Part shown: positions 1 to 64,000 of the stretch, one piece after another
How the letters are laid out: the number at the start of each line of letters is the position of its first letter
How positions within the stretch are numbered: the stretch's first letter is position 1
Translations under genes and position numbers: made by a program
From: Promethearchaeota archaeon
Lineage (GTDB): Archaea > Asgardarchaeota > Lokiarchaeia > Sigyniarchaeales > SOKP01
Assembly: GCA_016839915.1 (NCBI GenBank)
Contig: JAEOTH010000028.1
Coordinates: 15,433-79,432 of the forward strand
DNA length: 64,000 nucleotides
Reading direction: 5' to 3'
Notes under the pieces: model-generated
Database searches by the model: none
What the model was told of the DNA's origin: nothing
Seen by the model: only the letters and a program-made list of their open reading frames with translations

Positions 1-563
1 TGTCTATATCTCTCAAAGCGATTTTCCCAATTAGCATCCACATTAAATGCCACTTTAGCAAATTCAATTGATTTAATCTCCTTAGTTAACCCTTCCTTTT
101 CTTTCGGACTATATATTTTAATAGGATCTCCTATAGCAATATTATTTGGAGGAATAAAATAATTAGCGGGAACTAAAGTATTCGCATGAACAAAAGCTCC
201 AACTGCTACTGCAGCACCAGATTCAACAATGGCACCTTGTAATATCGTAGCACCAGTTGCTATATATGAATTAGACTCAACTTCACAACCAATAAGAGTA
301 GATTGTGGTGAAATGAAGACATGATCTCCAATTTCTACAGGATATTCACGATTTCCTGCAGCTGAAGCTCTAAGAACAGCATTTTCACATATAATTGAAC
401 ATTCACCGATTTTAATCTTCGATCCCTCTGAATCAAGAATAGAACCATACATAATCCGTGAATCTTTTCCAATCGTAATATCTCCAATAACAACAGCAGT
501 AGGCGCGATAAATACAGATGAATCAAATTTAGGTTCGAAACCTCGATGTTTTATTATAATAAT
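1..563 (-). CDS. gamma-carbonic-anhydrase-like / hexapeptide-repeat (left-handed beta-helix) protein, 3' end outside window
   Basis: Open minus-strand frame absent from ORF track (no stop inside window): IIKHRGFEPKFDSSVFIAPTAVVIGDITIGKDSRIMYGSILDSEGSKIKIGECSIICENAVLRA..VEIGDHVFISPQSTLIGCEVESNSYIATGATILQGAIVESGAAVAVGAFV, repeated hexapeptide pattern. Frame opens after TGA 567-569; only ATT/ATA codons follow an AGGTGA motif. Confidence 0.6.
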   Translation of the reverse strand, partial: MIIIKHRGFEPKFDSSVFIAPTAVVIGDITIGKDSRIMYGSILDSEGSKIKIGECSIICENAVLRASAAGNREYPVEIGDHVFISPQSTLIGCEVESNSYIATGATILQGAIVESGAAVAVGAFVHANTLVPANYFIPPNNIAIGDPIKIYSPKEKEGLTKEIKSIEFAKVAFNVDANWENRFERYR

Positions 564-727
564 CTTTCACCTTATATTATTTTCAAAGAAATTTGATTAC
601 TTACTAATTCTTTATTATTTAATAGTTTTATAGGAAAACATGGGATAATTCAAATTAATAGGTTAAAAATTAAAATTATTAATAATTAAAATTAACAATA
701 AATAAAAAAAGGAGAAAGGAGATTAGA

Positions 728-1282
728 ATGAAAAAATCTGAACTAAGTCCAAAAATTTCAACATTTCCAATGCCTGTAGCAGTTATTTCTGTAGGAACAG
801 GCGAAGCCGCTAATTTAATAACATTAGCATATGTAGGTAAAGTCTGCCATGATCCTCCTATTATTGCTATTTCTATAAGACCAAATCGACATTCTTACAA
901 ATTAATTGAAAACCTTGGTGAATTTGTGATCAATTATCCTACAATAGAACAATTAAGAGAAACCGATTATATTGGTACACATTCGGGTAGAGATGTCAAT
1001 AAATGGAACCATTTGAATTTAACTAAAGAAAATGCTTCAGTGGTGCAAGTTCCGATGATAAAAGAGTTTCCATGGAATATGGAATGTAAAGTAATAAAGA
1101 GAGTAGAATTTGGATCACATATTTGTTATTTTGGAAAAGTAGTTGCTACACATTCTGATCCTAATTATGTGCAAAATGAAACTTTAAATCCAGAAGAATT
1201 TAATTTTCCAGCATATATAGCAGGTAATTACCTCCAACTAAAAAAAGGTGCTTTAGCAAGGCATGGATTTACAGTGGAGTAA
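728..1282 (+). CDS. flavin reductase-like (FMN-binding split-barrel) domain protein
   Basis: 184-aa ORF, GGAGAAAGGAG upstream; FPMPVAVISVG..ANLITLAYVG..PPIIAISIRP pattern resembles flavin reductase-like domain. Confidence 0.6.
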   Translation: MKKSELSPKISTFPMPVAVISVGTGEAANLITLAYVGKVCHDPPIIAISIRPNRHSYKLIENLGEFVINYPTIEQLRETDYIGTHSGRDVNKWNHLNLTKENASVVQVPMIKEFPWNMECKVIKRVEFGSHICYFGKVVATHSDPNYVQNETLNPEEFNFPAYIAGNYLQLKKGALARHGFTVE

Positions 1283-1320
1283 TTTCTATAATATTTATAA
1301 ACATTTTTAATTAATTTAAT

Positions 1321-1851
1321 ATGGCAAAAGATTCAATTGCGCTTATTGGTTTTATGGCCACCGGAAAAACTAAAATAGGTAGATTGTTAGTGAAATATCT
1401 TGGAAAAGAATATCAATTCATTGAAACTGATGAAAGAATCATCCAAGAAGTTGGGAAACCTATTCCTAAAATTTTTGCTGAGGAAGGAGAACTTAAATTT
1501 AGAGAATATGAAACATCAGTATGTAGAAAAATGTCTAACTTAAATAAGGTTGTGATTTCATGTGGAGGAGGCGTAATATTGGATGAGAAAAATATTGAAA
1601 ATTTAAGGAAAAACTGTCATATTGTCTTATTAAAGGCGTCTTTAGATGAAATTCGTAAAAGAATATTAAAAAATGGCAAAGAATCAAGACCTTTAATTGA
1701 TAAAGAGGATCCTAAGAGAGAAATTGCTGAAGTTCTAACTTTTCGTGACCCTTATTATATAGCAGCAGCCGAAATTGTTATTGATACCACTGGAAAAAAA
1801 ATTAAAAACATTGTCCGAGAGATCGCTATAAAAACCAGATTAAAAACCTAA
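1321..1851 (+). CDS. aroK: shikimate kinase (AroK type, P-loop)
   Basis: IALIGFMATGKTKIGRLL Walker A, FIETDE, ISCGGGVIL, size 176 aa. Confidence 0.8.
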   Translation: MAKDSIALIGFMATGKTKIGRLLVKYLGKEYQFIETDERIIQEVGKPIPKIFAEEGELKFREYETSVCRKMSNLNKVVISCGGGVILDEKNIENLRKNCHIVLLKASLDEIRKRILKNGKESRPLIDKEDPKREIAEVLTFRDPYYIAAAEIVIDTTGKKIKNIVREIAIKTRLKT

Positions 1852-1912
1852 ATTTAAATTTGTCAACTCTACTAACTATTCATCATAATTATAACAGAGT
1901 TAAGGTAATAAT

Positions 1913-2118
1913 ATGACCGAAAATAAATTCACTCGAACTAAATGTCCACAGTGCGGAAATGAGAATCCACGTAAGCTTCACGAGGAGCCAGACAAAAATA
2001 ATGTGCTATACTACAGTATAGGTAAGGTTATTTCAACCTACCGCTGAAGCAGGGCACTCCTGTCTATGTTAAGAATATGAAGTGTGGTGGATGTGGAAAT
2101 GTTTTTAAAAAGGATTAA
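1913..2118 (+). CDS. small four-Cys zinc-ribbon protein, interrupted by a 29-nt intron (join 1913..2019,2049..2118)
   Basis: Exon 1 MTENKFTRTKCPQCGNENPRKLHEEPDKNNVLYYS, exon 2 (-1 frame) ..QGTPVYVKNMKCGGCGNVFKKD*; joined length 177 nt = 58 aa + stop. Confidence 0.6.
2020..2048 (+). other. putative bulge-helix-bulge (BHB) intron in mRNA, 29 nt
   Basis: Central helix CAGT(2014-2017)/GCTG(2043-2046), bulges ATA(2018-2020) and AAG(2047-2049), inner hairpin GGTA(A)GGTT-ATTTC-AACCTACC; removal restores frame. Confidence 0.7.
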
Positions 2119-2125
2119 TTTATAA

Positions 2126-2148
2126 TTTTTTTTTCATATTTTTTTTTT
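2126..2148 (+). terminator. oligo-T tracts downstream of zinc-ribbon gene (archaeal-type terminator candidate)
   Basis: T9 and T10 runs within 30 nt after stop codon. Confidence 0.35.
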
Positions 2149-2404
2149 ATTTTCACATGATTAATATCATATCAGAATATGGTATTTTATTAAAGATGAA
2201 AATAGAGCATTTTTCTTTGATAAATTAATCCTTGCCACTGGAAGCATTCTAAGAATTCCATCAATTAAATATACGGTATTGTAAGGGAGTTTTTACATTA
2301 CCAAAATAGATATTTCGTTAGAGGTTCGCGTAAGGAGAAACGCAATGATTAAATAGTTGTCTTTCTTATCACTCCTAATATTTATTTATTATTTGAGAAC
2401 TCTT

Positions 2405-4576
2405 ATGAAACTTACTACTCTTAAAATAAATGATTTGCTAAAATTGAGTAAAAAATTCACTTTTTTGGTAGGAGCAGGTTGTTCTGTTAGTGCTCCTTCA
2501 TGTCTTCCTGCAGGATATCCAATGATGAAAGCACTTATTAATCATACATGTGCTCAATCAGAGATTAATGATATGTTAGAATTAATGAAATTAGGAAAAT
2601 TACGATTTGAAGCTTTAGTTGAGATTATTCGAGATCAAATAGATGAAAATCTCAAACTTATCGATTACTATAATCAATGTGATAAACCAAATATCCAACA
2701 CTTTTTCTTAGCAGAGATGATAAAAAGTGGAAATTTTGTTATGACTACTAATTTCGATTATTTAATTGAGTATGCCTTAAAACACTTAGAAGTACCTCTT
2801 GAGGAGATTGTTCCAGTCATTACGAAAGAAGATTTTGAAAAATTTGCTGATCCTTATGAACAATTAAATCAAAGAAAAAAATCAGTATATAAAATACATG
2901 GTTCAACAAAAAATTTTGCTACTCAAGAAAACACAAGAGATTCTCTAGTTGCCACAATTCAAGCATTTGGATCAAACAAAGAGGGAGAAAATGTATTCCA
3001 ATTAGAACCATTTAAACGGCCTTTATTTGAAAATATCACAAAAGATCGTTCTTTAGTAGTAATGGGTTATTCTGGAAGTGATGATTTTGATATTGTCCCC
3101 ACCTTAAAAATATTAAAAAATGTTCAGAAAATTATATGGATAAATTATCAACATAATATAGAAATGGGAAAAGAACAGATATATGAAATTAATGATAATA
3201 CATTCCAATCTTTAGATAAATTGGATAGGAATTTAAAGAAGGTTACTCAGATTCTTTTTGAAATATGGCAAATGAAGAATATAAGTCAAATATACCTAAT
3301 AAATTTAAACACAGAGAAAATGGCAGAAGGGTTATTAGAGATTAAACCTCCTATAAGTAATGAAAATTTTTCCCTCGATCTTAATGATTATCTTTATAAC
3401 ATCTACCAAGATGTTATTGAATTAACTAAAAATTATATTCCTAATAGAACCTATCACGCGTTAGATATGTATTCTAATGTATTAAGGAGCAGTAAAAACA
3501 TTCTACTAATTGCGGATAAAGAAAAGTATCATATTTGGAAAGCAATTGCACTCAATGACATTGCAGAAATCTTTATTAGTCAAGGAAAATATGAAGAAGC
3601 TTTAAAAAATTTAGAAGAAGCTTTTGAGATCCCTACAATTTCAAGTAATCCATATCTGAAATCTAGCATTTTTAATAATATGGCATTAGCTTATACAGCA
3701 ATAAGGGATTATCCTGCAGCTATTAAAAGATATAAAGCATCTCTTGAAATTGATAAAAGAATGGGAGATCCAAAGAAACAAGTTGCTAGCCATAATAATC
3801 TTGGTCATTTGTATAACACTCAACAACAGTTCTCTGAAGCATTGAAACATTATAATGAAGGACTAAAAATTGCAGAAAAATTAGGACTTTTAAAAATAAA
3901 AGGTGTTATTTTAAATAATATTGGAAATATTTATGCGGCACAAAGAAATTATTCAGAAGCAAGGAAAAGAACTGGAGAAGCACTAAATATTTCTGAACAA
4001 TTGGGAAATCCAAGTCTAAAAATCGCATGCTTTTGTAATTTTGCAAGGATAAATGAATATCAAGGAAATTTTCAAGAAGCTGTGAAATTATATGAAGAAG
4101 CAAGTATGATTGCTGAAATGATAGGAGAAAGAGAAACAAAAAATTCAGTTCTTGATTTACTTAACTCAGCTAAAAAGAAACATGCGGAAACTAAAAACAT
4201 GATTGACGAGCATGGAATTTCCCAAGGAAAAAAAAAAATAAAACAAGAGATTATTTGTCATCCAAAATGGAATTCAAATGAGATAAAGAATTTTTTAAAA
4301 GGATTTATTAAACCATTTTTTGATTCATTTAGAGATTCACTCAACTGGCAAAGAGTTGAAACAAATTGTAATGAATTGAAACCAAATTTACTAGAAATCT
4401 CCTCCGGTGATAATTTTAAAGCTTCTATTTATATTGTAGAAGAGAATAAAAAGAAAAAATCTATTCAGATTGAATGGGAAGAAAGAAGTGTGGTGGCGAG
4501 ACAAGTTTGGGAAGGAATAACCAACCAATTAACAGATTTGTTCAAAAAACCAGGATTAAAATCCTTGAATAAATAA
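2405..4576 (+). CDS. SIR2-like domain protein fused to TPR repeats and a C-terminal ~110-aa domain
   Basis: ORF track 2357..4576; ATG at 2405 more likely start. FTFLVGAGCSVSAPSCLPAGYP, VYKIHGS, VVMGYSGSDDFDI (SIR2_2-like); central repeats NNLGHLYNTQQQFSEALKHYNEGLKIAEKLG etc. (TPR); C-terminal CHPKWN.. domain. Confidence 0.65.
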   Translation: MKLTTLKINDLLKLSKKFTFLVGAGCSVSAPSCLPAGYPMMKALINHTCAQSEINDMLELMKLGKLRFEALVEIIRDQIDENLKLIDYYNQCDKPNIQHFFLAEMIKSGNFVMTTNFDYLIEYALKHLEVPLEEIVPVITKEDFEKFADPYEQLNQRKKSVYKIHGSTKNFATQENTRDSLVATIQAFGSNKEGENVFQLEPFKRPLFENITKDRSLVVMGYSGSDDFDIVPTLKILKNVQKIIWINYQHNIEMGKEQIYEINDNTFQSLDKLDRNLKKVTQILFEIWQMKNISQIYLINLNTEKMAEGLLEIKPPISNENFSLDLNDYLYNIYQDVIELTKNYIPNRTYHALDMYSNVLRSSKNILLIADKEKYHIWKAIALNDIAEIFISQGKYEEALKNLEEAFEIPTISSNPYLKSSIFNNMALAYTAIRDYPAAIKRYKASLEIDKRMGDPKKQVASHNNLGHLYNTQQQFSEALKHYNEGLKIAEKLGLLKIKGVILNNIGNIYAAQRNYSEARKRTGEALNISEQLGNPSLKIACFCNFARINEYQGNFQEAVKLYEEASMIAEMIGERETKNSVLDLLNSAKKKHAETKNMIDEHGISQGKKKIKQEIICHPKWNSNEIKNFLKGFIKPFFDSFRDSLNWQRVETNCNELKPNLLEISSGDNFKASIYIVEENKKKKSIQIEWEERSVVARQVWEGITNQLTDLFKKPGLKSLNK

Positions 4577-4633
4577 AATAGATTAATTTATACCATATAA
4601 ACCTTTATTAAGAGCAATATCACAAATAATATC

Positions 4634-4981
4634 ATGCCAAAAATTATGAAATGTCATCCCGATTGGAATGATGACTTAATAACAACAGTTATTACTAGTG
4701 GAGTTGGGGCATTTCTTGAAAATCTAAGAGGTCAATTCTTATTTAAGTTTCTTGGAAATGAAACAATAATTAATAATATAGCGTCCAATATAATAGAAAT
4801 TACATCAGGTAAACAATTTATTGGAAGATTTCAAATAATTGAAGATCCCTCTGAAGGCAAAATAGTTAAAATAGATTATGAAAAAAGCGGTAAAAAGGCG
4901 AAAAAACTACTTTGGGATAGTATTTTTGAGATCATTGAGGGAAATCTCAAGAAATCACCTCTAGAAACAGCTAATGTATAA
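4634..4981 (+). CDS. stand-alone paralogue of the C-terminal domain of the upstream SIR2-TPR protein
   Basis: MPKIMKCHPDWNDD..IEITSGKQF..IVKIDYEKSGKKAKKLLWDSI aligns by eye with ..IICHPKWNSN..LEISSGDNF..SIQIEWEERSVVARQVWEGI of 2405..4576. Confidence 0.5.
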   Translation: MPKIMKCHPDWNDDLITTVITSGVGAFLENLRGQFLFKFLGNETIINNIASNIIEITSGKQFIGRFQIIEDPSEGKIVKIDYEKSGKKAKKLLWDSIFEIIEGNLKKSPLETANV

Positions 4982-5069
4982 ATTAAGTGGTGTTCAATTT
5001 ATTCCACGTAAAATCAAATCAGGATTTACCAGGTTCTAATTACTTTTTTTTCTTATTTTTTTTTATATG

Positions 5070-6296
5070 TTATATTAATGATAGAACAATCTTATTTTGA
5101 GCTTTTAACATATCTTCCATGATAAGCTCCATAGCTTCTTTAATATCGGGGGCGTTCTCAGGTATACTACGCTTTGCGTTTACGCTTGCCATGAGTACTT
5201 CATTTAATCCACGTAAGATCATATCAGGAGAATACCAAGGGCGCTGAGATGCCCACCATTGCTGACAGCTATGAATTCCTCGATCTAACAGATTTCTTGC
5301 ATTATCAAATATTCTTTTCTTCTCATCATCCATGCTATCACGATATTTGGATGATAGATGTATTAAAGTAAGAGCATACATGAAAAATCTGTGTTGTTCT
5401 ATGTGTATCTCATTTTGAGGATTGAACCATAAAGGGAATGGGACATCAGTAGCAATATCATATGGCATTGTTGACCAACTTGAATCTCTTGGAACTTGAG
5501 TAAAGCCTTTAGGAAACATATCAACAATTTCGGAAATGTTCCAAATCTTTACATCATTTCTATAAGGGACTGTTTGAAATAATGGGATTAAAAAGTTATT
5601 TATAGCATGCTTAACATGGTGCCCAAAAGTTTCACCATCCATAGCAAGTATAACATAATAATCCTCAGATGTGTGCTTGTAATATAGACGTTTAATAAAT
5701 GTATCAATATTGTTAATCTTATCAAAAGCGCAGTCAATTGAGATATAATCATCTCTAAATAACAGTTTAAGTCCATTTGGATGTACAGATATATGGTTTG
5801 TAGGAAACTCCGATAAAGTATTAGCAATTCCACTCATAATAATCCAATCAAAACCAGAATTTTTCACAATTTTAAAAACTTCTTCTGAAACCGCCATTTC
5901 TGGTGGAAAAAATCCGCGAGGCTTATAAATCGTCCCAAAAAAATGTTGATTTGTATCATTATTTAGAGTTATTTGGCGTTTAACTTCAGGCTCAGGTATC
6001 AATGGGAGGAGAGGATGAAATTTTCCAGAACCTGTAAATTCAATCTGTCCTTTAGATGCTAAAGTTGTAATTGCTCCAATTAAATCATCATATCCAAAAT
6101 CATGCAATTGTTCTGTTAACGTTCCATTGATATTTAAAGTAATTTTCGCTTCTGGGTTTTGCTTTAAAGCATCAATTATCGGCCTGTAGGATTCATTTAC
6201 AATTTGCTTGATTACATGTGGGATTTGTACTGGAGGTTGATATATATGAAATAAAAAGGCAAAATGAACGACCATATTATAAATTAGAAAATCCAC
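5070..6296 (-). CDS. glycoside hydrolase family 57-like protein
   Basis: FHIYQPPVQ, GQIEFTGSGKFHPLLPLI, ILAMDGETFGHH motifs; start may be the second Met. Confidence 0.6.
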   Translation of the reverse strand: MDFLIYNMVVHFAFLFHIYQPPVQIPHVIKQIVNESYRPIIDALKQNPEAKITLNINGTLTEQLHDFGYDDLIGAITTLASKGQIEFTGSGKFHPLLPLIPEPEVKRQITLNNDTNQHFFGTIYKPRGFFPPEMAVSEEVFKIVKNSGFDWIIMSGIANTLSEFPTNHISVHPNGLKLLFRDDYISIDCAFDKINNIDTFIKRLYYKHTSEDYYVILAMDGETFGHHVKHAINNFLIPLFQTVPYRNDVKIWNISEIVDMFPKGFTQVPRDSSWSTMPYDIATDVPFPLWFNPQNEIHIEQHRFFMYALTLIHLSSKYRDSMDDEKKRIFDNARNLLDRGIHSCQQWWASQRPWYSPDMILRGLNEVLMASVNAKRSIPENAPDIKEAMELIMEDMLKAQNKIVLSLI

Positions 6297-6327
6297 TTTT
6301 TTTAATCTTCATAATTCTAATTGCAAT

Positions 6328-7074
6328 TTAATTTAGAATTAAATTATATATCTCTTTCATTTTGGAAATATTAATTTGTCCCGGTGCTGTCTCCTCATCC
6401 AAAGAAGCATATGTCATAAAAGATCCTTTAATAACACACATAATTCTTGAGAAAACCCCTAAAGTTCCAATACAAAATGAAACTATGTTCTGATTTGAAT
6501 TTGAGTAATTTTTGCACAATTTTAAAGGTATTAGATTATCTTCAAAAGTTTGAGCATTAAAAATAAGTTTATAAATATAATTTTTAAGAATTTTAGGCTT
6601 TATTGATAATCGCTTAATTAGTTTTTCGTGAAAATTATGAACTATATAAGCTGATTCCTCATATGTTAGTGTTTTATCAAGGTCATGGTGCGAAAAAATT
6701 AATTTTATACCTCTTTGAGACGCGAGATTAATGATTTCTCTTAAATAGTTTTCATTAGTATTCATCTCTATATCGATGTAATCGGGTTTAGTCTCAATAA
6801 AAACTTTTATAATTCTAAAGCGTTCTTGTTGTTCTATTTCAACTTGACCCCCTTCAGATGAATCTCTGAAAGTAAAGATAACGGCAATAGGAGGATGGAT
6901 AAAATTTAATAACTCTTTTAGGAAAACCAAAGAAATTATTTTTATGTTTGAAATAAAATCAAATCTCAACTCAATAAAATCGGGTTTTGATTTTATTGCG
7001 TGATCGATAACTGGTTTACAATCTTTAATACTTGTAAATTTAAAAGGAATTGAGACACATAGTTTATATTTCAT
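6328..7074 (-). CDS. aroD: 3-dehydroquinate dehydratase, type I
   Basis: KLCVSIP.., DFIELRFDF, IFTFRDSSEGGQ, DYIDIE, IFSHHD, SFCIGTLGVFSR pattern. Confidence 0.75.
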   Translation of the reverse strand: MKYKLCVSIPFKFTSIKDCKPVIDHAIKSKPDFIELRFDFISNIKIISLVFLKELLNFIHPPIAVIFTFRDSSEGGQVEIEQQERFRIIKVFIETKPDYIDIEMNTNENYLREIINLASQRGIKLIFSHHDLDKTLTYEESAYIVHNFHEKLIKRLSIKPKILKNYIYKLIFNAQTFEDNLIPLKLCKNYSNSNQNIVSFCIGTLGVFSRIMCVIKGSFMTYASLDEETAPGQINISKMKEIYNLILN

Positions 7075-7107
7075 GATTTTGAGTGTTTAGATAATAAAAA
7101 AGAAATT

Positions 7108-7752
7108 TTATATTTCGATAATTTTCTTTATATCATTCTCAGTGAAACTTAAAGTATCTGTAGCATCAACTTTTTTAAGTTTTCCCCTTTTCTTATAATA
7201 TTTAATAAGTGGTTTGGCATTATTTTCATAAGCATCTAATCTATTCTTTAAAGTTACTTCATTATCATCAGCTCTTTGCTCAAATTTAATATCAGCACCA
7301 CATTTATCACATATACCTTCTACTTTTGGTGGGAGTGTGTATTTATTGTATATTTCCCCGCAATTGATACAACTATATCTGCCTAATATTCGCTTAAATA
7401 TAATATCTCTTGAAACCTGTAGCAATAAAAGCAAATCTATTTCAGTTATATCTTTTAATGCTTCAGCTTGAGGTAATGTTCGAGGAAATCCATCCAGGAT
7501 AAAACCATTTTTCTTAACATCCTCTCTATTTAATCTATTTCTAACCATTTCAATAGTAACATCATCAGGTACTAATTCTCCTTTATCCATGAAACTTTTA
7601 GCTTTTATACCCAGAGGTGTTTCATTTTTCAAATTTTCTCGAAATATATCTCCAGTACTTATATGAACGATTTCAGGCGCTACTTTTTTAATCTGTAAAC
7701 TGAAAGTACCTTTTCCCGCACCTGGAGGTCCAAATAAAATTAATTTTTTCAT
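7108..7752 (-). CDS. adk: adenylate kinase, long (bacterial/eukaryotic-type) form with Zn-lid
   Basis: ILFGPPGAGKGT, ISTGDIFR, ILDGFPRT, lid CINCGEIYN..CDKCG. Confidence 0.9.
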   Translation of the reverse strand: MKKLILFGPPGAGKGTFSLQIKKVAPEIVHISTGDIFRENLKNETPLGIKAKSFMDKGELVPDDVTIEMVRNRLNREDVKKNGFILDGFPRTLPQAEALKDITEIDLLLLLQVSRDIIFKRILGRYSCINCGEIYNKYTLPPKVEGICDKCGADIKFEQRADDNEVTLKNRLDAYENNAKPLIKYYKKRGKLKKVDATDTLSFTENDIKKIIEI

Positions 7753-7852
7753 AAAATAATTCTCTACTTTTTATAATATATTAAATTGATTACTTTTTTA
7801 AGTAAAAAATAAAATTTAAAGTTATAATAAATCCTTTAGTAAAAAAAAAATC

Positions 7853-8773
7853 TTACTTTATTTCCTTCGATTTACCGAAATCTTTAACTAGATTTATAAT
7901 TTGTGCTTTACGATATGTAGAAGGGACTTTTATATTCTTTTCAGCACAGTAAGCTTTCAATTGTTTAACTGTCCACTTATTATAATCAATTGATAGTTTT
8001 GGCTTTCCTTCAATCATTTCAGAAGTTTTTTTAGCTAACACTTCGATAGCTTCAATAACATTTAACTCATCATTGAAATGTATGCGTAATTTATGACCAG
8101 TTAACTCAATTATTTTATTAGGGAATTCCTTAATACTTTTCCACTCTGATTCTTCAATTGGTGTGCTAAAAATTTCTGTTTTTTTAACAACAATTCCATA
8201 AAGAGTATTATTTCCTATTAAAATATGATTTCGTTTATAATCATTGGGGGTTTCAATTTGAAGGATTTTGTACAATACCTCTTCATCTGATTTATAGGGA
8301 ACTCTTTGAAAATCTTTTAAAGGTTTAGTTTTAATAAATTTAGGTTTTTCATGATACTCGGTTTTGTTTTTAGGAAAATTTAAGGTAGAGAATTGAGATT
8401 GCGTAATTTTTTCTTTCTCAGGGATTTTTTGCAACTTTAAACCAAAGGCATTTAAAAACTCGAATGGTTCTTCGCCTTGATCAATGGAAACTATTTTACA
8501 TCGATGAAAATTTGCTGAATAAGTTAATTCTTGTTGCAAATCTTGAGCAACACGAGAAGCAATAAATTTTTTTCTCACGGTTGATTGATGACCCTTCCAT
8601 ATATATATCTTTCTTAGGTCTTCTTTTACAATTAATACCACTTGTGAATCATGTAGGATTTTGTTTCCATTATCTTGAGATAATTCTTCTTCTGTTATGT
8701 TAACTCTTTCTTTTTCACCAGAATCCTTTAGTTCAAACATCATAAAGCTAGAATAATCATCAAGCACGTTCAT
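7853..8773 (-). CDS. gelsolin/villin-like domain protein with C-terminal SAP/HeH-like motif
   Basis: VVLIVKEDLRKIYIWKGHQSTVRKKFIASRVAQDL..IVSIDQGEEPFEFLNAFG resembles one gelsolin repeat; C-terminus WTVKQLKAYCAEKNIKVPSTYRKAQIINLV is SAP/HeH-like. Confidence 0.55.
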   Translation of the reverse strand: MNVLDDYSSFMMFELKDSGEKERVNITEEELSQDNGNKILHDSQVVLIVKEDLRKIYIWKGHQSTVRKKFIASRVAQDLQQELTYSANFHRCKIVSIDQGEEPFEFLNAFGLKLQKIPEKEKITQSQFSTLNFPKNKTEYHEKPKFIKTKPLKDFQRVPYKSDEEVLYKILQIETPNDYKRNHILIGNNTLYGIVVKKTEIFSTPIEESEWKSIKEFPNKIIELTGHKLRIHFNDELNVIEAIEVLAKKTSEMIEGKPKLSIDYNKWTVKQLKAYCAEKNIKVPSTYRKAQIINLVKDFGKSKEIK

Positions 8774-8908
8774 TTTTTAATCTTATATTTTTTAAATTCT
8801 TGAGATTAATTTCTAATTTTATTTATCACTTCTAAATTTTAAGAGAGGGCAACTGTATTGTAATTTGTTATTTTACATTTCTCGAAATTTCAGATAAATA
8901 TATCATAA

Positions 8909-9496
8909 TTAACCAGTAAAATATGAAAATTCAATTGTTTTAATTAAATATTCAACTACTCGTTTTTCTCTTATGTTAAAGACATTATCAAAATCACATT
9001 TTATGGAAAATCCGTAGTAAGAATTCCCAAAAAAGGTATTTGATTTTTTTATTGAATCTAATATAAGCTTTTTGTTTCCTGTATGAAGATAAATTGATAT
9101 ATCATTGATTATTAATACCTCTGTTGGATTTTCAGTAAATATTTTTAATATATTGAAAGTTTTTTTAAAATTTTTGCATGCATTTTCATAAAGGTTTTTC
9201 CTATTTCTTGCGTTAAGGCGAGGTGGAATAATATCTCCTTCAAAACAGATATTATTACAAATTTTACTGTTTTTATAGAAATTCATAACTTTACCTCCAA
9301 TTTTAATGTCATTAATTACATTTAAAGAAGGAGCAAAATCCAAAATACTAATTTCTTTTGGATCAAAATTCTTATCTTCTATGAGAAATTGAATAAATTT
9401 TGCGGTATAATAAGTTTTTTTAGTATCAGTCTCACCATACAATAAAATATGATGCCCTAAAAAATCATTAAAGTTTAATTTTTCAATTAATACCAT
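8909..9496 (-). CDS. hypothetical protein with degenerate P-loop-like motif
   Basis: 195-aa ORF, HHILLYGETDTKKTYY; no confident family. Confidence 0.4.
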   Translation of the reverse strand: MVLIEKLNFNDFLGHHILLYGETDTKKTYYTAKFIQFLIEDKNFDPKEISILDFAPSLNVINDIKIGGKVMNFYKNSKICNNICFEGDIIPPRLNARNRKNLYENACKNFKKTFNILKIFTENPTEVLIINDISIYLHTGNKKLILDSIKKSNTFFGNSYYGFSIKCDFDNVFNIREKRVVEYLIKTIEFSYFTG

Positions 9497-9510
9497 TTTG
9501 AATTTGTGTT

Positions 9511-10107
9511 TTATGAATTTAATTGCTGAATGAAATCATCTCTAGTAATTCCAGTTCTTCTCAAGATTTTCAATGTTAAAAATCCCAAAACACAACCGGT
9601 AAGACTGCTTGCCCCAAATAAACCCCAAAAAAACATTAATCCTTCAAAGGATACAATTCCTTGGACTGGAGTTATAATTTCTGCGATAGTACCTGCAATA
9701 AATATTGTTCCTAAAGGTTCTGCTAGAGCAGCTAAATCAACATATTTTGGTTTATATTTCCATAAAAAATAAGCCGTAATTGATACTACTATCGCTCCGG
9801 ATAAGTGCCCATGGAAGGCGTGAATTGTCCCTAACGCAAGAGAAAATCGGATAATTGCAATTCCTAAAGCAGTAGTTGTTGAGAACGCCAATCCTATCAG
9901 AACTCCTGTTATGGCATTAATAAAATGAGCAAAGGGAAAGATTTTTGCACCAATTAGAGGTATAAAGGCAAAGGGATTAATATGTCCTAATACAATACCG
10001 ATTCCCGCGAAAATTGCAGCAGTAGCGATTTTTCGTGTTATACTTATTTTAAAAATCCGTTTTTCTCCATTCCTTTCATTTAAATTTTCAGACTTAGTTT
10101 CTGCCAT
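9511..10107 (-). CDS. ThiW-like / ECF-type substrate-capture membrane protein
   Basis: Five to six hydrophobic spans, KIFPFAHFINAITGVLIGLAF and LGTIHAFHGHLSGAIV resemble ThiW family. Confidence 0.5.
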   Translation of the reverse strand: MAETKSENLNERNGEKRIFKISITRKIATAAIFAGIGIVLGHINPFAFIPLIGAKIFPFAHFINAITGVLIGLAFSTTTALGIAIIRFSLALGTIHAFHGHLSGAIVVSITAYFLWKYKPKYVDLAALAEPLGTIFIAGTIAEIITPVQGIVSFEGLMFFWGLFGASSLTGCVLGFLTLKILRRTGITRDDFIQQLNS

Positions 10108-10234
10108 CTATTATCAATCGTTCAAATAAGCAATCAGTTTACAATAATCTAAATAATAAATTTCTTTAAAGTTTAATCATATTTTGAATTAATAAACTAT
10201 TAATCTTCATAATTCTAATATTGAGAGAAATAAG

Positions 10235-10906
10235 ATGAAGCTTGGAGATCGTATAATTGATCCAACAAAAATAATCTGTTTGGGACGAAATTATTTAGAT
10301 CATGCAAAGGAGATGAAAGCCGAAGTACCTAAGAATCCAGTATTTTTTGTAAAGACTCTTAATACGCTAGTGACGAATGGAAATCCAATAGTTTACCCCA
10401 AGCTCCTGTACAGTACTCAAGAATATAATCGAGTAGATCATGAAGTGGAATTAGCTTTCATTGTCTCTCAGATTTGTAAAAATATTCAACCGGAGGAGGC
10501 TTACCAATATATCGAAGGTTATACTATTTTTCTTGATATAACTGCAAGGAAAATGCAGATCAGTGATCGAAATACTAAGTTACCATGGTATAGAAGTAAA
10601 AATTTCGATACTTTTGGACCTATAGGCCCAAAGATAGCTCCTTGTAGTGAGATAAATGATCCTCATAATCTGAATCTACAACTAAAATTAAATGGAGAAA
10701 TACGTCAACAATCAAATACAAAATATATGATATTCAAAGTTCCAGAAATTTTAACTTTTCTTTCCAGGTTTATCACTTTAGTTCCTGGAGATATCGTAGC
10801 AACTGGGACCCCAAGCGGAGTAAGCCCAATCCAACCGGGAGATATTATTGAAGCATCAATTGATCAAATTGGAACGATCACACATAAAGTTATTTTGGGA
10901 GAATGA
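10235..10906 (+). CDS. fumarylacetoacetate hydrolase (FAH) family protein
   Basis: KIICLGRNYLDHAKEM, PVFFVKT, DHEVELAFIV, PGDIVATGTPSGV. Confidence 0.85.
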   Translation: MKLGDRIIDPTKIICLGRNYLDHAKEMKAEVPKNPVFFVKTLNTLVTNGNPIVYPKLLYSTQEYNRVDHEVELAFIVSQICKNIQPEEAYQYIEGYTIFLDITARKMQISDRNTKLPWYRSKNFDTFGPIGPKIAPCSEINDPHNLNLQLKLNGEIRQQSNTKYMIFKVPEILTFLSRFITLVPGDIVATGTPSGVSPIQPGDIIEASIDQIGTITHKVILGE

Positions 10907-11017
10907 AGGTAAGGGTTAATTATTCAGGTTAACCAGAATTAAAATTTATTTTTCTTTATCAGAATCTATTTAAACAAGTATTTTTATTATTTTCAGTAGT
11001 AGAACATTGGATGTAGA

Positions 11018-12160
11018 ATGCCGAAAAAAGTATTAATAGCTTCTGAATCAGCTTATCGTAGGAATTTATTATCTGAAATGCTTTCTTCACATAATAAAAT
11101 AATTATAGCTGATATTGCGCGAAATGGACAAGAAGTAATCAATATCATAGGAACTAAAGAACTTGATGTGTTAATTCTCGATATTGAGTATGAAAACAAA
11201 GAATGGTTAAAACCATTTAATCTTTTAATAGACCAATTCAATATTCCAACTATTGTGTTAACAGATATAAATCCAAAAAACGTAAGTTCCTTTGAAGTAC
11301 CAGTAATCCAAAAATCTTATGATTATATTGTTAAACCTAGTGGCATATGGAAAGATGTACTCCCAACAATCAAAGAAAATCTAATTTCTAAAATTAGAAT
11401 GACAGATATGTCTAAAAAACAGAAAATTGACAGTAAATCGAGATTATTAAAGAAGGATTCTTTTATTCAAGAAAGTCAGAAATTGAGAGTAACACATGAA
11501 CTTCAATTAAATAAGAATATCGAATCATCTTTAGAGGATAGAGCTGAAGAGTTCTTTTTAGAGATATCACCTGTTAAGATAACAAGATTACCTACACGAA
11601 TTGTTGTTATTGGTGCGAGTGTAGGTGGTCCTAGAACATTAAGAACTATTCTAAGTGAAATTCCTCCCAATTTTTCAGCACCAATTTTAATTGTCCAACA
11701 TTTAAATCATCTTTTCATGCGTCAATTTGTGATGGCATTAAAGGAGATTTGTAAAGTAAATGTAAAAATAGGTGTAAATTACGAAGAAATCAATCCAGGG
11801 ACTATTTATTTTTCACCAGGAGATAAACATATGCAAGTTACAGTAAAAAATAAAAAACCTTGCATTCGAACATTTGAAGGAGAACCAGTCAATTTTTGTA
11901 GACCTTCTGTTGATGTGTTGTTTTACTCCACAGCACGAGTATATAAGGATAAAACTCTTGGTATTTTATTAACAGGGATGGGATCTGATGGAGCTTCAGG
12001 TTTAATGGCAATTAAACAAGAAGGTGGTAAGACTATTGCTGAATCTGAAGAAACGAGTATATTGTATGGAATGCCCAAAGTCGCTGCTGAAACTGGTGCA
12101 GCAAACCTAATAATACCTAGTTATAAAATTGTAAATGAAATAATTAAATTCGTAAGTTAA
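11018..12160 (+). CDS. cheB: chemotaxis response regulator protein-glutamate methylesterase
   Basis: N-terminal receiver (VLILDIEY), C-terminal VVIGASVGGPRTL, ILIVQHL, GMGSDGASG. Confidence 0.8.
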   Translation: MPKKVLIASESAYRRNLLSEMLSSHNKIIIADIARNGQEVINIIGTKELDVLILDIEYENKEWLKPFNLLIDQFNIPTIVLTDINPKNVSSFEVPVIQKSYDYIVKPSGIWKDVLPTIKENLISKIRMTDMSKKQKIDSKSRLLKKDSFIQESQKLRVTHELQLNKNIESSLEDRAEEFFLEISPVKITRLPTRIVVIGASVGGPRTLRTILSEIPPNFSAPILIVQHLNHLFMRQFVMALKEICKVNVKIGVNYEEINPGTIYFSPGDKHMQVTVKNKKPCIRTFEGEPVNFCRPSVDVLFYSTARVYKDKTLGILLTGMGSDGASGLMAIKQEGGKTIAESEETSILYGMPKVAAETGAANLIIPSYKIVNEIIKFVS

Positions 12161-12192
12161 AATTTATTAATAAACACTAATAAATTACTATA

Positions 12193-12378
12193 ATGAACTT
12201 GCAAGTGAGTGAAGAAGTTAAGAAAGAAATTTTTCAATTGATAGCAACTCCTGGAATTGAAATAGAAGATATTATGAAAAAAACCAAATTAGATTCAGAT
12301 ACGATCATAAATATATTGTCTGAAGAATATATGAAATGTGATTTAAACCATGGACGTAGAATATGTTGTAGATTTTAA
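12193..12378 (+). CDS. hypothetical small protein
   Basis: 61-aa ORF only. Confidence 0.25.
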   Translation: MNLQVSEEVKKEIFQLIATPGIEIEDIMKKTKLDSDTIINILSEEYMKCDLNHGRRICCRF

Positions 12379-12587
12379 TTTATTCTGATTTTAACAAAAT
12401 TTTTTAATATTACTTAATTCTAAAACTCACTAAGTTTAAAAAAATTATTCTAAGAAACTTAGAACGCAAATTAAAGCGGTTTCAATATATTCAAAGATAT
12501 TGGAAAGAAATTTTGTAATAATTTCGCGTTCATACTTTTTTAGATATTTTTTTAACAGAGATTTTTAAGCATAAACGGTGAGATTAT

Positions 12588-13155
12588 GTGAGTGAAAAAG
12601 GAAAAATAATTGTTAAGGCTCTTGTGACTGGTGGGAGTGTATAACTTTAATGATCGTTTCGATTAGACCCCAAATGCATCAGGAGGGCCGCCTATTACAT
12701 AAAGCATATCGCTTTTGTCAAATTATGGTAAAGGCCCCTCCGTAGGACCCACAGGTATAAATATTAAAGACGTAGTAGATGAAATCAACAAGCAGACGCA
12801 GGTGTTTAGGGGACTAACAGTTCCAGTCAGAATTGAATGTGATCCCGAAACAAAAGAATTTGAAATTTTTATTGAAACCCCTTCTACAGCTTCACTACTA
12901 TTAAAAGAAGTTGGTACTGAAAAAGGGAGTTCAATTGCTTCAGAACAAAAAATTGGAAATTTAACTCTTGATCAAATTCAAAACGTAGTTGATCAAAAAC
13001 GAGAAAAATTCTTGGAGAAAACATATAAAGCATCAGTAAAAACAGTGTTAGGCACAGCTTTATCAGTAGGACTAACCGTAGAAGGAGAAGATCCAAGGAT
13101 CATCCAGAAACGAATTGATAATGGAGATTATGATGATAAAATCAGGGGTGAATAA
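12588..13155 (+). CDS. rpl11: 50S ribosomal protein L11 (uL11), interrupted by two short introns (exons about 12588..12637, 12675..12695, 12732..13155)
   Basis: GTG 6 nt after GGTGA. Spliced product [44 protein letters not shown].. is colinear with the archaeal L11 N-terminus; ORF track only shows truncated 12715..13155. Confidence 0.8.
12638..12674 (+). other. putative BHB intron 1 of rpl11, 37 nt
   Basis: Central helix TGGG(12632-12635)/CCCA(12669-12672) perfect, bulges AGT and AAT; contains in-frame TAA; removal shifts frame by +1 as required. Confidence 0.75.
12696..12731 (+). other. putative intron 2 of rpl11 (33-39 nt, boundaries uncertain)
   Basis: In-frame TAA at 12700-12702 between GGPPI and [11 protein letters not shown]; inner hairpin AAAGC-ATATC-GCTTT; several alternative BHB-like registers. 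Confidence 0.45.
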
Positions 13156-13161
13156 TAAAAT

Positions 13162-13890
13162 TTGAAAGTTGATGATAAATTATTGAAAAGATCTTTAAAT
13201 GCAGCTATTGATTTTTCAGTAATTAAAAAGGACGGGTTTAAAGATAAAGTAAGAAAATTTGATGAATCCATTGATGTTATCATTAATATTAAGGATATTA
13301 ATTTAAATGATCCAAAAAACAGAATAGATAAAGAAATTATCTTATCAAACGATATAATTGTGAATGATAACCCAAATATTTGCGTAATTGCATCAGACGA
13401 GATATTGCAAGAAGCAAAAAAGCTCGGGGTTGATACTATTGATTCAGATGGATTGGTTAAATTAAATAACGAAGAGAAGAAATACAAGAAAAAATTTGCC
13501 AAAAAATATGAGTACTTTGTTGTCGAAGATAAAATGATGAGAGATGTAGCTCGATATTTAGCAAGATTTCTTGGCCCAGTTGGTAAAATGCCAAAACCCT
13601 TCCCTACAGGATATGGAATAATTTCAAGTTCAGAAGAATTAAAAGTAGCTTATGAAAGATATAAAAGAATTATAAGAATTCAAATGAAAAAGCAGCCTAT
13701 AATTTTCGCTAAAATAGGTAAAAAATCTATGGATGTTGAGAAATTATATGAAAATATGAAAACTGTTGTGAATTTTATTGGCGATCAAATGCCTCATAGG
13801 TTTAACAATTTTAGATCAATGTATCTAAAATCTACGATGGGAAAACCAATAAAAGTAACAGAAGAATTTCTAAAAAGTATAGAGGTGTGA
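13162..13890 (+). CDS. rpl1: 50S ribosomal protein L1 (uL1)
   Basis: Position after L11; ..ARFLGPVGKMPKP.. motif; TTG start. Confidence 0.9.
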   Translation: MKVDDKLLKRSLNAAIDFSVIKKDGFKDKVRKFDESIDVIINIKDINLNDPKNRIDKEIILSNDIIVNDNPNICVIASDEILQEAKKLGVDTIDSDGLVKLNNEEKKYKKKFAKKYEYFVVEDKMMRDVARYLARFLGPVGKMPKPFPTGYGIISSSEELKVAYERYKRIIRIQMKKQPIIFAKIGKKSMDVEKLYENMKTVVNFIGDQMPHRFNNFRSMYLKSTMGKPIKVTEEFLKSIEV

Positions 13891-13894
13891 GGTA

Positions 13895-14794
13895 ATGATT
13901 AAAGATAAACATATACCGCAATGGAAAATAGAAGAAGTAAATCATCTAGTTGATTTATTCAGAAACTATAAAAGTGTTGCTGTGATTGATGTTGCCCGTA
14001 TTAATGATATGCAGATTCAGACTATGCGAAAAATTTTGAGAGAGAATGCAGTATTTAGAATGTCCAAAAGATCCTTACAACTACGTGCTATAGAAGCATA
14101 TAAAAATGAATCCAAAAAGAAAAATTTAAATGAATTAGCAGAACAAATCCCGGGTCAATCAAGTTTAGTTTTTACTAATCTTGACTTATTCGAATTAAAG
14201 AAAATCTTTCTAGAAAATGAGTGGATGGTCCCTGCAAAACCTAATGAAATTACACCTGTAGATATTTGGGTACCAGCTGGAGACACAGGTTTGCCAACAG
14301 GACAAGTTATTAGTGAATTGAATATGACTTTACGATTACCAACAAGAATTATGAATGATACTATACATGTTCGAGAAGATACTAGAACTCATAAAGCTGG
14401 TGATTTAGTTAATGTTAAACAAGCTGCAGTTTTGAAAAAATTAGGAATAGCACCAATAGAATCCTTGATTAAGATTCACTTTGCTTGGAGCGATGGAGAA
14501 ATTATACCTGAAGAAATATTGTATATGAATTTAGACCAATTTAAGCAAAATGTTGTTCTGGCTTATAGAGAAGCCCTTGAAATTTTATTCGAAATGCCCT
14601 TTTTCTTAGAAGATTTGATGGAGGATTATATTAGAAAAGCAGCCTCTGAAGCCAACATTTTAAATACTACCATTTTTGGAGAAGGAATCAAAGCTCCGAA
14701 ACAACTAAAAAAACCTAAAGTCAAAGAGAAAGAACTAGAAGAGAAAGAAGAAGAAGAAGAAGAAGAAGTAGGTATTGGTGGATTATTTGGATAA
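13895..14794 (+). CDS. rplP0: 50S ribosomal protein L10/P0 (uL10)
   Basis: Acidic tail ..EEKEEEEEEEVGIGGLFG, position between L1 and P1. Confidence 0.9.
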   Translation: MIKDKHIPQWKIEEVNHLVDLFRNYKSVAVIDVARINDMQIQTMRKILRENAVFRMSKRSLQLRAIEAYKNESKKKNLNELAEQIPGQSSLVFTNLDLFELKKIFLENEWMVPAKPNEITPVDIWVPAGDTGLPTGQVISELNMTLRLPTRIMNDTIHVREDTRTHKAGDLVNVKQAAVLKKLGIAPIESLIKIHFAWSDGEIIPEEILYMNLDQFKQNVVLAYREALEILFEMPFFLEDLMEDYIRKAASEANILNTTIFGEGIKAPKQLKKPKVKEKELEEKEEEEEEEVGIGGLFG

Positions 14795-14869
14795 AAAATA
14801 AGATTTTTTTAAATAACAATTAAAATTACAAATATAATGATAAAAAAATAAAAAAAGAGGTTAGATAAC

Positions 14870-15160
14870 ATGCAAAGTATTTATGCAGCTTTATTACTTC
14901 ATAAAGCTGGAGGTAAAATTACCGAAGCAAATGTAGAAAAGGTATTAACTGCCGCAGGTGCAAAAGTTGATAAAACAGAAATTACTAAACTTATCGCTGG
15001 CTTAAAAGCTACAAAAATTGAGGACATTATTAAATCAGCTAGCACTTTACCAGTTGCAGTTACTCCAACAGGAGCCCCTGTAGAAAAGAAAAAAGTAGAA
15101 AAGAAAAAGAAAGAAGAACCCGTGGAGGAGGAACCTACAGGTATCGGAAGTCTGTTTTGA
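14870..15160 (+). CDS. rpl12: 50S ribosomal stalk protein P1 (L12)
   Basis: MQSIYAALLLHKAGGKITE.. and C-terminal EEEPTGIGSLF. Confidence 0.9.
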   Translation: MQSIYAALLLHKAGGKITEANVEKVLTAAGAKVDKTEITKLIAGLKATKIEDIIKSASTLPVAVTPTGAPVEKKKVEKKKKEEPVEEEPTGIGSLF

Positions 15161-15466
15161 GTCGCAATGATATCTAAAATAGGTAATCTGGCTGAATTAA
15201 TGAATGGATAAAATAGAAGAAAAATTATAATGATAGTATTAATCATTCTAGTTTCAGGTTTCAATTATAAAAATATATAAATTTTTTTATTTCCTTTTTT
15301 TGTTTTATATAACCAATCGAAACATTATCATATCAACAAACTTTTCAAATCGCAAACTTTTTTTAAAATTCAATTTTTTTTTAAATTACATTTCAGTTTT
15401 TAATATCTGAAATTATTTCAAAAAAATATAAAATAAAGTAGTAGAAAAGACTAAGATTATTGATTA

Positions 15467-16969
15467 ATGATGACTGGAAAGTTTCTTAAATTTTTCTCTC
15501 CGTTTGTAAAGGCAATGCCAGAACTAAAACAGCCACAACGTGAAGTCACCTTTAAAGAGAAATTTATTTGGACAGCACTGGTCTTAATTATTTACTTGAT
15601 TATGAGTAATATTCCCTTATATGGAATAAATACCTCAGAATCAACTGACTATTTTTACTGGTTAAGAGTTATTCTTGCTAGTCAAAGAGGAATGTTAACT
15701 GAACTAGGTATAGGCCCAATAGTCACATCTGGTCTTATTATGCAATTACTTCTAGGTGCAAGAATTATCAATGTAAATATGGCCGATCCTTACGATAGAG
15801 CAATGTTTAGTGGAGCTCAAAAAGTGCTCGCAATATTTTTAACAATCTTCAATGGTATTGCTTATATTATGGGAGGCGCATTTGGAAGTGTAGCTGAATT
15901 AGGTATTGCAAATATATTTTTCATTTTCTTTCAATTATTGTTTGCCGGAATAATTATCATATTATTAGATGAACTCCTCCAAAAGGGTTGGGGCCTTGGA
16001 AGTGGAGTTTCCTTATTCATAGCTGCAGGTGTTGCAGGTCAGATTTTTTGGAATGCTTTCAGTTTTATTCCAACTCCTTCTGTCGCCGATGGGGGAGACG
16101 GTCTACCTAGAGGAATTATCATTGCTATTTTTACTGCTTTATTTGATAACGATCCTAATACAACACTAGGGACAATATTTTTGCGGCAAGGTAACTACCC
16201 CTCATTATTAGGAATTATAACAACTATAGGAATCCTTTTTGTGGTAGTCTGGTTCGAATCTACGCGAGTTGAGATACCACTTGCATATCGAGGAAGTCGC
16301 GGCTTTAAAAGTAAATATCCAATGAAATTACTTTATGTTTCCAATATTCCTGTAATTTTGGTTAATGCCTTGTATGCAAATGTGCTATTCTTTGGGCAAT
16401 TAATTGCGGGACCTGGTTCTACATTGCGTGTTACTAACGGTGGACTTATTCCGGATTTTTGGATTGATCTTATTGGAAAATTTAGGGTAGAAACAGGAAC
16501 AGGTCCTGTGTCAGGTACTCAGCTTGTTCCAATAGGTGGTTTGGTTTATTTACTTACTCCACCATTAGGACTTGATGAATTAGTAGCAAGTCCTCTTAGA
16601 GCGATTATTTATTTAGTAATATTTATATTTCTTTGTGTGATGCTCGGCCGTGTCTGGGTCGAAGTCAGTGGCTTAGCGCCCCGCGACATATCCCAACAGA
16701 TAATTGACTCAAAAATGCAAGTTCCTGGATTTCGTAGTTCTAGAAAAGTAATAGAGAAAATTCTTAAACGCTATATCCCGACATTGGTAATCTTAAATGG
16801 TATCATAATTGCAGTGATGAGTTTCACAGCAGATACATTGGGGGCATTAAGTTCTGGAACAGGATTATTGATTGCAATAGGCATAATCCACCAATATGGG
16901 GAAACTATCGCTAAAGAATTAGCTGCGAGTCAGTATCCTGGGATGAGAGCAATGCTTGGAATGGATTGA
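15467..16969 (+). CDS. secY: preprotein translocase subunit SecY
   Basis: 10-TM pattern, ..SNIPLYGI.., ILASQRGMLTELGIGPIVTSGLIMQLL. Confidence 0.9.
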   Translation: MMTGKFLKFFSPFVKAMPELKQPQREVTFKEKFIWTALVLIIYLIMSNIPLYGINTSESTDYFYWLRVILASQRGMLTELGIGPIVTSGLIMQLLLGARIINVNMADPYDRAMFSGAQKVLAIFLTIFNGIAYIMGGAFGSVAELGIANIFFIFFQLLFAGIIIILLDELLQKGWGLGSGVSLFIAAGVAGQIFWNAFSFIPTPSVADGGDGLPRGIIIAIFTALFDNDPNTTLGTIFLRQGNYPSLLGIITTIGILFVVVWFESTRVEIPLAYRGSRGFKSKYPMKLLYVSNIPVILVNALYANVLFFGQLIAGPGSTLRVTNGGLIPDFWIDLIGKFRVETGTGPVSGTQLVPIGGLVYLLTPPLGLDELVASPLRAIIYLVIFIFLCVMLGRVWVEVSGLAPRDISQQIIDSKMQVPGFRSSRKVIEKILKRYIPTLVILNGIIIAVMSFTADTLGALSSGTGLLIAIGIIHQYGETIAKELAASQYPGMRAMLGMD

Positions 16970-17107
16970 CATTTTTTGAGCGCCTTCCAAATAAAAATAT
17001 ACTGTTAAAATTTCTCAAATTATAAATAGAGACATAAATATCGATTGTTATCAAGAAAATTATCATATGAAAACTTTATAATAATTTCAATATAAATAAA
17101 TATAGAG

Positions 17108-17710
17108 ATGTGGTTATTAATATTTCAGAATCCCTTTTTAGATCTCATTAGCAACCCTCCTGGTTCAATGTTATTTGTTTTAATTTTAGCAATAACGACT
17201 GCTTTAATTAGTACATTATTAACAAAATTATTAGTTGACACTGAAGAGATAAATCGCAAACAGAAGCAAATTAAAGCTCATGAAGAAGAGAAGGAAAAAA
17301 TAATTGAATTAGCAGAGATCGATCCTGAGCGCTATAAAAAGGCTCGAAAAAGATGGGAACGCAAACAAGCAATGTATAAACAAACTCAACAAAGAATGTC
17401 TCTTCAGAGAATGAAACCAACTTGTATAACATTTCTTCCAATGATTATTATATTTGGAATTATAAATACGTTTTTAGGGGGCAAACCTGTAGCATTATCT
17501 CCAATGAATGCTAACGATGTTCCTTTAATCGGTGCGTTTATCGCAGTAGGTAAAGTATGGATAAATTTTACTGCTTGGTATTTCCTATGCTCTTTAGGAA
17601 TTAATACACTTGTCCAAAGGCTACTTAAAATACAAACTCAAGCTTCAGGCGGTATGGGAGGAATGTTTGCTGGGCAAAAAGCAAAAGCTTTAGAATTCCC
17701 AGACGCATAA
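17108..17710 (+). CDS. DUF106 / EMC3-TMCO1-YidC-like membrane protein
   Basis: TM, K/E-rich coiled coil, two TMs; conserved archaeal position next to secY. Confidence 0.55.
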   Translation: MWLLIFQNPFLDLISNPPGSMLFVLILAITTALISTLLTKLLVDTEEINRKQKQIKAHEEEKEKIIELAEIDPERYKKARKRWERKQAMYKQTQQRMSLQRMKPTCITFLPMIIIFGIINTFLGGKPVALSPMNANDVPLIGAFIAVGKVWINFTAWYFLCSLGINTLVQRLLKIQTQASGGMGGMFAGQKAKALEFPDA

Positions 17711-17731
17711 GATGATTGTTGTATAAAAAAA

Positions 17732-17864
17732 TGCGCAACGGGAGGGATTTATTCCCATAAGAAGTAATTTCTTATAATTTGAACCCCCGAGTGCATTCAC
17801 ACACTGGCTTTCTGGGTGATTTACCACTCCAAGCCAGCGCCGTACCGGGCTAGGCAACCGTTGC
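17732..17864 (-). tRNA. tRNA-Ser (GGA) with two BHB introns
   Basis: Acceptor GCAACGG/CCGTTGC, discriminator G, anticodon stem CTGGC/GCCAG, mature loop TTGGAGA, long variable arm, T arm GGGGG-TTCAAAT-CCCTC. 17-nt intron at 37/38 (17810-17826; helix TTGG/CCAG) and 30-nt intron in T loop (17749-17778; helix GTTC/GAAT); mature 84 nt. Confidence 0.8.
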
Positions 17865-17922
17865 ATTTTTTACAAAAAATAATACAAAGTTAAATGATTA
17901 TTTAATATTTAATTCAATTAGT

Positions 17923-18210
17923 TTATTTTATTGGGATAGATACAGGTTCTTTCATCTTTTTTTCTAATTTTGCTTTTTTAATTGCAGCTTCTACTTGTTC
18001 ATGTGGAGCTCCCTTTTTAATTTCAATAACCTCTGGAGTAGGTTCAATATGATTAAAATTTGCTCTTCTTCTTCGGACTTTTAACCCATCAATTAGTAAG
18101 TAGTTTTTATCGATTACATCAACAATAACACAATAATGTCCTGCTTCTCTTCCCATTGTTTTTACACATAATCTTCCAATATCATATACGCTCATATAAT
18201 TTGTCACCAA
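17923..18210 (-). CDS. rpl14e: 50S ribosomal protein L14e
   Basis: IGRLCVKTMGREAGHYCVIVDVID..VRRRRANFNHIEPT. Confidence 0.85.
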   Translation of the reverse strand: MVTNYMSVYDIGRLCVKTMGREAGHYCVIVDVIDKNYLLIDGLKVRRRRANFNHIEPTPEVIEIKKGAPHEQVEAAIKKAKLEKKMKEPVSIPIK

Positions 18211-18335
18211 ATTATTACATTTTATATCTTTATTACTGGTGATTTTAAATAGCCAGTAAAGTTAAGTTGTTTTTAGTAATTTTAAAAATAAAAATAAGAA
18301 TAAAATTTTTTCGATTTATAGAGTGAAAAAGCTTT

Positions 18336-18869
18336 TCATAGTTGTTCAATAGCAGTAAGTATTTTTTCTAAAATTTCTTCAATTGAGAGGGTTTCAGTAT
18401 TTATTACTAGATCATACAATAAGGTCACTTCTTCTGCATCATTTAAATCGATTTGATAAAGGCGTTTAAACCGCTCTAATTCTGATTTTTCTCTCAATAT
18501 TGTCTCTTCTAATTTTTTTTCATAATTAGTATTATCTCTTTCTGCCATTCTTTTAACTCTGGTTTCTAGGGGACATGTTAACAATATTTTAAGATCTGCT
18601 ATAGATTTGAGAATATATCCACTTATTTGACTATCAATAATTATTTTTCCTTTTTGAGCGATTTCAACTATTTTATTATCCAGTTTTTTATCAATTTCAG
18701 GATTTTCCTCTACAAATTTAGTGAATTCTTCTAATGACATGTTCATTTCTTTTGCTAAATCTCTAAAAGCTTGACCAGTACTATAATATTGGATTTTTAA
18801 TTTTCCAGCAATTAATTTTCCAATTGCAGATTTGCCAGTTCCATGAAGTCCTGAAATAGTTATAATCAT
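18336..18869 (-). CDS. cmk: cytidylate kinase (archaeal type)
   Basis: MIITISGLHGTGKSAIGKLIA, conserved position between L14e and L34e. Confidence 0.85.
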   Translation of the reverse strand: MIITISGLHGTGKSAIGKLIAGKLKIQYYSTGQAFRDLAKEMNMSLEEFTKFVEENPEIDKKLDNKIVEIAQKGKIIIDSQISGYILKSIADLKILLTCPLETRVKRMAERDNTNYEKKLEETILREKSELERFKRLYQIDLNDAEEVTLLYDLVINTETLSIEEILEKILTAIEQL

Positions 18870-18962
18870 GTTATCTGAATATTATAAATTATACTATAAT
18901 TCATTTAAAAAGGAGAATATTTATGATTTTTACTGTTTAGAATAAAAATTAGAACTAATTAT

Positions 18963-19241
18963 CTAAGAGGTCTTTTGGCTCCAAACGGTCTCTTTTATTA
19001 ACTTTTGAAGACATTTTGAGCAGTATCTTCCACTTTCCATCCTATTTGCCCTTCTTGCCGTATTTTGAGTTTTTACCATTTTAGCGGGTCTTAATCTTGG
19101 AACAGATTGAAGAGGTCTTTTACAAATTGCACATTTTGCTCTTGTTGGTTTTTTTCTCCAATAATGACTAACAACACGGTTCCCTGGTGTGCTAAGTTTT
19201 TTTCTTAATTGAGATTTGGATCGTAGACCTGGGCGTGGCAT
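18963..19241 (-). CDS. rpl34e: 50S ribosomal protein L34e
   Basis: MPRPGLRSKSQLRKKLSTPGNR..KCAICKRPLQSVPRLRP. Confidence 0.85.
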   Translation of the reverse strand: MPRPGLRSKSQLRKKLSTPGNRVVSHYWRKKPTRAKCAICKRPLQSVPRLRPAKMVKTQNTARRANRMESGRYCSKCLQKLIKETVWSQKTS

Positions 19242-19315
19242 AATAATTATCTATAATTTTTCGATTTTAGATATGAAAATAAATTGCTAAAAAAATATTA
19301 ATTTTATTATTTTAC

Positions 19316-19939
19316 TCAAGGTTTTAGATTCAACTTGTTTTGAAATTCTTTAAATATTTGATATAAATTATCTATTAGTTTTTCTTTGAAATCTGCATCA
19401 GAGAATAATCTATCAACATGATTTAAAGCTTTTTTTTGAAGAGATTCAACCTTATATAATACATCATCCAATCCTGGAAACTTACTTAAATTAAAACTCA
19501 ATTCATCAAATAAATTCAAAATAATATCATTTTTTTTTAATCCTTCTAACGTTAACGCATCCATAAGGGTTATAAAAGACGAAGTTATTTCTGAAGTGAT
19601 AGCAGGTAATTCTAAAAATGTCTGATCTTTTTGATATATTCTATTATCCGCAAGATTTAGAGAAGAGACTCGATTTATAATATCTATAGCAGAGTTATAC
19701 TCTTGATCCATTTTCATTCTCTTTAAGAGATCAGGTAAATGAATGTTATTTTCTTTCAAGGTAATGTTTAACTTAAATAGGCTATTCATAGTTGTTTTTA
19801 AAGCTTTTCTGAAGAAATTTCCATTTACAATACCTTTTTGATATTTATTATTTAAATTTGTAATTGATTTAACTAAGGCGAATAGTTCAGACTCAATTTT
19901 GTATTCAGCATCAAGATGATTATTATTATTTTCAGTCAT
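19316..19939 (-). CDS. Vps28-like (ESCRT-I) protein
   Basis: ESELFALVKSITNLNNKYQKG.. and ..ITSSFITLMDALTLEGLKKNDIILNLFDELSFNLSKFPG resemble eukaryotic Vps28 (ELFAVVKT.., SLFITVMDKLRLE..) as recalled from memory. Confidence 0.55.
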   Translation of the reverse strand: MTENNNNHLDAEYKIESELFALVKSITNLNNKYQKGIVNGNFFRKALKTTMNSLFKLNITLKENNIHLPDLLKRMKMDQEYNSAIDIINRVSSLNLADNRIYQKDQTFLELPAITSEITSSFITLMDALTLEGLKKNDIILNLFDELSFNLSKFPGLDDVLYKVESLQKKALNHVDRLFSDADFKEKLIDNLYQIFKEFQNKLNLKP

Positions 19940-20002
19940 TTTATACCTAAATAATTAAAAAACAGATTATTTATATAACGTTTGGAATGAGAGCTAATAA
20001 AT

Positions 20003-20923
20003 TTAACCAAATATTGTTGGACGTAAAAAGTAGAATAAAATCGCCACTAAAACACCAATTATAATGGTAGGGATCAACACTCGAGTTGTAGAAGAATTAC
20101 TTAATTCTCTTATAGCTAAAGTCATCAAAATTGGTATCCATATAGCAATTGTTAATGCATCAATGATATCTAAAATTAACCAAGTGTTTGAATTTAGCAT
20201 AAGATCGAATACAGCGGGATCAAAAGGAAAAATCACATCCGCATTTGGAAAGCCAAATAGAACAATCAATATTTTTATTGCATTAATAAGTAGAAATGGA
20301 GTGAATGCGCATAACATCATTCTGAATTTATAGGCACCTTCTAATTGTAACATAGTTCCACCTTTATATATACTAAATGGACTTACATCTGTTTCTTTAT
20401 ATTTTTCTTTTTCTTCTTTTACTCCTCCAAATCGCCTTTCTAACTTATCTGTAAAGCCTACGGCATAATTGGCGCCCTTACTAGATATCCATATTAGAAA
20501 CCAGAAGAAAATTAATTGAAAACAAAAACCAAATATAAAAAAAGATGCGAAAAAACTTAAGCTATATAAGAAGTGGGCAAATGAAAAAGGAGGCATGAAA
20601 AGAAAATTAAAATGTGAAAAGAATGCTAATCCCATTAGTCCATATAACAATGAACTAAATAATAATATTAACCATCCAGGAGCTTTACTTCTTTTATGAT
20701 TAATGTCGTGAAAAGCCTTTGGAGCATTCACAAAAAGATAAAAAATTTTCATATACCAAGGATAGGGTTCAGTCCATTCTGCTTCGTATCTTCTAAAAAA
20801 CCTAATAGTTTCAATTCTTTCTATTTTTAATCTAATACCACAGAAATTACAAGCAAAACTATCAGCAGTGTTCTCATTTCCACATCTAGGGCACCGTTGA
20901 AATGCGGCAACAGTCTGAGACAT
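20003..20923 (-). CDS. membrane protein with N-terminal zinc ribbon (possibly Yip1-family)
   Basis: CPRCGNENTADSFACNFCG followed by about 5-6 TM segments. Confidence 0.4.
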   Translation of the reverse strand: MSQTVAAFQRCPRCGNENTADSFACNFCGIRLKIERIETIRFFRRYEAEWTEPYPWYMKIFYLFVNAPKAFHDINHKRSKAPGWLILLFSSLLYGLMGLAFFSHFNFLFMPPFSFAHFLYSLSFFASFFIFGFCFQLIFFWFLIWISSKGANYAVGFTDKLERRFGGVKEEKEKYKETDVSPFSIYKGGTMLQLEGAYKFRMMLCAFTPFLLINAIKILIVLFGFPNADVIFPFDPAVFDLMLNSNTWLILDIIDALTIAIWIPILMTLAIRELSNSSTTRVLIPTIIIGVLVAILFYFLRPTIFG

Positions 20924-21014
20924 TCTTATTTGAATATTTTAATTTTTTATAATAAACATATAATAAAATAATCTTATAAAAATTTCTTCATATCTTCAGA
21001 TGTTTTTTTGTTAT

Positions 21015-22055
21015 TTATAGTAACTTTATTATAAAATGTGTTTTCTCAATTGAAACTTGGTAATTTCTATCCAGAAAGAATTTGATCAATTCAAGATTAG
21101 TCCTAGTATGATTTGTAACCTCAAGCACTTTTATTTTTGATGGTTCTTTAATAGTTGCCATGAAAGGAATTAATTGATCACTTAAATAATTATCAACCGG
21201 AATCTCTTTTTTGATATATGATATAATTTTATTAGCTGCTATAATTCCAAGGTCTTCTGATGTAATATTTTTTTCTCCGAGTATTGTTCCTGAAGAAATA
21301 ATTGCACCTGTATCTGAGAAAGCCCATAAAGAAAGGCCGACTCCTGGACTTAATGAATTTACATATTTAAAATTAATTCTAACTTCAATTCCTAAATTCT
21401 TATTTAGTTGAAATTCTGCGGATTTTTTAATTCTTTCACACACTTTTTTATTAATTAAATGATTGGTGCTGATAATCTCACCCTGAATTAATTCAACTTT
21501 TCCTAATTTAGTTAAATTAATTGGTTTAATTCTTTTAGGAGGATATATTGTGCATTTAGCAACCGCCCCTCCTTTAGGATAGAAACCATGTTTCAGAATA
21601 TCAATTTCAATGTTAAAACCATGATTCCTAAATATATTGTATGCTACGTGTTGAAGATAATTAAGACTAGGAGCCCATTTTCCAAATGTTCCACCTCCCC
21701 GTATAAAAATTTCAATTTTTTCTGGTTTATTAAAATTTAAACATGCAATTAGGATAGGTTGGAGTAATAATCCAATACTCCCTGCTGTTCCAATTTCAGC
21801 TTCAATATTACTTTTTATTGATTGTTTAGGGGTTAGTGTGATCTCTTTTGTCCCTACTCGACATTCTGACAATGTACTATTTGTTAATCTTGATAGGGTT
21901 TTTAAGCTCATTAAATGCTGGAGTCTCAATCCAGGCTTAGGTCTGTTTGCTCTTATATTTCTAATTCGAATAGGGCGTTGGAATAAAATTGAAAATCCTG
22001 CTCCAATCCTCAGGATTGCACCTCCTCCTTCCCCAAAGGAACCATCAATATCCAA
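21015..22055 (-). CDS. rtcA: RNA 3'-terminal phosphate cyclase
   Basis: DGSFGEGGGAILRIGAGFSILFQRPIRIRNIRANRPKPGLRLQHL. Confidence 0.85.
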   Translation of the reverse strand: MDIDGSFGEGGGAILRIGAGFSILFQRPIRIRNIRANRPKPGLRLQHLMSLKTLSRLTNSTLSECRVGTKEITLTPKQSIKSNIEAEIGTAGSIGLLLQPILIACLNFNKPEKIEIFIRGGGTFGKWAPSLNYLQHVAYNIFRNHGFNIEIDILKHGFYPKGGAVAKCTIYPPKRIKPINLTKLGKVELIQGEIISTNHLINKKVCERIKKSAEFQLNKNLGIEVRINFKYVNSLSPGVGLSLWAFSDTGAIISSGTILGEKNITSEDLGIIAANKIISYIKKEIPVDNYLSDQLIPFMATIKEPSKIKVLEVTNHTRTNLELIKFFLDRNYQVSIEKTHFIIKLL

Positions 22056-22069
22056 GAACTTATCTGACG

Positions 22070-23203
22070 TTATAAATCATCCATTTTTTTATATAATGAT
22101 TTTATTCTTTGAACTCCATTAAATTCTTTAATAAGCTCAACAACTTCTTTTGGTACTAGACTTTTCCACTTCTCATCATTCTTGCCAATTAAATTTCTAA
22201 TATTATTGCCATTGAATTTATTTTTGAAAATAGTTATTTTCTTCTCTACTTTGATACCTTTATTACTAAATAATACTCTTATCCATTCACTATTAGAATA
22301 AACAGAATTGAATTCCCCAACAATTGTGATTACATGATCTACCCATTTCTTAGCATTAAAAATATCTGAAATACAATATATATCATAAACCGCGGAGGAG
22401 ATACCTCTTTTTTCTAAAGCAGTCTTAATAAACTTTTTTCTTTCATCACTTGTAAATGGGTCATTTAGAGTATGAGATAACTGAGAGCTACCTATTCCAA
22501 TTTTAATTTTTTTATTAGATTTTAAGATTTTTTTAAGAACGTAAATATGTCCATGATGTAAGGGTTGAAATCTTCCTATAAACAGAGCATTTCTATTCAA
22601 ATTCCCAGTTAATGGTTCTATTTTATCCTCAAAGAGAGAAAAAATGTCTGTATTTAAAAGCTTTTTCCAGGTTTTTTTTGAATAGTCTATATTTTTTTCA
22701 GTTTCTAACAATTTTTCAAGTTCAGTTTTATTATAGAATCTACTGAATTTAATGTCTAACTCTCTCTGATCAGGATTTAATGGAACATTGTAATCAACAG
22801 TACCTATAAAAATATATGCAATTTCATCACCTTCAGTATTTATATCATAAAATTGTACCTTCTTGACTTTTCTTGAAGGAATTCCAAATTCTTCTTCAAG
22901 TTCTCTTAACGCATTATTCTTAATTTTATTTAAATCTAAATTTCTTGCCCAATTTACATGTCCTGAAGAAGAATCAGTAAAATACTGAGGGAATGTCTTT
23001 TTACTTTTTCCGCGTTTTTGAACTAAATATAAAATCTCGTCATCTGGTGTAACAGATAATATAAAAAATCTTGTAATTAAATGACATATCTTTTTATTAT
23101 GGGCTTCCACTCTTTCCATTGGAAAAATATATTTAGAAATCTGGCCAGATTGTAAGAATTTTTTGTTCTCTTTATCAATGCAAGCCAATATTTCTTTATT
23201 CAT
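22070..23203 (-). CDS. bifunctional Nudix hydrolase / nicotinamide-nucleotide adenylyltransferase (Nudix N-terminal)
   Basis: Nudix box ..SSSGHVNWARN..ALRELEEEFGI; C-terminal ALFIGRFQPLHHGHIYVLKKIL (archaeal NMNAT HxGH). Confidence 0.7.
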   Translation of the reverse strand: MNKEILACIDKENKKFLQSGQISKYIFPMERVEAHNKKICHLITRFFILSVTPDDEILYLVQKRGKSKKTFPQYFTDSSSGHVNWARNLDLNKIKNNALRELEEEFGIPSRKVKKVQFYDINTEGDEIAYIFIGTVDYNVPLNPDQRELDIKFSRFYNKTELEKLLETEKNIDYSKKTWKKLLNTDIFSLFEDKIEPLTGNLNRNALFIGRFQPLHHGHIYVLKKILKSNKKIKIGIGSSQLSHTLNDPFTSDERKKFIKTALEKRGISSAVYDIYCISDIFNAKKWVDHVITIVGEFNSVYSNSEWIRVLFSNKGIKVEKKITIFKNKFNGNNIRNLIGKNDEKWKSLVPKEVVELIKEFNGVQRIKSLYKKMDDL

Positions 23204-23219
23204 ATTTAATCATATTTAT

Positions 23220-24050
23220 TTATAATTTTAACATTATATTATCTCCTACTTTAAACCCCAATTTCTTAGAAGCATTTCCCTGATTAATTGAAAGTTCAAG
23301 AAAACCTGTAGAGCCAACAAGAAATAAAAGTGAATTGATTGGTACACTTGAAAAACTTGGAGAAAAGAATCCTTTATAATATTTTTCCCTTATTTTAACG
23401 CTGATCTCTAAGCCTTCCTTTAATATGAATTTAGTGTTTTGAATATTATTATTTACTAATGGAATATTTGTTGTTCCATTTCCAAAAGAATCTATATACT
23501 GAATCGAGCAATGGATAACTTTATTTTTAATATCAATGTTATATGGAAGTTTAAATTCATTTAAGTTATTAAGATTAAATTTAGGACCAAATGCACTTAA
23601 TAAAATATTTGTTGTCAAGTGGGCACCTATTGGAGCCATAATATCTCTTCCATGAAACGTATTTGAAGTAGGTATATTAAAGAATTCTTCGTTCTTTATT
23701 TCAATACAATCATCGATATTATTAATAAGAGCCCCTGAAAATATTCCATTATTTGGTCCAATAAAATAATGATCTGATTTGGTTTTTATTAATAAAATTT
23801 CTCGGGAACTTCCCACACCTGGATCAACTACAATTATAAAGATGGTTCCTTTAGGAAAATTCTTGTATATGGTTTTTAATATGTATGATGCTTCAATTAC
23901 TGAATATGGAGTAATATTATGCGTAATATCTATTATTTTTATATTTAGATTAATTTTTAAAATAACTGCTTTCATACTAGCTACATAATGTTGACCTTTC
24001 AAACCAAAATCAGAAAGTAAGCATATTATTTTTTGATTAAATTCTACCAT
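23220..24050 (-). CDS. SAM hydroxide adenosyltransferase / DUF62 (fluorinase-chlorinase family)
   Basis: LLSDFGLKGQHYVASMKAVI, VVDPGVGSSREIL. Confidence 0.8.
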   Translation of the reverse strand: MVEFNQKIICLLSDFGLKGQHYVASMKAVILKINLNIKIIDITHNITPYSVIEASYILKTIYKNFPKGTIFIIVVDPGVGSSREILLIKTKSDHYFIGPNNGIFSGALINNIDDCIEIKNEEFFNIPTSNTFHGRDIMAPIGAHLTTNILLSAFGPKFNLNNLNEFKLPYNIDIKNKVIHCSIQYIDSFGNGTTNIPLVNNNIQNTKFILKEGLEISVKIREKYYKGFFSPSFSSVPINSLLFLVGSTGFLELSINQGNASKKLGFKVGDNIMLKL

Positions 24051-24110
24051 TTTTGAAAAAAAGTAAGCAATATAGTGGAGTTTATTTATGAGAAATAAAG
24101 AAAGAGAGAT

Positions 24111-25016
24111 TTATTTATTTTTTCTATATTTTTCATCGATTTTATAAAAATCTTCTAATGCTTTTGATTTTAGTCTATATTCCTCTTCTTTATCAAATTG
24201 AACTAATTTTTTAGATATATCGCTAGCTTTTCTATAATGAGTATAAGCAGTATGAAAGTCTTCATTTCTGAGAGCATTTCTGGCTTCTTGGATAATTCTT
24301 TCTCTTTCTTTTGATAGTTCAGGAATTCTTTTAGAAAAATCACCTTTTTCTTTAAGTGAAGTAGCAATATCCATTACGTAGAGACTTTCTGCAATTTCGG
24401 CAGCTTTATTGTAAAATTTAGCAGCTTTCTCATAATCCAAATCTTTTATTGCTTTTTCAGCCATTTTGTAATTCTCTGAAATTTTGTTATGTTCTCCATT
24501 TTCCATCTTCTCTACAAGTTCTTGAGCTATTTTTCTTTCTTGTGTTTCACCACTTATCATAAATTTAGTGATGTTTATAATACTATCTTTTAAAGCTTTA
24601 GGTTGAAGTATGTCTATTAACGGTTCTAAATGCTCCAGATATACATCCTTTAATATTATTTCAAATTCTTCTCTTGGTTTTTTTAAAATATTAAGACTTG
24701 GAATTTCAAATGCTTCTGCTGCTTCTTTAAGAGATGAACGAAATTTTTCTGGTTTATCGTTTTCAGTTAATAATAAACCTATTATAAAACCTGAAGCATT
24801 CCGTTTTAATTTTCCCTTAAACTTATGATCATATGAAAAAATATGAAGATCCTTTATTTTTAGCAAATTATATTCATTTTTTGAATGATCAAGATTTAAT
24901 CTAAGAAATAAATCATTTGTTATTTCAAAATCTGACTTACCCTCTTTAAAATAATATCCCATTACTTTATAATCTGAATCTGTGGGAAGTAATATCACAA
25001 AACAGCCTGATGGCAT
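24111..25016 (-). CDS. hypothetical protein, N-terminal alpha/beta domain plus helical repeat C-terminus
   Basis: 301-aa ORF; C-terminal half has TPR/MIT-like helices (KAAKFYNKAAEIAESL, TAYTHYRKASDISKKL). Confidence 0.4.
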   Translation of the reverse strand: MPSGCFVILLPTDSDYKVMGYYFKEGKSDFEITNDLFLRLNLDHSKNEYNLLKIKDLHIFSYDHKFKGKLKRNASGFIIGLLLTENDKPEKFRSSLKEAAEAFEIPSLNILKKPREEFEIILKDVYLEHLEPLIDILQPKALKDSIINITKFMISGETQERKIAQELVEKMENGEHNKISENYKMAEKAIKDLDYEKAAKFYNKAAEIAESLYVMDIATSLKEKGDFSKRIPELSKERERIIQEARNALRNEDFHTAYTHYRKASDISKKLVQFDKEEEYRLKSKALEDFYKIDEKYRKNK

Positions 25017-25082
25017 AAAAATTTTGCACCTATTAATTCATGTTTATTAAATTAAGACAATACATAAAAAAATTAAAATTTA

Positions 25083-25502
25083 TTATTGACTGGCACTAAT
25101 AATTCTATTTGTTTCTTCTCGTATACTTTGAATGATGTTTAATAATTGAGCAAAATAAAGATTATCTGTTACTGCTTTCGAAGCTTGCTTTATAATATCA
25201 ATTGCTTTCTTTTCTTCTTCTGTTATTGCTTCAATAGCTTTTTTTTCCCAGAGTTCTTTTATTTTTTGATTAAAATCATCTGAAAGATCTGTTAGGCTTT
25301 TTGTAGATTGAACTCGGAATTGTTTTAATACTTCTACTATTAATCTAATATTTTCTGTCATAGCAACTGTTTGTTCAGAGAAGTTTTGACTCATTTGATT
25401 GATAGCTCCACTCATTTGATGGATTTGAGCTATAGTACCATCTAAGGATGCCATAATCTGATTAATTTTTTGAATCATTTCATCAAGTAATCGTTCTGCC
25501 AT
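25083..25502 (-). CDS. all-helical coiled-coil protein (paralogue of 25523..25936)
   Basis: 139 aa, MAERLLDEMIQKINQI.., heptad-like pattern. Confidence 0.4.
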   Translation of the reverse strand: MAERLLDEMIQKINQIMASLDGTIAQIHQMSGAINQMSQNFSEQTVAMTENIRLIVEVLKQFRVQSTKSLTDLSDDFNQKIKELWEKKAIEAITEEEKKAIDIIKQASKAVTDNLYFAQLLNIIQSIREETNRIISASQ

Positions 25503-25522
25503 TTTTTTGACACCTATATTTT

Positions 25523-25936
25523 TTATTCAACTACCTCTTCTTCTTTAATAGATTCTTTAAGGCTTTTAACTGAATCAATTGCTTCTGATAATAGTAAATT
25601 TACAGTTTCTTGATTCAGAATACCTTCAGAAAGTTTAGAAAAGTCATCAAGTTTTTTGATTAAATTTTTAAGAGCATCTAAACCTAAACCTTCTTGGATT
25701 AATTTCAATTCATCTGTTGTCCCTTCTCCGATTTCCCTTACAACATCTATATACTTAGTTTGAGTGTTAGTAATCTCATTAGAAAATTCCTCTAATTTCC
25801 CGGTTAAATTTGAAATTTTATCTTCAATATTATTGTTAAGAGAATTAAGAGAGTCGTTAAGCTGCTGTATTGAAGCGCCTAATTGAGCTATCCTTTTATA
25901 GATATTCTGAAGGAGGTCTGTTAACATTTCAGCCAT
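25523..25936 (-). CDS. all-helical coiled-coil protein (paralogue of 25083..25502)
   Basis: 137 aa, MAEMLTDLLQNIYKRI.., similar size and N-terminus. Confidence 0.4.
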   Translation of the reverse strand: MAEMLTDLLQNIYKRIAQLGASIQQLNDSLNSLNNNIEDKISNLTGKLEEFSNEITNTQTKYIDVVREIGEGTTDELKLIQEGLGLDALKNLIKKLDDFSKLSEGILNQETVNLLLSEAIDSVKSLKESIKEEEVVE

Positions 25937-26114
25937 AATATATCAACTTCTTCAATTTTTTTTTACCAATTTATAAATTTCTCTTTTTTTCACTTCAATT
26001 ATAAATATAACAGATTACACCAATAAAAAAATTTTTATCTTTTTATGTCTTTTGAGATTATAAAGTATTGCATTTCAAAAGTTTAAAAAAGGAATCAAAT
26101 ATAATAAGCTAGCA

Positions 26115-26286
26115 GGGCCATTTGCTTAGCTATTATCTAGACTTTCTCTAGATATCTGAAATGGTTAACAGGTTTAGAAGCTTGGTCAACAAGCGCAGGT
26201 CTTATAAATGACCATCGGACATACAATAAAAAATTGTCCGAAAAAGTAAAAACCTGAGATCCGGGGTTCAAATCCCCGATGGCCCA
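26115..26286 (+). tRNA. tRNA-Ile (UAU) with two introns
   Basis: Acceptor GGGCCAT/ATGGCCC, discriminator A, T arm CGGGG-TTCAAAT-CCCCG, anticodon stem CAGGT/ACCTG, mature loop CTTATAA. 54-nt D-loop intron 26130-26183 (helix GCTT/AAGC, bulges AGC/TTG) and 44-nt anticodon-loop intron 26208-26251 (helix TTAT/GTAA); mature 74 nt. Confidence 0.7.
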
Positions 26287-26408
26287 TATTTTTATTTTTA
26301 TTGATCGTGAAACATCTATTTTACGTTTTTTCACATATTTCTAAATAATACCTCAATATATGTTGAGGTAATATTATTGGATCAGATAATTTCAATAGAT
26401 AATTTTTG

Positions 26409-27089
26409 TTATTTATCTAGAAATGAACTAATTAAATCTAGAAGCCATCTTTTTATTTGTGTGAGATTTTTAAGAATACCGGGAATAAGATTTTCGGGAA
26501 AATTATGTTCTTGTTCTAATCTTTGAGCAGTTTCCATCCACTTATTCAATGCTAATTGTACTAGGCTTGCACCTTCAGCTTCCATAAACAAAGGAACAAC
26601 AGCTGCAGATTCCCGAGCATCCCCTATTGCAAAATATATTCTACGATTTACACCTTTTAGCATTACTAAGTTGGCACACTCATCAAGTTTTCTTTCAACT
26701 AATATGCTTTTTAAAACCTGGTTTTTTATTTCTACTTCTTTTGAAGCAAAAACTGCTTTTCTCTTCTTAAGTATAGGTTGAATTTCAGTAATCACTTTAT
26801 CACCAGTGGTACCTTCAGTAAAATATTTTGTGATTTTTAAAGAATTATCCAAAGCTTCTACAGCGGTAAATTTTTTGCTATTTGAATAAAAAACTGCTTT
26901 AGAACCACCTTGATCTTCGCTTGAAGATTGTTTTATATAAATATTTCTCATAGCCACCGAATTACATGTATGGTAAGCTAATTCAAATAATTCTCGAGCA
27001 AGTAAAGGGCCGTATGGTTCTTCTATTTGTTTAAAAAGCCATTGAGAAGTAATAACATTATTAAATTGGCTTAAAAGCCGGTTTTCCAT
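26409..27089 (-). CDS. hypothetical protein
   Basis: 226-aa ORF, no recognised family. Confidence 0.4.
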   Translation of the reverse strand: MENRLLSQFNNVITSQWLFKQIEEPYGPLLARELFELAYHTCNSVAMRNIYIKQSSSEDQGGSKAVFYSNSKKFTAVEALDNSLKITKYFTEGTTGDKVITEIQPILKKRKAVFASKEVEIKNQVLKSILVERKLDECANLVMLKGVNRRIYFAIGDARESAAVVPLFMEAEGASLVQLALNKWMETAQRLEQEHNFPENLIPGILKNLTQIKRWLLDLISSFLDK

Positions 27090-27208
27090 TGTGAATCCCT
27101 ACCTAATTTAAATCATTCAAATAATTTTTATTAAAATATAGAACTTCTAGTTTTTATTTATTTTTATTTCTGTTTAAATAGAAACTTAAAATATTTAGAA
27201 TATTTTTT

Positions 27209-28582
27209 CTATTGGACTATTTGATTATACGCTTTTTCAAATCTCTCAACAGCAGATAATATATCTTTTTCTGTTACTCCAATTGCAGCATTCATTACAA
27301 TATAGGGAGTTGGATAATTAGTACAACATGTTCCAAACATTTTTTCTTTTGGATTATATACTCTTGGTCCAGTTACTCTTAAATTATAGAGAGCTCCACC
27401 AAGAGCATATAATTGTTCATCTTTTATATTTTTTAAAGATAAAGCTACTGCAACTGGATTATATATATCAAGAATTCTTTCATTTAGTTTTTCAGCAATT
27501 TCTTTGAGTTTTGTTTCAAGAATTTTACGATTTTGCTGTTGTTCTTCAATTAGTTGTTGATAACCAGTAATACCTAAAGCTAACATAGAAATTAAGAAAT
27601 TCACAATTGGAGTTGCTGAGGCACGACCTGCATATGCTTGGCTGATTTTTTTTATATTCTCTTTTGATGGAGATGCAATTACAGCCCCTCCAACTGGTGT
27701 AAGGAAATTTTTATCCGTTGACTGAATTATCGCATCAACTCTACCCGCATCAATTCCAGATCGTATTAATTGCATCCATTTAGGAGCTTGAACACCATAT
27801 GCGTTTATAATAATATGAACGAGATTATTTTGTTGAGCAAATTTACTTATTTCTTTAATATCATCATTTTCACGAGGTGGAAAAAAACTAGTAATGGAAA
27901 TGACAGCAAAACAATCATCGTCTAATTCTTTTTTTATATCTTCAATAGGAATCCTAACGGCATCCCCAAAAATCTGCCCAGGGACAATTTTTGCTTTAAA
28001 ACCTATTAAATCAATTGATTTTAAGAGTGATTTATGATCAATTTGAGGAACTAAAACAGTACGTTTAGAAATCGAATTAATGTTGCTTTGATCTGGTTTT
28101 AAAGCTCCTAAAGTTAATGATAATGACATTCCAGTACATAATGGTACAATAATTGCGTCTTTTATGTTAGGTAATCCAGTATATTTCATTATATTTCGAG
28201 CTAAATAGTTAGAAAGCTCATACATTATTGAACCTCCGGGTGCTTTTGGTTGAGCAGCGGTTAAAAAACCACTTCTTCCTACACCATGACAAAATCCAGC
28301 TGATGTTTTTAATTGTAGTTTGGAAGCAATTCTCGCTTCTCTTTCACCTACTCGCGCGGCATTATTATCTTTATCTGTATCCATATTTGAAAGCGTTTGG
28401 AGAAGGAAATCAATTTGAGCATCAGTCCAAGGTTCTTTAGGAACTGATCTTTGTTCTAGAAGAGTTTTTATAGGTTTAAGGAACTCACTCAAAACCAGTT
28501 GACCTCTAATTAAAATATTCTCTGGAATATTTAAATTTTCAAAAAATTCTATTATTTTATTAAAATCAACCATTATTAACAC
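27209..28582 (-). CDS. spcS: O-phosphoseryl-tRNA(Sec) selenium transferase (SepSecS)
   Basis: ..AARVGEREARIAS..FCHGVGRSG.., PLP-Lys motif QSTDKNFLTPVGG; adjacent to tRNA-Sec. Confidence 0.85.
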   Translation of the reverse strand: MLIMVDFNKIIEFFENLNIPENILIRGQLVLSEFLKPIKTLLEQRSVPKEPWTDAQIDFLLQTLSNMDTDKDNNAARVGEREARIASKLQLKTSAGFCHGVGRSGFLTAAQPKAPGGSIMYELSNYLARNIMKYTGLPNIKDAIIVPLCTGMSLSLTLGALKPDQSNINSISKRTVLVPQIDHKSLLKSIDLIGFKAKIVPGQIFGDAVRIPIEDIKKELDDDCFAVISITSFFPPRENDDIKEISKFAQQNNLVHIIINAYGVQAPKWMQLIRSGIDAGRVDAIIQSTDKNFLTPVGGAVIASPSKENIKKISQAYAGRASATPIVNFLISMLALGITGYQQLIEEQQQNRKILETKLKEIAEKLNERILDIYNPVAVALSLKNIKDEQLYALGGALYNLRVTGPRVYNPKEKMFGTCCTNYPTPYIVMNAAIGVTEKDILSAVERFEKAYNQIVQ

Positions 28583-28596
28583 TTATAATAATAATT

Positions 28597-28689
28597 TGGC
28601 GGCCCTCGAGGGGAATCGAACCCCTATCCCTCCGCAGGATAACTGGGTTTGAAGCCCAGCGTCAGAGACCACTCCAACCGCCAAGGGCC
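28597..28689 (-). tRNA. tRNA-Sec (UCA)
   Basis: 93 nt: 9-bp acceptor, 7-bp D stem with 4-nt loop TGGT, anticodon loop CTTCAAA, long variable arm, 4-bp T stem GGGG-TTCGATT-CCCC, discriminator G and encoded CCA. Confidence 0.9.
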
Positions 28690-28771
28690 ATACATAATAA
28701 ATATTTCTAATTCAAATTATTTACCTTTTTAAAAGAAGTTTTTGGTTATAAATAATGATTAAACAAATGAT

Positions 28772-29989
28772 TCAACAAAAAAAATCTGATACTTTTTTAC
28801 CTTCTTCAAAAATACCATTTACTTTCTTCATAACATCAGGAATATCAATCTGTTGGGGACACTTATCTAGGCATTCCCCACATTGAATACATAAACTAGC
28901 TGCTCCATCTACTTCATCACCTTCAGATAGCTTCTTTGCTAAATCTTCTGAGGTTTTTGCCATCCTGTTATAAAAGAACATTAGCCTTTCTTTACGTTTT
29001 TCACCCCAATAACTTAATTCATTTAAGAGTCTGAATACCCAAGGAATTGAAACTCCATTTGGGCACGGTAAGCAATACTTGCAACTAGTACAAGGTATGA
29101 TAATATATTTTTTATATGCTTCACGTAATTCAGAAATTATTTGTAATTCTTCTTCAGTTAAATGGTTACTTCTTGATTTTTCTGCTGATTCTAAGTTTTC
29201 TTTGACTTGTTGCATTGTACTCATACCACTTAATGCGACTGAAACTTGGGGGTGGTTCCAAACGAACTGTAACGCCCAATCAGCCATGTTTCTTTGAATT
29301 TTTGATTTATCTACAACTGCTTTAATTTCTGGTTTTGAATCTAATTTTTCTTTTGGAATTGCTAATTGCCCACCTCGAATCGGTTCCATAATTATTAAAG
29401 CAATATTTTTATCACCCGCGTATTCTACTCCTTTTGTTCCTGCTTGATAATCGATATCTAGATAATTAAATTGAATTTGACAACAATCCCATCTATAGTA
29501 ATCAATTATTTCTTTGAATACATCAAAGGTATCATGAAATGAGAAACCTATATATTTAATTAATCCTTTAGTTCTTGCGTCTTCCATCTTCTCAATTAAA
29601 TTAAACTCTTTGATTTTCTCCAATCGTTGCTTATTTAAACCGTGGAATAAATATAAATCCGGAAAAGTTTGTAACCTTTCAATCTGTTCATTGAGATATT
29701 TATCAAAATCTTCCCTATTCTTTACAGCCCAAATTGGTAATTTTGTTGTAAGATGAACTTTTTCCCTATAGCCATCTTTTAATGCTTTCCCTACAATAAT
29801 TTCACTCTCCCCATTGTGGTAAGGATAAGCAGTGTCTATATAGTTTACTCCGTTATCTACAGCATAACGGATCATCTTAATTGCTTCTTCCTCGTTAACC
29901 TTATTTTGATCAATCATAGGAAATCTCATAGCACCAAATCCAAGAACAGACACGTTCCAACCAAGCGAACCCATTTCTTTATATTTCAT
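28772..29989 (-). CDS. aldo/keto reductase with C-terminal 4Fe-4S cluster domain
   Basis: LGFGAMRFP, NYIDTAYPYHNG, C-terminal CTSCKYCLPCPNG and CIQCGECLDKCPQ. Confidence 0.8.
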   Translation of the reverse strand: MKYKEMGSLGWNVSVLGFGAMRFPMIDQNKVNEEEAIKMIRYAVDNGVNYIDTAYPYHNGESEIIVGKALKDGYREKVHLTTKLPIWAVKNREDFDKYLNEQIERLQTFPDLYLFHGLNKQRLEKIKEFNLIEKMEDARTKGLIKYIGFSFHDTFDVFKEIIDYYRWDCCQIQFNYLDIDYQAGTKGVEYAGDKNIALIIMEPIRGGQLAIPKEKLDSKPEIKAVVDKSKIQRNMADWALQFVWNHPQVSVALSGMSTMQQVKENLESAEKSRSNHLTEEELQIISELREAYKKYIIIPCTSCKYCLPCPNGVSIPWVFRLLNELSYWGEKRKERLMFFYNRMAKTSEDLAKKLSEGDEVDGAASLCIQCGECLDKCPQQIDIPDVMKKVNGIFEEGKKVSDFFC

Positions 29990-30274
29990 CTTCTTTCCAA
30001 TATATTTTTTTTTGTCTTTTAAATAAAAGATAATATTATCTGTTAATCCTTAAAATTTATGATAGTTATTGAAATTTTCTGTAATAAATTTTAGATTGGC
30101 TCTAATCTTGTTTAAAAGGTATTGTGTAAATATTATATCTAATGATAAAAAAACTTCTTCTAAATTAAAAGCAATTTAAAGCATGAATTACTAAATTTTG
30201 ACTGTTTTTCCTTTTATATTTGACTGACTGTTAATATTTTTAAAAAAAAAAATTAAGGAGAGAGTGATAAACGT

Positions 30275-30430
30275 ATGATTAGTGATACTAAATTAACTTC
30301 TAACTTGGATTTGACTAAATGTCCATTTTTATCAACATGTCTACTCCCTAAAATACAGTTTTTATGTAAAATCCCAAATTGTCGAAATTGCCCCGATTAC
30401 TCATCCAAATTAAAAAAAGTCAGTCAATAA
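30275..30430 (+). CDS. small Cys-rich protein (51 aa)
   Basis: AAGGAGAGAGTGA upstream of ATG; MISDTKLTSNLDLTKCPFLSTCLLPKIQFLCKIPNCRNCPDY..; below ORF-track cutoff. Confidence 0.3.
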   Translation: MISDTKLTSNLDLTKCPFLSTCLLPKIQFLCKIPNCRNCPDYSSKLKKVSQ

Positions 30431-30434
30431 TTTC

Positions 30435-31157
30435 TTAAAATTTACTTGTGATTCGATTTTTATACTTGATGTATTCCTTTATTTGCTTTATTTTTTCAAG
30501 TTTAAACCTTTCTAAACCTAGATCTGACATCAAAAAACCATAAACTCTTTCAATAAATGTTGAAATTAGGTATGCTGTTGCTCCCCAAACTGTATGAGTT
30601 TTATTTTTCGTTTTATCAACATAATTAAAATAAAATATAGGAAACTTCCTACCATTAATATCTACAGCTTGTTCTCTGAAATTTGTTTTTCTAATAAAGA
30701 AATTAATTGGAATTTTGAGAATTTCTTGAACTTCTCTTTCATCTCTGATTAGTTTTTGATCTTTATGAATAACTCCTATAAAAGGAGTAATTATGAACCT
30801 TGTCATTGTTGGAAAATCATCCATACATCCCAAAATGTCAACATTCTTAAATGGTACACCTATTTCTTCTTCTGTTTCTCTTAAAACGGTATCTCTCAAA
30901 GATTTGTCTAAAAGCGGGTCAAATTTCCCTCCCGGAAATGACATTTCACCTCTATGTCTTGTACCCTTATCTGCTCTATGAATTAAAATTAAATCATACG
31001 GTTTATGTTCATATGGAATTATTGAAAAAAGAACAGCTGAACTTGTAAAGTAATTATCTTTAATCGAGACTCGTAGTGGTGAATCACAAGGAAAAAATGA
31101 TCTTTTTATTAAATCTTTGTTAAAAATCAAGTTTGCTGTATCCATTTGTTTTGGCAA
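30435..31157 (-). CDS. Nudix hydrolase, CoA pyrophosphatase-like
   Basis: MSFPGGKFDPLLDKSLRDTVLRETEEEIGV. Confidence 0.7.
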   Translation of the reverse strand: MPKQMDTANLIFNKDLIKRSFFPCDSPLRVSIKDNYFTSSAVLFSIIPYEHKPYDLILIHRADKGTRHRGEMSFPGGKFDPLLDKSLRDTVLRETEEEIGVPFKNVDILGCMDDFPTMTRFIITPFIGVIHKDQKLIRDEREVQEILKIPINFFIRKTNFREQAVDINGRKFPIFYFNYVDKTKNKTHTVWGATAYLISTFIERVYGFLMSDLGLERFKLEKIKQIKEYIKYKNRITSKF

Positions 31158-31229
31158 AAATTTTAAGATATAATATATTTAAAAAACATAGTAATTTATT
31201 CTAATAAAGTTTTTAGCAAGTGTTTTACT

Positions 31230-31529
31230 GTGAAACTTCCAAAGGAAATTAAAGATAAAAGGGATTTAACCAGATTGTCTAAAAATAGAAAATGTTCGAT
31301 AAAGGGGTGTGAGGAAAATGCTATTCGTTCGCTTTCAGAAAATTCTTGGAAAAATTATATTGAAAAAGCTGGCTTAAAATTTAATAGCAATTCTTTTCAT
31401 AAGGTATATTTATGTAAACCCCATTATAATCAATCCAATAAATATAAAAAATCACAGGAAAAGATTTTTCAGAAGAAGGGATTCCTAGATAATTCAACAG
31501 CCGCTAAAAAAGGAAATTGGGAATATTAA
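31230..31529 (+). CDS. hypothetical basic protein
   Basis: 99-aa ORF, GTG start, CSIKGCEE..LCKPHY. Confidence 0.3.
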   Translation: MKLPKEIKDKRDLTRLSKNRKCSIKGCEENAIRSLSENSWKNYIEKAGLKFNSNSFHKVYLCKPHYNQSNKYKKSQEKIFQKKGFLDNSTAAKKGNWEY

Positions 31530-31702
31530 GGGATAATAACCATTTGTTCATAAATAGAATTTAATATGAGGTGTTGTCCTTGAACAATACCAATTGCTAG
31601 AAGTGATAATCCTATCAATAAAATTATTATTGCCACTAATTTATTTCTCATATTTATCGAGTTTTTAAATATTTCTTAATAAAAATATTTTTACTAAAAC
31701 TT

Positions 31703-32581
31703 TTACTTTGTCAGGTTTTCTAATGTATCAATTTTTGTTTTGATTTTTTTTAACTTTAGGTCAAAATCTTTATCTTTTGCCTTAAATTCATCTTCAGTAA
31801 TCTCTTTTGCGTGGAATCTACCTTTATTAAGTTTGCGATTTCCTGACAATTCTGTCTTTTCCAATTTCAAATCTTGAATCCATAGTTTCATTCCTGCAAT
31901 CAAATCATCACTTTCATTTTCTAAATCCATTTTTTCCTGTTTATACTTTTCTCTTAATTTTTCAAATGTTTCTCTATCAACTTTATGTAATTTATGTTCT
32001 CTTGCTAAATTTTCGAGTTGAAACACTTTGGTATCAATATCAGTTTTAATTCTTTGCACAATAAATGGTTCGTCTAAATTTTGCTTAATTACACTTTCTT
32101 TTTGTTTCATTTCGCTTATTAAAGTTTTTACTGCTTCTAATTTAACATTTATATCTTTTTTAAACTCCATATCGTATTCATATCTAGGATCTTTTGTGGA
32201 TTTTGATATTTCATTTAATTTCTCAATGAGAATTTTCTTATTAAGCTGAATATCATTATACTCAATATAATAAACCATCTGTTCTTTTACTTCTTCGGGA
32301 AGAGGTTTGGCTTCACCTTTAACTTTTAAATTTTTAAACTTTTTCTTTTCTTTTCCTTCTGTTTCCGTGCCAATAATATCTTTCTTCGCTTCTTCTTCCT
32401 CTTCCTTTATAATTTTTGGTTCTTCTTCAACTTTTTTAACTTTTTCCTTTTTAGCTGGTTCTTTTACTTCAGGTTTCCTTTCTCGTTTAGGGATATCTGT
32501 GAGTAGAGGTTTACCACATATAATGCAAAATTTATCACTTTCTTTTACTGGATTACCACAGTAAGGGCAAAATTTACTCAT
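31703..32581 (-). CDS. zinc-ribbon protein with K/E-rich linker and coiled coil
   Basis: CPYCGNPVKESDKFCIICGKPL then charged low-complexity and heptad region. Confidence 0.45.
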   Translation of the reverse strand: MSKFCPYCGNPVKESDKFCIICGKPLLTDIPKRERKPEVKEPAKKEKVKKVEEEPKIIKEEEEEAKKDIIGTETEGKEKKKFKNLKVKGEAKPLPEEVKEQMVYYIEYNDIQLNKKILIEKLNEISKSTKDPRYEYDMEFKKDINVKLEAVKTLISEMKQKESVIKQNLDEPFIVQRIKTDIDTKVFQLENLAREHKLHKVDRETFEKLREKYKQEKMDLENESDDLIAGMKLWIQDLKLEKTELSGNRKLNKGRFHAKEITEDEFKAKDKDFDLKLKKIKTKIDTLENLTK

Positions 32582-32739
32582 TTATTCATCAATTATTTAG
32601 TAAATTAGTTATATGTTATTTATAATCAAAAACCTAATTAAAATTAATTGAGTCCGATTTTTGAAATTTCTGTAATTCGAATTTAATTTTGTATTCAATA
32701 AAAATGTATATATTTTTTTAATTTTTTAAGATATTAAAG

Positions 32740-34158
32740 ATGGAAATTGAAAAGAAAATCCCGATTCACATCGGTTTATTTGGGCATATTGACTCTGGGA
32801 AGACAAAAATAGCAGAAGTACTTAGCGAGATTATTTCCACAGCAGGGATTGATGCACATCCTCAAAGTAAAGAGAGAGGTATTACCATTGATTTAGGTTT
32901 TTCCAGTTTTTTACTTGATAAATATCTAGTAACTCTAGTAGATGGTCCTGGTCATGCTGATTTAATAAAAATCAGTGCTTCCTCTGTTGAAATTATTGAT
33001 TGTGCATTAATTGTTATTGATATTAATAAGGGTCCTCAAGTTCAAACAGGAGAACATCTGATCATGGTCGAGGCTCTGAACCTTGATACAATTATTGTTG
33101 TTCTCAATAAAATTGATCTATTTATTGGTAATATCGAGGAAGAAATAAAAAAAATAAGAAAATTTTTCGGTTCAACTTCTTATGGTTATAATGTGCCTAT
33201 TTTTGCAGTTTCTGCAAAAGATAAGAAAGGATTTGAAGAATTAAAGAATGGTATTTTAGAATCAATTAATTCTTTAAAAATTGAGAGAAAACCAACAGAA
33301 GATCTTATAATTCCTGTTGATCATCATTTTCCTATAAAGGGTATAGGCGCAATATTAACTGGTACCATTTTAAGTGGTTCATTAACTTTAAATCAAAATT
33401 TGGAAATTTTACCTCTAAATACCTCCGGTAGAGTTAAAAACATTCAGATTTTTCACCAAGATGTTGATTCAGCAAAATCAGGTGATAGAGTTGGTATTAA
33501 TATAAAGGGAATTGAATTGAAGAAAGTTTATCGAGGTTGTTATGCTACATCTAATCCCAATGCTTTTGAATTTTGTAATATAATCGAGGTAGAAGTAAAG
33601 AATCATGTACTGTTCAAACCTAAAACAAGCTTTGGTACTCAACTTCATATTACTATTGGAATGTTAACCATCACTGGAAATATTTATCCTTTCTATGAAT
33701 TAGATGGAAAAAGAATTCAAACAACAATTTCAAATAAAGATCAAGGATTTAAAGCTATAATTTTATTTAAAGAGAAGGTTTTAATCAGGAAGAAGAATGC
33801 ATTTATGTTACTCAGTCGATTAGATTTACCTCCAACTACTTTAAGAATATTAGGATCAGCAGAGTTATTGAAAATTTTTAGGGAGCCCCCTATATTTTAC
33901 AAGTATAAAACTAAAAAAGGAAGTATCAAAAATCCTAATCATCCTGAGGGGATTATATGTACAGGTTTAGCGCAAAGCCCTACTGGAGCGAAGAAACTTA
34001 TTGGGAAACTATTAGACTCTCCCTTTACTAAAATATTAAGTACATTTGGTACTAAAGGTGCTGTTATAGTGGGTATTAAAGACCAAAATAAAATAGTAAA
34101 GAAAGGAGATCCCGTATTTCTCAAAGAATTAAGAAGTTTTCAACTAAAAAACATTTAA
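32740..34158 (+). CDS. selB: selenocysteine-specific elongation factor SelB
   Basis: GLFGHIDSGKT, DGPGHADLI, NKIDL, translation-factor beta-barrel domains; no EF-1alpha-type context; near tRNA-Sec/SepSecS. Confidence 0.8.
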   Translation: MEIEKKIPIHIGLFGHIDSGKTKIAEVLSEIISTAGIDAHPQSKERGITIDLGFSSFLLDKYLVTLVDGPGHADLIKISASSVEIIDCALIVIDINKGPQVQTGEHLIMVEALNLDTIIVVLNKIDLFIGNIEEEIKKIRKFFGSTSYGYNVPIFAVSAKDKKGFEELKNGILESINSLKIERKPTEDLIIPVDHHFPIKGIGAILTGTILSGSLTLNQNLEILPLNTSGRVKNIQIFHQDVDSAKSGDRVGINIKGIELKKVYRGCYATSNPNAFEFCNIIEVEVKNHVLFKPKTSFGTQLHITIGMLTITGNIYPFYELDGKRIQTTISNKDQGFKAIILFKEKVLIRKKNAFMLLSRLDLPPTTLRILGSAELLKIFREPPIFYKYKTKKGSIKNPNHPEGIICTGLAQSPTGAKKLIGKLLDSPFTKILSTFGTKGAVIVGIKDQNKIVKKGDPVFLKELRSFQLKNI

Positions 34159-34198
34159 ATCTTTGAAAATTAATATTATCTTAAGACAGGTGGTTTAA

Positions 34199-34633
34199 TT
34201 GGAAAAAGCTAAAGAATCTGAAATTAATATTAATCAAGATATACTAGATGAGTTAATGCGTAATCTAGAAAATTTAGAAGCATCAACTGATTTAGAGGGG
34301 ACAGCAGTAGTTTCAAAAACTGGATTAAGAATTGCGAGTTCTGAAACTGCCGATGTTGTATGGGATATTTATAGTGCGAGTCCAGCTACCTTAATCTCTT
34401 TAGGAGAAAAGATTAGCCAAGGGCTAGAACAAGGAGAATTAAGAGATATCGTTATTAGAGGAACTAAAGGGTATACAATTATTCTTGTTGGATCTACTGA
34501 TAATAATTTCATGTTGTTTACAAATTGTAAAAAAGGGTATAAATTAGGCTATTACTTCCATAAAATTAGGAAAGCATTCAGAGAAATGGAACCTGTTCTG
34601 AAGAAAATTGAGACAAAAGATATGAAGTATTAA
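34199..34633 (+). CDS. Roadblock/LC7 (MglB-like) domain protein
   Basis: ..LEGTAVVSKTGLRIASS..IVIRGTKGYTIILVG..; TTG start 41 nt after selB stop. Confidence 0.65.
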   Translation: MEKAKESEININQDILDELMRNLENLEASTDLEGTAVVSKTGLRIASSETADVVWDIYSASPATLISLGEKISQGLEQGELRDIVIRGTKGYTIILVGSTDNNFMLFTNCKKGYKLGYYFHKIRKAFREMEPVLKKIETKDMKY

Positions 34634-34720
34634 AATTTCTTATTAAATTTCTGATTTTAATTTAGTTAAAATTCAAATTAAGAAAGAAAATTCATTATCA
34701 ATAAGATGCCATTTCTTTAA

Positions 34721-35131
34721 TTATAAGAATTCTCTTATCAACCACTCTACCTCATCTTTGTCATCTAAAGGGTAATTTGGCGAACCTACATTCGGTGTAA
34801 TATTATTAACCATATAAATCCACCCACCATTAATCCCACCACTAATCCCGTCAATTTCTTCCACAAATATACCCCAACTGAAATCAGTGTATTTAACATC
34901 ACACCATTTATCTAAAGCATCAAAAGCTGTTGTTTTTCCATTGTCTAATGTAAAATTTTTATGAACTCTTATAGTACCATTATTATAATCAACAATTAAA
35001 GAGATGCCGCTGACACTTTCTTTAGGTGGAGCGATAGGAATATAAATTAAGTTGAAGTTAACGATTAAAAGTAATGAAAAACAGGTTACCCCTGTAATTG
35101 CTATAATAAAATATTTCAATTTCTTATCCAT
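34721..35131 (-). CDS. DUF4430-like secreted/membrane-anchored protein
   Basis: N-terminal TM, ..TAFDALDKWCDVKYTDFSWGIFVEEIDGISGGINGGWIYMVNN. Confidence 0.55.
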   Translation of the reverse strand: MDKKLKYFIIAITGVTCFSLLLIVNFNLIYIPIAPPKESVSGISLIVDYNNGTIRVHKNFTLDNGKTTAFDALDKWCDVKYTDFSWGIFVEEIDGISGGINGGWIYMVNNITPNVGSPNYPLDDKDEVEWLIREFL

Positions 35132-35170
35132 AAAATATGCTCACTAGTTTTGGAAAAAAAATAATGATAT

Positions 35171-35974
35171 TTAGTTTATTTCTTTTTTCTTTATTAATTT
35201 ATGAATTACTATCAGTAAGGTTGTAGTAACTATTGCACAAAGTAGCATTATTGGAAATGATGGAATTTCTAGTTCGGTTTTTTGAAAATTTAACTCATAA
35301 TCATTTAATTGTATTTCGAAATCTGGGCCAAAAATACTCTGAACTTTACTATAAACTAAAATACCTGTTGTTTTATCATAAATCATAGTACTATTTTGAT
35401 TTCTATTATCTTGTTTAAAAATAAATTCAACCATGTAATCATATTCCTTGTAAGTAAAATCTCCTAACAGGAATCCTGTTACTTGATCAGCAGCTAAGGT
35501 CGTTAAATTTGCTAAATTATTTATTTGGATTAGAAATCCAGAATGAAACGAATTATAACCTATAGCTAAAGATAATCCTGCTTCGCTATTAGATACGTTA
35601 TAGAATGTAGTATTTGTAACCAACATTCCAGTTATGTTTTCCATGAAAGATATGCTAATGTATGGAATAGGATTGCTAAAACATGACGCACCCCCTGCGG
35701 GAGGATCATCAAAAAATCCTGTAAAATTGACTTTTATCTGTCCACCTGGATTCGTAATAGCATCGCCTTGTGGAACCCAATTTAAATTAAGCCAAGTAAA
35801 TTTTGAATCAAATTGTGTTACATTATATACATAAGTTTTATTAAGATTGAAATTTTGGTAGTAAGAATGCGGGATATCATCCTCAGCTTTAACAAATGGG
35901 ATAGAGCCAAAATAGAGTAACTGCAGAAACATTAAAATACTAATGAGGTAAATTATTTTTTTTTGATTTTTCAT
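35171..35974 (-). CDS. secreted protein with C-terminal TM anchor
   Basis: Signal-like N-terminus and C-terminal hydrophobic segment followed by KKKE. Confidence 0.4.
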   Translation of the reverse strand: MKNQKKIIYLISILMFLQLLYFGSIPFVKAEDDIPHSYYQNFNLNKTYVYNVTQFDSKFTWLNLNWVPQGDAITNPGGQIKVNFTGFFDDPPAGGASCFSNPIPYISISFMENITGMLVTNTTFYNVSNSEAGLSLAIGYNSFHSGFLIQINNLANLTTLAADQVTGFLLGDFTYKEYDYMVEFIFKQDNRNQNSTMIYDKTTGILVYSKVQSIFGPDFEIQLNDYELNFQKTELEIPSFPIMLLCAIVTTTLLIVIHKLIKKKEIN

Positions 35975-36256
35975 TGTTATCTATTTCTAATTTTTATATT
36001 TTTGATTATATATAGGATAACTTACCATATTATCCAAATATAATTGTATGAAGGAAATAAGCTATTTAAAGATTGGTAAATTATCCTACTGAACTCGGGG
36101 CTTCTACTCTTGTTAAAGATGAATTAGAAGAGGACACAACAAGAAAGTTTTAAAGAGGAATCTTAATATTTCAACAAATTATTAGCAAATCAAAAAAGAT
36201 TTATTAATATTCGCTATTAGAATCAATCTAAAAGCTATTGTTTTATGTGTGATTAA

Positions 36257-36961
36257 ATGTCTGAAGATTTTGATTTTGAGAAATATTGGTTGAACAAATT
36301 TTCTAAATGTATGCATGATCTTGTAGGAGAAGAACTTCAAAGAGAAATAATAGCGGGAAGTGAAAATTTCACTGATAGAACTAATATAAATGAAAAATTT
36401 AGTTGGTCTCAGAAAGCAATGGAAAAACTCGATTCGCTTATTGATGAAGAAAAATGCATTGAGATTATGACTGGATGTGCTTGTCAATATCCAAAACAAG
36501 ATTTGCATGAAATTAGGAAAAAATATGAAGAAACAAAAGATATTAAATTAGTTCATCATTTGATTCAGGAAAAATTCGAGAAATTCCTAAAAAATAATCT
36601 TAAATTAAATGAGGAATATTTTGATTTTATTGTAAGTAGAGGATGGGGTTTAGCAGGTATATTGGAAGAGAGCAAAATTATAGCGACTAAAATACCTAAA
36701 ACTAGATTTCTTGCAGAATACATGAAAGAATCTGATAATGAGAAGAAGAAAGCATATTATTACCATTGTCCTAGAGTAAGAGATATCTTAAAAACACCTG
36801 ATGTAAAAATTTCTCCCACCTATTGTTATTGTGGGGCAGGTTTCTATAAGGGTATTTGGGAAGAAATACTGCAAAAACCGGTAAAAGTTGAAATCTTAGA
36901 ATCAGTGCTTAACGGAGGAGATGTGTGTAAAATTGCAATAGAATTACCTCCTGAGATTTGA
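36257..36961 (+). CDS. hypothetical Cys-containing protein
   Basis: 234-aa ORF; overlapping antisense ORF 36182..36508 judged spurious. Confidence 0.4.
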   Translation: MSEDFDFEKYWLNKFSKCMHDLVGEELQREIIAGSENFTDRTNINEKFSWSQKAMEKLDSLIDEEKCIEIMTGCACQYPKQDLHEIRKKYEETKDIKLVHHLIQEKFEKFLKNNLKLNEEYFDFIVSRGWGLAGILEESKIIATKIPKTRFLAEYMKESDNEKKKAYYYHCPRVRDILKTPDVKISPTYCYCGAGFYKGIWEEILQKPVKVEILESVLNGGDVCKIAIELPPEI

Positions 36962-37087
36962 AGAATGCTTATTTTCATAATCCTTTATGTGCATTTAATA
37001 ACCCTCCTTAAAATAATAATTTTTAAATAAAAGTTTATTAATTCATTACAATTAATTTACTAAAATTATAGAGGGAAGATTTAACAT

Positions 37088-37627
37088 ATGTCTGATAATA
37101 ATATAAAAGAAAAGTTTGGAAAAGAACGAATCACTGAAGAAATTAAAGAAAGTTATGAACATAAACTTGTCCAAAGACTTGAAGCTCCCCTTATAGGGTT
37201 AATTGCATTTAGTATTGCACTATGGGGTTCGAAATTGTTCACCGCTATCTCACCAAGTACGAGTGTAACTTTTCAAATCGCTGGTTTCGACATTCATTTC
37301 CACCACTTTCATTATGGTATTATAGCATTAGCAATTGGATTAGTACTTACTTTTTTTGAAGGACGATGGTTTGTAAGAATTGAGCATGTATTATTTGGTG
37401 CAGGTTTAGGATTTGTTATTGATGAATACTGGTTGCTTTTAACTTTTGATGAGACAACTTATTTCGGTCCAGAATCACAATTTATCTCCATGATGATTGG
37501 AATTATTATTACAATAATTTATGTTGTAATAATTGTGGGCGTATATTACAAATCGAGAGGAGAACGAAAACTATGGAAAGAACTTTATGATGCTGTAAAA
37601 TCAGGTAAAGTAAAAATAGATATATAA
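37088..37627 (+). CDS. membrane protein
   Basis: 179 aa, four hydrophobic spans. Confidence 0.4.
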   Translation: MSDNNIKEKFGKERITEEIKESYEHKLVQRLEAPLIGLIAFSIALWGSKLFTAISPSTSVTFQIAGFDIHFHHFHYGIIALAIGLVLTFFEGRWFVRIEHVLFGAGLGFVIDEYWLLLTFDETTYFGPESQFISMMIGIIITIIYVVIIVGVYYKSRGERKLWKELYDAVKSGKVKIDI

Positions 37628-37641
37628 AATAAAAAAATAAT

Positions 37642-38109
37642 TTATGGTATTATACTATTATTAATTTTCTCTTTCAATGCTTGTAATGCTTTTGCCCATG
37701 CATTTTCGAAGTAATTATGAGCATTTTGCCATTCCTTTTCCTTTCTCCAACCTGTATGGAATAAATGAATATTAGTTTTATTCGGATCTTTATTATGTGA
37801 AAAGAAAACAATCACATGTGTTAACGGGTCAGCTGTATTCATAAAACTCTGGAACTGAACTGGACCTTTCCAATCGAAGGAAATATATCTATTTTTTTCA
37901 ATTCCAGTAATTTTACACCCAATAGTGCTATTGTTCTCCCTATTGCCAGGCTCCCAGAAAAGCTCATATTTACCTCCAACTTTAGAATCCACCTCAGCTT
38001 TTTCTGTCAACCAACTCTCCAATAAATCATTTATTGTAAATAATTTGAATGCAGTTGAGATATCACATTCAAGTTCTTCTTTAATTTTTATAATTTTTTC
38101 CAATATCAA
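37642..38109 (-). CDS. SRPBCC / AHSA1-like (START-fold) protein
   Basis: ..FKLFTINDLLESWLTEKAEVDSKVGGKYELFWEP.. typical Aha1-like layout. Confidence 0.65.
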   Translation of the reverse strand: MILEKIIKIKEELECDISTAFKLFTINDLLESWLTEKAEVDSKVGGKYELFWEPGNRENNSTIGCKITGIEKNRYISFDWKGPVQFQSFMNTADPLTHVIVFFSHNKDPNKTNIHLFHTGWRKEKEWQNAHNYFENAWAKALQALKEKINNSIIP

Positions 38110-38213
38110 TAACCTTCATATATGTAAATTATTTATAACAATAAGTTATAAAGTGTTATAAAGTAACAAAGTTTAATATTATTTAAACTGGATAGTAACA
38201 AAATAGTAATATT

Positions 38214-38618
38214 GTGAGCAAAATGGAAGTTTGGGAAGATTTAGAAAATATGAAAAATTGCCCAATAGAAGTAACTCTTAATTATTTAGGAAAAAAATGG
38301 ACGATGCAAATAGTAAGAGATTTATTTAAAGGGAAAAAAAGATTTTCAGAATTCTTGAAAGCAAATCCTCAAATTAGCACAAAAATGCTGTCATTACGCT
38401 TAGCAGAATTACAAGATACGGGTCTAATTAAAAAGGAAGTTGTTTCAACTACCCCGCTAAAAGTTGAATATTCATTAGCACCAAAAGGGAAGGCTCTTAA
38501 TAAAATTCTTTTTCAATTAGCAGAATTTTCTTTAAAAAATTATCCAGATGAAGTGTATTATAGGATACCAAAGGCAATAGAATTAGATATATTGAGTTTA
38601 AAAAGATTTTTTAAATGA
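38214..38618 (+). CDS. HxlR-family winged-helix transcriptional regulator
   Basis: CPIEVTLNYLGKKWTMQIVRDLFKGKKRFSEFLK..ISTKMLSLRLAELQDTGLI. Confidence 0.8.
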   Translation: MSKMEVWEDLENMKNCPIEVTLNYLGKKWTMQIVRDLFKGKKRFSEFLKANPQISTKMLSLRLAELQDTGLIKKEVVSTTPLKVEYSLAPKGKALNKILFQLAEFSLKNYPDEVYYRIPKAIELDILSLKRFFK

Positions 38619-38793
38619 GATAGTTATTCTCCAAATTCAGAGTTGTCTCTAAACAACAAAAATATTATCTTTCTAGATTCATTTTTTGATGAGTAAACGC
38701 TTGGGGCTCTGTAGGATATGTTACCAGCATCTTTAAAATAGTTGGTACATTATAAAATATATTACTAAAAAAAGTTATGTAAAATGATTAAAA

Positions 38794-39435
38794 TTGGAGA
38801 TAAAATCCGAAACTAAGAAAGCTAATGAAACAATCGAATTAATTACTAGTGAGCAAGAAAAATTGAATCACTCGATATGGTTAGAAAGAGTACCTTTTCG
38901 ATTAGTATTAATGAGCACTTTTATAGCTTTAGCTGTAAGTTTAGGTTATTTGCTAGCATATATTCCTAATATTGAGTTATTTACTCTTATTGTTTTCTTA
39001 TCGGGTTTTATATTAGGTAAAAGAGATGGATTGATTGTTGGATTTTTAAGTTCTTTTATTTTTTGTTTTTTTAATCCTTTAAGCCCCTCTCCTTTACCGC
39101 TCTTGGTTTTTCAATTAACACATTATTCTTTAACAGGACTAATTGGAGCTTTGTTGAGTGGCTTTCTATCAAAGAAAAAAATATTTAAATCAGATAAAGA
39201 CTTGTATAGAATTTCTTTAATGGTAATATTCGGTTTTATTGGTGCATTAATTACATCAAGCTTTCAAATTTTTGCTTCATTAGTTTATACTTTATCCTTC
39301 TATGGTATTAATCAATTTATTCCCTATCTTCTCACTGGTGCAATATTCACAGTTATACATATTATTGGAAATACACTTGGATTTGTCTTTATATTGCCAG
39401 GATTAATCCAGTTAATAAAAAAGATGTTATACTAA
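38794..39435 (+). CDS. polytopic membrane protein (ECF S-component-like?)
   Basis: 213 aa, 5-6 TM. Confidence 0.4.
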   Translation: MEIKSETKKANETIELITSEQEKLNHSIWLERVPFRLVLMSTFIALAVSLGYLLAYIPNIELFTLIVFLSGFILGKRDGLIVGFLSSFIFCFFNPLSPSPLPLLVFQLTHYSLTGLIGALLSGFLSKKKIFKSDKDLYRISLMVIFGFIGALITSSFQIFASLVYTLSFYGINQFIPYLLTGAIFTVIHIIGNTLGFVFILPGLIQLIKKMLY

Positions 39436-39647
39436 TTAATGATTAAAAAATAGCTATTAATGCTAATGAAGCTGGCAACATCATCACTAGTAGTAAAATA
39501 ATACAGATCAATAAACATGTATTTTTTTTTTTCTCTTCAGATTTTTCATCAATTTCAGTACCATTTAAATCCTCTATTTTCATGGTATGTTCTCTAATAC
39601 AAAGATTTATTTATAAAATTAATATAAAATTAGAATGAATTTGTTAA

Positions 39648-40133
39648 TTACTCTGCTTGAGACAATAAAGTAATTTTGCCACCAGCAGCTTCAATTTTCT
39701 CAATGGCTTTTTGAGAAGCTTTATTTACAGTTAAATTAATTACTTTTTTAATCTCTCCTTTTCCTAATACTTTTTGAATGTTAATTTCAGATAAATTGAG
39801 ATTATAGGTGTTTCCTGTCTTTGTTGCTTTTTTTTCAAGAACGTAACTTTCTATCTTTTGGTCTAAATCTTTAATATTAATTGTATTTATTTGATAAATC
39901 CTAGTAATATCTTGGGGTCTTTTAAAACCTCTCTTTCCCATATCCCAATCTGGGTCTGGAAATCCGAGTTCCTTTTGTTTTAAATAAAAACTTTTTTTAC
40001 TTTTTTTCCATTGAGTTGTTTTTCCTCTTCCAGCTCTTTGTCCCGTTTTTCTGTGCTGTCCTACTTTTCCGTACCCATGTGTACGTCTACCTCTCATCTT
40101 TCGAACTTTTTTAGGGAATTTTCTTGTAATCAC
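39648..40133 (-). CDS. rpl15: 50S ribosomal protein L15 (uL15)
   Basis: KMRGRRTHGYGKVGQHRKTGQRAGRGK; operon position. Confidence 0.9.
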   Translation of the reverse strand: MITRKFPKKVRKMRGRRTHGYGKVGQHRKTGQRAGRGKTTQWKKSKKSFYLKQKELGFPDPDWDMGKRGFKRPQDITRIYQINTINIKDLDQKIESYVLEKKATKTGNTYNLNLSEINIQKVLGKGEIKKVINLTVNKASQKAIEKIEAAGGKITLLSQAE

Positions 40134-40143
40134 TCATCACCTT

Positions 40144-40668
40144 TTATAACATTTTATGGATTAATTCATTGATATATATGCCAATATTACCAAGTGTTCC
40201 TCCTTCATTAAAATGCTTTTTAATAGTGCCTCGATGTCCTTTTCTTGGAGGATGTAATCGGAATACTGGTTTAATTTTGTAGATATCTTTTTCTCTATAT
40301 TGAATTTCTCCAGATAACAAAGCTTTTGCTAAATCTCTGAAATTTTTATAATTTGTCAGATTTTTAATATGTTCTTCAGTTAGTGGCTGATTACCTTCAA
40401 CCCTTCCTCTCACTCTCAATAATCTAATCAATGTTTTTTCATCAATTTCTCCATATGAAATATAATCTTTACATTTACTTAGCATTCCTTCAAATGATGC
40501 GGTACCCCAAATAAGAACGCCATGGTTTACTTTATGCATTCTTAACATTTTTAATGTATCCAATATTTTTCTCCTCATACCTGGAGCACCTCTAACTCTT
40601 ACCACAAAAAATAATTTTGGCGTGGATTCTGTTTGCTTTGTTTTTGACTTCTTTTTTGCCATAGCCAT
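40144..40668 (-). CDS. rpl30: 50S ribosomal protein L30 (uL30)
   Basis: FVVRVRGAPGMRRKILDTLKMLRMHKVNH. Confidence 0.9.
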   Translation of the reverse strand: MAMAKKKSKTKQTESTPKLFFVVRVRGAPGMRRKILDTLKMLRMHKVNHGVLIWGTASFEGMLSKCKDYISYGEIDEKTLIRLLRVRGRVEGNQPLTEEHIKNLTNYKNFRDLAKALLSGEIQYREKDIYKIKPVFRLHPPRKGHRGTIKKHFNEGGTLGNIGIYINELIHKML

Positions 40669-40685
40669 TTATACACCACTCTTAT

Positions 40686-41300
40686 TTATAAATTAAAGTT
40701 ATATTTATGAGCATTTTTTAAAGCATCAAATGTTGCCTTTACTAAATTTTCACTAGTTCTAGTATCTCCATAGGTTTTACTCCAGATATCTTCAATGCCA
40801 CATAATCTTAATACTTGCTTAACTTTATCAGCGCATGCTAAACCTACGCCTACGGGAGCAGCTATTAAACGAATTTTAACTGAACCGCATTTTCCTTCTA
40901 CTCGGAAGGGAATACTATGGGTTCCACCACAAACACATTCTCCACTCCCACAACCTCTCATAATAGGAACCACAGATAATTTTGCTTTATCAATAGCTTT
41001 TCTAATAGCAGGACCAACTTCTTTACTGCGTGCAGAGCCAACTCCAAGAAAACCATCAGCTCCTACAATAACAACTGCTTTAAATCTGCTACGCTGACCG
41101 CTAGCGGTCATCTTTTGAACCATCTTGATCGTGATTACGTCCTCTTTGAGTTGTGGGAGGAGAATATCTATTATTTCTTTTTCCTTTACTACAAGATTAT
41201 TTTGAAAGATTTTATCAAGAGTTATAAGCCCTTGTTTTACAAGTTCTCCTAATTTAGTTTTAGGAAACCATTCCTCTTCAACATTTCTTAAACGACTCAT
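40686..41300 (-). CDS. rps5: 30S ribosomal protein S5 (uS5)
   Basis: ..GQRSRFKAVVIVGADGFLGVGSARSKEVGPAIRKA. Confidence 0.9.
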   Translation of the reverse strand: MSRLRNVEEEWFPKTKLGELVKQGLITLDKIFQNNLVVKEKEIIDILLPQLKEDVITIKMVQKMTASGQRSRFKAVVIVGADGFLGVGSARSKEVGPAIRKAIDKAKLSVVPIMRGCGSGECVCGGTHSIPFRVEGKCGSVKIRLIAAPVGVGLACADKVKQVLRLCGIEDIWSKTYGDTRTSENLVKATFDALKNAHKYNFNL

Positions 41301-41314
41301 TTTTTTTCACTTTT

Positions 41315-41905
41315 TTAGGTTTTATTTTCTATAGATTTTAATGAATTTGAAAACAGTTGGCTAATTTTTAGTGGATTAACTTTCTTGTTTATATATCCAG
41401 AAAATATATGTTCAAATTTTTCGGGGTCATTTGATTTTAATTTTTTTGCATAATCTTCAATATGAGCCCCCTTAATTCTATCTTCTAAATTTTTTGGAAA
41501 AAATTCTTCCCGATATGGAATATTCATACCAGAATCTACTAATCCTTTACAAGCGGCTAATACTCGATTTCGGTGGTAAAATATGCCTAAGTCAAAAATA
41601 GCTTCTGAGATATTTTTAGCTTTTGCTCTTGTTCCTGCTAAATAACCCGTTAAATATGCTGCCGGTATGTTTCCTGTATTCGCATCCCACCCAAATTTTA
41701 AGGGTAATTCCTTTGAAAATGCAGATACCAAGATTTTATCTCCCTCTAATTTTGATTGGATAATTTGAACTCTTATATGATCATTTGAGGCTCGAATTGT
41801 TATTCTTAATTTCCTTGATTTTAACAATTTCAACCTTTTGTGGTAATCTGTTTTACCTTCGTTGCGGCGTCGAAGTGATCTTTTATACCTTGGACCTCTT
41901 GCCAT
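41315..41905 (-). CDS. rpl18: 50S ribosomal protein L18 (uL18)
   Basis: RRRNEGKTDYHKRLKLLKS..RASNDHIRVQII. Confidence 0.9.
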   Translation of the reverse strand: MARGPRYKRSLRRRNEGKTDYHKRLKLLKSRKLRITIRASNDHIRVQIIQSKLEGDKILVSAFSKELPLKFGWDANTGNIPAAYLTGYLAGTRAKAKNISEAIFDLGIFYHRNRVLAACKGLVDSGMNIPYREEFFPKNLEDRIKGAHIEDYAKKLKSNDPEKFEHIFSGYINKKVNPLKISQLFSNSLKSIENKT

Positions 41906-41907
41906 TT

Positions 41908-42369
41908 TTAACGCCCCCTTCCTCGTCTTATTATTTCTTTTTCTTTAATGTATCTATTCAATTGAGCAACGCTAGTAAACATACCACCTTTAGCGTTTTT
42001 ATATAATTTCCTATAATTGGTAGCAGTAATTAATTTTCTATCTCTAAGTTTTTTCAATTCTCGCCTAATTGGACGAATTCTCAAAATCCATGCTCTTTTT
42101 TTAGGAGTTCTCGCATGTTTTGTCCCTTTTCTTTTTCCTAATCCCCTCGCCCTTCCTCGTTTTTTTCTTTCATGATGAAGATTTTTTCGATATTTTGAGA
42201 TACCTTGCTTATATTTTTTCTGAATTGCTCCTTGCTTTATTAAATTACGGACATCCTCACGAGTTATAGCTAACGAGATATCTTCAATTAAATATGGATC
42301 AAAATATACTCGATTCTCCCCACACTTGAGAATCTCACTAGCCATCCTTTTTTGTGGTTTTAAATTCAT
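41908..42369 (-). CDS. rpl19e: 50S ribosomal protein L19e
   Basis: LKPQKRMASEILKCGENRVYFDP. Confidence 0.9.
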   Translation of the reverse strand: MNLKPQKRMASEILKCGENRVYFDPYLIEDISLAITREDVRNLIKQGAIQKKYKQGISKYRKNLHHERKKRGRARGLGKRKGTKHARTPKKRAWILRIRPIRRELKKLRDRKLITATNYRKLYKNAKGGMFTSVAQLNRYIKEKEIIRRGRGR

Positions 42370-42370
42370 T

Positions 42371-42862
42371 TTATTCTCCCTCTAAAGCATCTTCTAAATC
42401 ATCAATATCAATAAAATCTTCATCTTCTATATCAGATAAAGGAGCTTCTACTATGGCTTCCAACCTTTCCATTTCTTTTTGTGATATTCCAAGATTTAGG
42501 ATTTTAAATCCCCTTTTTTGACAGTAGTCGATAAGAGCAACACGTTTCTTGGAACCTAATTTGCTAGAAATTTTAATAGCATGATATTTTTTATTTAAAT
42601 TAGTTAAATCTTTTAATGTGGTAACTCTAACTTCTTCATAGCCAGATGGATGCACACCTCTTACTTTTTTTGGAGTTCTATATCCTACTGAGGGAGATTT
42701 TACACCTGATTTCTTTTTCTTTCTAGTTTTTGAATCAATACCCCTAGCCTTTCTCCATGAATCTTTAACTCTTTTATATCTCCAAGATTCAACTCGCCTA
42801 AATGAGGGCTTTTTTTTATTCATTTTTTTCCGTAATTCCATCAATCTTTTATCTTGAACCAT
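42371..42862 (-). CDS. rpl32e: 50S ribosomal protein L32e
   Basis: KKPSFRRVESWRYKRVKDSWRKARGIDSK. Confidence 0.85.
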   Translation of the reverse strand: MVQDKRLMELRKKMNKKKPSFRRVESWRYKRVKDSWRKARGIDSKTRKKKKSGVKSPSVGYRTPKKVRGVHPSGYEEVRVTTLKDLTNLNKKYHAIKISSKLGSKKRVALIDYCQKRGFKILNLGISQKEMERLEAIVEAPLSDIEDEDFIDIDDLEDALEGE

Positions 42863-42877
42863 AAAAATAACCTCAAC

Positions 42878-43456
42878 TTAATATATTTCCCAGATAACTT
42901 CTTCTCCTAATATTTTTTTATACAAATAAACCCCATCTTGAAAAACTCGAGGGTCTTTTTTTCGGATACGACATGCTCTTTTTACATTAGCTGCTGCTTG
43001 TCCTAATAATTCTTTATCAGGTCCAATAAAATATACATCATCTCCTTTGACTTCTACTTTTACATTTTCTGGATATTTTGCTTTTCTAGGAGCTCTTTCT
43101 CCCAAGAAATTAACTACATGGATCTCATGCTTATCTTGTTTCACCTCACAATTACAAGGAAAGTGTGAATAACAAATTTTTGAGACATATTTATAATTAG
43201 TTTGAACCCCAATCATTAAATTATTAATAATACTGACAACAGTTTTAATTAAAGCAAGTGTCCCACTCTTTGGAAAATTTGTGGAAAAAATAATTTTATT
43301 TCCCTCAATTGAGACATTAATACCTCTCACATGAGAAAAATCTTTTATAATATCTCCATTTGGACCTTTTACTTTGATATGATGTCCACCCTCAAGAGTA
43401 ACATTTACGCCTTTGGGTATTTCCAATTCATCTTTAAAGAACGCTATTTTTACCAT
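42878..43456 (-). CDS. rpl6: 50S ribosomal protein L6 (uL6)
   Basis: operon position, ..IKVKGPNGDI.., 192 aa. Confidence 0.9.
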   Translation of the reverse strand: MVKIAFFKDELEIPKGVNVTLEGGHHIKVKGPNGDIIKDFSHVRGINVSIEGNKIIFSTNFPKSGTLALIKTVVSIINNLMIGVQTNYKYVSKICYSHFPCNCEVKQDKHEIHVVNFLGERAPRKAKYPENVKVEVKGDDVYFIGPDKELLGQAAANVKRACRIRKKDPRVFQDGVYLYKKILGEEVIWEIY

Positions 43457-43477
43457 TTCTATTCACTTTGTAAAATT

Positions 43478-43861
43478 TTAATAAATATAGCATAAAGTGT
43501 GACCACCAATATGCTTTTCTTCTGCTTCACTCATTGTCATAATTCCTTGATTTGTAGTAAGTATTATAATCCCTAAACCAGGTGCGGGTAATAATTTTCT
43601 TTCTAACATTTCATATTGAGATATTTTATAATTTAACCTCATTAATCCTGAACATTCATTAATTTTGCCCAATAAAGCAATTTTGAATTTTCCCTGCCTT
43701 CCATCATCATATCTTTCGAATTCTCCAATATAAGCATGTCTTTGAAAAATTCGAAGAATTTGCTGCAGAACTTTGGAAGCGGGGGTAATCACTAATTCTT
43801 TTTTACGTGCTCTCTCTGCATTTTTAAGTGCGCAACATGCATCAGTTATTGTATTTGTCAT
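43478..43861 (-). CDS. rps8: 30S ribosomal protein S8 (uS8)
   Basis: DACCALKNAERARKKELV..GGHTLCYIY. Confidence 0.9.
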   Translation of the reverse strand: MTNTITDACCALKNAERARKKELVITPASKVLQQILRIFQRHAYIGEFERYDDGRQGKFKIALLGKINECSGLMRLNYKISQYEMLERKLLPAPGLGIIILTTNQGIMTMSEAEEKHIGGHTLCYIY

Positions 43862-43896
43862 CTTAATTTACTCTTTCGATTTTTTTCATATAATTT

Positions 43897-44046
43897 TTAT
43901 TCAAATCTTTTAAATCCAATATCCTTTCCTATCTCATAAAAGCATCTTCGGCAGATGGATAATCCATAACGTCGAATTATTCCTCTATGAGTATGACAAC
44001 GTCTACATTCACGGACACCTTTTCCATAATGTTTGCCTTGTGGTAT
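43897..44046 (-). CDS. rps14: 30S ribosomal protein S14 type Z (uS14), apparent ATA start
   Basis: Not in ORF track. (M)[48 protein letters not shown]; frame opens after TGA; ATA lies 6 nt after AGGTGA; canonical position between L5 and S8. Confidence 0.75.
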
Positions 44047-44065
44047 TTTCTTTCACCTTACCTTA

Positions 44066-44659
44066 TTATATAAATTCTAAATCTAATTTCTTTACAATTT
44101 CAACGCCAAATTTTTGTTTTAAAAAATATTGGGTTTCTTCTCGTGATGTGTAATGATGTTTAGGAACTTTAGTACGAGCTTTTCTTCTAGATTTTACTCT
44201 CATCCCTGGTCTTACTACTCTTCCTACACAATCTAATCCCCAAATACCAATTGTATTATCATATTCAATACCGGGAATAGAAATATGTTCTGTTATTCCA
44301 AAACCAAAATTTCCATAATCATCAAAACTTTTTCTCAAAATTTTATTATTATTTACAATTAATAATTTTTTGAGCAGTTTTTCAGCATTTTGGTTCCTGA
44401 TAGTTATTTTTGTACCAATTGGGCGCCCTTTTCTTAGATTAAATTCTTTTACATTTGTTTTTGATAACGTTTTAATTGCTTTTTGACCGGTTATTGTTTC
44501 TAACACTGTAACTGCTTTTTCTAACTCTTCTCCGCCAACTCCAACACCAATATTCAAAACCAACTTTTCTAAAAATGGTTTTTTCATTGGATTTTTCCAT
44601 TTCTCTTCAAATTCTTTTGAGAGAACATCTTGGGTCTTTTTTCTAGTTTTACTCGACAT
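44066..44659 (-). CDS. rpl5: 50S ribosomal protein L5 (uL5)
   Basis: PFLEKLVLNIGVG..NFGFGITEHISIPG. Confidence 0.9.
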   Translation of the reverse strand: MSSKTRKKTQDVLSKEFEEKWKNPMKKPFLEKLVLNIGVGVGGEELEKAVTVLETITGQKAIKTLSKTNVKEFNLRKGRPIGTKITIRNQNAEKLLKKLLIVNNNKILRKSFDDYGNFGFGITEHISIPGIEYDNTIGIWGLDCVGRVVRPGMRVKSRRKARTKVPKHHYTSREETQYFLKQKFGVEIVKKLDLEFI

Positions 44660-44687
44660 TTTCTACTCACATAGTTTTTTATTATAA

Positions 44688-45443
44688 TCAATTTCCTATT
44701 TTAGGCAAAGCAATTTCAGAATTTTCTTCTCCTATAATGAATGTATAATCATATAAAGTTTCTGTACGGTCACCATTATGCTGAATTGATACTGTACTTG
44801 CTTTGGGGCCAAATCTTTTCAATACATTAATAATCTTTCCAACCTGGCCAATATTTTTTCCAGACATAATGATCGCAATATTATTTTCTTTAAATTTCAA
44901 TATTTTTTGAACTTCTTGCTCAGGAATAGAAATTTTTAAAACATCCATTCTCTTATAAATATCTTCTTTAGGGCTTCTTGGATCCTTAACCCTGATTAGA
45001 ATATTTCTTCCATCATGAAGGTTTAATTGAATATGACCTCCTTTTATTGTTAATTTATTATTTATTCTACATAATTTGAACATACTCTCCTCTTCAGAGA
45101 TTTCATGTAGAATTAGACCATAATGAGAATCTGGTAATATTCTATAGTGCTTTTTCTCTTGTTCTATTGATAACACATCCATTAATCCGACAGGATATGA
45201 TTTAGTACTAACAACTTTTCCATCAACCTTAAAGTAACCTAAGCCAATAAGCTTTTTCGCTTCCTTATGATTATCGACAATATCGAGTAAATCTCTCACA
45301 ATGTGAAGGAGTGGTAAACAAAATCTTCTAGGATGAGGTCCTGGGGTTGGGTTTGTAAAAAACTTTCCATGTTTTCTTTTAATTTGTAAATGAGCAGGTG
45401 TATTAAGCCTTTTTAAGACTTTTTGACCGCCATGTTTAGTCAT
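44688..45443 (-). CDS. rps4e: 30S ribosomal protein S4e
   Basis: HLKRLNTPAHLQIKRKHGKF..; 251 aa. Confidence 0.9.
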   Translation of the reverse strand: MTKHGGQKVLKRLNTPAHLQIKRKHGKFFTNPTPGPHPRRFCLPLLHIVRDLLDIVDNHKEAKKLIGLGYFKVDGKVVSTKSYPVGLMDVLSIEQEKKHYRILPDSHYGLILHEISEEESMFKLCRINNKLTIKGGHIQLNLHDGRNILIRVKDPRSPKEDIYKRMDVLKISIPEQEVQKILKFKENNIAIIMSGKNIGQVGKIINVLKRFGPKASTVSIQHNGDRTETLYDYTFIIGEENSEIALPKIGN

Positions 45444-45446
45444 TTT

Positions 45447-45887
45447 TTATTTTTCCACCTCTTTCCCTTTCTTTGGGCCTGTTAATTCTTCCTCATAAAA
45501 TCCATATAATGCCTTTCGTTCAATCATATTCCCACGCCATGGATCCATTTTTTTTTCCTTTGTAAGCTTAGTAATTACCAAATTCGACACATGAATTGGA
45601 GGATGGAACTGAGTACCATCAGATTTTTCGAATTGAGCTTCTTTAATTTTACATCTTAAATCTTTAGTAATCTCAAGCACTTCGCCTTCAAAATCTTTGA
45701 ACTCTCCTTTACATATCCTCACATGATCGCCTACTCTAATAGGGAGTCTTTTAATTCCGTATTCATCACGAAGAAAGTCAGCTACTCGAGTACTAAGTAA
45801 CTTTGAACGTTGATGATTGTTATAATTATAGAGTGCTTTCCTTTGTTTTCTTGGTTGTTTTGATTTAACTTTCATTTTTAATCCCAT
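45447..45887 (-). CDS. rpl24: 50S ribosomal protein L24 (uL24)
   Basis: KQPRKQRKALYN..IRVGDHVRICKGEFKDFEGEV. Confidence 0.9.
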   Translation of the reverse strand: MGLKMKVKSKQPRKQRKALYNYNNHQRSKLLSTRVADFLRDEYGIKRLPIRVGDHVRICKGEFKDFEGEVLEITKDLRCKIKEAQFEKSDGTQFHPPIHVSNLVITKLTKEKKMDPWRGNMIERKALYGFYEEELTGPKKGKEVEK

Positions 45888-45889
45888 AC

Positions 45890-46315
45890 TTATATTATTA
45901 ATGATGATATTGATGCGAGACGTGGAAACATTTCTGCTGCTTCTCGTGCGATTGGGCCTCTAATCTCTGTTGCTTTCGCTTCCCCTTCTTTTGTTACTAG
46001 TACACCAGCATTATCTTCAAAGCAAAGTCTTGTTCCGTCTAATCGTCTGTAAATCATTTTTTGCCTTACAATTACAGCTTTTACTATATTTCCTCGTAAT
46101 TCAGGTTTTCCTTTTTTTATTGTGACTGTACAAATACTACCAACTGAAGCTTTCGGTAACCTTCTTAATCTAGTTTTAAAACCATCTACATTAATAATTT
46201 GAGCTATCTTTGCTCCTGAATTATCAGCAATAATAATTCGTGATCCATTACATAAACCATAACTTGTGCGTGGTTTTGCATATGTTTTTCTTCCAAGCTT
46301 TCTTCTTGTACCCAC
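45890..46315 (-). CDS. rpl14: 50S ribosomal protein L14 (uL14)
   Basis: ..IIADNSGAKIAQII..FEDNAGVLV. Confidence 0.9.
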   Translation of the reverse strand: MGTRRKLGRKTYAKPRTSYGLCNGSRIIIADNSGAKIAQIINVDGFKTRLRRLPKASVGSICTVTIKKGKPELRGNIVKAVIVRQKMIYRRLDGTRLCFEDNAGVLVTKEGEAKATEIRGPIAREAAEMFPRLASISSLII

Positions 46316-46681
46316 TTATTCCACCCCACTCGAAATTTTATCCAGTACGATAAATGCTTTTGTTTTTGATATTTTTCGGGATTCTCCAACTCTCACCAAA
46401 TCACCTATTGCAATATCATGGATTAAACAATCTGGTAGATGACAAGCAAGTCTCGTATTTCGGCGCTCGTATCTTTGATATTTTTTAATAAATTGAACAT
46501 AATCACGTCTAACAATAACCGTATTTTTTGATTTTTTACTTACAATGATCCCTTTTGTAATTTTTCCTCTTATTCGTGTATTACCATGATAAGGGCATGA
46601 TTGATCTTTACATTCTTCTGTTTTACCTTGGGGAGGAACTACACCGGGGATACCAATATTTCTACTCATTTTTTTAACCAT
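46316..46681 (-). CDS. rps17: 30S ribosomal protein S17 (uS17)
   Basis: CPYHGNTRIRGKI..VIVRRDY..IGDLVRVGESRKISKTK. Confidence 0.9.
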   Translation of the reverse strand: MVKKMSRNIGIPGVVPPQGKTEECKDQSCPYHGNTRIRGKITKGIIVSKKSKNTVIVRRDYVQFIKKYQRYERRNTRLACHLPDCLIHDIAIGDLVRVGESRKISKTKAFIVLDKISSGVE

Positions 46682-46983
46682 CTCTTTTTCTTTAAACTTC
46701 TCAATCTATTTACAGGTCGTCCAACAATCTTATTCCCCTCAACTTCTAAATAATAATCTTCTTCTTCATTCGAGTTATTTGGAATTTTAAACCTATATAT
46801 ATAGTCTTTTTTAATATACTTCTTGATTTTCTTATCTTTTTCAACAATTAACATATCTCTTGTTTCATCAATCACAACGCCAATTAGCGAGAAATTTTTA
46901 TCATTCAACCTTGATTTGGGTTTGGCAAAGGTATAAATACCTATTAAATCATGGTATATTATATATTTTGGATTTATCATCAT
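46666..46983 (-). CDS. rnp1: RNase P protein component 1 (Rpp29/Pop4)
   Basis: HDLIGIYTFAK..LIGVVIDETRDMLIVE; canonical position between L29 and S17. Confidence 0.8.
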   Translation of the reverse strand: MMINPKYIIYHDLIGIYTFAKPKSRLNDKNFSLIGVVIDETRDMLIVEKDKKIKKYIKKDYIYRFKIPNNSNEEEDYYLEVEGNKIVGRPVNRLRSLKKKRWLKK

Positions 46984-47177
46984 TTTTCTTCATTTATTAC
47001 AGTAAGTAATCTAGCAATTTGTTTTCGTAATAATTTTGCTTTAGCTGGATTGTCAGAAAGGCCTCCACCAGTTTGCATTGAGTATAATATCATTAGTTCT
47101 TCTCTTAAATCAATTAGAGCTCTTTCTCTTTCTCTTTCATCCATTTCACGGATTCTTTTTGCTGTTAATATATCCAT
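46980..47177 (-). CDS. rpl29: 50S ribosomal protein L29 (uL29)
   Basis: IREMDERERERALIDLREELM.. Confidence 0.9.
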   Translation of the reverse strand: MDILTAKRIREMDERERERALIDLREELMILYSMQTGGGLSDNPAKAKLLRKQIARLLTVINEEK

Positions 47178-47203
47178 ATCCTGTCACAAATTTTATAATA
47201 ATT

Positions 47204-48079
47204 TTATTCATTTTCTTCCTTTTCTTCCTTTTCTTCATTTTCTTCTTTTTCTTCATTAGGAGTTAAAGAGATCTCAGAAATATCTTGTTCATCAACATCA
47301 TCGAGGAGTTTTTTATCTTCCTCACTTATTACTCCTTCTTCCTCTTCAATTATATAATCTGCTTGAGTTTTCGCTAATTTTGCTACTTCCTGTGCTTGAG
47401 CCTTGGTAAGAAGATCCTCTTTGATTTTTATGTCATCACCCATTTTTGTATTGGCTCGCATAATTTTCACTATTATACCTAAAACTCCTGATTTCTGTAT
47501 ACATTGAGCTACACCCTTATCTACGCCTTCTTGTGCCACTTGACCACTTTTTGACATTGTACCAGCGCGAAATATCTGTGTACGAGCTCTTTGGCTAGTT
47601 ACTTTCCCTGAAATGATAATTTCAACTCCCCGAGCCCCTGCATCCATTACCTTTCTTAGGATATAATAACCTGCTCTTCTATAGTGTCTTCCTCTATCTA
47701 AACTATATGCTAACCTTTCTGACATAATCTGCGCATCTAAATCTGGTTCTTGGACCTCCTCAACTTCAATTTGGGGCAATTAGCTTGGTTTTCGATTAGA
47801 AAACAAATTTTCCAGCCCAAATTTTTCTTGGAGGACATCAGTTATCTCTTGAATGCGCTTACCGCCTTTTAGCTAATAAGTCGAAATGACTTCATACTTA
47901 CCAATGACCAGACCTGGTCTTGACGTCTTGAGGGTAATGCGCACTCCAAGAGGTGTTCGTTGTAGTTCCACTCCGGCAAATCCTGCACGGATCAACTCTG
48001 AGCGTAGGTATTCATTTATTTGCATTAGCTTAATTCCTTGCTCTATGAAATTCTTAACAAGAGGCACTTGCTTCACCAA
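47204..48079 (-). CDS. rps3: 30S ribosomal protein S3 (uS3), interrupted by two 30-nt introns (exons 48079..47898, 47867..47809, 47778..47204)
   Basis: ORF track shows two fragments (47873..48079, 47204..47779). Spliced product ..[44 protein letters not shown].. restores the KH GxxG motif and is colinear with archaeal S3; exon sum 816 nt. Confidence 0.85.
47779..47808 (-). other. putative BHB intron B of rps3, 30 nt
   Basis: ATTTGTTTTCTAATCGAAAACCAAGCTAAT; central helix TGGA/GCTA (3 of 4), bulges AAA and ATT, inner hairpin GTTTTC-TAATC-GAAAAC, outer exon-exon helix TTTGGGC/GCCC(C)AAA, in-frame TAA. Confidence 0.7.
47868..47897 (-). other. putative BHB intron A of rps3, 30 nt
   Basis: GTATGAAGTCATTTCGACTTATTAGCTAAA; central helix TGGT/GCTA (two G.U), bulges AAG and AAA, inner hairpin with ATTTC loop, in-frame TAG. 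Confidence 0.7.
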
Positions 48080-48244
48080 TGAGAGTTACTTTTTTTTTTA
48101 TCCATTCTATTTTTTCCATTCTATTTTTTTAACGTGATAAGTGAAGTAAGAAGGTATAAAATTTTAAGTTTATTAAAAAGCGATATAAATCTATAAGGTA
48201 TCAGCTGAAAACGAAAGATTTATATTGAGGGAAAAAACTTGATT

Positions 48245-48655
48245 TCATATTTTTTCTAAAAGAGGAGATAATAAACAAATTAATTCCTGGAGCTCCTTAT
48301 CAATAATATTTACTTCTCCCTCTCCCTCTCTATCTATTGTAAAATTAGTTAATTCAATCAATAACTTGAAGGACCTAACTAATTCTTCTTTTTCTTCATT
48401 ATTAATGTAATCCTTATATTCTAACAAATCATCATGAAATATTGATCTTAACAATGTGTCATAATTTGCTCCTTTATGCTCAAACTCCAAATTGAAGAGA
48501 ATCTTAATATTTCTCTCTAAGTTTTTTAACAGGTGAAGATAATTCCTTACCAAATCGAAATCTCTAAATTCTGGATTATCAGCATTCTTCAAAGAAAACC
48601 TTAATAGATTTAACAATTTATCATAATTCCTTAAAATCCTCTTTGAAGCCAACAT
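48245..48655 (-). CDS. hypothetical helical protein (within insertion between rpl22 and rps3)
   Basis: 136-aa ORF, no family recognised. Confidence 0.35.
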   Translation of the reverse strand: MLASKRILRNYDKLLNLLRFSLKNADNPEFRDFDLVRNYLHLLKNLERNIKILFNLEFEHKGANYDTLLRSIFHDDLLEYKDYINNEEKEELVRSFKLLIELTNFTIDREGEGEVNIIDKELQELICLLSPLLEKI

Positions 48656-48736
48656 AAGTCATTAAAAACATATATGTCTAATCTTAAATAATTAACTAAT
48701 TTTAGCCGAAACAAATTTATAAGAAATAGAAAATAA

Positions 48737-48952
48737 TCAAATTAAGAAATTTGACTTCACAAATCTTACTAAATCATCCCATCTATACCCTGTATAAGTG
48801 TCTAAAAACCGATTCGCATTGCGCTTTAATGAATCTAATGGATAGCCATAATCCTCATGCAATCCTAAATCAATAACAAGCTTACCCATATTATAGTGAT
48901 ACCTACTATTCCCAATTTCTTGGACATGAGAATGAAGCAGCTGAATAGCCAA
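48737..48952 (-). CDS. hypothetical small protein; frame stays open upstream to about 49024
   Basis: 71-aa ORF with TTG start. Confidence 0.3.
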   Translation of the reverse strand: MAIQLLHSHVQEIGNSRYHYNMGKLVIDLGLHEDYGYPLDSLKRNANRFLDTYTGYRWDDLVRFVKSNFLI

Positions 48953-49015
48953 CTCAAAATAATTCTTAACAGGAATATTAAGAGCTTGAAATCTTAAATC
49001 TACAAAGGAAACTCC

Positions 49016-49052
49016 TATATATAGCTATATATATATATACGCGCAATTCGCG
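49016..49052. repeat. (TA)n tract followed by GC-rich hairpin CGCG-CAATT-CGCG
   Basis: tatatatagctatatatatatata then cgcgcaattcgcg, a GC island in AT-rich DNA. Confidence 0.5.
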
Positions 49053-49122
49053 TCGCTTCGTAGAAAGGAAGTCTAAATAGCTTTTTTTGGATTTTGTGGT
49101 AATATCTAATATCTTAATTTTT

Positions 49123-49581
49123 TCAAAGAAGCTTTTCTAAGGATTTTCTCAGCAATTTCACTTGTTCTTCCAAAATTTCTTTCGTTACCATGTCAGTGCT
49201 CTCTTCTGAGAATTCCATTAATATATTGTTGATAATCTCTTCATTTAACTTGCTACTTTTCAAATCAGATTGAACCATCTTATTTATCACTGGTTCTAAA
49301 ATCTTAAAGTTAAGTTCTATTAAGTCGTTACACACTTTCACTCCTTCTTTTGTTAGGCGATACTCTCTTTTATCAGCTCCGGCAATCTGTGGTTTCTTTA
49401 TTAACCATTCCACAAGTTTTTGTTCTTTCAATTTTTTAAGTTTCATATCTAAGGTATGCCGTTTTATATCAGGGAATTTTTCCCTTAGTTTGCTTGAGGT
49501 GGTGTATTTTTCTCCAAATGAAGAGAGAAAAATAAGAAGGTTAATTGTGTCTAGAGTTCCATATAGAATTTTTTTGCTCAT
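49123..49581 (-). CDS. winged-helix (PadR/ArsR-like) transcriptional regulator
   Basis: ..SKLREKFPDIKRHTLDMKLKKLKEQKLVEWL..REYRLTKEG. Confidence 0.5.
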   Translation of the reverse strand: MSKKILYGTLDTINLLIFLSSFGEKYTTSSKLREKFPDIKRHTLDMKLKKLKEQKLVEWLIKKPQIAGADKREYRLTKEGVKVCNDLIELNFKILEPVINKMVQSDLKSSKLNEEIINNILMEFSEESTDMVTKEILEEQVKLLRKSLEKLL

Positions 49582-49646
49582 AGACAGTCATTGAGATTGG
49601 GTTTATATTTAGTAACAATTGTCAATATATTTATAATTGGTCATAT

Positions 49647-49681
49647 ATATGTTGATCATCAATGCATAATATGTTGATCAT
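49647..49681. promoter_or_regulatory. two direct copies of ATATGTTGATCAT spaced 22 bp, candidate operator
   Basis: 49647-49659 and 49669-49681, in the divergent intergenic region between 49123..49581 and 49743..49979; each contains palindrome TGATCA. Confidence 0.4.
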
Positions 49682-49742
49682 TTAAATAGTAAGATTTCTA
49701 TTATATATTTTAAAAGAAGACAATCTTCTGACCTATTTTATT

Positions 49743-49979
49743 ATGACATTGAATCGTGATGAAATTCTTTTTGCTGAGTTGTTATCATTACATTCATTGA
49801 GTTTGAAGGTTCTGGAGAAAAGAATCAAGTCAAGGATAAAACAATTAAAAAAGCAGAATCATTTATATGGAGATTTTTTTCTTAACCATATTATTTTTAG
49901 ATTTAATCGTATACTTGAATTGTTTAATAAAGTAGAGTTCAGGATATTATTTAGGAAAGTTAAGAATTCAAAAAAATAA
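49743..49979 (+). CDS. hypothetical small basic protein
   Basis: 78-aa ORF divergent from the wHTH gene. Confidence 0.3.
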   Translation: MTLNRDEILFAELLSLHSLSLKVLEKRIKSRIKQLKKQNHLYGDFFLNHIIFRFNRILELFNKVEFRILFRKVKNSKK

Positions 49980-49989
49980 CAGTTTTTCA

Positions 49990-50469
49990 TTAACTTGGGA
50001 ATTCATAAATGACAATTTCTATGTGTGATAAGTGCTTAAATTTTGCAGTACTTCGCCCATGAGCTCGAGGAATGTATCTTTTTATAATTCTTCCCCTATG
50101 TGTTGCGGCGTGAATAATTCTACAAAGATCAATATCTAAACCTTTATATTCTGCGTTTGACTCTGCAGATGCAAGAATTTCATATATTCTAGCGGCTGCT
50201 TTTTGAGGATACCTTCCAGCATACCATTTAAATTGCTTTAAATCATGTTTATGAGCAACTTTTTTCTTATGTCTTCTAAATGGTACTGATTGTTCTAACT
50301 GAATCACTTTTTCAAGAAATTTTTTTGCTTGGTCTACTCTTATTCCCTTAATTACGGCACAAATTTCTCTTGCATGTTTTGGTTTAATCCTTATATCTCT
50401 ACCTGATGCTTTCGCTAACCTATCTGCATCATACTTTTGTTCTGTAAAAGAATAATCCCACGTTGGCAC
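49990..50469 (-). CDS. rpl22: 50S ribosomal protein L22 (uL22)
   Basis: ..ASGRDIRIKPKHAREICAVIKG..VPFRRHKKKVAHK. Confidence 0.9.
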   Translation of the reverse strand: MPTWDYSFTEQKYDADRLAKASGRDIRIKPKHAREICAVIKGIRVDQAKKFLEKVIQLEQSVPFRRHKKKVAHKHDLKQFKWYAGRYPQKAAARIYEILASAESNAEYKGLDIDLCRIIHAATHRGRIIKRYIPRAHGRSTAKFKHLSHIEIVIYEFPS

Positions 50470-50494
50470 TAATCATCAACTCTAAATATAATCT

Positions 50495-51070
50495 TTATTT
50501 CAATGGAACATATTTTGAACTTCTTGTGGCTCCAATTCCAGGTGATCCGTGTTGTACACGCTTTCTTGTAAGAGAGAACTCTCCAAGATAGTGTCCAATC
50601 ATTTCAGGTTTTATTTCAACAATCTCGAATATTCTTCCGTTATATACACCGATTTTGAGCCCCACCATTTCAGGAAAGATTAACATGTCTCTTACATGTG
50701 TTCTTGTAAGAAGATCCTTACCTCTCTTTTTAGCTCGATATGCTCGTCTTAACCGTTCAAGTAATTTTTTTTGTCTCGGAGGTAAACCTCGTTTTAATGA
50801 TCGTCTTGCTCTAGCTGGCAATAATTGTATAAATTGATCCATATTCATTTTCTTTAATTCTTCTAAGATATAACCTCTATATTTGAATCTTAATCTATCT
50901 AACTCTGCTTCTGTGTCTAATTCCTTTGTTTCCTTGATATCTTCTTTCAATTCTTTCCCTGTTTCGGTTTCAATCTCTTTCTCTGGATCTATATCTTTTT
51001 CTAAATCATTCTGAAGTTCTTCTTCCATTTCTTCTGATTCCTTATCATCAGATTGTTCTTCAGGAGCCAT
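50495..51070 (-). CDS. rps19: 30S ribosomal protein S19 (uS19) with acidic N-terminal extension
   Basis: ..[47 protein letters not shown]; first ~55 aa D/E/K-rich. Confidence 0.9.
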
Positions 51071-51288
51071 TTTTTAACCAATCTATTTGTTCCATTTATA
51101 ATATTCTGTAAATTTTTTCTTATATAATGTATTACGGTAAGGTTTATTGTGTAGTATTTAATTTTAACTTTTAGGTTAAGTTAACAAAAATCATAAAACT
51201 TATAAGTGTTAGATGTAATTTTGGAGAGAAACTCCCTTCTCTTCCCGCATCAAGTCATTGTTTGAGTTTTCTCTACTTTTTTTAAGAT

Positions 51289-51972
51289 TTAAAATTCTCT
51301 TACATATTGATTTGGATTAAAAACTCGTTTTATATCATTCTCATCGAATTTTCCATTCCACTTTTCCTTAATAACTACGAACTTGTCTTTTTCTTTATTA
51401 GGGTTAATTATAGAATGATAACTACCTATAGGATTATGAAACGTCGTTCCAGATTCTATAAAATAATGGATACTATTTCCATTAATTATAATTGGTTTTC
51501 CTTCAAGGATTTCCCAAGATTCGTTTCTATATTTATGAATCTGAATTGAAAGTCCAAATTCGGGTTTAAGAAAAATCAAATTATATTTTGGATAAGTAAA
51601 TTTAAAGCTATACCACTTCGGAAGGGTACTAATAAATCCTTTAGGAATATCATAATTAGATTTAAAGAATTCTAGGGTAAAATTGACTTTCTTTGAAAAT
51701 TCATATTTATAGGGATTATAAATTATTTTATGATTTGAAATATTTTGACTATAAAATATATCCAATTCCTCTTTTCCATTATTTACCACCATATAATACG
51801 AATTCGGTTTAATTAGTAAATCAGATTTTGAAATCCCAACAGTAATGAAACTTTTTCCGTTAATCAGGAAAATATCTTGAAATTTACTTTCAAGAGTCTC
51901 AATCTCTAACTGCTGAGAGTTATTTTTTCTTAATGATGTACTTTTTTGAGCAGGAATATTTTCTTGGTCCAA
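51289..51972 (-). CDS. cupin-domain protein (type II phosphomannose isomerase-like)
   Basis: GLSIQIHKYRNESWEILEGKPIIINGN..GSYHSIINP. Confidence 0.55.
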   Translation of the reverse strand: MDQENIPAQKSTSLRKNNSQQLEIETLESKFQDIFLINGKSFITVGISKSDLLIKPNSYYMVVNNGKEELDIFYSQNISNHKIIYNPYKYEFSKKVNFTLEFFKSNYDIPKGFISTLPKWYSFKFTYPKYNLIFLKPEFGLSIQIHKYRNESWEILEGKPIIINGNSIHYFIESGTTFHNPIGSYHSIINPNKEKDKFVVIKEKWNGKFDENDIKRVFNPNQYVREF

Positions 51973-51986
51973 ATTTAGTACTCCTT

Positions 51987-52955
51987 TTATTTATTATTAA
52001 TATTTAATGCATTTAATTTATTTTGAATTTCGTCTAAGAATGGCATTGATTCTTGGGCGCCTTTTCTTGTGACAGCAATAGAAGCTGCTACAGTGGCAAT
52101 TTTAACCGCATTTATTATGATTTTACCTTCACTTAGCATGCTAGCTAAAACACCAATAAAACAATCTCCTGCTCCAACAGTATCTATAGTTTTAACTAGT
52201 GGAGCAGGTAATTCATAAAACTTATTATCTTTTCCAAAATAAATTAAACACCCTTTATTTCCTAATGTAGTTATTATATAACTTATTCCTAAACTAGAAA
52301 TATCCTTTGAAGCATGTATAATTTTCTGTTTCCCTTCATTAATTAATTCTTTAAAATTTAAAAGAGAATGCAATCGAAAAAGTTCACCTTCATTAGGTAT
52401 TATTATATCCACATTCTTTAGTATTTCAATTGGAATTGGTTTCAATGGAGCTGGATTTAATATTTTTATAACATTACCTTGAGAAGCTATATAAAATATT
52501 CTTTGAATAGATTCCATCGGTATTTCCATTTGAACAACAATGATTTTTGCATTTTTGATAAGTTCTTGTCTATTATTTATATCTTCGATATTTAATTTAG
52601 AATTAGCACCAGGTGCTACGCTTATCATATTTTCCCCATTTTCATCAATTAATATGAAAGCTACTCCACTTGGGTTCTGTGGATCCCTGATAATAAAATC
52701 AATATTTATTTTTTCATCTATTAGTTGAGAGATCATCTGGTCTCCAAATAAATCAGTTCCAATTTTTCCAATAAAAATTGTTTTTGCTCCCGATCTTGCT
52801 GCTGCAACTGCTTGATTTGCTCCTTTTCCTCCTAAAAATTGCTTGAAGGTTCCCCCAGTAACTGTTTCTCCACGATTAGGAAATCTTTTAATATATATAT
52901 TTAAGTCCATATTGCTTGAACCGATTATTAAAACATAGTCATTTTCATTAATCAT
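51987..52955 (-). CDS. rbsK: ribokinase (PfkB family)
   Basis: GGKGANQAVAAARSG, TVGAGDCFIGVLAS. Confidence 0.8.
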   Translation of the reverse strand: MINENDYVLIIGSSNMDLNIYIKRFPNRGETVTGGTFKQFLGGKGANQAVAAARSGAKTIFIGKIGTDLFGDQMISQLIDEKINIDFIIRDPQNPSGVAFILIDENGENMISVAPGANSKLNIEDINNRQELIKNAKIIVVQMEIPMESIQRIFYIASQGNVIKILNPAPLKPIPIEILKNVDIIIPNEGELFRLHSLLNFKELINEGKQKIIHASKDISSLGISYIITTLGNKGCLIYFGKDNKFYELPAPLVKTIDTVGAGDCFIGVLASMLSEGKIIINAVKIATVAASIAVTRKGAQESMPFLDEIQNKLNALNINNK

Positions 52956-53208
52956 ATGATCAGCACTTAATTTGAAAAATTTTTATGATTTTAATTGTAT
53001 TTATCTCTTCTATTTATAGATCATCAAATTATTTTATTTATGATCAAGTATCATTAATAGAATGGTTTTAATTTAATCATTTTTTAAAAAGTAATATTAA
53101 ACAAATCTTTTTATATAAAATTAATCTAAATTAAATGAATTAACAACTTAAAAAAAAATAAGGAGTTGAACCACAATCGCAAAAGATAAGTTAATAGGAG
53201 CGATAGTT

Positions 53209-53521
53209 ATGGTGGTTGGTATCCTAATCGCTATCATTTATACTTTAGGTTCTGTCGTAGATCTCTACATGATAAAACTTGGGGGTAGTCCGAGAGGAAT
53301 CGACCTTACTTCAAGCTGGTTTTTTGGAATTGATTTACTTAGTTGGGAACTCTTCGTCGTCTTACCTATGTGGCTTTTAGTAATTTTGATAGCAATTATT
53401 GCTATTTGGATTGGATATAGTATGTTAACCACACCAGCGCCTGTTCCACTCGAAGCTATCTACTGCTTATCGCAGAGATATCGAACAATTGGAAGAGGAA
53501 CTAGCTGCTGAGGAAGAATAA
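53209..53521 (+). CDS. small 2-TM membrane protein with acidic C-terminus, interrupted by 31-nt intron (join 53209..53455,53487..53521)
   Basis: ATG 8 nt after GGAG. Spliced C-terminus ..TTPAPVPLEELEEELAAEEE*; exon sum 282 nt. Confidence 0.6.
53456..53486 (+). other. putative BHB intron in mRNA, 31 nt
   Basis: Central helix TCGA(53450-53453)/TCGA(53481-53484) perfect, bulges AGC and ACA, inner hairpin TATCT(A)CTGC-TTATC-GCAGAGATA; removal gives the required +1 shift. Confidence 0.75.
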
Positions 53522-53527
53522 TAATAA

Positions 53528-53542
53528 TTTTTTTTTTTTTTT
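53528..53542 (+). terminator. T15 tract immediately after the spliced stop codon
   Basis: 15 consecutive T 7 nt after TAA 53519-53521. Confidence 0.4.
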
Positions 53543-53673
53543 CACATTATTTTTATTATTTTGCAACTAAACCCGTACTACTTTAAGATTATATTCTTAA
53601 CCTCTCTTAAAGTAGATTAGAAGAAGTTAGAAGTTTTAGGGAGAAAAAATAAGAAAGAAAATATCGGTGTCGA

Positions 53674-53865
53674 TTATTTATCCATCTCATCTAAGTTTGA
53701 GATCATCTCAATCACTAGCTCAATATATCTCCTAATTGCATCAATGATAAACTCATGATGAGTCCTATATCCTAACTCAGGAATTAGAATTAATATAATA
53801 TCCACCAGTATTTTTGGAACCTGTATATTTTTATATTCTGTTTTTATCTTTTCAGTCAGTTGGAT
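53674..53865 (-). CDS. ribbon-helix-helix (CopG-like) protein, no canonical start
   Basis: Not in ORF track: ..KNIQVPKILVDIILILIPELGYRTHHEFIIDAIRRYIELVIEMISNLDEMDK*; the only canonical start codons are internal (GTG at codons 21 and 51, ATG at codons 54 and 61), all leaving far shorter products. Confidence 0.4.
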   Translation of the reverse strand: MQLTEKIKTEYKNIQVPKILVDIILILIPELGYRTHHEFIIDAIRRYIELVIEMISNLDEMDK

Positions 53866-54116
53866 TCACCCTATTATTCATTATATTCACATACCTTTTT
53901 TGTTATTTCACCTTACAGTTTGTAATTTTTGTTCCATATCATATACCCCATTTTTCAGTACACCCTATCAAGAATCTCTTATATTACTCATTCTTAAAGA
54001 AATAAATGTTTTTCTCATCATTTCTAAGAAATAATCCTGATATTTAAAGAAAAGACCTTTTATGACCTTTTTTAAAAAAAAAGAGTTAGAATTTTTCGCT
54101 TGATTTTTATCAATAA

Positions 54117-55016
54117 TTATAAATTTTTCAAATTATATATAACTCTATTGAGGGTTACCGATTCTCGGTGTGCAAATTGATGAACCACAGAATATTCGTA
54201 TTGTAAAAGGTCGTTTCCATCCTTTAATATAGCCTCATGATCATATACCAATCCATCACCACCATGTGGCCACATCCAAACTATCCACCAAACATCCCCT
54301 CTAATCGTCATCCAATTAATATCACTATATGCGGTAGCATCACTTCTACTATATGGTGTATCTTCACCAGAATTAAGATTTGCAAGAAAACTGGATCCAG
54401 TCATCATTTGTCGATCTTGGTAATTATTTTCCCCTATTAACAATTTGACCAAAGGGTCATCAAAGAAATTTAATAATTCTCTTAAATTAGCTAAATTGAC
54501 GCCTTGGTGTGGAGTAGCAATTGAGCAATAATGCTTAATAGTAATTCCAGCATTTTTTATTGTAGGATAATAATCCTTAATCATGCTTCTAATAACAAGT
54601 CCGCCCATAGAGTGACATACAATATCAAGCTCATCTGCTATAATCCCTTGTTGATGAGCCCAAATTATATAGTTTTTCATATAATATCCAATAGTTCTAA
54701 TACTAGTATCAACAGTTACAGAATTAAATTGAGAAGGATGATCAGCTCTAGAACTATAATATGAGATAGCAACCATATTAGCGCTACCATAATAATCTAT
54801 GAAATCTTGTCTCGCTCTCAGAGTATTCCATGTACTTGCTTGGTCAGACTTTCCATGAATTAATAAGAGTGTTTTCGTTGGGGGCGGGGGTGGGGGAGGA
54901 GCACCGCCGCCACCATCCCCAGGGGTTAGCATTGCTGGCGCAAAAGCAGGTAGAAAAATTCCAACTGTAAACATTAAAATTAAAGTAAATCCTAAAAATT
55001 TTTTTGAGCTTTTCAA
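54117..55016 (-). CDS. secreted alpha/beta hydrolase (lipase/PGAP1-like)
   Basis: Signal peptide, GGGGAPPPPPPP linker, nucleophile elbow CHSMGG. Confidence 0.6.
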   Translation of the reverse strand: MKSSKKFLGFTLILMFTVGIFLPAFAPAMLTPGDGGGGAPPPPPPPTKTLLLIHGKSDQASTWNTLRARQDFIDYYGSANMVAISYYSSRADHPSQFNSVTVDTSIRTIGYYMKNYIIWAHQQGIIADELDIVCHSMGGLVIRSMIKDYYPTIKNAGITIKHYCSIATPHQGVNLANLRELLNFFDDPLVKLLIGENNYQDRQMMTGSSFLANLNSGEDTPYSRSDATAYSDINWMTIRGDVWWIVWMWPHGGDGLVYDHEAILKDGNDLLQYEYSVVHQFAHRESVTLNRVIYNLKNL

Positions 55017-55212
55017 ATTTTTTCACCTTTATAATTTTATAGATATGCCTTAAAAATCAATTTGTAATTAAATTGAATTTCAAATTAATAAATATTCAAC
55101 TTTGCTATATAAATGTTCTTTTATTGTTATTTTGTGGATAAGTTCTAACAATTTAACTTGCCCAACATTCGTTAAATTATTTTATCTCAAATATTCTTCA
55201 TTATCGTAATAA

Positions 55213-55401
55213 TATAGAGGATTTCTATTCACTAAACTTGTTGCGCCTATACTAGGAGATTTAGCATTAACCCCTCAAGCTCAAGAAAAACGACTTACTA
55301 TTAAAGAGGAAACAAACGGTGAATTACTTTGCAAATTTTGTGGTTCCATACTCTCGGAAGGAGAATCAATATGTCACGTGTGTAAAAATAAAATTGAATA
55401 A
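55213..55401 (+). CDS. possible small zinc-ribbon protein, start unresolved
   Basis: Open frame ..LTIKEETNGELLCKFCGSILSEGESICHVCKNKIE*; no ATG/GTG/TTG in frame. Confidence 0.25.
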   Translation, partial: YRGFLFTKLVAPILGDLALTPQAQEKRLTIKEETNGELLCKFCGSILSEGESICHVCKNKIE

Positions 55402-55522
55402 AATTTTAAGTAAAAATAAATATATACAGTTTTGTATAAGTTCATGGATAAGATATTATTATATATAAGAAGAATTTGTTTAAAGATGGTTTATACTCCC
55501 ACATATAAAATTATCGTTTTTG

Positions 55523-55554
55523 GATTAGAAATTTTTATATCAATATATACAGTT
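55523..55554 (+). repeat. promoter-like repeat copy A (GATTAGAAATTTTTA ... AATATATACAGTT)
   Basis: Same two blocks recur at 56661-56699; AATATATACAGTT also at 55419-55431. Confidence 0.5.
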
Positions 55555-55629
55555 CAATAAATCATTTCTCTACCCTCAGATTTATTGTAAAGTTTCTCAT
55601 AATATAGTAACAAAAGTAGGGGTGATAAC

Positions 55630-56043
55630 ATAACGACATTTCAAAAACTGAAAGATGATCTATCGAAATATTTATCAAGTAAGAATCTTGAGGAACATAT
55701 TTCTAATATAATAGGTATTGTTAATAAACATAACAATACGAAGCCTAAACCTATTCTAACTAGTACTAAACCGACTAGGAGGAGAGGCTCGAAAGAGATT
55801 CTATACGAAAATCAATTCTTTATAATCGTGAAAGATTTTCATACGAAAGATAAAATGGATATATGGGTATTAAAATTAAAACGGAAAATCTGGTTAGAAA
55901 AAGATGATTTCTCTGAATTAAAAGAACTCGTTGAATGTTATGACGGATACTATTCAGGATTTTCAGGGGGTTTTATTTTTAAATCCATGCCTATCAAGAG
56001 GATCTTGGAGGAAGTAACAGAATTTCTTGAAAACCTCGTATAA
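55630..56043 (+). CDS. hypothetical protein, probable ATA start (or internal GTG 55828 / ATG)
   Basis: Frame open from 55603; ATA 4 nt after GGGGTGA; ..DIWVLKLKRKIWLEKDDFSELKELVECYDGYYSGFSGGFIF.. Confidence 0.4.
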   Translation: MTTFQKLKDDLSKYLSSKNLEEHISNIIGIVNKHNNTKPKPILTSTKPTRRRGSKEILYENQFFIIVKDFHTKDKMDIWVLKLKRKIWLEKDDFSELKELVECYDGYYSGFSGGFIFKSMPIKRILEEVTEFLENLV

Positions 56044-56063
56044 TAAGTAAGTAAGTTGAATCA

Positions 56064-56279
56064 TCAATCTCGGAGTATTTTTAATGAAACTATATATGCT
56101 ATTAAAAAACCTGCTGCATAAATGAAAATGACTACTGCATTTGTTGCCGCAGAGGTGGGGGAAAAATGGGGATCGGTTATGCCCAACCATAGACCATATA
56201 GCATTATCCATATTGATCCTATAATAGTAAACATAATTGTGAATATTAGCAAAACACCTTTAATAATAGAATGTCTCAT
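56064..56279 (-). CDS. small 2-TM membrane protein
   Basis: 71-aa hydrophobic ORF. Confidence 0.35.
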   Translation of the reverse strand: MRHSIIKGVLLIFTIMFTIIGSIWIMLYGLWLGITDPHFSPTSAATNAVVIFIYAAGFLIAYIVSLKILRD

Positions 56280-56660
56280 TTGAATTTTCCTCTATAACTA
56301 GATAGTATATTTTTGGATATATGTGGATATTGAAATAACTATTTAAGAATTTACCCATAGGATTTTAAGTGTTTGAAAAACAATTTGAAATTTATCAAAA
56401 TCATATTTTTTTTGTTTATAAATATCTATTTCCTTACTTATTAATGTATGAAGGACCTCATAGTACAATTAAAATTTCCTCGCAAAATAACTTTACCATT
56501 GCAAAATAATTGATTCAATAATAAAAAATACTTTGGCATCCAAATATGTAATTAGTGTTTTAATAGGAATTCTTCCGAAAACCTCGTATAATTATTATTT
56601 ATTAAGATTCATCGGTTATGTTGCTTTGATGACACTGATTTTAAAAGTGACAATTTGAGA

Positions 56661-56699
56661 GATTAGAAATTTTTAAAATAAGACTTAATATATACAGTT
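56661..56699 (+). repeat. promoter-like repeat copy B
   Basis: GATTAGAAATTTTTA (56661-56675) and AATATATACAGTT (56687-56699); preceded at 56577-56591 by a copy of the 3' end (GAAAACCTCGTATAA) of ORF 55630..56043. Confidence 0.5.
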
Positions 56700-56728
56700 A
56701 TGTATCATAGTCGATAATGGTAACAAAA

Positions 56729-57085
56729 TTAAATCAGTTTAGCAAAACAATTTCTACAATAGCGTTGGTCTTTTTCTATCGAAATACCACAATTCCAACA
56801 GAAATTTGTATTCAACACCTGCTTAATGGGTATTACATCTTCTGTAATAACCGCAAGTCCCGTATAGATATCAATTAGATCATACCATAATATTTCCCCT
56901 CTCCTGCAAGAAAAATTTATTATTGCATCTGCTCCTATGGTTTTAGCTTTTCTTATCAACCTTTGCATACTTTCTCCTTCTCCTAAATCCTTATAATCCT
57001 TTACTTTGATTTCTCCCAAAACTTCTACAATCTTTTTAGTGGGAATATAATCGGTTTTGGAAACGATCACTTGGAATCCCCCCAT
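56729..57085 (-). CDS. YbjQ/UPF0145-like domain protein with C-terminal zinc ribbon
   Basis: ..AKTIGADAIINF.. and CWNCGISIEKDQRYCRNCFAKL. Confidence 0.5.
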   Translation of the reverse strand: MGGFQVIVSKTDYIPTKKIVEVLGEIKVKDYKDLGEGESMQRLIRKAKTIGADAIINFSCRRGEILWYDLIDIYTGLAVITEDVIPIKQVLNTNFCWNCGISIEKDQRYCRNCFAKLI

Positions 57086-57426
57086 ATTTTCTATGATCTA
57101 TTTATACATATAATGTTTAAAAAAAATAGCTAATAAACTTTTTTTTAATTTAACCTAAACGGTTGAGAGATAAAGAGGAGATTCATCTAAACGGATTTTT
57201 ATCTTTTGGTACTACAACGCCGGAGTCTCAATTATTCTGCAGTTCAATATTTTCTAAGATTGTATCTATATACTGGATATTTTCTTTACCGGCCTCCTCG
57301 ATTAGCTTTTGTGCAAAGAAAACTTTAAAACTCTATGACTAATAAGAAAGATTAATAATAATTATTTTTATTTTTTTTTCCAATTTTAAACATTTCTCTT
57401 CAATTTACCTAATAATTAAATTTCTT

Positions 57427-58626
57427 TCAGCGTGGTTTTTCTTCTAATTTATAGGCAAAGAGAGTTCCATCATCATGACAACAAAAAACTAATCCCCATT
57501 CTATATAAAGTTGGATCATATTCAAACAAGAGAGACTCCGTTTATTGAATAATATTTTACCTGATTGCTCCTCAATAATAATGAGCTCACCTTTAGTTGT
57601 GCCAATAAAAATAAGTAATCTATCATTAACTTTTCTCACTTTTAGAGTCTCAATGTTATATCCTTTTAATTCCCAAATAATATCGATAAATTCGTTGAGA
57701 CACATTAACTTTGATGAAAAGTCAATTTTTTCCAGTGGCATTGAATCATTAAAAAAAGCAAATGAGTAAGAGCTAACCAGAGCTTTATTACAAATTGAAA
57801 AGGGGTAAGAAACGCATTTCCATACATAATCTTTGAATTCATAAGTATGAAATTCTTTTTGTGTATTTTTACTAATGAAATGTAATTTCTTATCATCACC
57901 ACCACAAATTACAGCAGGTCCTTTAATTGAGTTTAGATAAGAAATACAGCGTACTTTATCCGAAAATCTCTTGAACCATAGCATTGTTCCATCAATAGAA
58001 TTGAAAACTCTTATTGTTCCGTCATTTCCACACGCTATAATTTCTTTATTAGCTGATTTTATATTATCTCTAAAAATTAGAGCATCTCCGATTCCTTCCT
58101 CAAAAATTTGACCCCATACTAAATTGCCGTTTAATGGATTTAGAACCCTTAAGGTTTTATCAAGAGAATACACAATTATTTCATCTAATTCATCATTATT
58201 TATATTATCAATTAGGATTCCACTGATAGAAGCACCAAATTTATGGTTCCAGAGAGGTTCCAAATAATATTTTATGTTCGCTTTAAAAATTTTTAATATG
58301 CCGTCCATTCCACCTAAAATTATTTCATTTTTACCATCTTTATCAATATCGTATATTCTTAAAGCCCAAATTGGAGAATTTTCTGAAATTAATACCTTAT
58401 TTAATAATTCGCCCTTTAAAGAGATAATTAACACCCATCCGGATTTTGTAAAAGCCACAATTTCTATTTGCCCATTGTTATTAATATCCCCTAATTCAAT
58501 TCCAAGGAGAGGTTCATTATATCTGAATTTCCAATGTTCTTTTATTATCATGGTGAGCTGGCGATCTAGTATTAATATGTTTAGTTTTAGTTTTAAAAAA
58601 ATTAAATGGTTGATAACTTTTCTCAA
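57427..58626 (-). CDS. beta-propeller repeat protein (FG-GAP/WD40-like)
   Basis: Repeated DINNNGQIEIV / DIDKDGKNEIILGG / NDGTIRVF / GGDDKKLHF motifs; real start probably an internal Met. Confidence 0.5.
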   Translation of the reverse strand: MRKVINHLIFLKLKLNILILDRQLTMIIKEHWKFRYNEPLLGIELGDINNNGQIEIVAFTKSGWVLIISLKGELLNKVLISENSPIWALRIYDIDKDGKNEIILGGMDGILKIFKANIKYYLEPLWNHKFGASISGILIDNINNDELDEIIVYSLDKTLRVLNPLNGNLVWGQIFEEGIGDALIFRDNIKSANKEIIACGNDGTIRVFNSIDGTMLWFKRFSDKVRCISYLNSIKGPAVICGGDDKKLHFISKNTQKEFHTYEFKDYVWKCVSYPFSICNKALVSSYSFAFFNDSMPLEKIDFSSKLMCLNEFIDIIWELKGYNIETLKVRKVNDRLLIFIGTTKGELIIIEEQSGKILFNKRSLSCLNMIQLYIEWGLVFCCHDDGTLFAYKLEEKPR

Positions 58627-58724
58627 TAAAAACGAAATTTATATTTTTTATATTATTATCAAAATTAGGATTATTATAAAATGATCAAAAATATTACAAT
58701 AAAAACAAAAAGGAGTCAAAAACT

Positions 58725-58922
58725 ATGTCCTTTGATATAAAATTAGATATGGATGCATGTACTGGATGTGGTACATGCTATGAAGTATGCCCATCTGAAT
58801 GCTTTGGTGAACCTGAGGGAGGTAAAGTAAACGTTATAGAGGAAAACAGAGAAGATTGTGTGGGATGTCGGGCTTGCGAAACTCAGTGTCCAGAAGAAGC
58901 TATAGAGATTATAGAAAACTAA
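58725..58922 (+). CDS. 2x[4Fe-4S] ferredoxin
   Basis: CTGCGTCYEVCP and CVGCRACETQCP. Confidence 0.85.
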   Translation: MSFDIKLDMDACTGCGTCYEVCPSECFGEPEGGKVNVIEENREDCVGCRACETQCPEEAIEIIEN

Positions 58923-59029
58923 TTTTTGGAACTAGTAATCATATTTTATTTTTTTTATTTTTTCTTAATATTTTTATTACGAAACAAACAAAAATCCATT
59001 AAATGTCTACAAAAATTAGAGATAAAGAA

Positions 59030-60157
59030 TTACCATAATAAAATTCTACCACAACTTTTACATATTCCTTCATTTATCTGTGAATTAATACAATTTTCAT
59101 GATAAGGGGTTTTACATGCTTGACAAATATAAATTTTTCCAGAATAATCTGTAAAATCGTATTCGCAATAAACACATTTATTAACGTAGGAAAAATCACT
59201 ACTATTTGCATCCACTTCAATAATTTGGGAAGTTTCTGTCAACGTGCTACCTCCCGTAGCGGGTGTTAAATAATTTGGTTGTTGTGGTGGCGAAATCCAT
59301 TGTTGTTCTAATGGAGGTTGAGAATGTGGCTGTTGAGGTTGAGATGATTGCCAATCAGAAACATATTGTGGAGCTGATTTTTTTGAGAGCCCCATTTTTT
59401 GAGATACTTTCTCATCTAAAATATTTGTGAGAATAAGAGCAGAAGCATATTTCCCTTTTGCTCCACCTTTTTGTAAATGAGTATGGCTAATCATGTGTAT
59501 TACTCTTCCACCCATTTTACCATAATCAAACTCTACAAGAACAGGTGATTCTCCCCATTTGTTTTGGATTTCCCACGAGCCAATTAATACTCTGACAGCT
59601 TGAGGGTTTAAAATTTGTATTGGAAATGATCTAGTTTCTAACCACCATCGAAATTCACTTTTCTTGGTATTCTTAGCTGTTTTCTTTTGCCACTTACTTT
59701 GTTGAATTTCACTTAGTACACCATCTAAAAAAGGATGATTAGGTTCAATAATTTGACATGCTACGACAGCATCAGCAGTTTTTGCCCGATTCCAACGTAT
59801 AAAACCAGGAAATATATTTTCAATAATACTTTGTATCGCCCAATCAGTTGTTATTAACCATCCACCATTCGAAACAAAATCTTTAACTTTTGGATACGAG
59901 GCATGTGGAATATCGCTACCTGGACAACCGATAAGTACAACATCATACTGAGATAAATCTTCTTTCATAATTACTTTTTCTGTGATTACCTTTTTTAATG
60001 ATGCGTACATATGCTCAATAACTTTTTTAGGTTTTTCATATCTTCCATTAACAGCTAATATTTTTCCATGTTTTTCAACAGCTTGAACTACATCTTTTTT
60101 ATTTAATGCTTCCATTTTACGTTTTTTTACTTCCGAATAAAGATCTTTGTAACTCAT
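59030..60157 (-). CDS. hypothetical protein with Q/P-rich linker and C-terminal C4HC3 (PHD/RING-variant-like) zinc finger
   Basis: CVYC-x13-CQAC-x4-H-x2-C-x9-CKSC at the C-terminus. Confidence 0.5.
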   Translation of the reverse strand: MSYKDLYSEVKKRKMEALNKKDVVQAVEKHGKILAVNGRYEKPKKVIEHMYASLKKVITEKVIMKEDLSQYDVVLIGCPGSDIPHASYPKVKDFVSNGGWLITTDWAIQSIIENIFPGFIRWNRAKTADAVVACQIIEPNHPFLDGVLSEIQQSKWQKKTAKNTKKSEFRWWLETRSFPIQILNPQAVRVLIGSWEIQNKWGESPVLVEFDYGKMGGRVIHMISHTHLQKGGAKGKYASALILTNILDEKVSQKMGLSKKSAPQYVSDWQSSQPQQPHSQPPLEQQWISPPQQPNYLTPATGGSTLTETSQIIEVDANSSDFSYVNKCVYCEYDFTDYSGKIYICQACKTPYHENCINSQINEGICKSCGRILLW

Positions 60158-60253
60158 TTAATCAGCCTTTAAATAAAGTTAAAAGGAATTTAATGTTATT
60201 TTATAATTATTATAAATGAATTAATATATATATTTTGATTATGTAGGATAATT

Positions 60254-61750
60254 ATGTTAAATTTTAAAGATTTTGGACATCCTTCTGAATTTTGGGAATA
60301 TTTCGAAAAAGTTTCTAAAATTCCTCGATGCTCTGAGCATGAGGAGAAAATTAGGTCCTTTATAAAGCAAGAATCAGAGAGATTGGGCTATAAAAATAAG
60401 ATTGATTCTATTGGGAATCTAGTAATAAATATTCCGGCTAAATCAAAGCAGACTTTAAATTGTGTTTTACAATGCCATATGGATATGGTGTGTGAAAAGA
60501 ATGAATCTATCATCCATGATTTTTCAAAAGATCCATTGAAATTAAAAATAAAGGAAATTGAGAATGAGAATTGGCTTACGGCTGAAGGAACTACTTTAGG
60601 TGCAGACAATGGAGTAGGAATATGTTATATGCTATCTCTAATGAACAAAATTCAGAAAGGAGAATTAAGTTTTGAATCGTTAGGTTTGGATTTATTATTT
60701 ACAGTTGATGAAGAACAAGGTTTACGAGGGGCGTTTGGTATTGAAAAAAGTTTTTTAGAAGGAGATTTTCTTATAAACCTTGATTCAGAAGAAGATGATG
60801 CTGTAACCATAGGATGTGCTGGTGGTCTTGTTCATTTTATAGAAATAAAAAAGGAAACAATAAACTTAAATCTTCAAGACGAAAAATTCGTGCCAACTAG
60901 AATTTTTATTTCTGGGTTATTAGGGGGTCATTCAGGGGTAGATATTCATTTAGGGCGAGGAAATGCTTTAAAAATAATTGGACAACTTCTTTGGAAACTA
61001 AATGAAAAATATTCAATTCATATAAGTTCAATAAACGGAGGTAATAGAACTAATGCTATACCTCGAGAGGCATCTACCATATTCTATATCGAAAAAAATA
61101 AATCTTCAGAGATTTTAGAGTTTATTGATGAATTATTTAGAGAAATAAAACTGATTTTTAATGGTATTGAACCAAATTTAGAATTAACCATTGAGAAATT
61201 AGAAAATTATAGCAATGTTAACGTATTATCAAAAAAAATTCAAAATAATCTATTAAATATTATGTACATTATCCCTACTGGTCCTGATTCTATGCATCCT
61301 CAAATTAAGGATTTAGTATTTACATCATCCAATTTTGGGACAATTACAACTCGAAATGATGACATAGAAATAAAAATAAGCCAAAGAAGTTTGAGTGAAT
61401 ATTTTAAGAATGTAATTTGGGAAAAAGTTGAGGCCTTATTCAAATTCAGTGACTTAGAAATTAAAATAATAAAAGATTCTGATTATCCGGGCTGGACACC
61501 AAATTTTCAATCTAAATTATTGAAATATTATAAAGAAGTCTACAGAGAAATATTTAATAAAGATATAAATATAAAAGCCATACACGCTGGTTTAGAATGT
61601 GGAATTCTTAAAAAGAAGTTCCCTCAGATGGAAATGATTTCAATTGGTCCTACGACCGAAGGTGCTCATTCACCAGATGAAAAATTAAAAATTGAATCTG
61701 TTGAAAAGGTTTGGAAGTTAATTATTAGTTTACTTAAAAAAATTAGTTAG
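60254..61750 (+). CDS. pepD: aminoacyl-histidine dipeptidase (M20 family, PepD-like)
   Basis: LQCHMDMV, GTTLGADNGVG, FTVDEEQG, GLECGIL, 498 aa. Confidence 0.8.
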   Translation: MLNFKDFGHPSEFWEYFEKVSKIPRCSEHEEKIRSFIKQESERLGYKNKIDSIGNLVINIPAKSKQTLNCVLQCHMDMVCEKNESIIHDFSKDPLKLKIKEIENENWLTAEGTTLGADNGVGICYMLSLMNKIQKGELSFESLGLDLLFTVDEEQGLRGAFGIEKSFLEGDFLINLDSEEDDAVTIGCAGGLVHFIEIKKETINLNLQDEKFVPTRIFISGLLGGHSGVDIHLGRGNALKIIGQLLWKLNEKYSIHISSINGGNRTNAIPREASTIFYIEKNKSSEILEFIDELFREIKLIFNGIEPNLELTIEKLENYSNVNVLSKKIQNNLLNIMYIIPTGPDSMHPQIKDLVFTSSNFGTITTRNDDIEIKISQRSLSEYFKNVIWEKVEALFKFSDLEIKIIKDSDYPGWTPNFQSKLLKYYKEVYREIFNKDINIKAIHAGLECGILKKKFPQMEMISIGPTTEGAHSPDEKLKIESVEKVWKLIISLLKKIS

Positions 61751-61819
61751 AAAATTGTATCTTAATGGAATCTAATTAAAAAACTTAATAAATTTTATTT
61801 AATAATTATAGTTTAGTTT

Positions 61820-62317
61820 ATGCAAAAAAACGCATCTAAGAAAGAGGAAATTATTGGTTCTGAAACGGTAATAGAAAGAATTAGAAGTAGAACCCCTTGG
61901 ATTTTTGGAAAATCGCTTAGGAAACCCAAAATTAGTTTTCCAAAAATAAGGCTTCCAAGATTTTCCCTTCCTATGCCAGCAAGATCATTAAGTATTATAA
62001 CAATCCTAGTTATCTTATTTATCCTCCAGACAGGGGTAGTTTATTTAATAGTGAGAGAACCTCTTGCTCTTGGAGCAACAACATCAGGAGATCCATTGTT
62101 TGTATATCCTGATCTTCATGAAAGCTTTATTATGGAAGGAATTGTAGCGTCATTTTTAATTTTATTGTGTTCAATAGGATTTATAATGCTATATCAAGCA
62201 TCTAAATATGTATATAATAAGAAGATGGCATGGTGGATTTTAATAATTGGAGTTTTGATGATTCTTATTGCTTTTATAATGCTTCAATATATTATTAATT
62301 TGAAAGTGGGTCAGTAA
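61820..62317 (+). CDS. OSTC/DC2 (Ost3/6-family)-like membrane protein
   Basis: ..LQTGVVYLIVREPLALGA..SFIMEGIVASFLILLCSIGFIMLY.. resembles eukaryotic OSTC (..ITGGIIYDVIVEPPSVGS..QYIMEGLASSFLF..GLGFIILD) as recalled from memory. Confidence 0.5.
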   Translation: MQKNASKKEEIIGSETVIERIRSRTPWIFGKSLRKPKISFPKIRLPRFSLPMPARSLSIITILVILFILQTGVVYLIVREPLALGATTSGDPLFVYPDLHESFIMEGIVASFLILLCSIGFIMLYQASKYVYNKKMAWWILIIGVLMILIAFIMLQYIINLKVGQ

Positions 62318-62404
62318 GCATTTAATATGTTTCGTTATATTTGTTCTAAAATTTTAAAAAAAAAGAAAATTAATTTAATAAAAAATAAGAAAAATATAGT
62401 CTTA

Positions 62405-62797
62405 TTATCCTATAAAGGAATTATACGCTGTTTCATCTAATAAATTACCTTTTTCAGCGTCCCAATTGGATGGTTCTATTTTAAATAACCAAGCCGTAAA
62501 TGCATCTTCATTAATTTTTTCTGGCTCATCCATTAAATCCGAATTGATCTCTTTTACACTACCACTCACTGGTGAATAAATATCACCAACAGCTTTACTT
62601 GATTCGACAGTACAATCAATAGGATCACTTGAAGGCTCATCTCCATCCATTTTTACTTGCTCAAGTTCAGCCCCCTCTAGACCTTCCACATCTACAAAAC
62701 TAATTTCTCCAAGTTGTTCTGCCGCAAAAGGAGTAATTCCAACCATTTTAGTTCCATCATCAAACCATTGATGTGTTTTAGTAAACCATTTGGCCAT
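62405..62797 (-). CDS. gcvH: glycine cleavage system H protein-like (lipoyl carrier)
   Basis: ..GITPFAAEQLGEISFVD.., VESSKAVGDIYSPVSGSV (lipoyl-Lys context). Confidence 0.75.
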   Translation of the reverse strand: MAKWFTKTHQWFDDGTKMVGITPFAAEQLGEISFVDVEGLEGAELEQVKMDGDEPSSDPIDCTVESSKAVGDIYSPVSGSVKEINSDLMDEPEKINEDAFTAWLFKIEPSNWDAEKGNLLDETAYNSFIG

Positions 62798-62917
62798 TTT
62801 TATCTAACTCTTTTTTAATTAATTTATGAATATCAATAATATTGAATTAAATAGTATGTTTTTATTAATTAAGGTAATAATTTAAAATTTTATTATTAAA
62901 TTGAATTTTCTAATAAA

Positions 62918-63745
62918 ATGGTTTCTAAGTTAAAGGATCAACTTGATTTCTATAATGATTTTAAGGATTGGTATTTTCAAATAATCAATGATTTTAAATT
63001 TAGTTATCAAAAGGATTGTGAAGCTCGAGATTATTTATCACGATTATTATTTAAAAAAGGTCAGACTTGGAAATTTAATAGAATATTAAATTTGTTTAAA
63101 AACCATATATCATCAAAACAAGCAATAATTATTTATGGGTGTGGCCCATCATTAGAAAAAACTGTTGATATTATCTTAGAAAAAGAGGGTTTGAATTTCT
63201 TTGACAATTTCATCAATTTAACTGCAGATGGTTCTTCAATATTATTAAGAGAAAAAGGGATAAAGATTGATGCGATTTTTACTGATTTAGACGGAATAAC
63301 CAAAGATGAATTCTGCAATGCATTGTTTAATATAGTTCATGCTCACGGAGATAATATTAAATACCTAAAATTTTTTAAAAAAGAGATATTAAAATTCGAA
63401 AATATCATCGGAACAACCCAAGTAGAACCAATTTCAAATTTAATAAACCCAGGAGGATTTACTGATGGAGATAGAATATTATTTTTTCTACGCACTTTAT
63501 TATCTTCATTACATAAATTATATCTAATAGGAATGGATTTTGGAACAATAATAGGGAAATATTCAAAACTAGATATAAAAATGAATCAAGAAGCAAGCCT
63601 TAACAAAATTAAGAAGCTTAATTATGCAAGAGAATTAATATTGTGGCTAAAAAATAGGATAAAGATTGAAATTACTTTTATTAATTCTAAATTTTTATCC
63701 AAGGATTTTATAAATCTATCAATAGAAGAATTTTTAAAATTATAA
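62918..63745 (+). CDS. mptE: MptE-like 6-hydroxymethylpterin diphosphokinase (DUF115)
   Basis: IIYGCGPSL, TDLDG, HAHGDN. Confidence 0.55.
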   Translation: MVSKLKDQLDFYNDFKDWYFQIINDFKFSYQKDCEARDYLSRLLFKKGQTWKFNRILNLFKNHISSKQAIIIYGCGPSLEKTVDIILEKEGLNFFDNFINLTADGSSILLREKGIKIDAIFTDLDGITKDEFCNALFNIVHAHGDNIKYLKFFKKEILKFENIIGTTQVEPISNLINPGGFTDGDRILFFLRTLLSSLHKLYLIGMDFGTIIGKYSKLDIKMNQEASLNKIKKLNYARELILWLKNRIKIEITFINSKFLSKDFINLSIEEFLKL

Positions 63746-63746
63746 A

Positions 63747-64000
63747 TCAACATATTTTAAAATCTTGGATTCCCAAGGAAGTAATCTTGTAAAGCAATCT
63801 TTTTTCTGGAAGATGCATTGAATTTACTAACTGGATATATCTTTTTTCTTGCTCTTTATAATCTAAATATAAATATTCTGAAAAAAATTGATTCAATAAT
63901 TGATTTCCTGCAGGTAATACGCGAATCTGTGTTTCTCGAATTATATTTGAAATTACTTGAGCTGTTGTTATAGTTATTAGATTATATTTTCTGGTTAGAA
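63747..64000 (-). CDS. hypothetical protein, C-terminal fragment (5' end outside window)
   Basis: Open minus-strand frame ..NLITITTAQVISNIIRETQIRVLPAGNQLLNQFFSEYLYLDYKEQEKRYIQLVNSMHLPEKRLLYKITSLGIQDFKIC*. Confidence 0.35.
   Translation of the reverse strand, partial: LTRKYNLITITTAQVISNIIRETQIRVLPAGNQLLNQFFSEYLYLDYKEQEKRYIQLVNSMHLPEKRLLYKITSLGIQDFKIC

Follow-up and report, generated by a model that had tools for sequence, protein, structure and literature searches.

Short hairpin inserts with bulge-helix-bulge geometry in four protein-coding genes of an Asgard archaeon

The window analyzed here, a 64-kb stretch of DNA from a Loki-type Asgard archaeon, carries six hairpin inserts of 29 to 37 nt each, distributed over four protein-coding genes: two encode ribosomal proteins (S3 and L11), one a zinc-ribbon protein with a CxxC...CxxC pattern, and one a small membrane protein. 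An initial annotation had read the inserts as bulge-helix-bulge (BHB) introns, and all six are present at the positions it assigned. Their boundaries were set independently of BHB structure, by DNA and protein alignment to intron-free relatives. The DNA of those relatives lacks exactly the inserted bases, and exact deletion of the six inserts gives proteins that match the intron-free relatives residue for residue in sequence alignments. Gene callers annotate the fragments of the interrupted genes as separate or truncated ORFs, and the exact spliced proteins had no match in a collection of 15 billion proteins.

The interrupted genes

The BHB rule applied throughout is cleavage after the second nucleotide of each 3-nt bulge flanking a 4-bp central helix, H. 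In the zinc-ribbon gene (plus strand), exon 1 (1913..2019) contains the first CxxC and exon 2 (2049..2118) the second, which lies in another frame unless the 29-nt intron between them (2020..2048), assigned from BHB structure and homologues, is spliced out. The spliced product reads MTENKF...CPQCG...LYYSMQGTPVYVKNMKCGGCGNVFKKD. The intron has an H of CAGT/GCTG, bulges ATA and AAG, and an 8-bp hairpin with loop ATTTC, and its BHB is reproduced by the predicted minimum-energy fold. It is found with identical site and length in five relatives (L004, L005, L014, L016, and L017), and the junction agrees with an intron-free homologue, L013.

The L11 gene (plus strand) starts with GTG in exon 1 (12588..12637) and continues through intron A (37 nt, 12638..12674; BHB and relatives), a 21-nt exon 2 encoding ASGGPPI (12675..12695), intron B (36 nt, 12696..12731; relaxed BHB and relatives), and exon 3 (12732..13155). 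The ends of intron B, first given as approximate, were resolved as 12696-12731 by intron-free relatives. Intron A has an H of TGGG/CCCA, bulges AGT and AAT, and hairpin loop GTTTC, and is common to L003, L004, L014/L034, L015, L035, and L038. Intron B, common to L003, L014/L034, L018, and L038, has an H of GCCT/TGGT, with three of four pairs in the window and all four in L014 and L038, together with hairpin loop ATATC and a strong exon-exon outer helix. Relative L038 has up to three introns inside about 100 nt of coding sequence.

The S3 gene lies on the minus strand and comprises exon 1 with a GTG start (47898..48067), intron a (30 nt, 47868..47897), exon 2 (47809..47867), intron b (30 nt, 47779..47808; weak H and relatives), and exon 3 (47204..47778). 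Intron a interrupts the GKGG motif of the KH domain; its H, TGGT/GCTA, includes two G-U pairs, its bulges are AAG and AAA, and its loop is ATTTC. L027/L028 share it, with TGGT/GCCA as H and with compensatory changes in the hairpin, whereas it is missing from L001, L002, L023, and L029. Intron b, common to L023-L028, has a weak H, TGGA/GCTA, with three of four pairs in the window and two of four in relatives, plus an exon-exon outer helix (GGGC/GCCC) and a 6-bp hairpin with loop TAATC. Splicing of intron b would form a Met codon, ATG, split after its A. Public data also hold many truncated S3 proteins of 172 to 197 amino acids with the S3_C domain only.

The small membrane-protein gene at site 6 (plus strand) consists of exon 1 (53209..53455), a 31-nt intron (53456..53486; BHB fold and intron-free relative), and exon 2 (53487..53521), which encodes ELEEELAAEEE and then a stop. 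The intron fold is full and hBHBh'-like, with outer helix UUCCA/UGGAA, H TCGA/TCGA, bulge AGC, and loop TTATC; its z score is -3.0, and equally good folds arose in 0 of 200 shuffles. Relative L028 is without exactly this intron, and its site-6 protein is 97% identical.

As initially claimed, removal of the inserts fuses the frames and gives products colinear with L11 and S3. Aligned over 100% of their length with intact counterparts, the spliced products show 92% identity for L11 (against relatives) and 95% for S3 (against Promethearchaeota metagenome-assembled genomes). The junction-spanning peptides that had been predicted likewise recur in alignments: VIGKGGKRIQ and FGLEMPQIEV, which hold the S3 junction residues, are invariant in nine relatives, PLEELEEEL is identical at the site-6 C terminus of four (L001, L002, L028, and L029), and YYSMQG is found in the intron-free zinc-ribbon homologue L013.

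Junction geometry, covariation, and tRNA introns

The proposed cut after the second bulge nucleotide was upheld, with BHB geometry at independent junctions. All four pairs of H are formed in the zinc-ribbon, L11-A, S3-a, and site-6 inserts, and three of four in L11-B and S3-b, which are relaxed BHBs; by chance, 2.5% of cases reach 4/4 and 17% reach at least 3/4. Over nine mRNA intron positions, with more than 30 instances in relatives, seven positions have 4/4 pairs in every instance. In L11-A, L11-B, and S3-b, however, H is missing from the predicted minimum-energy fold. The exon-exon outer helix is missing at most insert sites, which would therefore require a broad-specificity enzyme. The comparison with shuffled sequence put forward in the initial annotation was uninformative as worded: an unanchored motif scan was not above chance (331 real matches versus 313 +/- 43 in shuffles), and a scan for frame-restoring BHBs returned thousands of candidates. 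BHB structure alone therefore says little, and the case for BHB introns is built on homology and covariation among the sequences.

Comparison of syntenic loci, which had been suggested as a check, revealed shared intron positions, presence/absence polymorphism, and compensatory exon-intron changes. In covariation alignments that were small (six sequences each, the sequences being related), 93% of cells were paired for the zinc-ribbon intron, versus 14 to 54% with the partners slid, and 100% for an L11-C intron with an H of GCAT/ATG[TC] or GTAT/ATAC. The zinc-ribbon intron has four compensatory pairs, among them a change from C-G to U-A where an exon codon pairs with the intron in H. H of L11-A covaries with an exon Gly codon (four sequences have TGGG/CCCA and two AGGG/CCCT), a compensatory exon-intron change from U-A to A-U, and the L11-B hairpin is maintained by compensatory changes (ACA(T)AAAGC/GCTTTTGT versus ACTTAA(A)GC/GCTTAAGT). 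The G-U pairs that occur in H and in the stems point to structure in the sense-strand RNA and not in the DNA.

All five introns in tRNA genes of the window obey the BHB rule as well. The tRNA-Ser(GGA) gene (17732..17864, minus strand; ARAGORN and BHB rule) has two BHB introns, one at the canonical 37/38 position (17810-17826; H TTGG/CCAG) and one in the T-loop (17749-17778; H GTTC/GAAT), the latter missing from L004 and L016 and present in L005-L008, L010, and L014. The tRNA-Ile(TAT) gene (26115..26286, plus strand) has three (26132-26161, 26168-26190, and 26208-26251), all with 4/4 pairs in H, and is seen by ARAGORN only once these are removed. This calibration stood with respect to the rule, ARAGORN recognizing both intron-free products, but not the predicted lengths: the tRNA-Ile and tRNA-Ser products are 75 and 85 nt, one base longer than the 74 and 84 nt initially given. 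The reported loop signature is strongly non-random, with seven of eight 5-nt hairpin loops ending in TC versus 5.3% of comparable window hairpins (P ~1e-8). An RtcA gene is present at 21015-22055, as had been noted. It is not specific evidence, since the same conserved gene neighborhood is kept in L004 and in L006, whose L11 gene is intron-free.

Taken at the level of sequence, the BHB-intron interpretation is supported because the gene breaks are precise, their ends fit BHB motifs, tRNAs follow the same rule, and the loops are non-random; every testable element of it held.

Proposed mechanism and alternatives

Very probably, the six inserts are BHB mini-introns cut by EndA, with exons joined by an RtcB-type ligase, and belong to one probably mobile family. 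The inserts would be transcribed as part of the pre-mRNA. There, H would form by pairing of four exon bases shortly before the 5' junction with four intron bases shortly before the 3' junction, and would lie between two 3-nt bulges beside the intron hairpin. EndA, the tRNA-splicing endonuclease of archaea, here of the Asgard broad-specificity (alpha-beta)2 type, would cleave after the second base of each bulge, and ligation by an RtcB-type enzyme would bring all four genes (L11, S3, zinc-ribbon, and membrane protein) back into frame. Asgard archaea possess an (alpha-beta)2 EndA with an L1 loop tied to relaxed BHB recognition (PMC5829648); neither an EndA nor an RtcB gene lies within the 64-kb window. 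The introns would form one structurally related group, with further members at non-canonical positions in this genome's tRNA genes. We infer the splicing of the inserts, the enzymes acting, and the mode of intron movement from the DNA.

An unknown nuclease or ribonucleoprotein might instead read the conserved hairpin, with its 5-nt NNNUC loop and C-G closing pair, and excise the RNA element. The loop signature, which is no known EndA requirement, and the weak central helices of S3-b and L11-B favor this reading, but it is unlikely: the junctions lie exactly between bulge bases 2 and 3 around a covarying 4-bp helix, the signature of EndA, the same elements occur in tRNA genes, including the canonical 37/38 intron, and shared ancestry in a mobile family would also account for the loops. 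Programmed translational bypassing, by which the insert would stay in the mRNA and the ribosome would hop over it, draws on another resemblance. Bypass elements in T4 gene 60 and in Magnusiomyces yeast mitochondria are hairpin inserts of 27 to 55 nt that likewise break otherwise intact coding sequence, similar in size and hairpins to the 29- to 37-nt inserts, and at S3-a the identical protein would result if the ribosome hopped from AAG to AAA. They act in translation, however, and need matched take-off and landing codons. L11-A requires a Ser codon, AGT, split after AG, which in L004 is formed only by joining (unspliced, it is AGA); S3-b requires the split ATG and has no matching landing codon; and the candidate AAG/AAG match of the zinc-ribbon gene is gone in L014. 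Ribosome hopping was rejected on this codon evidence. Elements of the same type break tRNA genes, which are never translated, and covariation of upstream exon bases with the insert 3' end is not a bypass feature, leaving bypassing very unlikely.

That the inserts are scars of mobile DNA, never removed, in pseudogenes or in genes making truncated products, would accord with the fragmentary ORFs listed by gene callers. We regard it as highly improbable. S3 is essential, the introns are kept at the same sites across species, neither consistent target-site duplications nor terminal inverted repeats are seen, and a second gene copy was not seen in syntenic loci. In lineage pairs with a common intron, dN/dS of the spliced frames is 0.03 to 0.13 on both sides of the inserts (dS, 0.6 to 1.6), which indicates strong purifying selection on functional host genes. 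Assembly or sequencing error has a negligible chance of accounting for the inserts: five of six occur at identical sites in independently assembled genomes of other Promethearchaeia, which are Lokiarchaeia-like Asgard archaea, and the same introns, with sequence variation, are present in NCBI metagenome-assembled genomes as well as assemblies from ENA, JGI, and Logan that derive from different samples, effectively refuting that reading. Given this recurrence and the low dN/dS, the inserts are judged to be neither artefacts nor pseudogene scars.

Relation to known introns

The initial annotation held that BHB introns in archaeal protein genes are essentially limited to cbf5. The literature consulted agrees that cbf5 has essentially the sole coding-region BHB intron in archaeal mRNA and adds one 5' UTR case in Haloferax (PMC7714728, PMC12397907); an earlier report of introns like those described here was not found in the searchable literature. 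BHB splicing of mRNA, documented in archaea almost only for cbf5, may extend here to four genes, two of them ribosomal. The crenarchaeal cbf5 intron has a similarly patchy distribution of gains and losses across its relatives (Watanabe 2002; Yoshinari 2006; Yokobori 2009, PMC2738675). It concerns one gene in Crenarchaeota, whereas six introns lie in four genes within 64 kb of an Asgard host, and unlike the cbf5 intron they occur in L11 and S3, as a family common to tRNA genes.

Thermoproteales have multiple, non-canonical tRNA introns and tRNA-intron transposition. Among Asgard archaea, Atabeyarchaeia and Freyarchaeia have a high tRNA intron load at non-canonical positions (PMC11291895). The likeness to these introns lies in relaxed BHBs (HBh') at many positions and in related sequences at different sites, which imply mobility, and tRNA-Ser and tRNA-Ile of the window are typical cases of non-canonical multiple tRNA introns. 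Those reports deal with tRNA genes only, whereas here ORFs are interrupted too, where removal must restore the frame. In Haloferax volcanii, HVO_1309 has a BHB intron in its 5' UTR that likewise makes the mRNA an EndA substrate, as validated in vivo and in vitro (PMC7714728). It is a single case in an untranslated region, whereas the present inserts interrupt coding frames.

In HAC1/XBP1 splicing, IRE1 and an RtcB-type ligase act on the mRNA, the XBP1 intron being 26 nt and its removal changing the frame. Excision of a very short mRNA intron by a protein enzyme, followed by RtcB-family joining, is the shared logic; the IRE1 endonuclease, the twin stem-loop motif, and the regulatory role in eukaryotes make this an analogy and not family membership.

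Interrupted genes and the proteins restored on removal of the inserts

When the six sites were read and translated, four protein-coding genes proved to be interrupted by in-frame stops or frameshifts, and uninterrupted proteins resulted from deleting 2020-2048 in a zinc-ribbon gene, 12638-12674 (L11-A) and 12696-12731 (L11-B) in the gene for ribosomal protein L11, 47868-47897 (S3-a) and 47779-47808 (S3-b) in the gene for ribosomal protein S3, and 53456-53486 (site 6) in a membrane protein gene. The junction-spanning peptides predicted from the fused frames are GGSASGGPPIGPSV, VIGKGGKRIQ, FGLEMPQIEV, PLEELEEEL, and LYYSMQGTPV. Nine relatives have the S3 peptides VIGKGGKRIQ and FGLEMPQIEV without change, and the two 30-nt S3 blocks are exactly missing from the DNA of L001 and L002 (handles L001 to L040 denote the loci and contigs of related genomes or metagenomes that were compared with the window). 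After splicing, the L11 N terminus, VTGGSASGGPPIGPSVGPTGINIKD, agrees with all relatives, and the L11 blocks are missing in the intron-free genomes L005 to L013. The spliced C terminus of the site-6 membrane protein, ending in TTPAPVPLEELEEELAAEEE, is identical in L001, L002, L029, and L028; the L028 protein is 97% identical to that of the window, and its DNA lacks exactly the 31 nt. The zinc-ribbon protein regains its second CxxC pair on splicing, and the corresponding junction in the intron-free L013 reads YYSMQG. The initial annotation had held that the six inserts break genes and that their removal fuses the frames, and both translation and the intron-free homologues bear this out. The spliced S3 and L11 proteins are 92 to 95% identical to proteins from metagenome-assembled genomes of Promethearchaeota/Lokiarchaeia; neither one window protein looked up by exact sequence nor any of nine predicted spliced proteins had an exact match on record in the protein collection. 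At the start of the site-6 gene (53176-53211), the ATG start of the relatives is ATC in the window, and translation probably begins farther downstream, with the ATG at position 53209, which is also the start called in L028.

Five of the six window introns recur, with sequence differences, in independent assemblies. The zinc-ribbon intron is carried by L004, L005, L014, L016, and L017, L11-A by L003, L004, L014/L034, L015, L035, and L038, L11-B by L003, L014/L034, L018, and L038, S3-a by L027/L028, and S3-b by L023 to L028; the closest sequences to the window are an ENA contig (L003) and two Logan contigs (L027/L028). Between lineages sharing an intron, dN/dS in the spliced frame was 0.08 for S3 of the window versus L027 (dS 0.62), 0.07 for S3 of the window versus L023 (dS 1.37), 0.10 to 0.13 for L11, and 0.03 for the zinc-ribbon gene. 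By these sequence comparisons, selection on the spliced frame of the intron-bearing genes is strongly purifying. Given the independent assemblies and the purifying selection, the inserts are neither artefacts nor marks of pseudogenes. Many S3 entries in protein databases consist of the S3_C domain only (172 to 197 amino acids), which suggests that split S3 genes are common. Searches by tblastn and blastn against relatives revealed no interrupted genes beyond the six sites in the covered parts of the window, the region from 22 to 40 kb being without a comparator.

Bulge-helix-bulge structure at the junctions and in tRNA genes

The junctions were fixed by homology first, and bulge-helix-bulge (BHB) geometry was then tested for fit, with four exon bases paired to four intron bases in a central helix (H), 3-nt bulges, and cuts after the second bulge base. 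The helix is complete (4/4) at the zinc-ribbon site (CAGT/GCTG), L11-A (TGGG/CCCA), S3-a (TGGT/GCTA), and site 6 (TCGA/TCGA), and relaxed (3/4) at L11-B (GCCT/TGGT) and S3-b (TGGA/GCTA). Random placements gave 4/4 in 2.5% and at least 3/4 in 17% of cases. Among relatives, seven of nine mRNA intron positions have a 4/4 helix in every instance. All six inserts contain an inner intron hairpin; site 6, S3-b, and L11-B have an outer exon-exon helix as well, which the zinc-ribbon site lacks. Minimum-energy folding yielded the BHB core at the zinc-ribbon site, at S3-a, and at site 6 (z = -3.0 for site 6) and, for L11-B and S3-b, the outer exon-exon helix together with the intron hairpin. The features by which archaeal BHB introns are recognized are therefore found here, namely two opposite 3-nt bulges with a 4-bp helix, a flanking helix, and exact junctions, and the junctions predicted from BHB geometry are those set independently by intron-free homologues. 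The proposal that cutting after the second bulge nucleotide accounts for the junctions accordingly held, with a 4/4 helix at four of the inserts and 3/4 at the other two.

The tRNA genes had been put forward as an internal calibration of the same rule, and they served as such: each of the five introns that tRNA-Ser and tRNA-Ile carry in the window has a 4/4 helix, and ARAGORN recognizes both tRNAs once the introns are removed. On the raw window, ARAGORN and Rfam (gathering threshold) reported tRNA-Sec only, the intron-laden tRNAs going undetected until spliced by hand. When BHB candidates were removed from the tRNA genes by brute force and the products scored at a lax ARAGORN threshold, many spurious tRNAs emerged, and the introns were derived by hand. 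The tRNA-Ile gene (26115-26286) has three introns, of which two lie in the D-loop, and the anticodon TAT (UAU); the usual archaeal decoder of AUA is a CAU-derived tRNA. The tRNA-Ser T-loop intron is polymorphic among relatives. The tRNA-Sec gene (28597-28689, minus strand) belongs to a selenocysteine machinery cluster at 27209-34158 that also includes SepSecS (27209-28582, minus strand) and an archaeal SelB (32740-34158, plus strand).

Motif scans had no discriminating power. A strict BHB scan, with approximately 9,900 hits on each strand, picked up only two of the six sites, a BHB scan that required frame restoration left thousands of candidates, and a family-signature scan (a 5-nt loop closed by C-G plus a 4/4 helix) gave 331 hits versus 313 ± 43 in shuffled sequences. 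All three were dropped as tools for discovery or significance, and the homology-anchored test was used instead. The initial annotation had looked to shuffled sequence to decide the matter; since motif-only scans run at chance level, that comparison is uninformative and neither supports nor refutes the claim.

Covariation, shared loops and probable spread of the introns

An alignment of the zinc-ribbon intron from six species shows pairing in 93% of cells, versus 14 to 54% when the partners are slid, with double changes at four pairs; one of the four lies in H (C-G to U-A) and combines a synonymous substitution in the exon with a corresponding one in the intron. At L11-A, the Gly codon GGT occurs with intron CCCA (four sequences) and GGA with CCCT (two sequences). 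A third L11 position, L11-C, is present only in relatives and has the helix GCAT/ATG[TC], or GTAT/ATAC in L040; all 66 cells pair, G-U intermediates included. The hairpin stems of L11-B, S3-a, and S3-b are kept by compensatory changes, and hairpin stems pass through G-U intermediates and double changes. These small alignments of related sequences, statistically not decisive, are supportive of BHB structure being kept by selection.

The intron hairpin loops had been described as sharing an ending, and indeed, of the window's eight 5-nt loops, seven end in UC, against a baseline of 5.3%, and most are closed by C-G. Such loops are near-universal in the introns of the window and its relatives, and the signature extends to tRNA introns (CTTTC in tRNA-Ile intron 1 and AAATC in the tRNA-Ser anticodon intron). 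To our knowledge, EndA, the tRNA-splicing endonuclease that cuts BHB structures, has no requirement for a UC-ending 5-nt loop closed by C-G. The L016 locus has a second zinc-ribbon-gene intron (approximately 2857-2887), again at a CAGTAT; it shares its helix (CAGT/GCTG) and bulges with the first and has a similar body, and this looks like duplication or transposition guided by a 4- to 6-nt exon match. Across Promethearchaeia, the L11 gene has an intron hot spot in its first ~100 nt, positions A to D lying within ~75 nt (L038, 902-1079; L035, 4947-4998; L016/L017, 10091-10141). Three of these positions are occupied in the metagenome contig L038, and L11-D, with the helix GGCT/AGCT, is unique to L035. 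New insertion sites appear to be picked by a match between four exon bases and the 3' segment of the intron, examples being the second CAGTAT site in L016 and the four L11 positions within ~75 nt. The site-6 intron looks like a recent gain. The introns form one family, which is probably mobile. We consider it likely that Promethearchaeia harbor active, mobile BHB mini-introns of ~30 nt that colonize protein genes, including core ribosomal ones, as readily as tRNA genes, and that mRNA splicing by protein enzymes is routine there.

Probable splicing, its alternatives and the surrounding window

The reading of the inserts as BHB-type mini-introns is supported with considerable confidence, splicing itself being inferred. 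Ribosome hopping, by which the inserts would be bypassed in translation, fails as an explanation: the L11-A Ser codon AG|T exists solely after joining (the unspliced L004 reads AGA), as does the S3-b Met codon A|TG, and the same elements are borne by tRNA genes. A potential match of codons in the zinc-ribbon gene does not survive in L014, and the matching take-off and landing codons of bypass elements were not found. Self-splicing group I and group II introns have a ribozyme core of hundreds of nucleotides and are excluded, the inserts measuring 29 to 37 nt and the Rfam scan giving tRNA-Sec alone. Excision by a different, hypothetical nuclease that recognizes the hairpin loop is improbable and need not be assumed. 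Under the BHB reading, EndA would excise the inserts, RtcB would ligate the exons, and the introns would be set free as circles; the multi-intron tRNAs of the window imply an EndA that cuts relaxed (HBh') motifs. The EndA gene is absent from the window; an (alpha-beta)2 EndA with an L1 loop is reported to occur throughout Asgard archaea (PMC5829648). An RtcA gene (RNA 3'-phosphate cyclase) lies at 21015-22055, as had been pointed out, in a gene neighborhood conserved in L004 and L006; it is not specific to introns, because the L006 neighborhood has RtcA and the L006 L11 gene is intron-free.

In the narrow sense, a cbf5-type intron is one that interrupts cbf5, the crenarchaeal pseudouridine synthase gene, whereas the hosts here are the genes for two ribosomal proteins (L11 and S3), a zinc-ribbon protein, and a membrane protein, in Promethearchaeia. 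Promethearchaeia belong to the Asgard archaea of the Loki type, which are closest to eukaryotes. The openly searchable papers describe cbf5 as the sole coding gene with a BHB intron, together with one 5'UTR case in Haloferax (PMC7714728, PMC12397907, PMC2738675), and the tRNA genes of Atabeyarchaeia and Freyarchaeia are reported to be very intron rich (PMC11291895). Protein-gene introns in Asgard archaea go unmentioned in PMC7714728, PMC12397907, PMC2738675, PMC5829648, and PMC11291895, and the openly searchable literature contained no report of such BHB introns; subscription-only papers were outside its scope and may contain a prior description. If the inserts are spliced, mRNA splicing by tRNA machinery would be a regular feature of expression in these archaea and more than a one-gene curiosity, and essential ribosomal proteins would depend on splicing in the archaeal lineage closest to eukaryotes. 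Such introns would offer a natural system in which to study how introns are gained, lost, and spread among the coding genes of prokaryotes, with a predicted recognition rule that combines a 4-bp helix between exon and intron, two bulges, and a hairpin of the NNNUC type, and, because archaeal transcription and translation are coupled, would bear on debates over how interrupted genes were tolerated before a nucleus existed. These genes are at present annotated as fragments or pseudogenes, and, if they are spliced, marker-gene sets, completeness estimates, and ribosomal-protein phylogenies of Asgard archaea would be biased as a result.

The window has a G+C content of ~30% and a gene content typical of Asgard archaea, including VPS28 (19316-19939), a Roadblock/LC7 protein, and the selenocysteine gene cluster. 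Approximately 1.9 kb of extra DNA (48068-49989) interrupts the conserved ribosomal-protein operon, separating L22 from S3, and is missing from L001, L002, L027, and L028. No terminal repeats were found in this block, which contains an HxlR-like helix-turn-helix open reading frame (49123-49581, minus strand) and three further small ones of unknown function. Downstream of the zinc-ribbon gene, a 739-amino-acid open reading frame with SIR2-like and TPR-repeat regions (2357-4576) stands where L004 and L005 have other genes, and it may be an inserted gene of a defence or NTPase-like type.

What the first reader, a model, noticed from the sequence alone, without database searches (positions are those of the whole stretch)
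12588..12740. Ribosomal protein L11 gene split into three exons with a 21-nt micro-exon
- The N-terminus [17 protein letters not shown] (GTG at 12588) stops at TAA 12642.
- The conserved ASGGPPI segment is in the +1 frame.
- After another TAA (12700), [11 protein letters not shown].. continues.
- Intron 1 has a perfect helix TGGG/CCCA with bulges AGT and AAT. Removing 12638-12674 (37 nt) gives ..[10 protein letters not shown].. with exactly the consensus GG-x4-GPP spacing.
- Intron 2 is ambiguous. There are four candidate solutions:
  - 12696-12731 (36 nt; helix GCCT/TGGT, 3 of 4 pairs; product [11 protein letters not shown] is colinear with consensus).
  - 12693-12731 (39 nt; GCCG/TGGT).
  - 12698-12730 (33 nt; CTAT/ATGG).
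  - 12701-12733 (33 nt; TTAC/GTAA).
- All four remove the stop codon.
Basis: seen in the sequence. Interest (0 to 1): 0.85.

Follow-up and report, generated by a model that had tools for sequence, protein, structure and literature searches.

The report
Mini-introns splitting an archaeal ribosomal-protein gene
The gene for ribosomal protein L11 in this Asgard (Lokiarchaeia-type) archaeon is interrupted by two tiny introns of the tRNA-splicing type, and the same kind of intron also splits two other protein genes in the window, although introns in archaeal protein genes were thought to be almost non-existent.

Summary
rpl11 (12588-13155, +) is broken by a 37-nt insert (12638-12674) and a 36-nt insert (12696-12731), which leaves a 21-nt micro-exon (12675-12695). 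Removing both gives a 164-aa L11 that is 87-92% identical, end to end, to the uninterrupted L11 of many Promethearchaeota.

In 94 related rpl11 loci I found 36 such inserts at four sites within codons 17-34. Every one fits the bulge-helix-bulge (BHB) geometry: a 4-bp helix between two 3-nt bulges, cut after the second bulge base.
- At the register that restores the protein, 28 have 4/4 helix pairs and 8 have 3/4. Other registers give 3% and 19%.
- Compensatory changes and intron-linked exon codon choice (Gly16 = GGG in 14/14 carriers against 6/73 non-carriers) support the pairing.

The same cut rule, applied before any homologue was seen, predicted the junction residues of three further introns in the window: two in rps3 and one in a zinc-ribbon gene.

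The best explanation is splicing by the tRNA-splicing endonuclease and ligase, as for crenarchaeal cbf5. No RNA evidence was available. The papers I could search report no such introns in ribosomal-protein genes or in Asgard archaea.

The parts
12588..12637 (+). rpl11 exon 1: GTG start, codons 1-16 plus the first two bases (AG) of Ser17
   Evidence: Translation [16 protein letters not shown](S) matches the N-terminus of the 164-aa L11 of relatives.
12638..12674 (+). rpl11 intron 1, 37 nt. Central helix TGGG 12632-35 / CCCA 12669-72. Bulges AG|T 12636-38 and AA|T 12673-75. Inner helix GTATAA 12639-44 / TTAGAC 12663-68. Hairpin ATC 12653-55 / GAT 12661-63 with loop GTTTC 12656-60.
   Evidence: Found at the same site in 14 loci, with the central helix 100% paired and a compensatory U-A/A-U change.
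12675..12695 (+). rpl11 exon 2 (micro-exon, 21 nt): last base of Ser17, A S G G P P, and the first two bases (AT) of Ile24
   Evidence: It encodes the invariant ASGGPP.
12696..12731 (+). rpl11 intron 2, 36 nt. Central helix GCCT 12690-93 / TGGT 12726-29 (3 of 4 pairs). Bulges AT|T 12694-96 and AA|A 12730-32. Outer helix GGGCC 12685-89 / GGCCC 12733-37. Hairpin AAAGC 12701-05 / GCTTT 12711-15 with loop ATATC 12706-10.
   Evidence: Found at the same site in 15 loci. The BHB register is 93% paired (0/500 shuffles reach it). The rival exon-exon register is no better than shuffles.
12732..13155 (+). rpl11 exon 3: last base of Ile24 (ATA), then [11 protein letters not shown]... to the TAA stop
47868..47897 (-). 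rps3 intron A, 30 nt: TGGT AA|G tatgaagtcatttcgacttatta GCTA AA|A. It restores the GKGG (GxxG) motif of the KH domain.
   Evidence: The junction VIGKGGKRIQ is invariant in 12 uninterrupted S3 proteins.
47779..47808 (-). rps3 intron B, 30 nt: TGGA AA|A tttgttttctaatcgaaaaccaa GCTA AT|T. The BHB cut gives ..GLE-M-PQIEV..
   Evidence: All 12 uninterrupted relatives have Met at this position. A simple colinear guess would have given Asn.
2020..2048 (+). Intron (29 nt) in a small zinc-ribbon protein gene (1913-2118): CAGT AT|A ggtaaggttatttcaacctacc GCTG AA|G. It joins frame A to frame B.
   Evidence: The predicted junction YYS-M-QGTPVY equals that of 12 uninterrupted homologues. The same intron, with compensatory changes, is present in L102-L106.
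26115..26287 (+). tRNA gene (anticodon UAU) with a 45-nt intron in the anticodon loop. A second, non-canonical intron probably follows the 5' acceptor strand; it carries the hairpin ATCTAGA-CTTTC-TCTAGAT (26135-26153).
   Evidence: Rfam tRNA score is 28 bits against a gathering score of 29. ARAGORN missed it. The boundaries of the first intron were not worked out.

Best explanation
rpl11 of this Lokiarchaeia-type (Promethearchaeota) genome carries two mini-introns that are removed from the pre-mRNA by the archaeal tRNA-splicing machinery.

Mechanism: each intron, together with four exon bases just upstream of its 5' cut, folds into a bulge-helix-bulge motif, a 4-bp helix between two 3-nt bulges on opposite strands. 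The splicing endonuclease EndA cuts after the second base of each bulge. An RNA ligase (RtcB type) then joins exon 1 (50 nt), the 21-nt micro-exon and exon 3. The result is an mRNA for a normal 164-aa L11.

Form of the motifs: intron 1 is a relaxed motif, with an inner helix but almost no outer helix. Intron 2 is the opposite, with a 5-bp outer helix and an inner hairpin set off by 7 nt.

Shown here: the interruptions, their conservation, the BHB geometry at exactly the protein-restoring register, covariation, and exon codon choice tied to intron presence.

Inferred: that EndA and a ligase carry out the reaction, and that it happens before translation.
For: 1. The spliced product is colinear with uninterrupted orthologues: 164 aa, 87-92% identity, 100% coverage.
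2. Among 94 rpl11 loci there are 36 inserts at four sites, codons 17, 24, 28 and 34. All spliced genes are free of internal stops, and 90 are exactly 495 nt.
3. At the registers that restore the protein (2.2 per insert on average), the central helix has 4/4 pairs in 28 inserts and 3/4 in 8. Other registers within +-8 nt give 4/4 in 3% and >=3/4 in 19%.
4. Covariation at site 1: 97.6% of cells paired, 0/500 shuffles as high, UA:9/AU:3 in the central helix. At site 2: 93.1%, 0/500, with outer-helix pair types AU 6, GC 2, GU 2, UA 1 at synonymous third positions. Slid registers give 20-59%.
5. Exon codons depend on the intron. Gly16 = GGG in 14/14 carriers against 6/73 non-carriers (p = 7e-12). 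Pro22 = CCG in 12/15 against 10/72. Ile24 = ATA in 15/15 against 18/72.
6. The cut rule made three correct predictions before any homologue was seen: GKGG and Met81 in S3 and YYS-M-QG in a zinc-ribbon protein.
7. BHB-constrained folds lie within 1.3-2.4 kcal/mol of the minimum free energy for three of the four window introns tested; for rps3 intron B the constrained fold returned the MFE structure without the BHB, so it tells nothing.
8. From the literature: crenarchaeal cbf5 pre-mRNA introns are 16-44 bp, have relaxed BHB motifs cut between the 2nd and 3rd bulge residues, and were confirmed by cDNA (PMC2738675). Asgard archaea have the (alpha-beta)2 EndA with the L1 loop that confers broad specificity (PMC5829648). 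Asgard tRNA genes are rich in non-canonical introns (PMC11291895), and the window itself holds a multi-intron tRNA.
Against: - There is no RNA-level evidence. No cDNA, transcriptome or peptide data could be examined.
- Thermodynamic folding alone does not single out the BHB. For intron 1 the region is no more stable than shuffles (z = -0.3). For intron 2 the minimum-energy fold uses a different exon-exon register.
- The window's intron 2 has only 3 of 4 central pairs (a U.U mismatch), and neither intron is a strict hBHBh' motif.
- Loose BHB motifs are as common in shuffled sequence as in the window, so the motif by itself proves nothing.
- EndA and RtcB were not found among the 10 window ORFs tested. 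Their presence in this genome rests on the literature for the group.
- The covariation counts come from related sequences, so they do not represent independent events.
Confidence: 0.85

Rival explanations
1. The interrupted rpl11 is a pseudogene, or a decaying copy, and a functional L11 is encoded elsewhere.
For: The unspliced reading frame stops after 18 codons. Annotation pipelines call only truncated products of 146 or 150 aa (P0060, P0092). Only 64 kb of this genome can be seen.
Against: - The gene sits in the conserved rpl11-rpl1-rpl10-P1 operon.
- The exons are under strong protein-level constraint. All 28 interrupted loci give stop-free products of the consensus length.
- The inserts keep compensatory pairing.
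- Only one rpl11 locus is in the window, and only one per genome turned up in the 16 GTDB assemblies hit.
Confidence: 0.02
2. The ribosome skips the inserts during translation, by programmed bypassing ('hopping', as in phage T4 gene 60) or by frameshifting, so no RNA splicing is needed.
For: The inserts are short (28-37 nt), contain a hairpin, and have a stop codon soon after the take-off point, which loosely resembles gene 60.
Against: - Bypassing needs matching take-off and landing codons. At site 1 the codon before the gap is AGT and the triplet before the resume point is AAT in the window and most relatives. At site 2 it is ATT against AAA.
- Two of the splice junctions fall inside codons and create residues, Met81 of S3 and Met of the zinc-ribbon protein, that neither flank encodes on its own. 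That fits RNA joining, not hopping.
- The covarying helix pairs exon bases with the 3' end of the insert, in BHB geometry.
Confidence: 0.03
3. The inserts are removed from RNA, but by a mechanism other than EndA plus ligase, for example self-splicing or an unknown ribonucleoprotein.
For: No enzyme was tested. A conserved 5-nt hairpin loop ending in UC, in 31 of 35 distinct intron cores, is not required by any known BHB rule and might be a recognition element for another factor.
Against: - At 28-37 nt the inserts are far too short for group I or II ribozymes. Rfam finds no such family.
- There are no GU..AG ends.
- The geometry that fits every insert is exactly the EndA substrate geometry, with the EndA cut positions.
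Confidence: 0.07
4. The inserts are assembly or sequencing artefacts, or chimeric joins between strains.
For: Most data are metagenome assemblies. One Logan contig (L100) shows an abrupt change of sequence exactly at site 2.
Against: The same inserts, with sequence divergence and compensatory changes, occur in 28 loci from NCBI, JGI and ENA assemblies of different projects.
Confidence: 0.01

Closest known systems
BHB intron in the cbf5 (pseudouridine synthase) pre-mRNA of Crenarchaeota (Watanabe 2002; Yoshinari 2006; Yokobori 2009, PMC2738675)
   Same: - A short intron (cbf5: 16-44 bp; here 28-37 nt) inside a protein-coding region.
- A mostly relaxed bulge-helix-bulge motif, cut between the 2nd and 3rd bulge residues.
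- Patchy gain and loss among relatives.
- A host group with hetero-oligomeric, broad-specificity EndA.
   Different: - Different genes (rpl11, rps3, a zinc-ribbon protein) and a different phylum (Asgard/Promethearchaeota).
- Several introns per gene with a 21-nt micro-exon, and four alternative sites within 18 codons of one gene.
- At least three genes affected within 64 kb.
- A shared hairpin with a 5-nt loop ending in UC.
- cbf5 splicing was confirmed by cDNA. Here it was not.
Non-canonical and multiple tRNA introns of Thermoproteales and Asgard archaea (PMC11291895; PMC5829648)
   Same: - Same predicted enzyme and motif, with relaxed BHB forms and very short exons between introns.
- The window's own tRNA gene has two introns, one of them carrying the same type of hairpin loop.
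   Different: The substrate is an mRNA, so accuracy is set by the reading frame rather than by the tRNA fold, and unspliced transcripts could be translated.
BHB intron in the 5' UTR of HVO_1309 mRNA in Haloferax volcanii (PMC7714728)
   Same: An mRNA processed by EndA at a BHB motif. It was shown in vivo and in vitro.
   Different: That intron lies in the untranslated leader, not in the coding region, and the host is a euryarchaeon with a strict-specificity enzyme.
Unconventional cytoplasmic splicing of HAC1/XBP1 mRNA in eukaryotes (Ire1 endonuclease plus tRNA ligase/RtcB)
   Same: Protein-enzyme splicing of an mRNA at two stem-loop sites, with ligation by the tRNA ligase, which changes the reading frame and the product.
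   Different: A different endonuclease and motif. That system is regulatory and stress-induced, whereas here splicing is presumably constitutive and obligatory.

Membership tests
Archaeal bulge-helix-bulge (EndA-dependent) intron | Central 4-bp helix flanked by two 3-nt bulges on opposite strands | tested here: met
   - Intron 1: TGGG/CCCA, 4/4 pairs.
- Intron 2: GCCT/TGGT, 3/4 in the window and 4/4 in L010, L073, L047, L052, L024, L025 and L085.
- Overall: 28 of 36 inserts have 4/4 and 8 have 3/4.
Archaeal bulge-helix-bulge (EndA-dependent) intron | Cuts after the 2nd base of each bulge give the functional product | tested here: met
   - The BHB register coincides with the protein-restoring register in 36/36 rpl11 inserts.
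- The rule predicted Met81 of S3 and the Met junction of the zinc-ribbon protein before homologues were seen.
- The rule itself is taken from PMC2738675.
Archaeal bulge-helix-bulge (EndA-dependent) intron | Strict form hBHBh': helices on both outer sides of the bulges | tested here: not met
   - Intron 1 has an inner helix but no contiguous outer pairs.
- Intron 2 has a 5-bp outer helix, but its inner hairpin is offset by 7 nt.
- Both are therefore relaxed forms, as are most cbf5 introns.
- Some relatives are strict: L024, L025, L085, L056 and L062.
Archaeal bulge-helix-bulge (EndA-dependent) intron | Base pairing maintained by covariation | tested here: met
   for rpl11 sites 1 and 2, and for the zinc-ribbon intron. 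The rival register is not supported.
Archaeal bulge-helix-bulge (EndA-dependent) intron | Host encodes a broad-specificity EndA and an RtcB-type ligase | not tested
   - Neither was found among the 10 window ORFs scanned. The rest of the genome is not available.
- The literature says Asgard archaea have the (alpha-beta)2 EndA with the L1 loop (PMC5829648).
- An RNA 3'-phosphate cyclase (RtcA) is at 21015-22055.
Archaeal bulge-helix-bulge (EndA-dependent) intron | Spliced RNA, and the excised (often circular) intron, observed | not testable with these tools
   No transcript data are accessible. The only intronless close relative found (L100) differs in its exon sequence, so it is an allele and not a cDNA.
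Programmed translational bypassing (T4 gene 60 type) | Matching take-off and landing codons flanking the skipped segment | tested here: not met
   AGT against AAT at site 1, and ATT against AAA at site 2. Junctions inside codons create residues that neither flank encodes.
Self-splicing group I / group II introns | Ribozyme core of at least several hundred nucleotides, recognisable by a covariance model | tested here: not met
   The inserts are 28-37 nt. The Rfam scan of the window found only tRNA-Sec.
Spliceosomal-type introns | GU...AG termini | tested here: not met
   Intron 1 is TG...AA and intron 2 is TA...AA.

The most novel reading that the evidence does not exclude
These are not isolated oddities. 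They look like members of a spreading family of mini-introns that has colonised protein-coding genes, as well as tRNA genes, across Lokiarchaeia and related Asgard archaea.
- At least seven sites in three protein genes were seen here, and 28 of 94 sampled rpl11 loci are interrupted.
- Very close relatives differ in presence or absence of the introns.
- The introns share a hairpin with a 5-nt loop ending in UC, which points to common descent or a common recognition factor.

If this is right, the closest prokaryotic relatives of eukaryotes routinely splice mRNAs with protein enzymes and must cope with translation of unspliced transcripts. That makes the old question of how intron-bearing genes and coupled translation can coexist directly testable in a prokaryote.
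Probability: 0.55. Interest if true: 0.9.

Novelty: new member of a known kind. Interest (0 to 1): 0.82.

Why it matters
Until now the accepted list of archaeal introns inside protein-coding sequence had one entry, cbf5 in Crenarchaeota. Papers from 2020 and 2025 still cite only that case.

This finding adds essential, highly expressed ribosomal-protein genes, in the archaeal group closest to eukaryotes. They carry multiple introns per gene and a 21-nt micro-exon.

Practical consequence: gene callers truncate these genes. L11 is annotated at 146 or 150 aa, and the zinc-ribbon protein at 42-44 aa. Marker-gene sets and phylogenomic alignments for Asgard archaea therefore contain damaged sequences.

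Biological consequences:
- It offers a natural system for studying how a cell without a nucleus keeps ribosomes off unspliced mRNA.
- It shows how introns gain and lose sites. Carriers and non-carriers differ in the flanking exon codons.
- It raises the question of whether protein-enzyme splicing of mRNAs was already common in the archaeal ancestor of eukaryotes.

Tried and rejected
1. De novo motif scans of the window for BHB motifs, with and without ORF-fusion and hairpin-loop filters. They returned hundreds to tens of thousands of hits. In the two scans that had a shuffle control, one gave 4335 hits against about 3800 in shuffles and the other 807 against about 1400. Motif search is useless in this 30% GC sequence; only homology-guided detection worked.
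2. Minimum-free-energy folding as evidence for the BHB. It was not decisive: z = -0.3 for intron 1, and the MFE of intron 2 uses another register. Covariation rejected that rival register.
3. Searching the window for further copies of the intron sequences. None were found, so they are not a high-identity repeat.
4. Looking for the window's own genome in the public collections. It was not found. The closest records are an ENA contig and two Logan contigs.
5. Treating the Logan contig L100 as a possible spliced cDNA. Rejected, because its exon bases differ at 11 of 30 synonymous positions. It is an intronless allele or a chimera.
6. Looking for EndA or RtcB among the large ORFs. Neither was present there.
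7. Rejected by comparison with relatives.

Full report
**What is there**

The window is a 30% GC archaeal sequence. It contains:
- a cheB-like gene;
- the operon rpl11-rpl1-rpl10(P0)-P1, followed by secY;
- a large ribosomal-protein cluster on the minus strand;
- a selenocysteine set: tRNA-Sec, SepSecS and aSelB.

The best protein matches are all to Promethearchaeota / Lokiarchaeia metagenome-assembled genomes.

At 12588 a GTG opens [18 protein letters not shown], which stops at TAA 12642. ASGGPPI follows in the +1 frame and runs into TAA 12700. [11 protein letters not shown]... continues to the stop at 13155.

**Is it a real gene?**

Joining 12588-12637, 12675-12695 and 12732-13155 gives a 164-aa protein. 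It matches 164-aa L11 proteins of Promethearchaeota over its whole length at 87-92% identity. Most relatives are therefore uninterrupted.

Two database proteins were truncated calls. Their DNA showed why.
- P0060 (146 aa): the contig has both inserts.
- P0092 (150 aa): the genome has insert 1 only.

**Comparative survey**

I fetched 16 loci from GTDB representative genomes and 80 from metagenomes. I aligned 94 rpl11 genes. Twenty-eight loci carry 36 inserts at four sites, all within codons 17-34:

| Site | Position | Loci | Insert length |
|---|---|---|---|
| s1 | inside Ser17 | 14 | 28-37 nt |
| s2 | inside Ile24 | 15 | 30-36 nt |
| s2b | inside Val28 | 3 | 30 nt |
| s3 | inside Asn34 | 4 | 28 nt |

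After removal of the inserts, none of the 94 genes has an internal stop, and 90 are exactly 495 nt. A neighbour-joining tree of the spliced genes shows a patchy distribution of every site. The tree rests on only 495 nt, so it is indicative only. The metagenome scan used peptide patterns that span sites s2 and s3, so the sample is biased against some carriers.

**Test of the BHB model**

The rule from the literature is a 4-bp helix between two 3-nt bulges, with cuts between the 2nd and 3rd bulge residues (PMC2738675).

For each insert I first listed the cut registers that restore the consensus protein. There are 2.2 per insert on average. I then asked whether the helix is present at those registers.
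- It has 4/4 pairs in 28 inserts, 3/4 in 8, and never fewer.
- Other registers within +-8 nt give 4/4 in 3% and >=3/4 in 19%.

Pair counts on alignments:

| Structure tested | Cells paired | Shuffles reaching it | Notable changes |
|---|---|---|---|
| s1, BHB | 97.6% | 0/500 | U-A to A-U in the central helix (TGGG/CCCA against AGGG/CCCT) |
| s2, BHB | 93.1% | 0/500 | outer-helix pair as A-U, G-C, G-U or U-A at two synonymous third positions |
| s2, exon-exon register favoured by minimum-energy folding | 80% | 210/500 | none |

In slid registers of the two BHB structures, 20-59% of cells are paired.

The exons adapt to the intron:

| Codon | Carriers | Non-carriers | p |
|---|---|---|---|
| Gly16 = GGG | 14/14 | 6/73 | 7e-12 |
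| Pro22 = CCG | 12/15 | 10/72 | 1e-6 |
| Ile24 = ATA | 15/15 | 18/72 | 4e-8 |

These counts are not phylogenetically independent. However, the inserts fall into several clearly different sequence families.

**Intron 2 resolved**

- Its helix GCCT/TGGT has 3/4 pairs in the window. It becomes GCCT/AGGT, GCCG/TGGT or ACCT/GGGT (4/4) elsewhere.
- It keeps the invariant Ile.
- It is flanked by the outer helix GGGCC/GGCCC.

**Blind predictions elsewhere in the window**

rps3 on the minus strand is also split.
- Applying the cut rule to TGGT AA|G...GCTA AA|A (47868-47897) restores GKGG.
- Applying it to TGGA AA|A...GCTA AT|T (47779-47808) predicts Glu-Met-Pro. A simple colinear join would give Asn.
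- All 12 uninterrupted relatives examined afterwards have Met there.

A small zinc-ribbon gene (1913-2118) is split between two frames.
- The motif CAGT AT|A...GCTG AA|G (intron 2020-2048, 29 nt) predicts YYS-M-QGTPVY.
- This is exactly what 12 uninterrupted homologues read.
- Five truncated database proteins read into the same intron.
- Their DNA shows the intron with multiple compensatory changes.

The window therefore holds five such introns in three protein genes. It also holds a tRNA gene with two introns that ARAGORN missed.

**Controls and weaknesses**

- Loose BHB motifs are as frequent in shuffled sequence as in the window. The case therefore rests on comparison, not on the motif.
- Minimum-energy folding does not single out the BHB. 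BHB-constrained folds are within 1.3-2.4 kcal/mol of the optimum for three of the four window introns. For rps3 intron B the constraint did not take effect.
- Neither window intron is a strict hBHBh' motif. They are relaxed forms, which need a broad-specificity endonuclease.
- According to PMC5829648, Asgard archaea have the (alpha-beta)2 enzyme with the L1 loop. I could not check this genome.
- No RNA data were available.

**Rivals**

- A pseudogene is excluded by the constraint on the exons and the conserved operon position.
- Ribosomal hopping lacks matching take-off and landing codons. It also cannot create the junction Met codons.
- Ribozymes and spliceosomal introns do not fit the size or the ends.
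- Artefact is excluded by 28 independent loci.

**Unexplained extras**

- In 31 of 35 distinct intron cores, from all seven sites, there is a hairpin capped by a 5-nt loop ending in TC. The loops include ATTTC, ATATC, GTTTC and AATTC. Shuffles give 2.2 +- 1.5. One intron of the window's tRNA has such a hairpin too.
- A Logan contig from a very close relative (L1 protein identical) lacks both rpl11 introns. It is 97.8% identical to the window downstream of site s2. In the 30 nt upstream it differs at 11 positions, all synonymous. This suggests recent gain or loss by recombination with co-conversion of the flanking exon. It rests on 30 nt, however, and could be a chimera.

**Comparison with what is known**

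The mechanism is that of the cbf5 pre-mRNA intron of Crenarchaeota. The differences are the genes, the phylum, the number of introns per gene, the micro-exon, and the number of genes affected.

Papers in the searchable library name only cbf5, plus a 5'-UTR case in Haloferax, as BHB introns in archaeal mRNAs. Searches combining Asgard, Lokiarchaeota or Prometheoarchaeum with intron terms found reports of tRNA introns only. The library lacks most subscription journals, so an existing report cannot be excluded.

**Verdict**

The finding is best filed as new members of the known class of endonuclease-dependent archaeal mRNA introns. There is a good chance that it is the visible tip of a widespread intron population in Asgard protein genes.

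Noticed in passing
window 47779-47897 (-), within rps3 (about 48079-47204): rps3 is split by two 30-nt inserts of the same BHB type, 47868-47897 and 47779-47808. The BHB cut rule predicts the junctions GKGG and Glu-Met-Pro. Both match 12 uninterrupted S3 proteins.
   Followed up: yes
window 1913-2118 (+), intron 2020-2048: A small zinc-ribbon protein gene is split by a 29-nt BHB insert that shifts the frame. The predicted junction YYSMQGTPVY matches the uninterrupted homologues. The same intron, with compensatory changes, is present in at least four other assemblies (L102, L103/L104, L105, L106).
   Followed up: yes
window 26115-26287 (+): A tRNA gene (anticodon UAU) was missed by ARAGORN and scores just below the Rfam gathering score. 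It has a 45-nt intron in the anticodon loop. A second intron probably follows the 5' acceptor strand GGGCCAT; its boundaries were not determined.
   Followed up: partly
all intron cores: window 12656-12660, 12706-12710, 2030-2034, 47883-47887 (-), 47794-47798 (-), 26142-26146, and loci L001-L106: A hairpin with a 5-nt loop ending in TC (ATTTC, ATATC, GTTTC, AATTC and others), usually closed by C-G, occurs in 31 of 35 distinct intron cores from seven sites in three genes. Shuffles give about 2. No known BHB rule requires it.
   Followed up: partly
L100 1-30 (Logan SRR25582598) against window 12630-12740: A close relative has an identical L1 protein, and its rpl11 is 97.8% identical downstream of site s2. 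It has no introns at sites 1 and 2, and it differs at 11 of the 30 preceding exon bases, all synonymous. This may be recombinational gain or loss with co-conversion, or a chimeric contig.
   Followed up: partly
window 27209-28689 (-) and 32740-34158 (+): A selenocysteine gene set: SepSecS, the adjacent tRNA-Sec (28597-28689) and the archaeal SelB. This is consistent with a Lokiarchaeia-type genome.
   Followed up: partly
window 21015-22055 (-): An RNA 3'-terminal phosphate cyclase (RtcA). This enzyme makes the 2',3'-cyclic phosphate ends used by RtcB-type ligases. No link to the introns was tested.
   Followed up: no
window 48245-49581 (-): Two ORFs that do not look like ribosomal proteins (136 and 152 aa) sit between rpl22 (49990-50469) and rps3, inside the ribosomal-protein cluster. 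The S19 gene (50495-51070) has a long acidic N-terminal extension.
   Followed up: no
window 17710-17923: An intergenic stretch in a locally GC-richer region (35% for 16001-18000), with no long ORF and no Rfam hit at gathering score. It could hold an unrecognised RNA gene.
   Followed up: no
P0060, P0092, P0281, P0283, P0288, P0290, P0292 (public annotations): Public gene calls for the interrupted genes are truncated: L11 at 146 or 150 aa, and the zinc-ribbon protein at 42-44 aa. They are deposited as if complete. This affects marker-gene sets for Asgard archaea.
   Followed up: partly

Follow-up and report, generated by a model that had tools for sequence, protein, structure and literature searches.

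In archaea, protein-mediated splicing of RNA is known only as EndA-type processing (PMC7714728), and in the searchable literature the crenarchaeal cbf5 gene is the only archaeal coding sequence previously reported to carry a BHB intron, to which can be added an intron in a Haloferax 5' UTR (PMC7714728). For cbf5 it has been verified with cDNA that the cut falls between the second and third residues of the bulge (PMC2738675), and removal of the Haloferax volcanii intron, that of HVO_1309, appears to matter for expression (PMC7714728). The (αβ)2-type enzyme is characterised by relaxed motifs in RNAs other than tRNA (PMC2738675; PMC4090602), and Asgard archaea have an (αβ)2 EndA with an L1 loop that confers broad specificity (PMC5829648). 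Two Asgard groups, Atabeyarchaeia and Freyarchaeia, have introns in 92-95% of their tRNA genes, often at non-canonical positions (PMC11291895), and circular rRNA transcripts have been observed in Asgard archaea (PMC12918454). In the literature that we could search, in which subscription journals are thinly covered, we found BHB introns described neither for any rps3 nor for the protein-coding genes of Asgard archaea.

Here we describe two short inserts, A and B, in the uS3 (rps3) gene of a stretch of lokiarchaeial DNA of 64,000 nucleotides (the window), which are very probably archaeal BHB introns within the coding sequence of the uS3 mRNA. This reading draws on the anatomy of the gene, the precision of the junctions, the recurrence of inserts at the same two sites in relatives, covariation within the inserts, and selection on exons and introns alike.

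The interrupted uS3 gene

Reading frame and translation place the uS3 gene on the minus strand of the window at 47204..48067/48079. The start is probably GTG (48067..48065), as uS3 orthologs begin M(S)PLVKNF; the ORF is open from a TTG at 48079. The frame is unbroken, yet holds one TAG and one TAA, each of which lies in an insert of 30 nt. The limits of both inserts were set with the archaeal BHB cutting rule, giving the following parts.

47898..48067, minus strand: uS3 exon 1, N-terminal KH domain to ...RPGLVIG plus the AA of a Lys codon
47868..47897, minus strand: predicted intron A, 30 nt, G-UAUGAAGUC-AUUUC-GACUUAUUA-GCUA-AA, with in-frame UAG
47809..47867, minus strand: uS3 exon 2, 59 nt, third base of the Lys codon through first base of a Met codon
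47779..47808, minus strand: predicted intron B, 30 nt, A-UUUGUUUUC-UAAUC-GAAAACCAA-GCUA-AU, with in-frame UAA
47204..47778, minus strand: uS3 exon 3, UG of the Met codon, PQIEVEEV..., S3_C domain and K/E-rich C-terminal tail
47206..47204, minus strand: uS3 stop codon TAA

The KH-domain loop GKGG, a GxxG motif, is interrupted by insert A. Once spliced in silico the protein matches both KH_2 (E=9e-17) and Ribosomal_S3_C (E=4e-20) in Pfam.

The gene belongs to a minus-strand ribosomal-protein operon that comprises S19, L22, S3, L29, RNase P p29, S17, L14 and L24. The K/E-rich tail of S3 is ~60 residues long (47204..47400, minus) and the S3 orthologs of relatives have similar tails, and S19 (50495..51070, minus) carries an acidic N-terminal extension of ~89 residues ahead of its Pfam domain. 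A block of ~1.9 kb with three ORFs separates L22 from S3 (48080..49990, minus); one of these ORFs (49123..49581) encodes an HxlR-like winged-helix regulator (Pfam E=3e-6) and the other two (48737..48952 and 48245..48655) have no Pfam match. The block is common to the window and the near-identical locus L081 (see below) and L082 has at least the proximal ORF; in L085, L089 and L092 only about 50-290 nt lie between L22 and S3. Directly 5' of the S3 start (48095..48130, minus) there are two copies of a direct repeat, AAAAATAGAATGGA, and an A-run, which could be promoter or leader sequence made by the upstream insertion. The sole tRNA in the 64 kb is a tRNA-Sec at 28597..28689 on the minus strand (ARAGORN; Rfam RF01852, 60.1 bits), and no selenoprotein gene was identified among the in-frame-TGA ORF candidates checked (26524+, 7469+, 4260-), the translations of which look like antisense junk.

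Precision of the predicted junctions

When the unspliced translation is aligned with the solved uS3 proteins of Thermococcus (6skf) and Pyrococcus (4v6u) there are exactly two gaps of ten residues, one at A and one at B. The original prediction, which was made from the letters alone, had proposed two stop-bearing inserts of ten codons in a continuous S3 frame and a spliced S3 free of indels relative to archaeal S3; the translation and the two gaps confirm the former, and the latter is borne out by Thermococcus, Pyrococcus and 79 uninterrupted Lokiarchaeial orthologs. The interval that it had named, 47779-47897, turns out to be the outer ends of B and A once the BHB rule delimits the inserts. 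The closest relatives are Promethearchaeota/Lokiarchaeia MAGs, and amongst species representatives uS3 is uninterrupted at both sites in 78 of 80 Lokiarchaeial genes. Both inserts are also present in L081, a locus from an independent Logan assembly that matches the window with 99.9% identity over 2043 bp (47678..49718), and this excludes an assembly artefact.

The cutting rule assumes a fixed layout, namely a 4-nt exon strand, a 3-nt bulge, the hairpin, a 4-nt intron strand and a second 3-nt bulge, with each cut (^) between bulge residues 2 and 3. Joining the exons at A in this way turns AUU GGU AA^A GGC into an AAA (Lys) codon and rebuilds VIG-K-GGKRI, whilst the join at B, CUG GAA A^UG CCC, gives AUG (Met) ahead of PQIEV; the predicted spliced junctions are ...AUUGGUAA^AGGCGG... 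for A and ...CUGGAAA^UGCCCC... for B. In the 79 uninterrupted orthologs VIGKGGKRI is found in 77 and LEMPQIEV in about 70, in keeping with the earlier proposals that A splits the GxxG motif between VIG and KGGKRI and that B lies between FGLE and PQIEVEEV, the second cut in fact falling inside the Met codon of LEMPQIEV. If ten entire codons were simply dropped at B, the residue would be Asn or Leu and not Met. In all 12 distinct introns that we collected the BHB rule produces a Lys codon (AAA) at site A and a Met codon (AUG) at site B, and it also restores the frame where the intron is 31 nt long.

We also searched for ten exact spliced products of seven intron-bearing alleles in a collection of 15 billion proteins and none was present, an absence that counts neither way; an exact look-up of the C-terminal S3 ORF of the window likewise returned no record.

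Recurrence in relatives

Lokiarchaeial MAGs and metagenomes yielded 12 distinct insert sequences, of 30 or 31 nt, at the two S3 sites. Site A is occupied in L082, L083, L084, L085-87 and L089-91, and site B in L027, L040, L082, L084, L085-87 and L092-94, the last being from Loki's Castle, so that A alone, B alone, both and none all occur. These loci came from different sources. Two of them, L027 and L040, are GTDB representatives in which site B is occupied by a stop-bearing insert of 30 nt, and a scan of metagenomes for any 30-nt insert at site A gave L082 and L084, with both inserts, and L083, with A only. Furthermore, the 90%-identity cluster around the N-terminal S3 fragment of the window has 38 members, many of which are S3 N-termini of 57-78 aa that end right after VIG or after FGLEN, for example KKN44047.1 from the Loki's Castle metagenome. 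The contigs of cluster members gave L085-87 (A and B), L089-91 (A only) and L092-94 (B only), and in all of these cases the gene caller had cut S3 in two, one piece with KH_2 and the other with S3_C. One further candidate for a new site-A variant, L088 (JABUBL010001138.1), was rejected: beyond ...PGLVIG, from about locus position 1690, it continues with the C-terminal region of S3 in reverse complement, and so is a chimera of assembly with an inverted repeat, situated at the end of a contig.

The inserts of L085-87 at A and of L092-94 at B are 31 nt long and put the unspliced downstream exon out of frame, so that only exact excision restores uS3, which strengthens the reading as introns. The description of the inserts as in-frame and of 30 nt therefore holds in the window but is not a general property, there being 31-nt versions at both sites elsewhere.

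On a rough NJ tree the intron-bearing genes occupy at least four separate places, and L084, which has both inserts, is 93% identical to the intronless L051. This patchy distribution is the pattern described for cbf5. None of the cluster records examined for S3 has an annotated intron; the public labels of the intron-bearing genes are 'KH domain-containing protein', 'hypothetical protein' or 'S3, partial', amongst others for KKN44047.1, MFW9939891.1, MBA7608186.1 and MFW9972411.1.

Covariation

All 30-nt inserts fit one gap-free frame. Amongst eight distinct sequences aligned in this way 83.7% of cells pair, and the covariation score of 0.637 compares with 0.233±0.044 in shuffles (0/500 reach it) and with no more than 0.19 when the partners are slid. 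With 12 distinct sequences the values are 87.8% of cells paired (63.1±2.8 in shuffles) and a score of 0.698 (0.228±0.039, again 0/500 shuffles), with slid registers at 0.21 or less; the 12-sequence alignment was fitted to the covariance model and so favours the structure somewhat, a bias from which the gap-free alignment of eight is free. Double changes are seen in eight of the nine hairpin pairs and one of the four central pairs of the 12 sequences. The central pair in question is the first, which is U:A in most sequences and A:U in L085 (AGGU:GCCU). The second is G:C or G:U in the counted set, and A:U in L092 (UAGA:GCUA), which lies outside that set. The two G pairs of the central helix never break, and the intron strand that follows the hairpin, GCUA in the window, is GCYN in relatives.

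A covariance model (R1) was built from eight sequences, and the window copies, which are in the training set, score 42.3 bits (A) and 42.8 bits (B). Introns that had been held out were found by the model as well, that of L089 at site A with 44.1 bits and those of L085 at A and B with 33-35 bits. In the 64-kb window R1, with filters off, found just the two S3 sites, the next match having 16.6 bits (E = 0.22). In 511 kb of related operon loci it found only S3 sites; a weak match that recurred near position 1590 in five loci was dismissed as false since it falls inside an intact ORF. That no other gene in these 64 kb plus 511 kb has a copy counts against the reading as BHB introns, being odd for an insertion process that is generally active.

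RNA structure of the inserts

Two splice motifs are predicted.

47867..47903, minus strand: putative relaxed HBh' splice motif for intron A; central helix of exon UGGU with intron GCUA, bulges AA^G (5') and AA^A (3')
47768..47823, minus strand: putative splice motif of intron B, full hBHBh'; bulges AA^A and AU^U, inner stem 9 bp

Both inserts had been proposed to fold as BHB motifs with a common GCTA strand and hairpins of nine pairs with ATTTC or TAATC loops. The GCUA strand and the loops stand; the hairpins fall short of nine perfect pairs, with seven of nine standard at A and eight of nine at B, and the full hBHBh' form applies to B and not to A, which has the relaxed HBh' form. At A the central 4-bp helix, UGGU:GCUA, consists of four pairs including two G-U, and the 3' splice site would lie after it, within AA^A. 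From four site-A sequences RNAalifold gives a fold with the hairpin, the central helix and a 5' bulge of 3 nt but no conserved outer helix; a good outer helix is found at A in L084 only. At B the central strands UGGA (47814..47811) and GCUA (47784..47781) form three pairs and an A.G mismatch, and an outer exon-exon helix is formed by AAUUUGGGC (47823..47815) with GCCC(C)AAAUU (47777..47768). That such a helix exists agrees with the original prediction, which had given it 8-9 bp; we find 9-10 bp with one bulged C. For B the unbiased RNAalifold consensus connects the 9-bp hairpin to a 10-bp exon-exon helix through a symmetric internal loop of 7+7 nt, exactly the space needed by a 4-bp helix and two 3-nt bulges. 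From these folds we would describe B as having full hBHBh' geometry with an imperfect central helix, and A as a relaxed HBh' form.

Both motifs are relaxed rather than strict when all sequences are considered, with three or four canonical pairs out of four in the central helix at A and two or three at B. The B helix always ends in the A.G mismatch and in L027 and L040 also begins with U.U, which leaves two canonical pairs. The spacing of 4 nt plus 3 nt is kept on both strands in all 12 variants, and in all 15 sequences folded the BHB-constrained structure lies only 0-2.9 kcal/mol above the MFE (1.3 kcal/mol for A of the window). The exon strand UGGA, which is set by the choice of Leu codon, is present in all five B-bearing genes and in 18 of 79 intronless ones, and the B outer helix has 7-9 of nine pairs in B-bearing genes compared with 6.56±1.25 in the 79 intronless genes.

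Taken singly, the folding energies of the two inserts (z = -0.7 and -1.7) are not significant. A generic relaxed-BHB scan of the window gave 52,989 matches against about 46,000 in shuffles and did not discriminate; adding an ORF-joining filter left 552 matches, swamped by intergenic gaps, and a sequence-informed scan (hairpin + GCYW + AW) gave 28 matches against 22-42 in shuffles, again without discrimination. In-frame stops between long open stretches elsewhere in the window were considered as further candidates and proved to be adjacent genes or antisense frames. The window is AT-rich, with a G+C of ~30%, and relaxed BHB geometry is common by chance in it, so structure alone is weak evidence. 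Since the fold alone is not significant, it is the precision of the junctions, the recurrence and the covariation that carry the significance.

Selection on exons and introns

The exons of the window and of L082 are 89.5% identical, with 50 synonymous and seven nonsynonymous codon differences. Synonymous third positions differ by 24.8%, compared with one of 60 positions in the two introns together, a degree of intron conservation that has P≈8e-7 at the synonymous rate and 0.007 at the overall exon rate. Purifying selection on the exons, together with the low divergence of the introns, implies that the gene is functional and that the inserts themselves are constrained.

Proposed splicing route and alternative explanations

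We envisage that uS3 is transcribed with both inserts and that each insert would form its 9-bp hairpin in the pre-mRNA. The four bases 3' of the hairpin would then pair with the exon just upstream of the 5' splice site (UGGU for A, UGGA for B), leaving a 3-nt bulge on either strand; at B the exon-exon helix would close the motif (hBHBh'), and at A the closing helix would be weak or missing (HBh'). The splicing endonuclease EndA would be expected to cut between the second and third residues of each bulge, and an RtcB-type ligase to join the exons, yielding Lys (AA^A) in the GKGG loop and Met (A^UG) before PQIEV. The product would be an uninterrupted uS3 of the same length as the intronless orthologs. 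The reading as BHB introns made in the original prediction is supported by the junction codons, by recurrence at the same sites, by compensating changes in the hairpins and by purifying selection on the exons; we infer that A and B are excised and that EndA and RtcB are the enzymes.

Excision might also proceed by another route, through a different structure-specific endonuclease that acts on the hairpin or an unfamiliar form of ligation, and the hairpin is indeed the best-supported structural element, whereas no more than 2-4 pairs make up the central helix and an outer helix is missing at A. We regard this as improbable: the 4-nt plus 3-nt spacing is exact on both strands of all 12 variants, the BHB rule places the junction correctly each time, central-helix pairs covary with the exon strand, and no protein-mediated RNA splicing other than EndA-type processing is known in archaea (PMC7714728). 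Self-splicing group I and group II introns are ruled out by size, the inserts being 30-31 nt and a ribozyme core hundreds of nucleotides; the sole Rfam match in the window at the gathering threshold is the tRNA-Sec. It would seem very unlikely that the ribosome instead hops over each 30-31-nt gap by programmed translational bypassing, as in phage T4 gene 60 and the yeast mitochondrial 'byp' elements. The gaps are short, contain stops and have a hairpin at the start, and the codons that flank A in the window, AAG on the 5' side and AAA on the 3' side, both encode Lys. However, the codon before gap A is AAU (Asn) in L082, L084, L085 and L089, which cannot re-pair at AAA and would put Asn into a loop that is GKGG in 77 of 79 uninterrupted orthologs, whereas BHB cutting always restores Lys. 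At B no pair of take-off and landing codons yields the PQIEV frame or the Met of about 70 orthologs, and the stop ranges from codon 2 to codon 10 of the gap. Bypassing, moreover, makes no use of an outer helix between exons or of a central helix between exon and intron; on this point, and on the AAU before gap A in four lineages, the explanation fails.

It might be argued that the gene is simply damaged, by a MITE-like element or by slippage, or wrongly assembled, since gene callers and public annotations do treat interrupted S3 genes as fragments. This too has very little probability: independent assemblies agree, S3 is in its normal operon place, the exons show the strong purifying selection described above, and insert structure and length are conserved between lineages whose exons have diverged by 12-25%, in a gene for a universal and essential ribosomal protein. 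The remaining explanation is that stop codons are read through or recoded to give a longer uS3 with two insertions of ten residues, for which it can be said that both inserts of the window are multiples of three and keep the frame. We consider it extremely improbable, and as the mechanism it is excluded by the 31-nt inserts of L085-87 (A) and L092-94 (B), which break the frame. It would furthermore require UAG, UAA and UGA all to be read through, although TAA, TGA and TAG terminate long ORFs of the window 46, 10 and 2 times respectively; insert A would sit in the GxxG loop of the KH domain, and the peptides that the inserts would encode are not conserved.

Possible common origin and wider meaning

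Introns A and B have in common the exon context UGGNAA^, an AAUUC-type loop and an AGCYNAW 3' end, and this sharing hints at a common origin by transposition. A common origin of this kind, as has been proposed for tRNA introns (PMC4090602), is speculative here. A wider version, in which A and B are members of a single family of BHB mini-introns of ~30 nt, one that has passed from one UGGNAA^ target site to another in a protein-coding gene of Asgard archaea and is still being gained or lost amongst close relatives, we consider possible but rather doubtful. Should it be true, the archaeal lineage nearest to eukaryotes would have mobile, protein-spliced mRNA introns, and intron removal might control the supply of uS3 or ribosome assembly.

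Two BHB introns in the gene of a universal ribosomal protein would widen the phenomenon to Asgard archaea, the lineage closest to eukaryotes, and relatives with none, A, B or both provide a naturally polymorphic system in which intron gain and loss can be studied. There is also a practical side. The rpS3 gene is a widely used phylogenomic and population marker, and as callers split the interrupted genes, truncated rpS3 calls can, in the case of Lokiarchaeia, distort alignments and estimates of completeness as well as surveys based on marker genes.

Comparison with known systems

The splicing of HAC1/XBP1 by IRE1 and RtcB resembles the proposed route in that a protein endonuclease cuts an mRNA at structured sites, after which a ligase of the RtcB type (or a tRNA ligase) joins the exons. 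The XBP1 intron is 26 nt long, and there too a small intron governs the reading frame. The IRE1 endonuclease is, however, unrelated, it recognises other stem-loops and it is regulated by stress; nothing at S3 shows regulation. The 5' UTR intron of HVO_1309 in Haloferax volcanii (PMC7714728) is alike in that EndA acts on an mRNA, but it interrupts no codon and its host has a strict enzyme of the α2 type.

The BHB introns of archaeal tRNAs, as found in Thermoproteales and in Atabeyarchaeia and Freyarchaeia (PMC11291895; PMC4090602), are similar to those of S3 in occurring more than once per gene and in both hBHBh' and HBh' forms. Their size range is similar, with median lengths of 12-25 nt (PMC4090602), and the presence of related sequences at more than one site has been explained by transposition of introns (PMC4090602), to which the loop and 3' end shared by A and B can be compared. 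They differ in that the host RNA of the S3 introns is an mRNA, so that codons constrain the exon strand and what results is a reading frame and not a tRNA fold.

The closest described system is the crenarchaeal cbf5 intron (Watanabe 2002; Yoshinari 2006; Yokobori 2009, PMC2738675). Both are short introns within a protein-coding sequence, with cutting between the second and third bulge residues (predicted for S3), in hosts with a hetero-oligomeric (αβ)2 endonuclease (for Asgard archaea, from the literature), and both have a patchy distribution amongst relatives that is read as gain and loss. Whilst the splicing of cbf5 is verified by cDNA, the S3 introns are known from sequence. They would extend the known BHB introns of coding sequences to a second gene, which is new in the searchable literature, and that gene is uS3, which encodes a universal ribosomal protein, in Asgard/Lokiarchaeia and not in Crenarchaeota. 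Unlike cbf5, the S3 gene is interrupted twice; the exon context is UGGNAA^ at both sites, and the length of the introns is tightly fixed at 30-31 nt.
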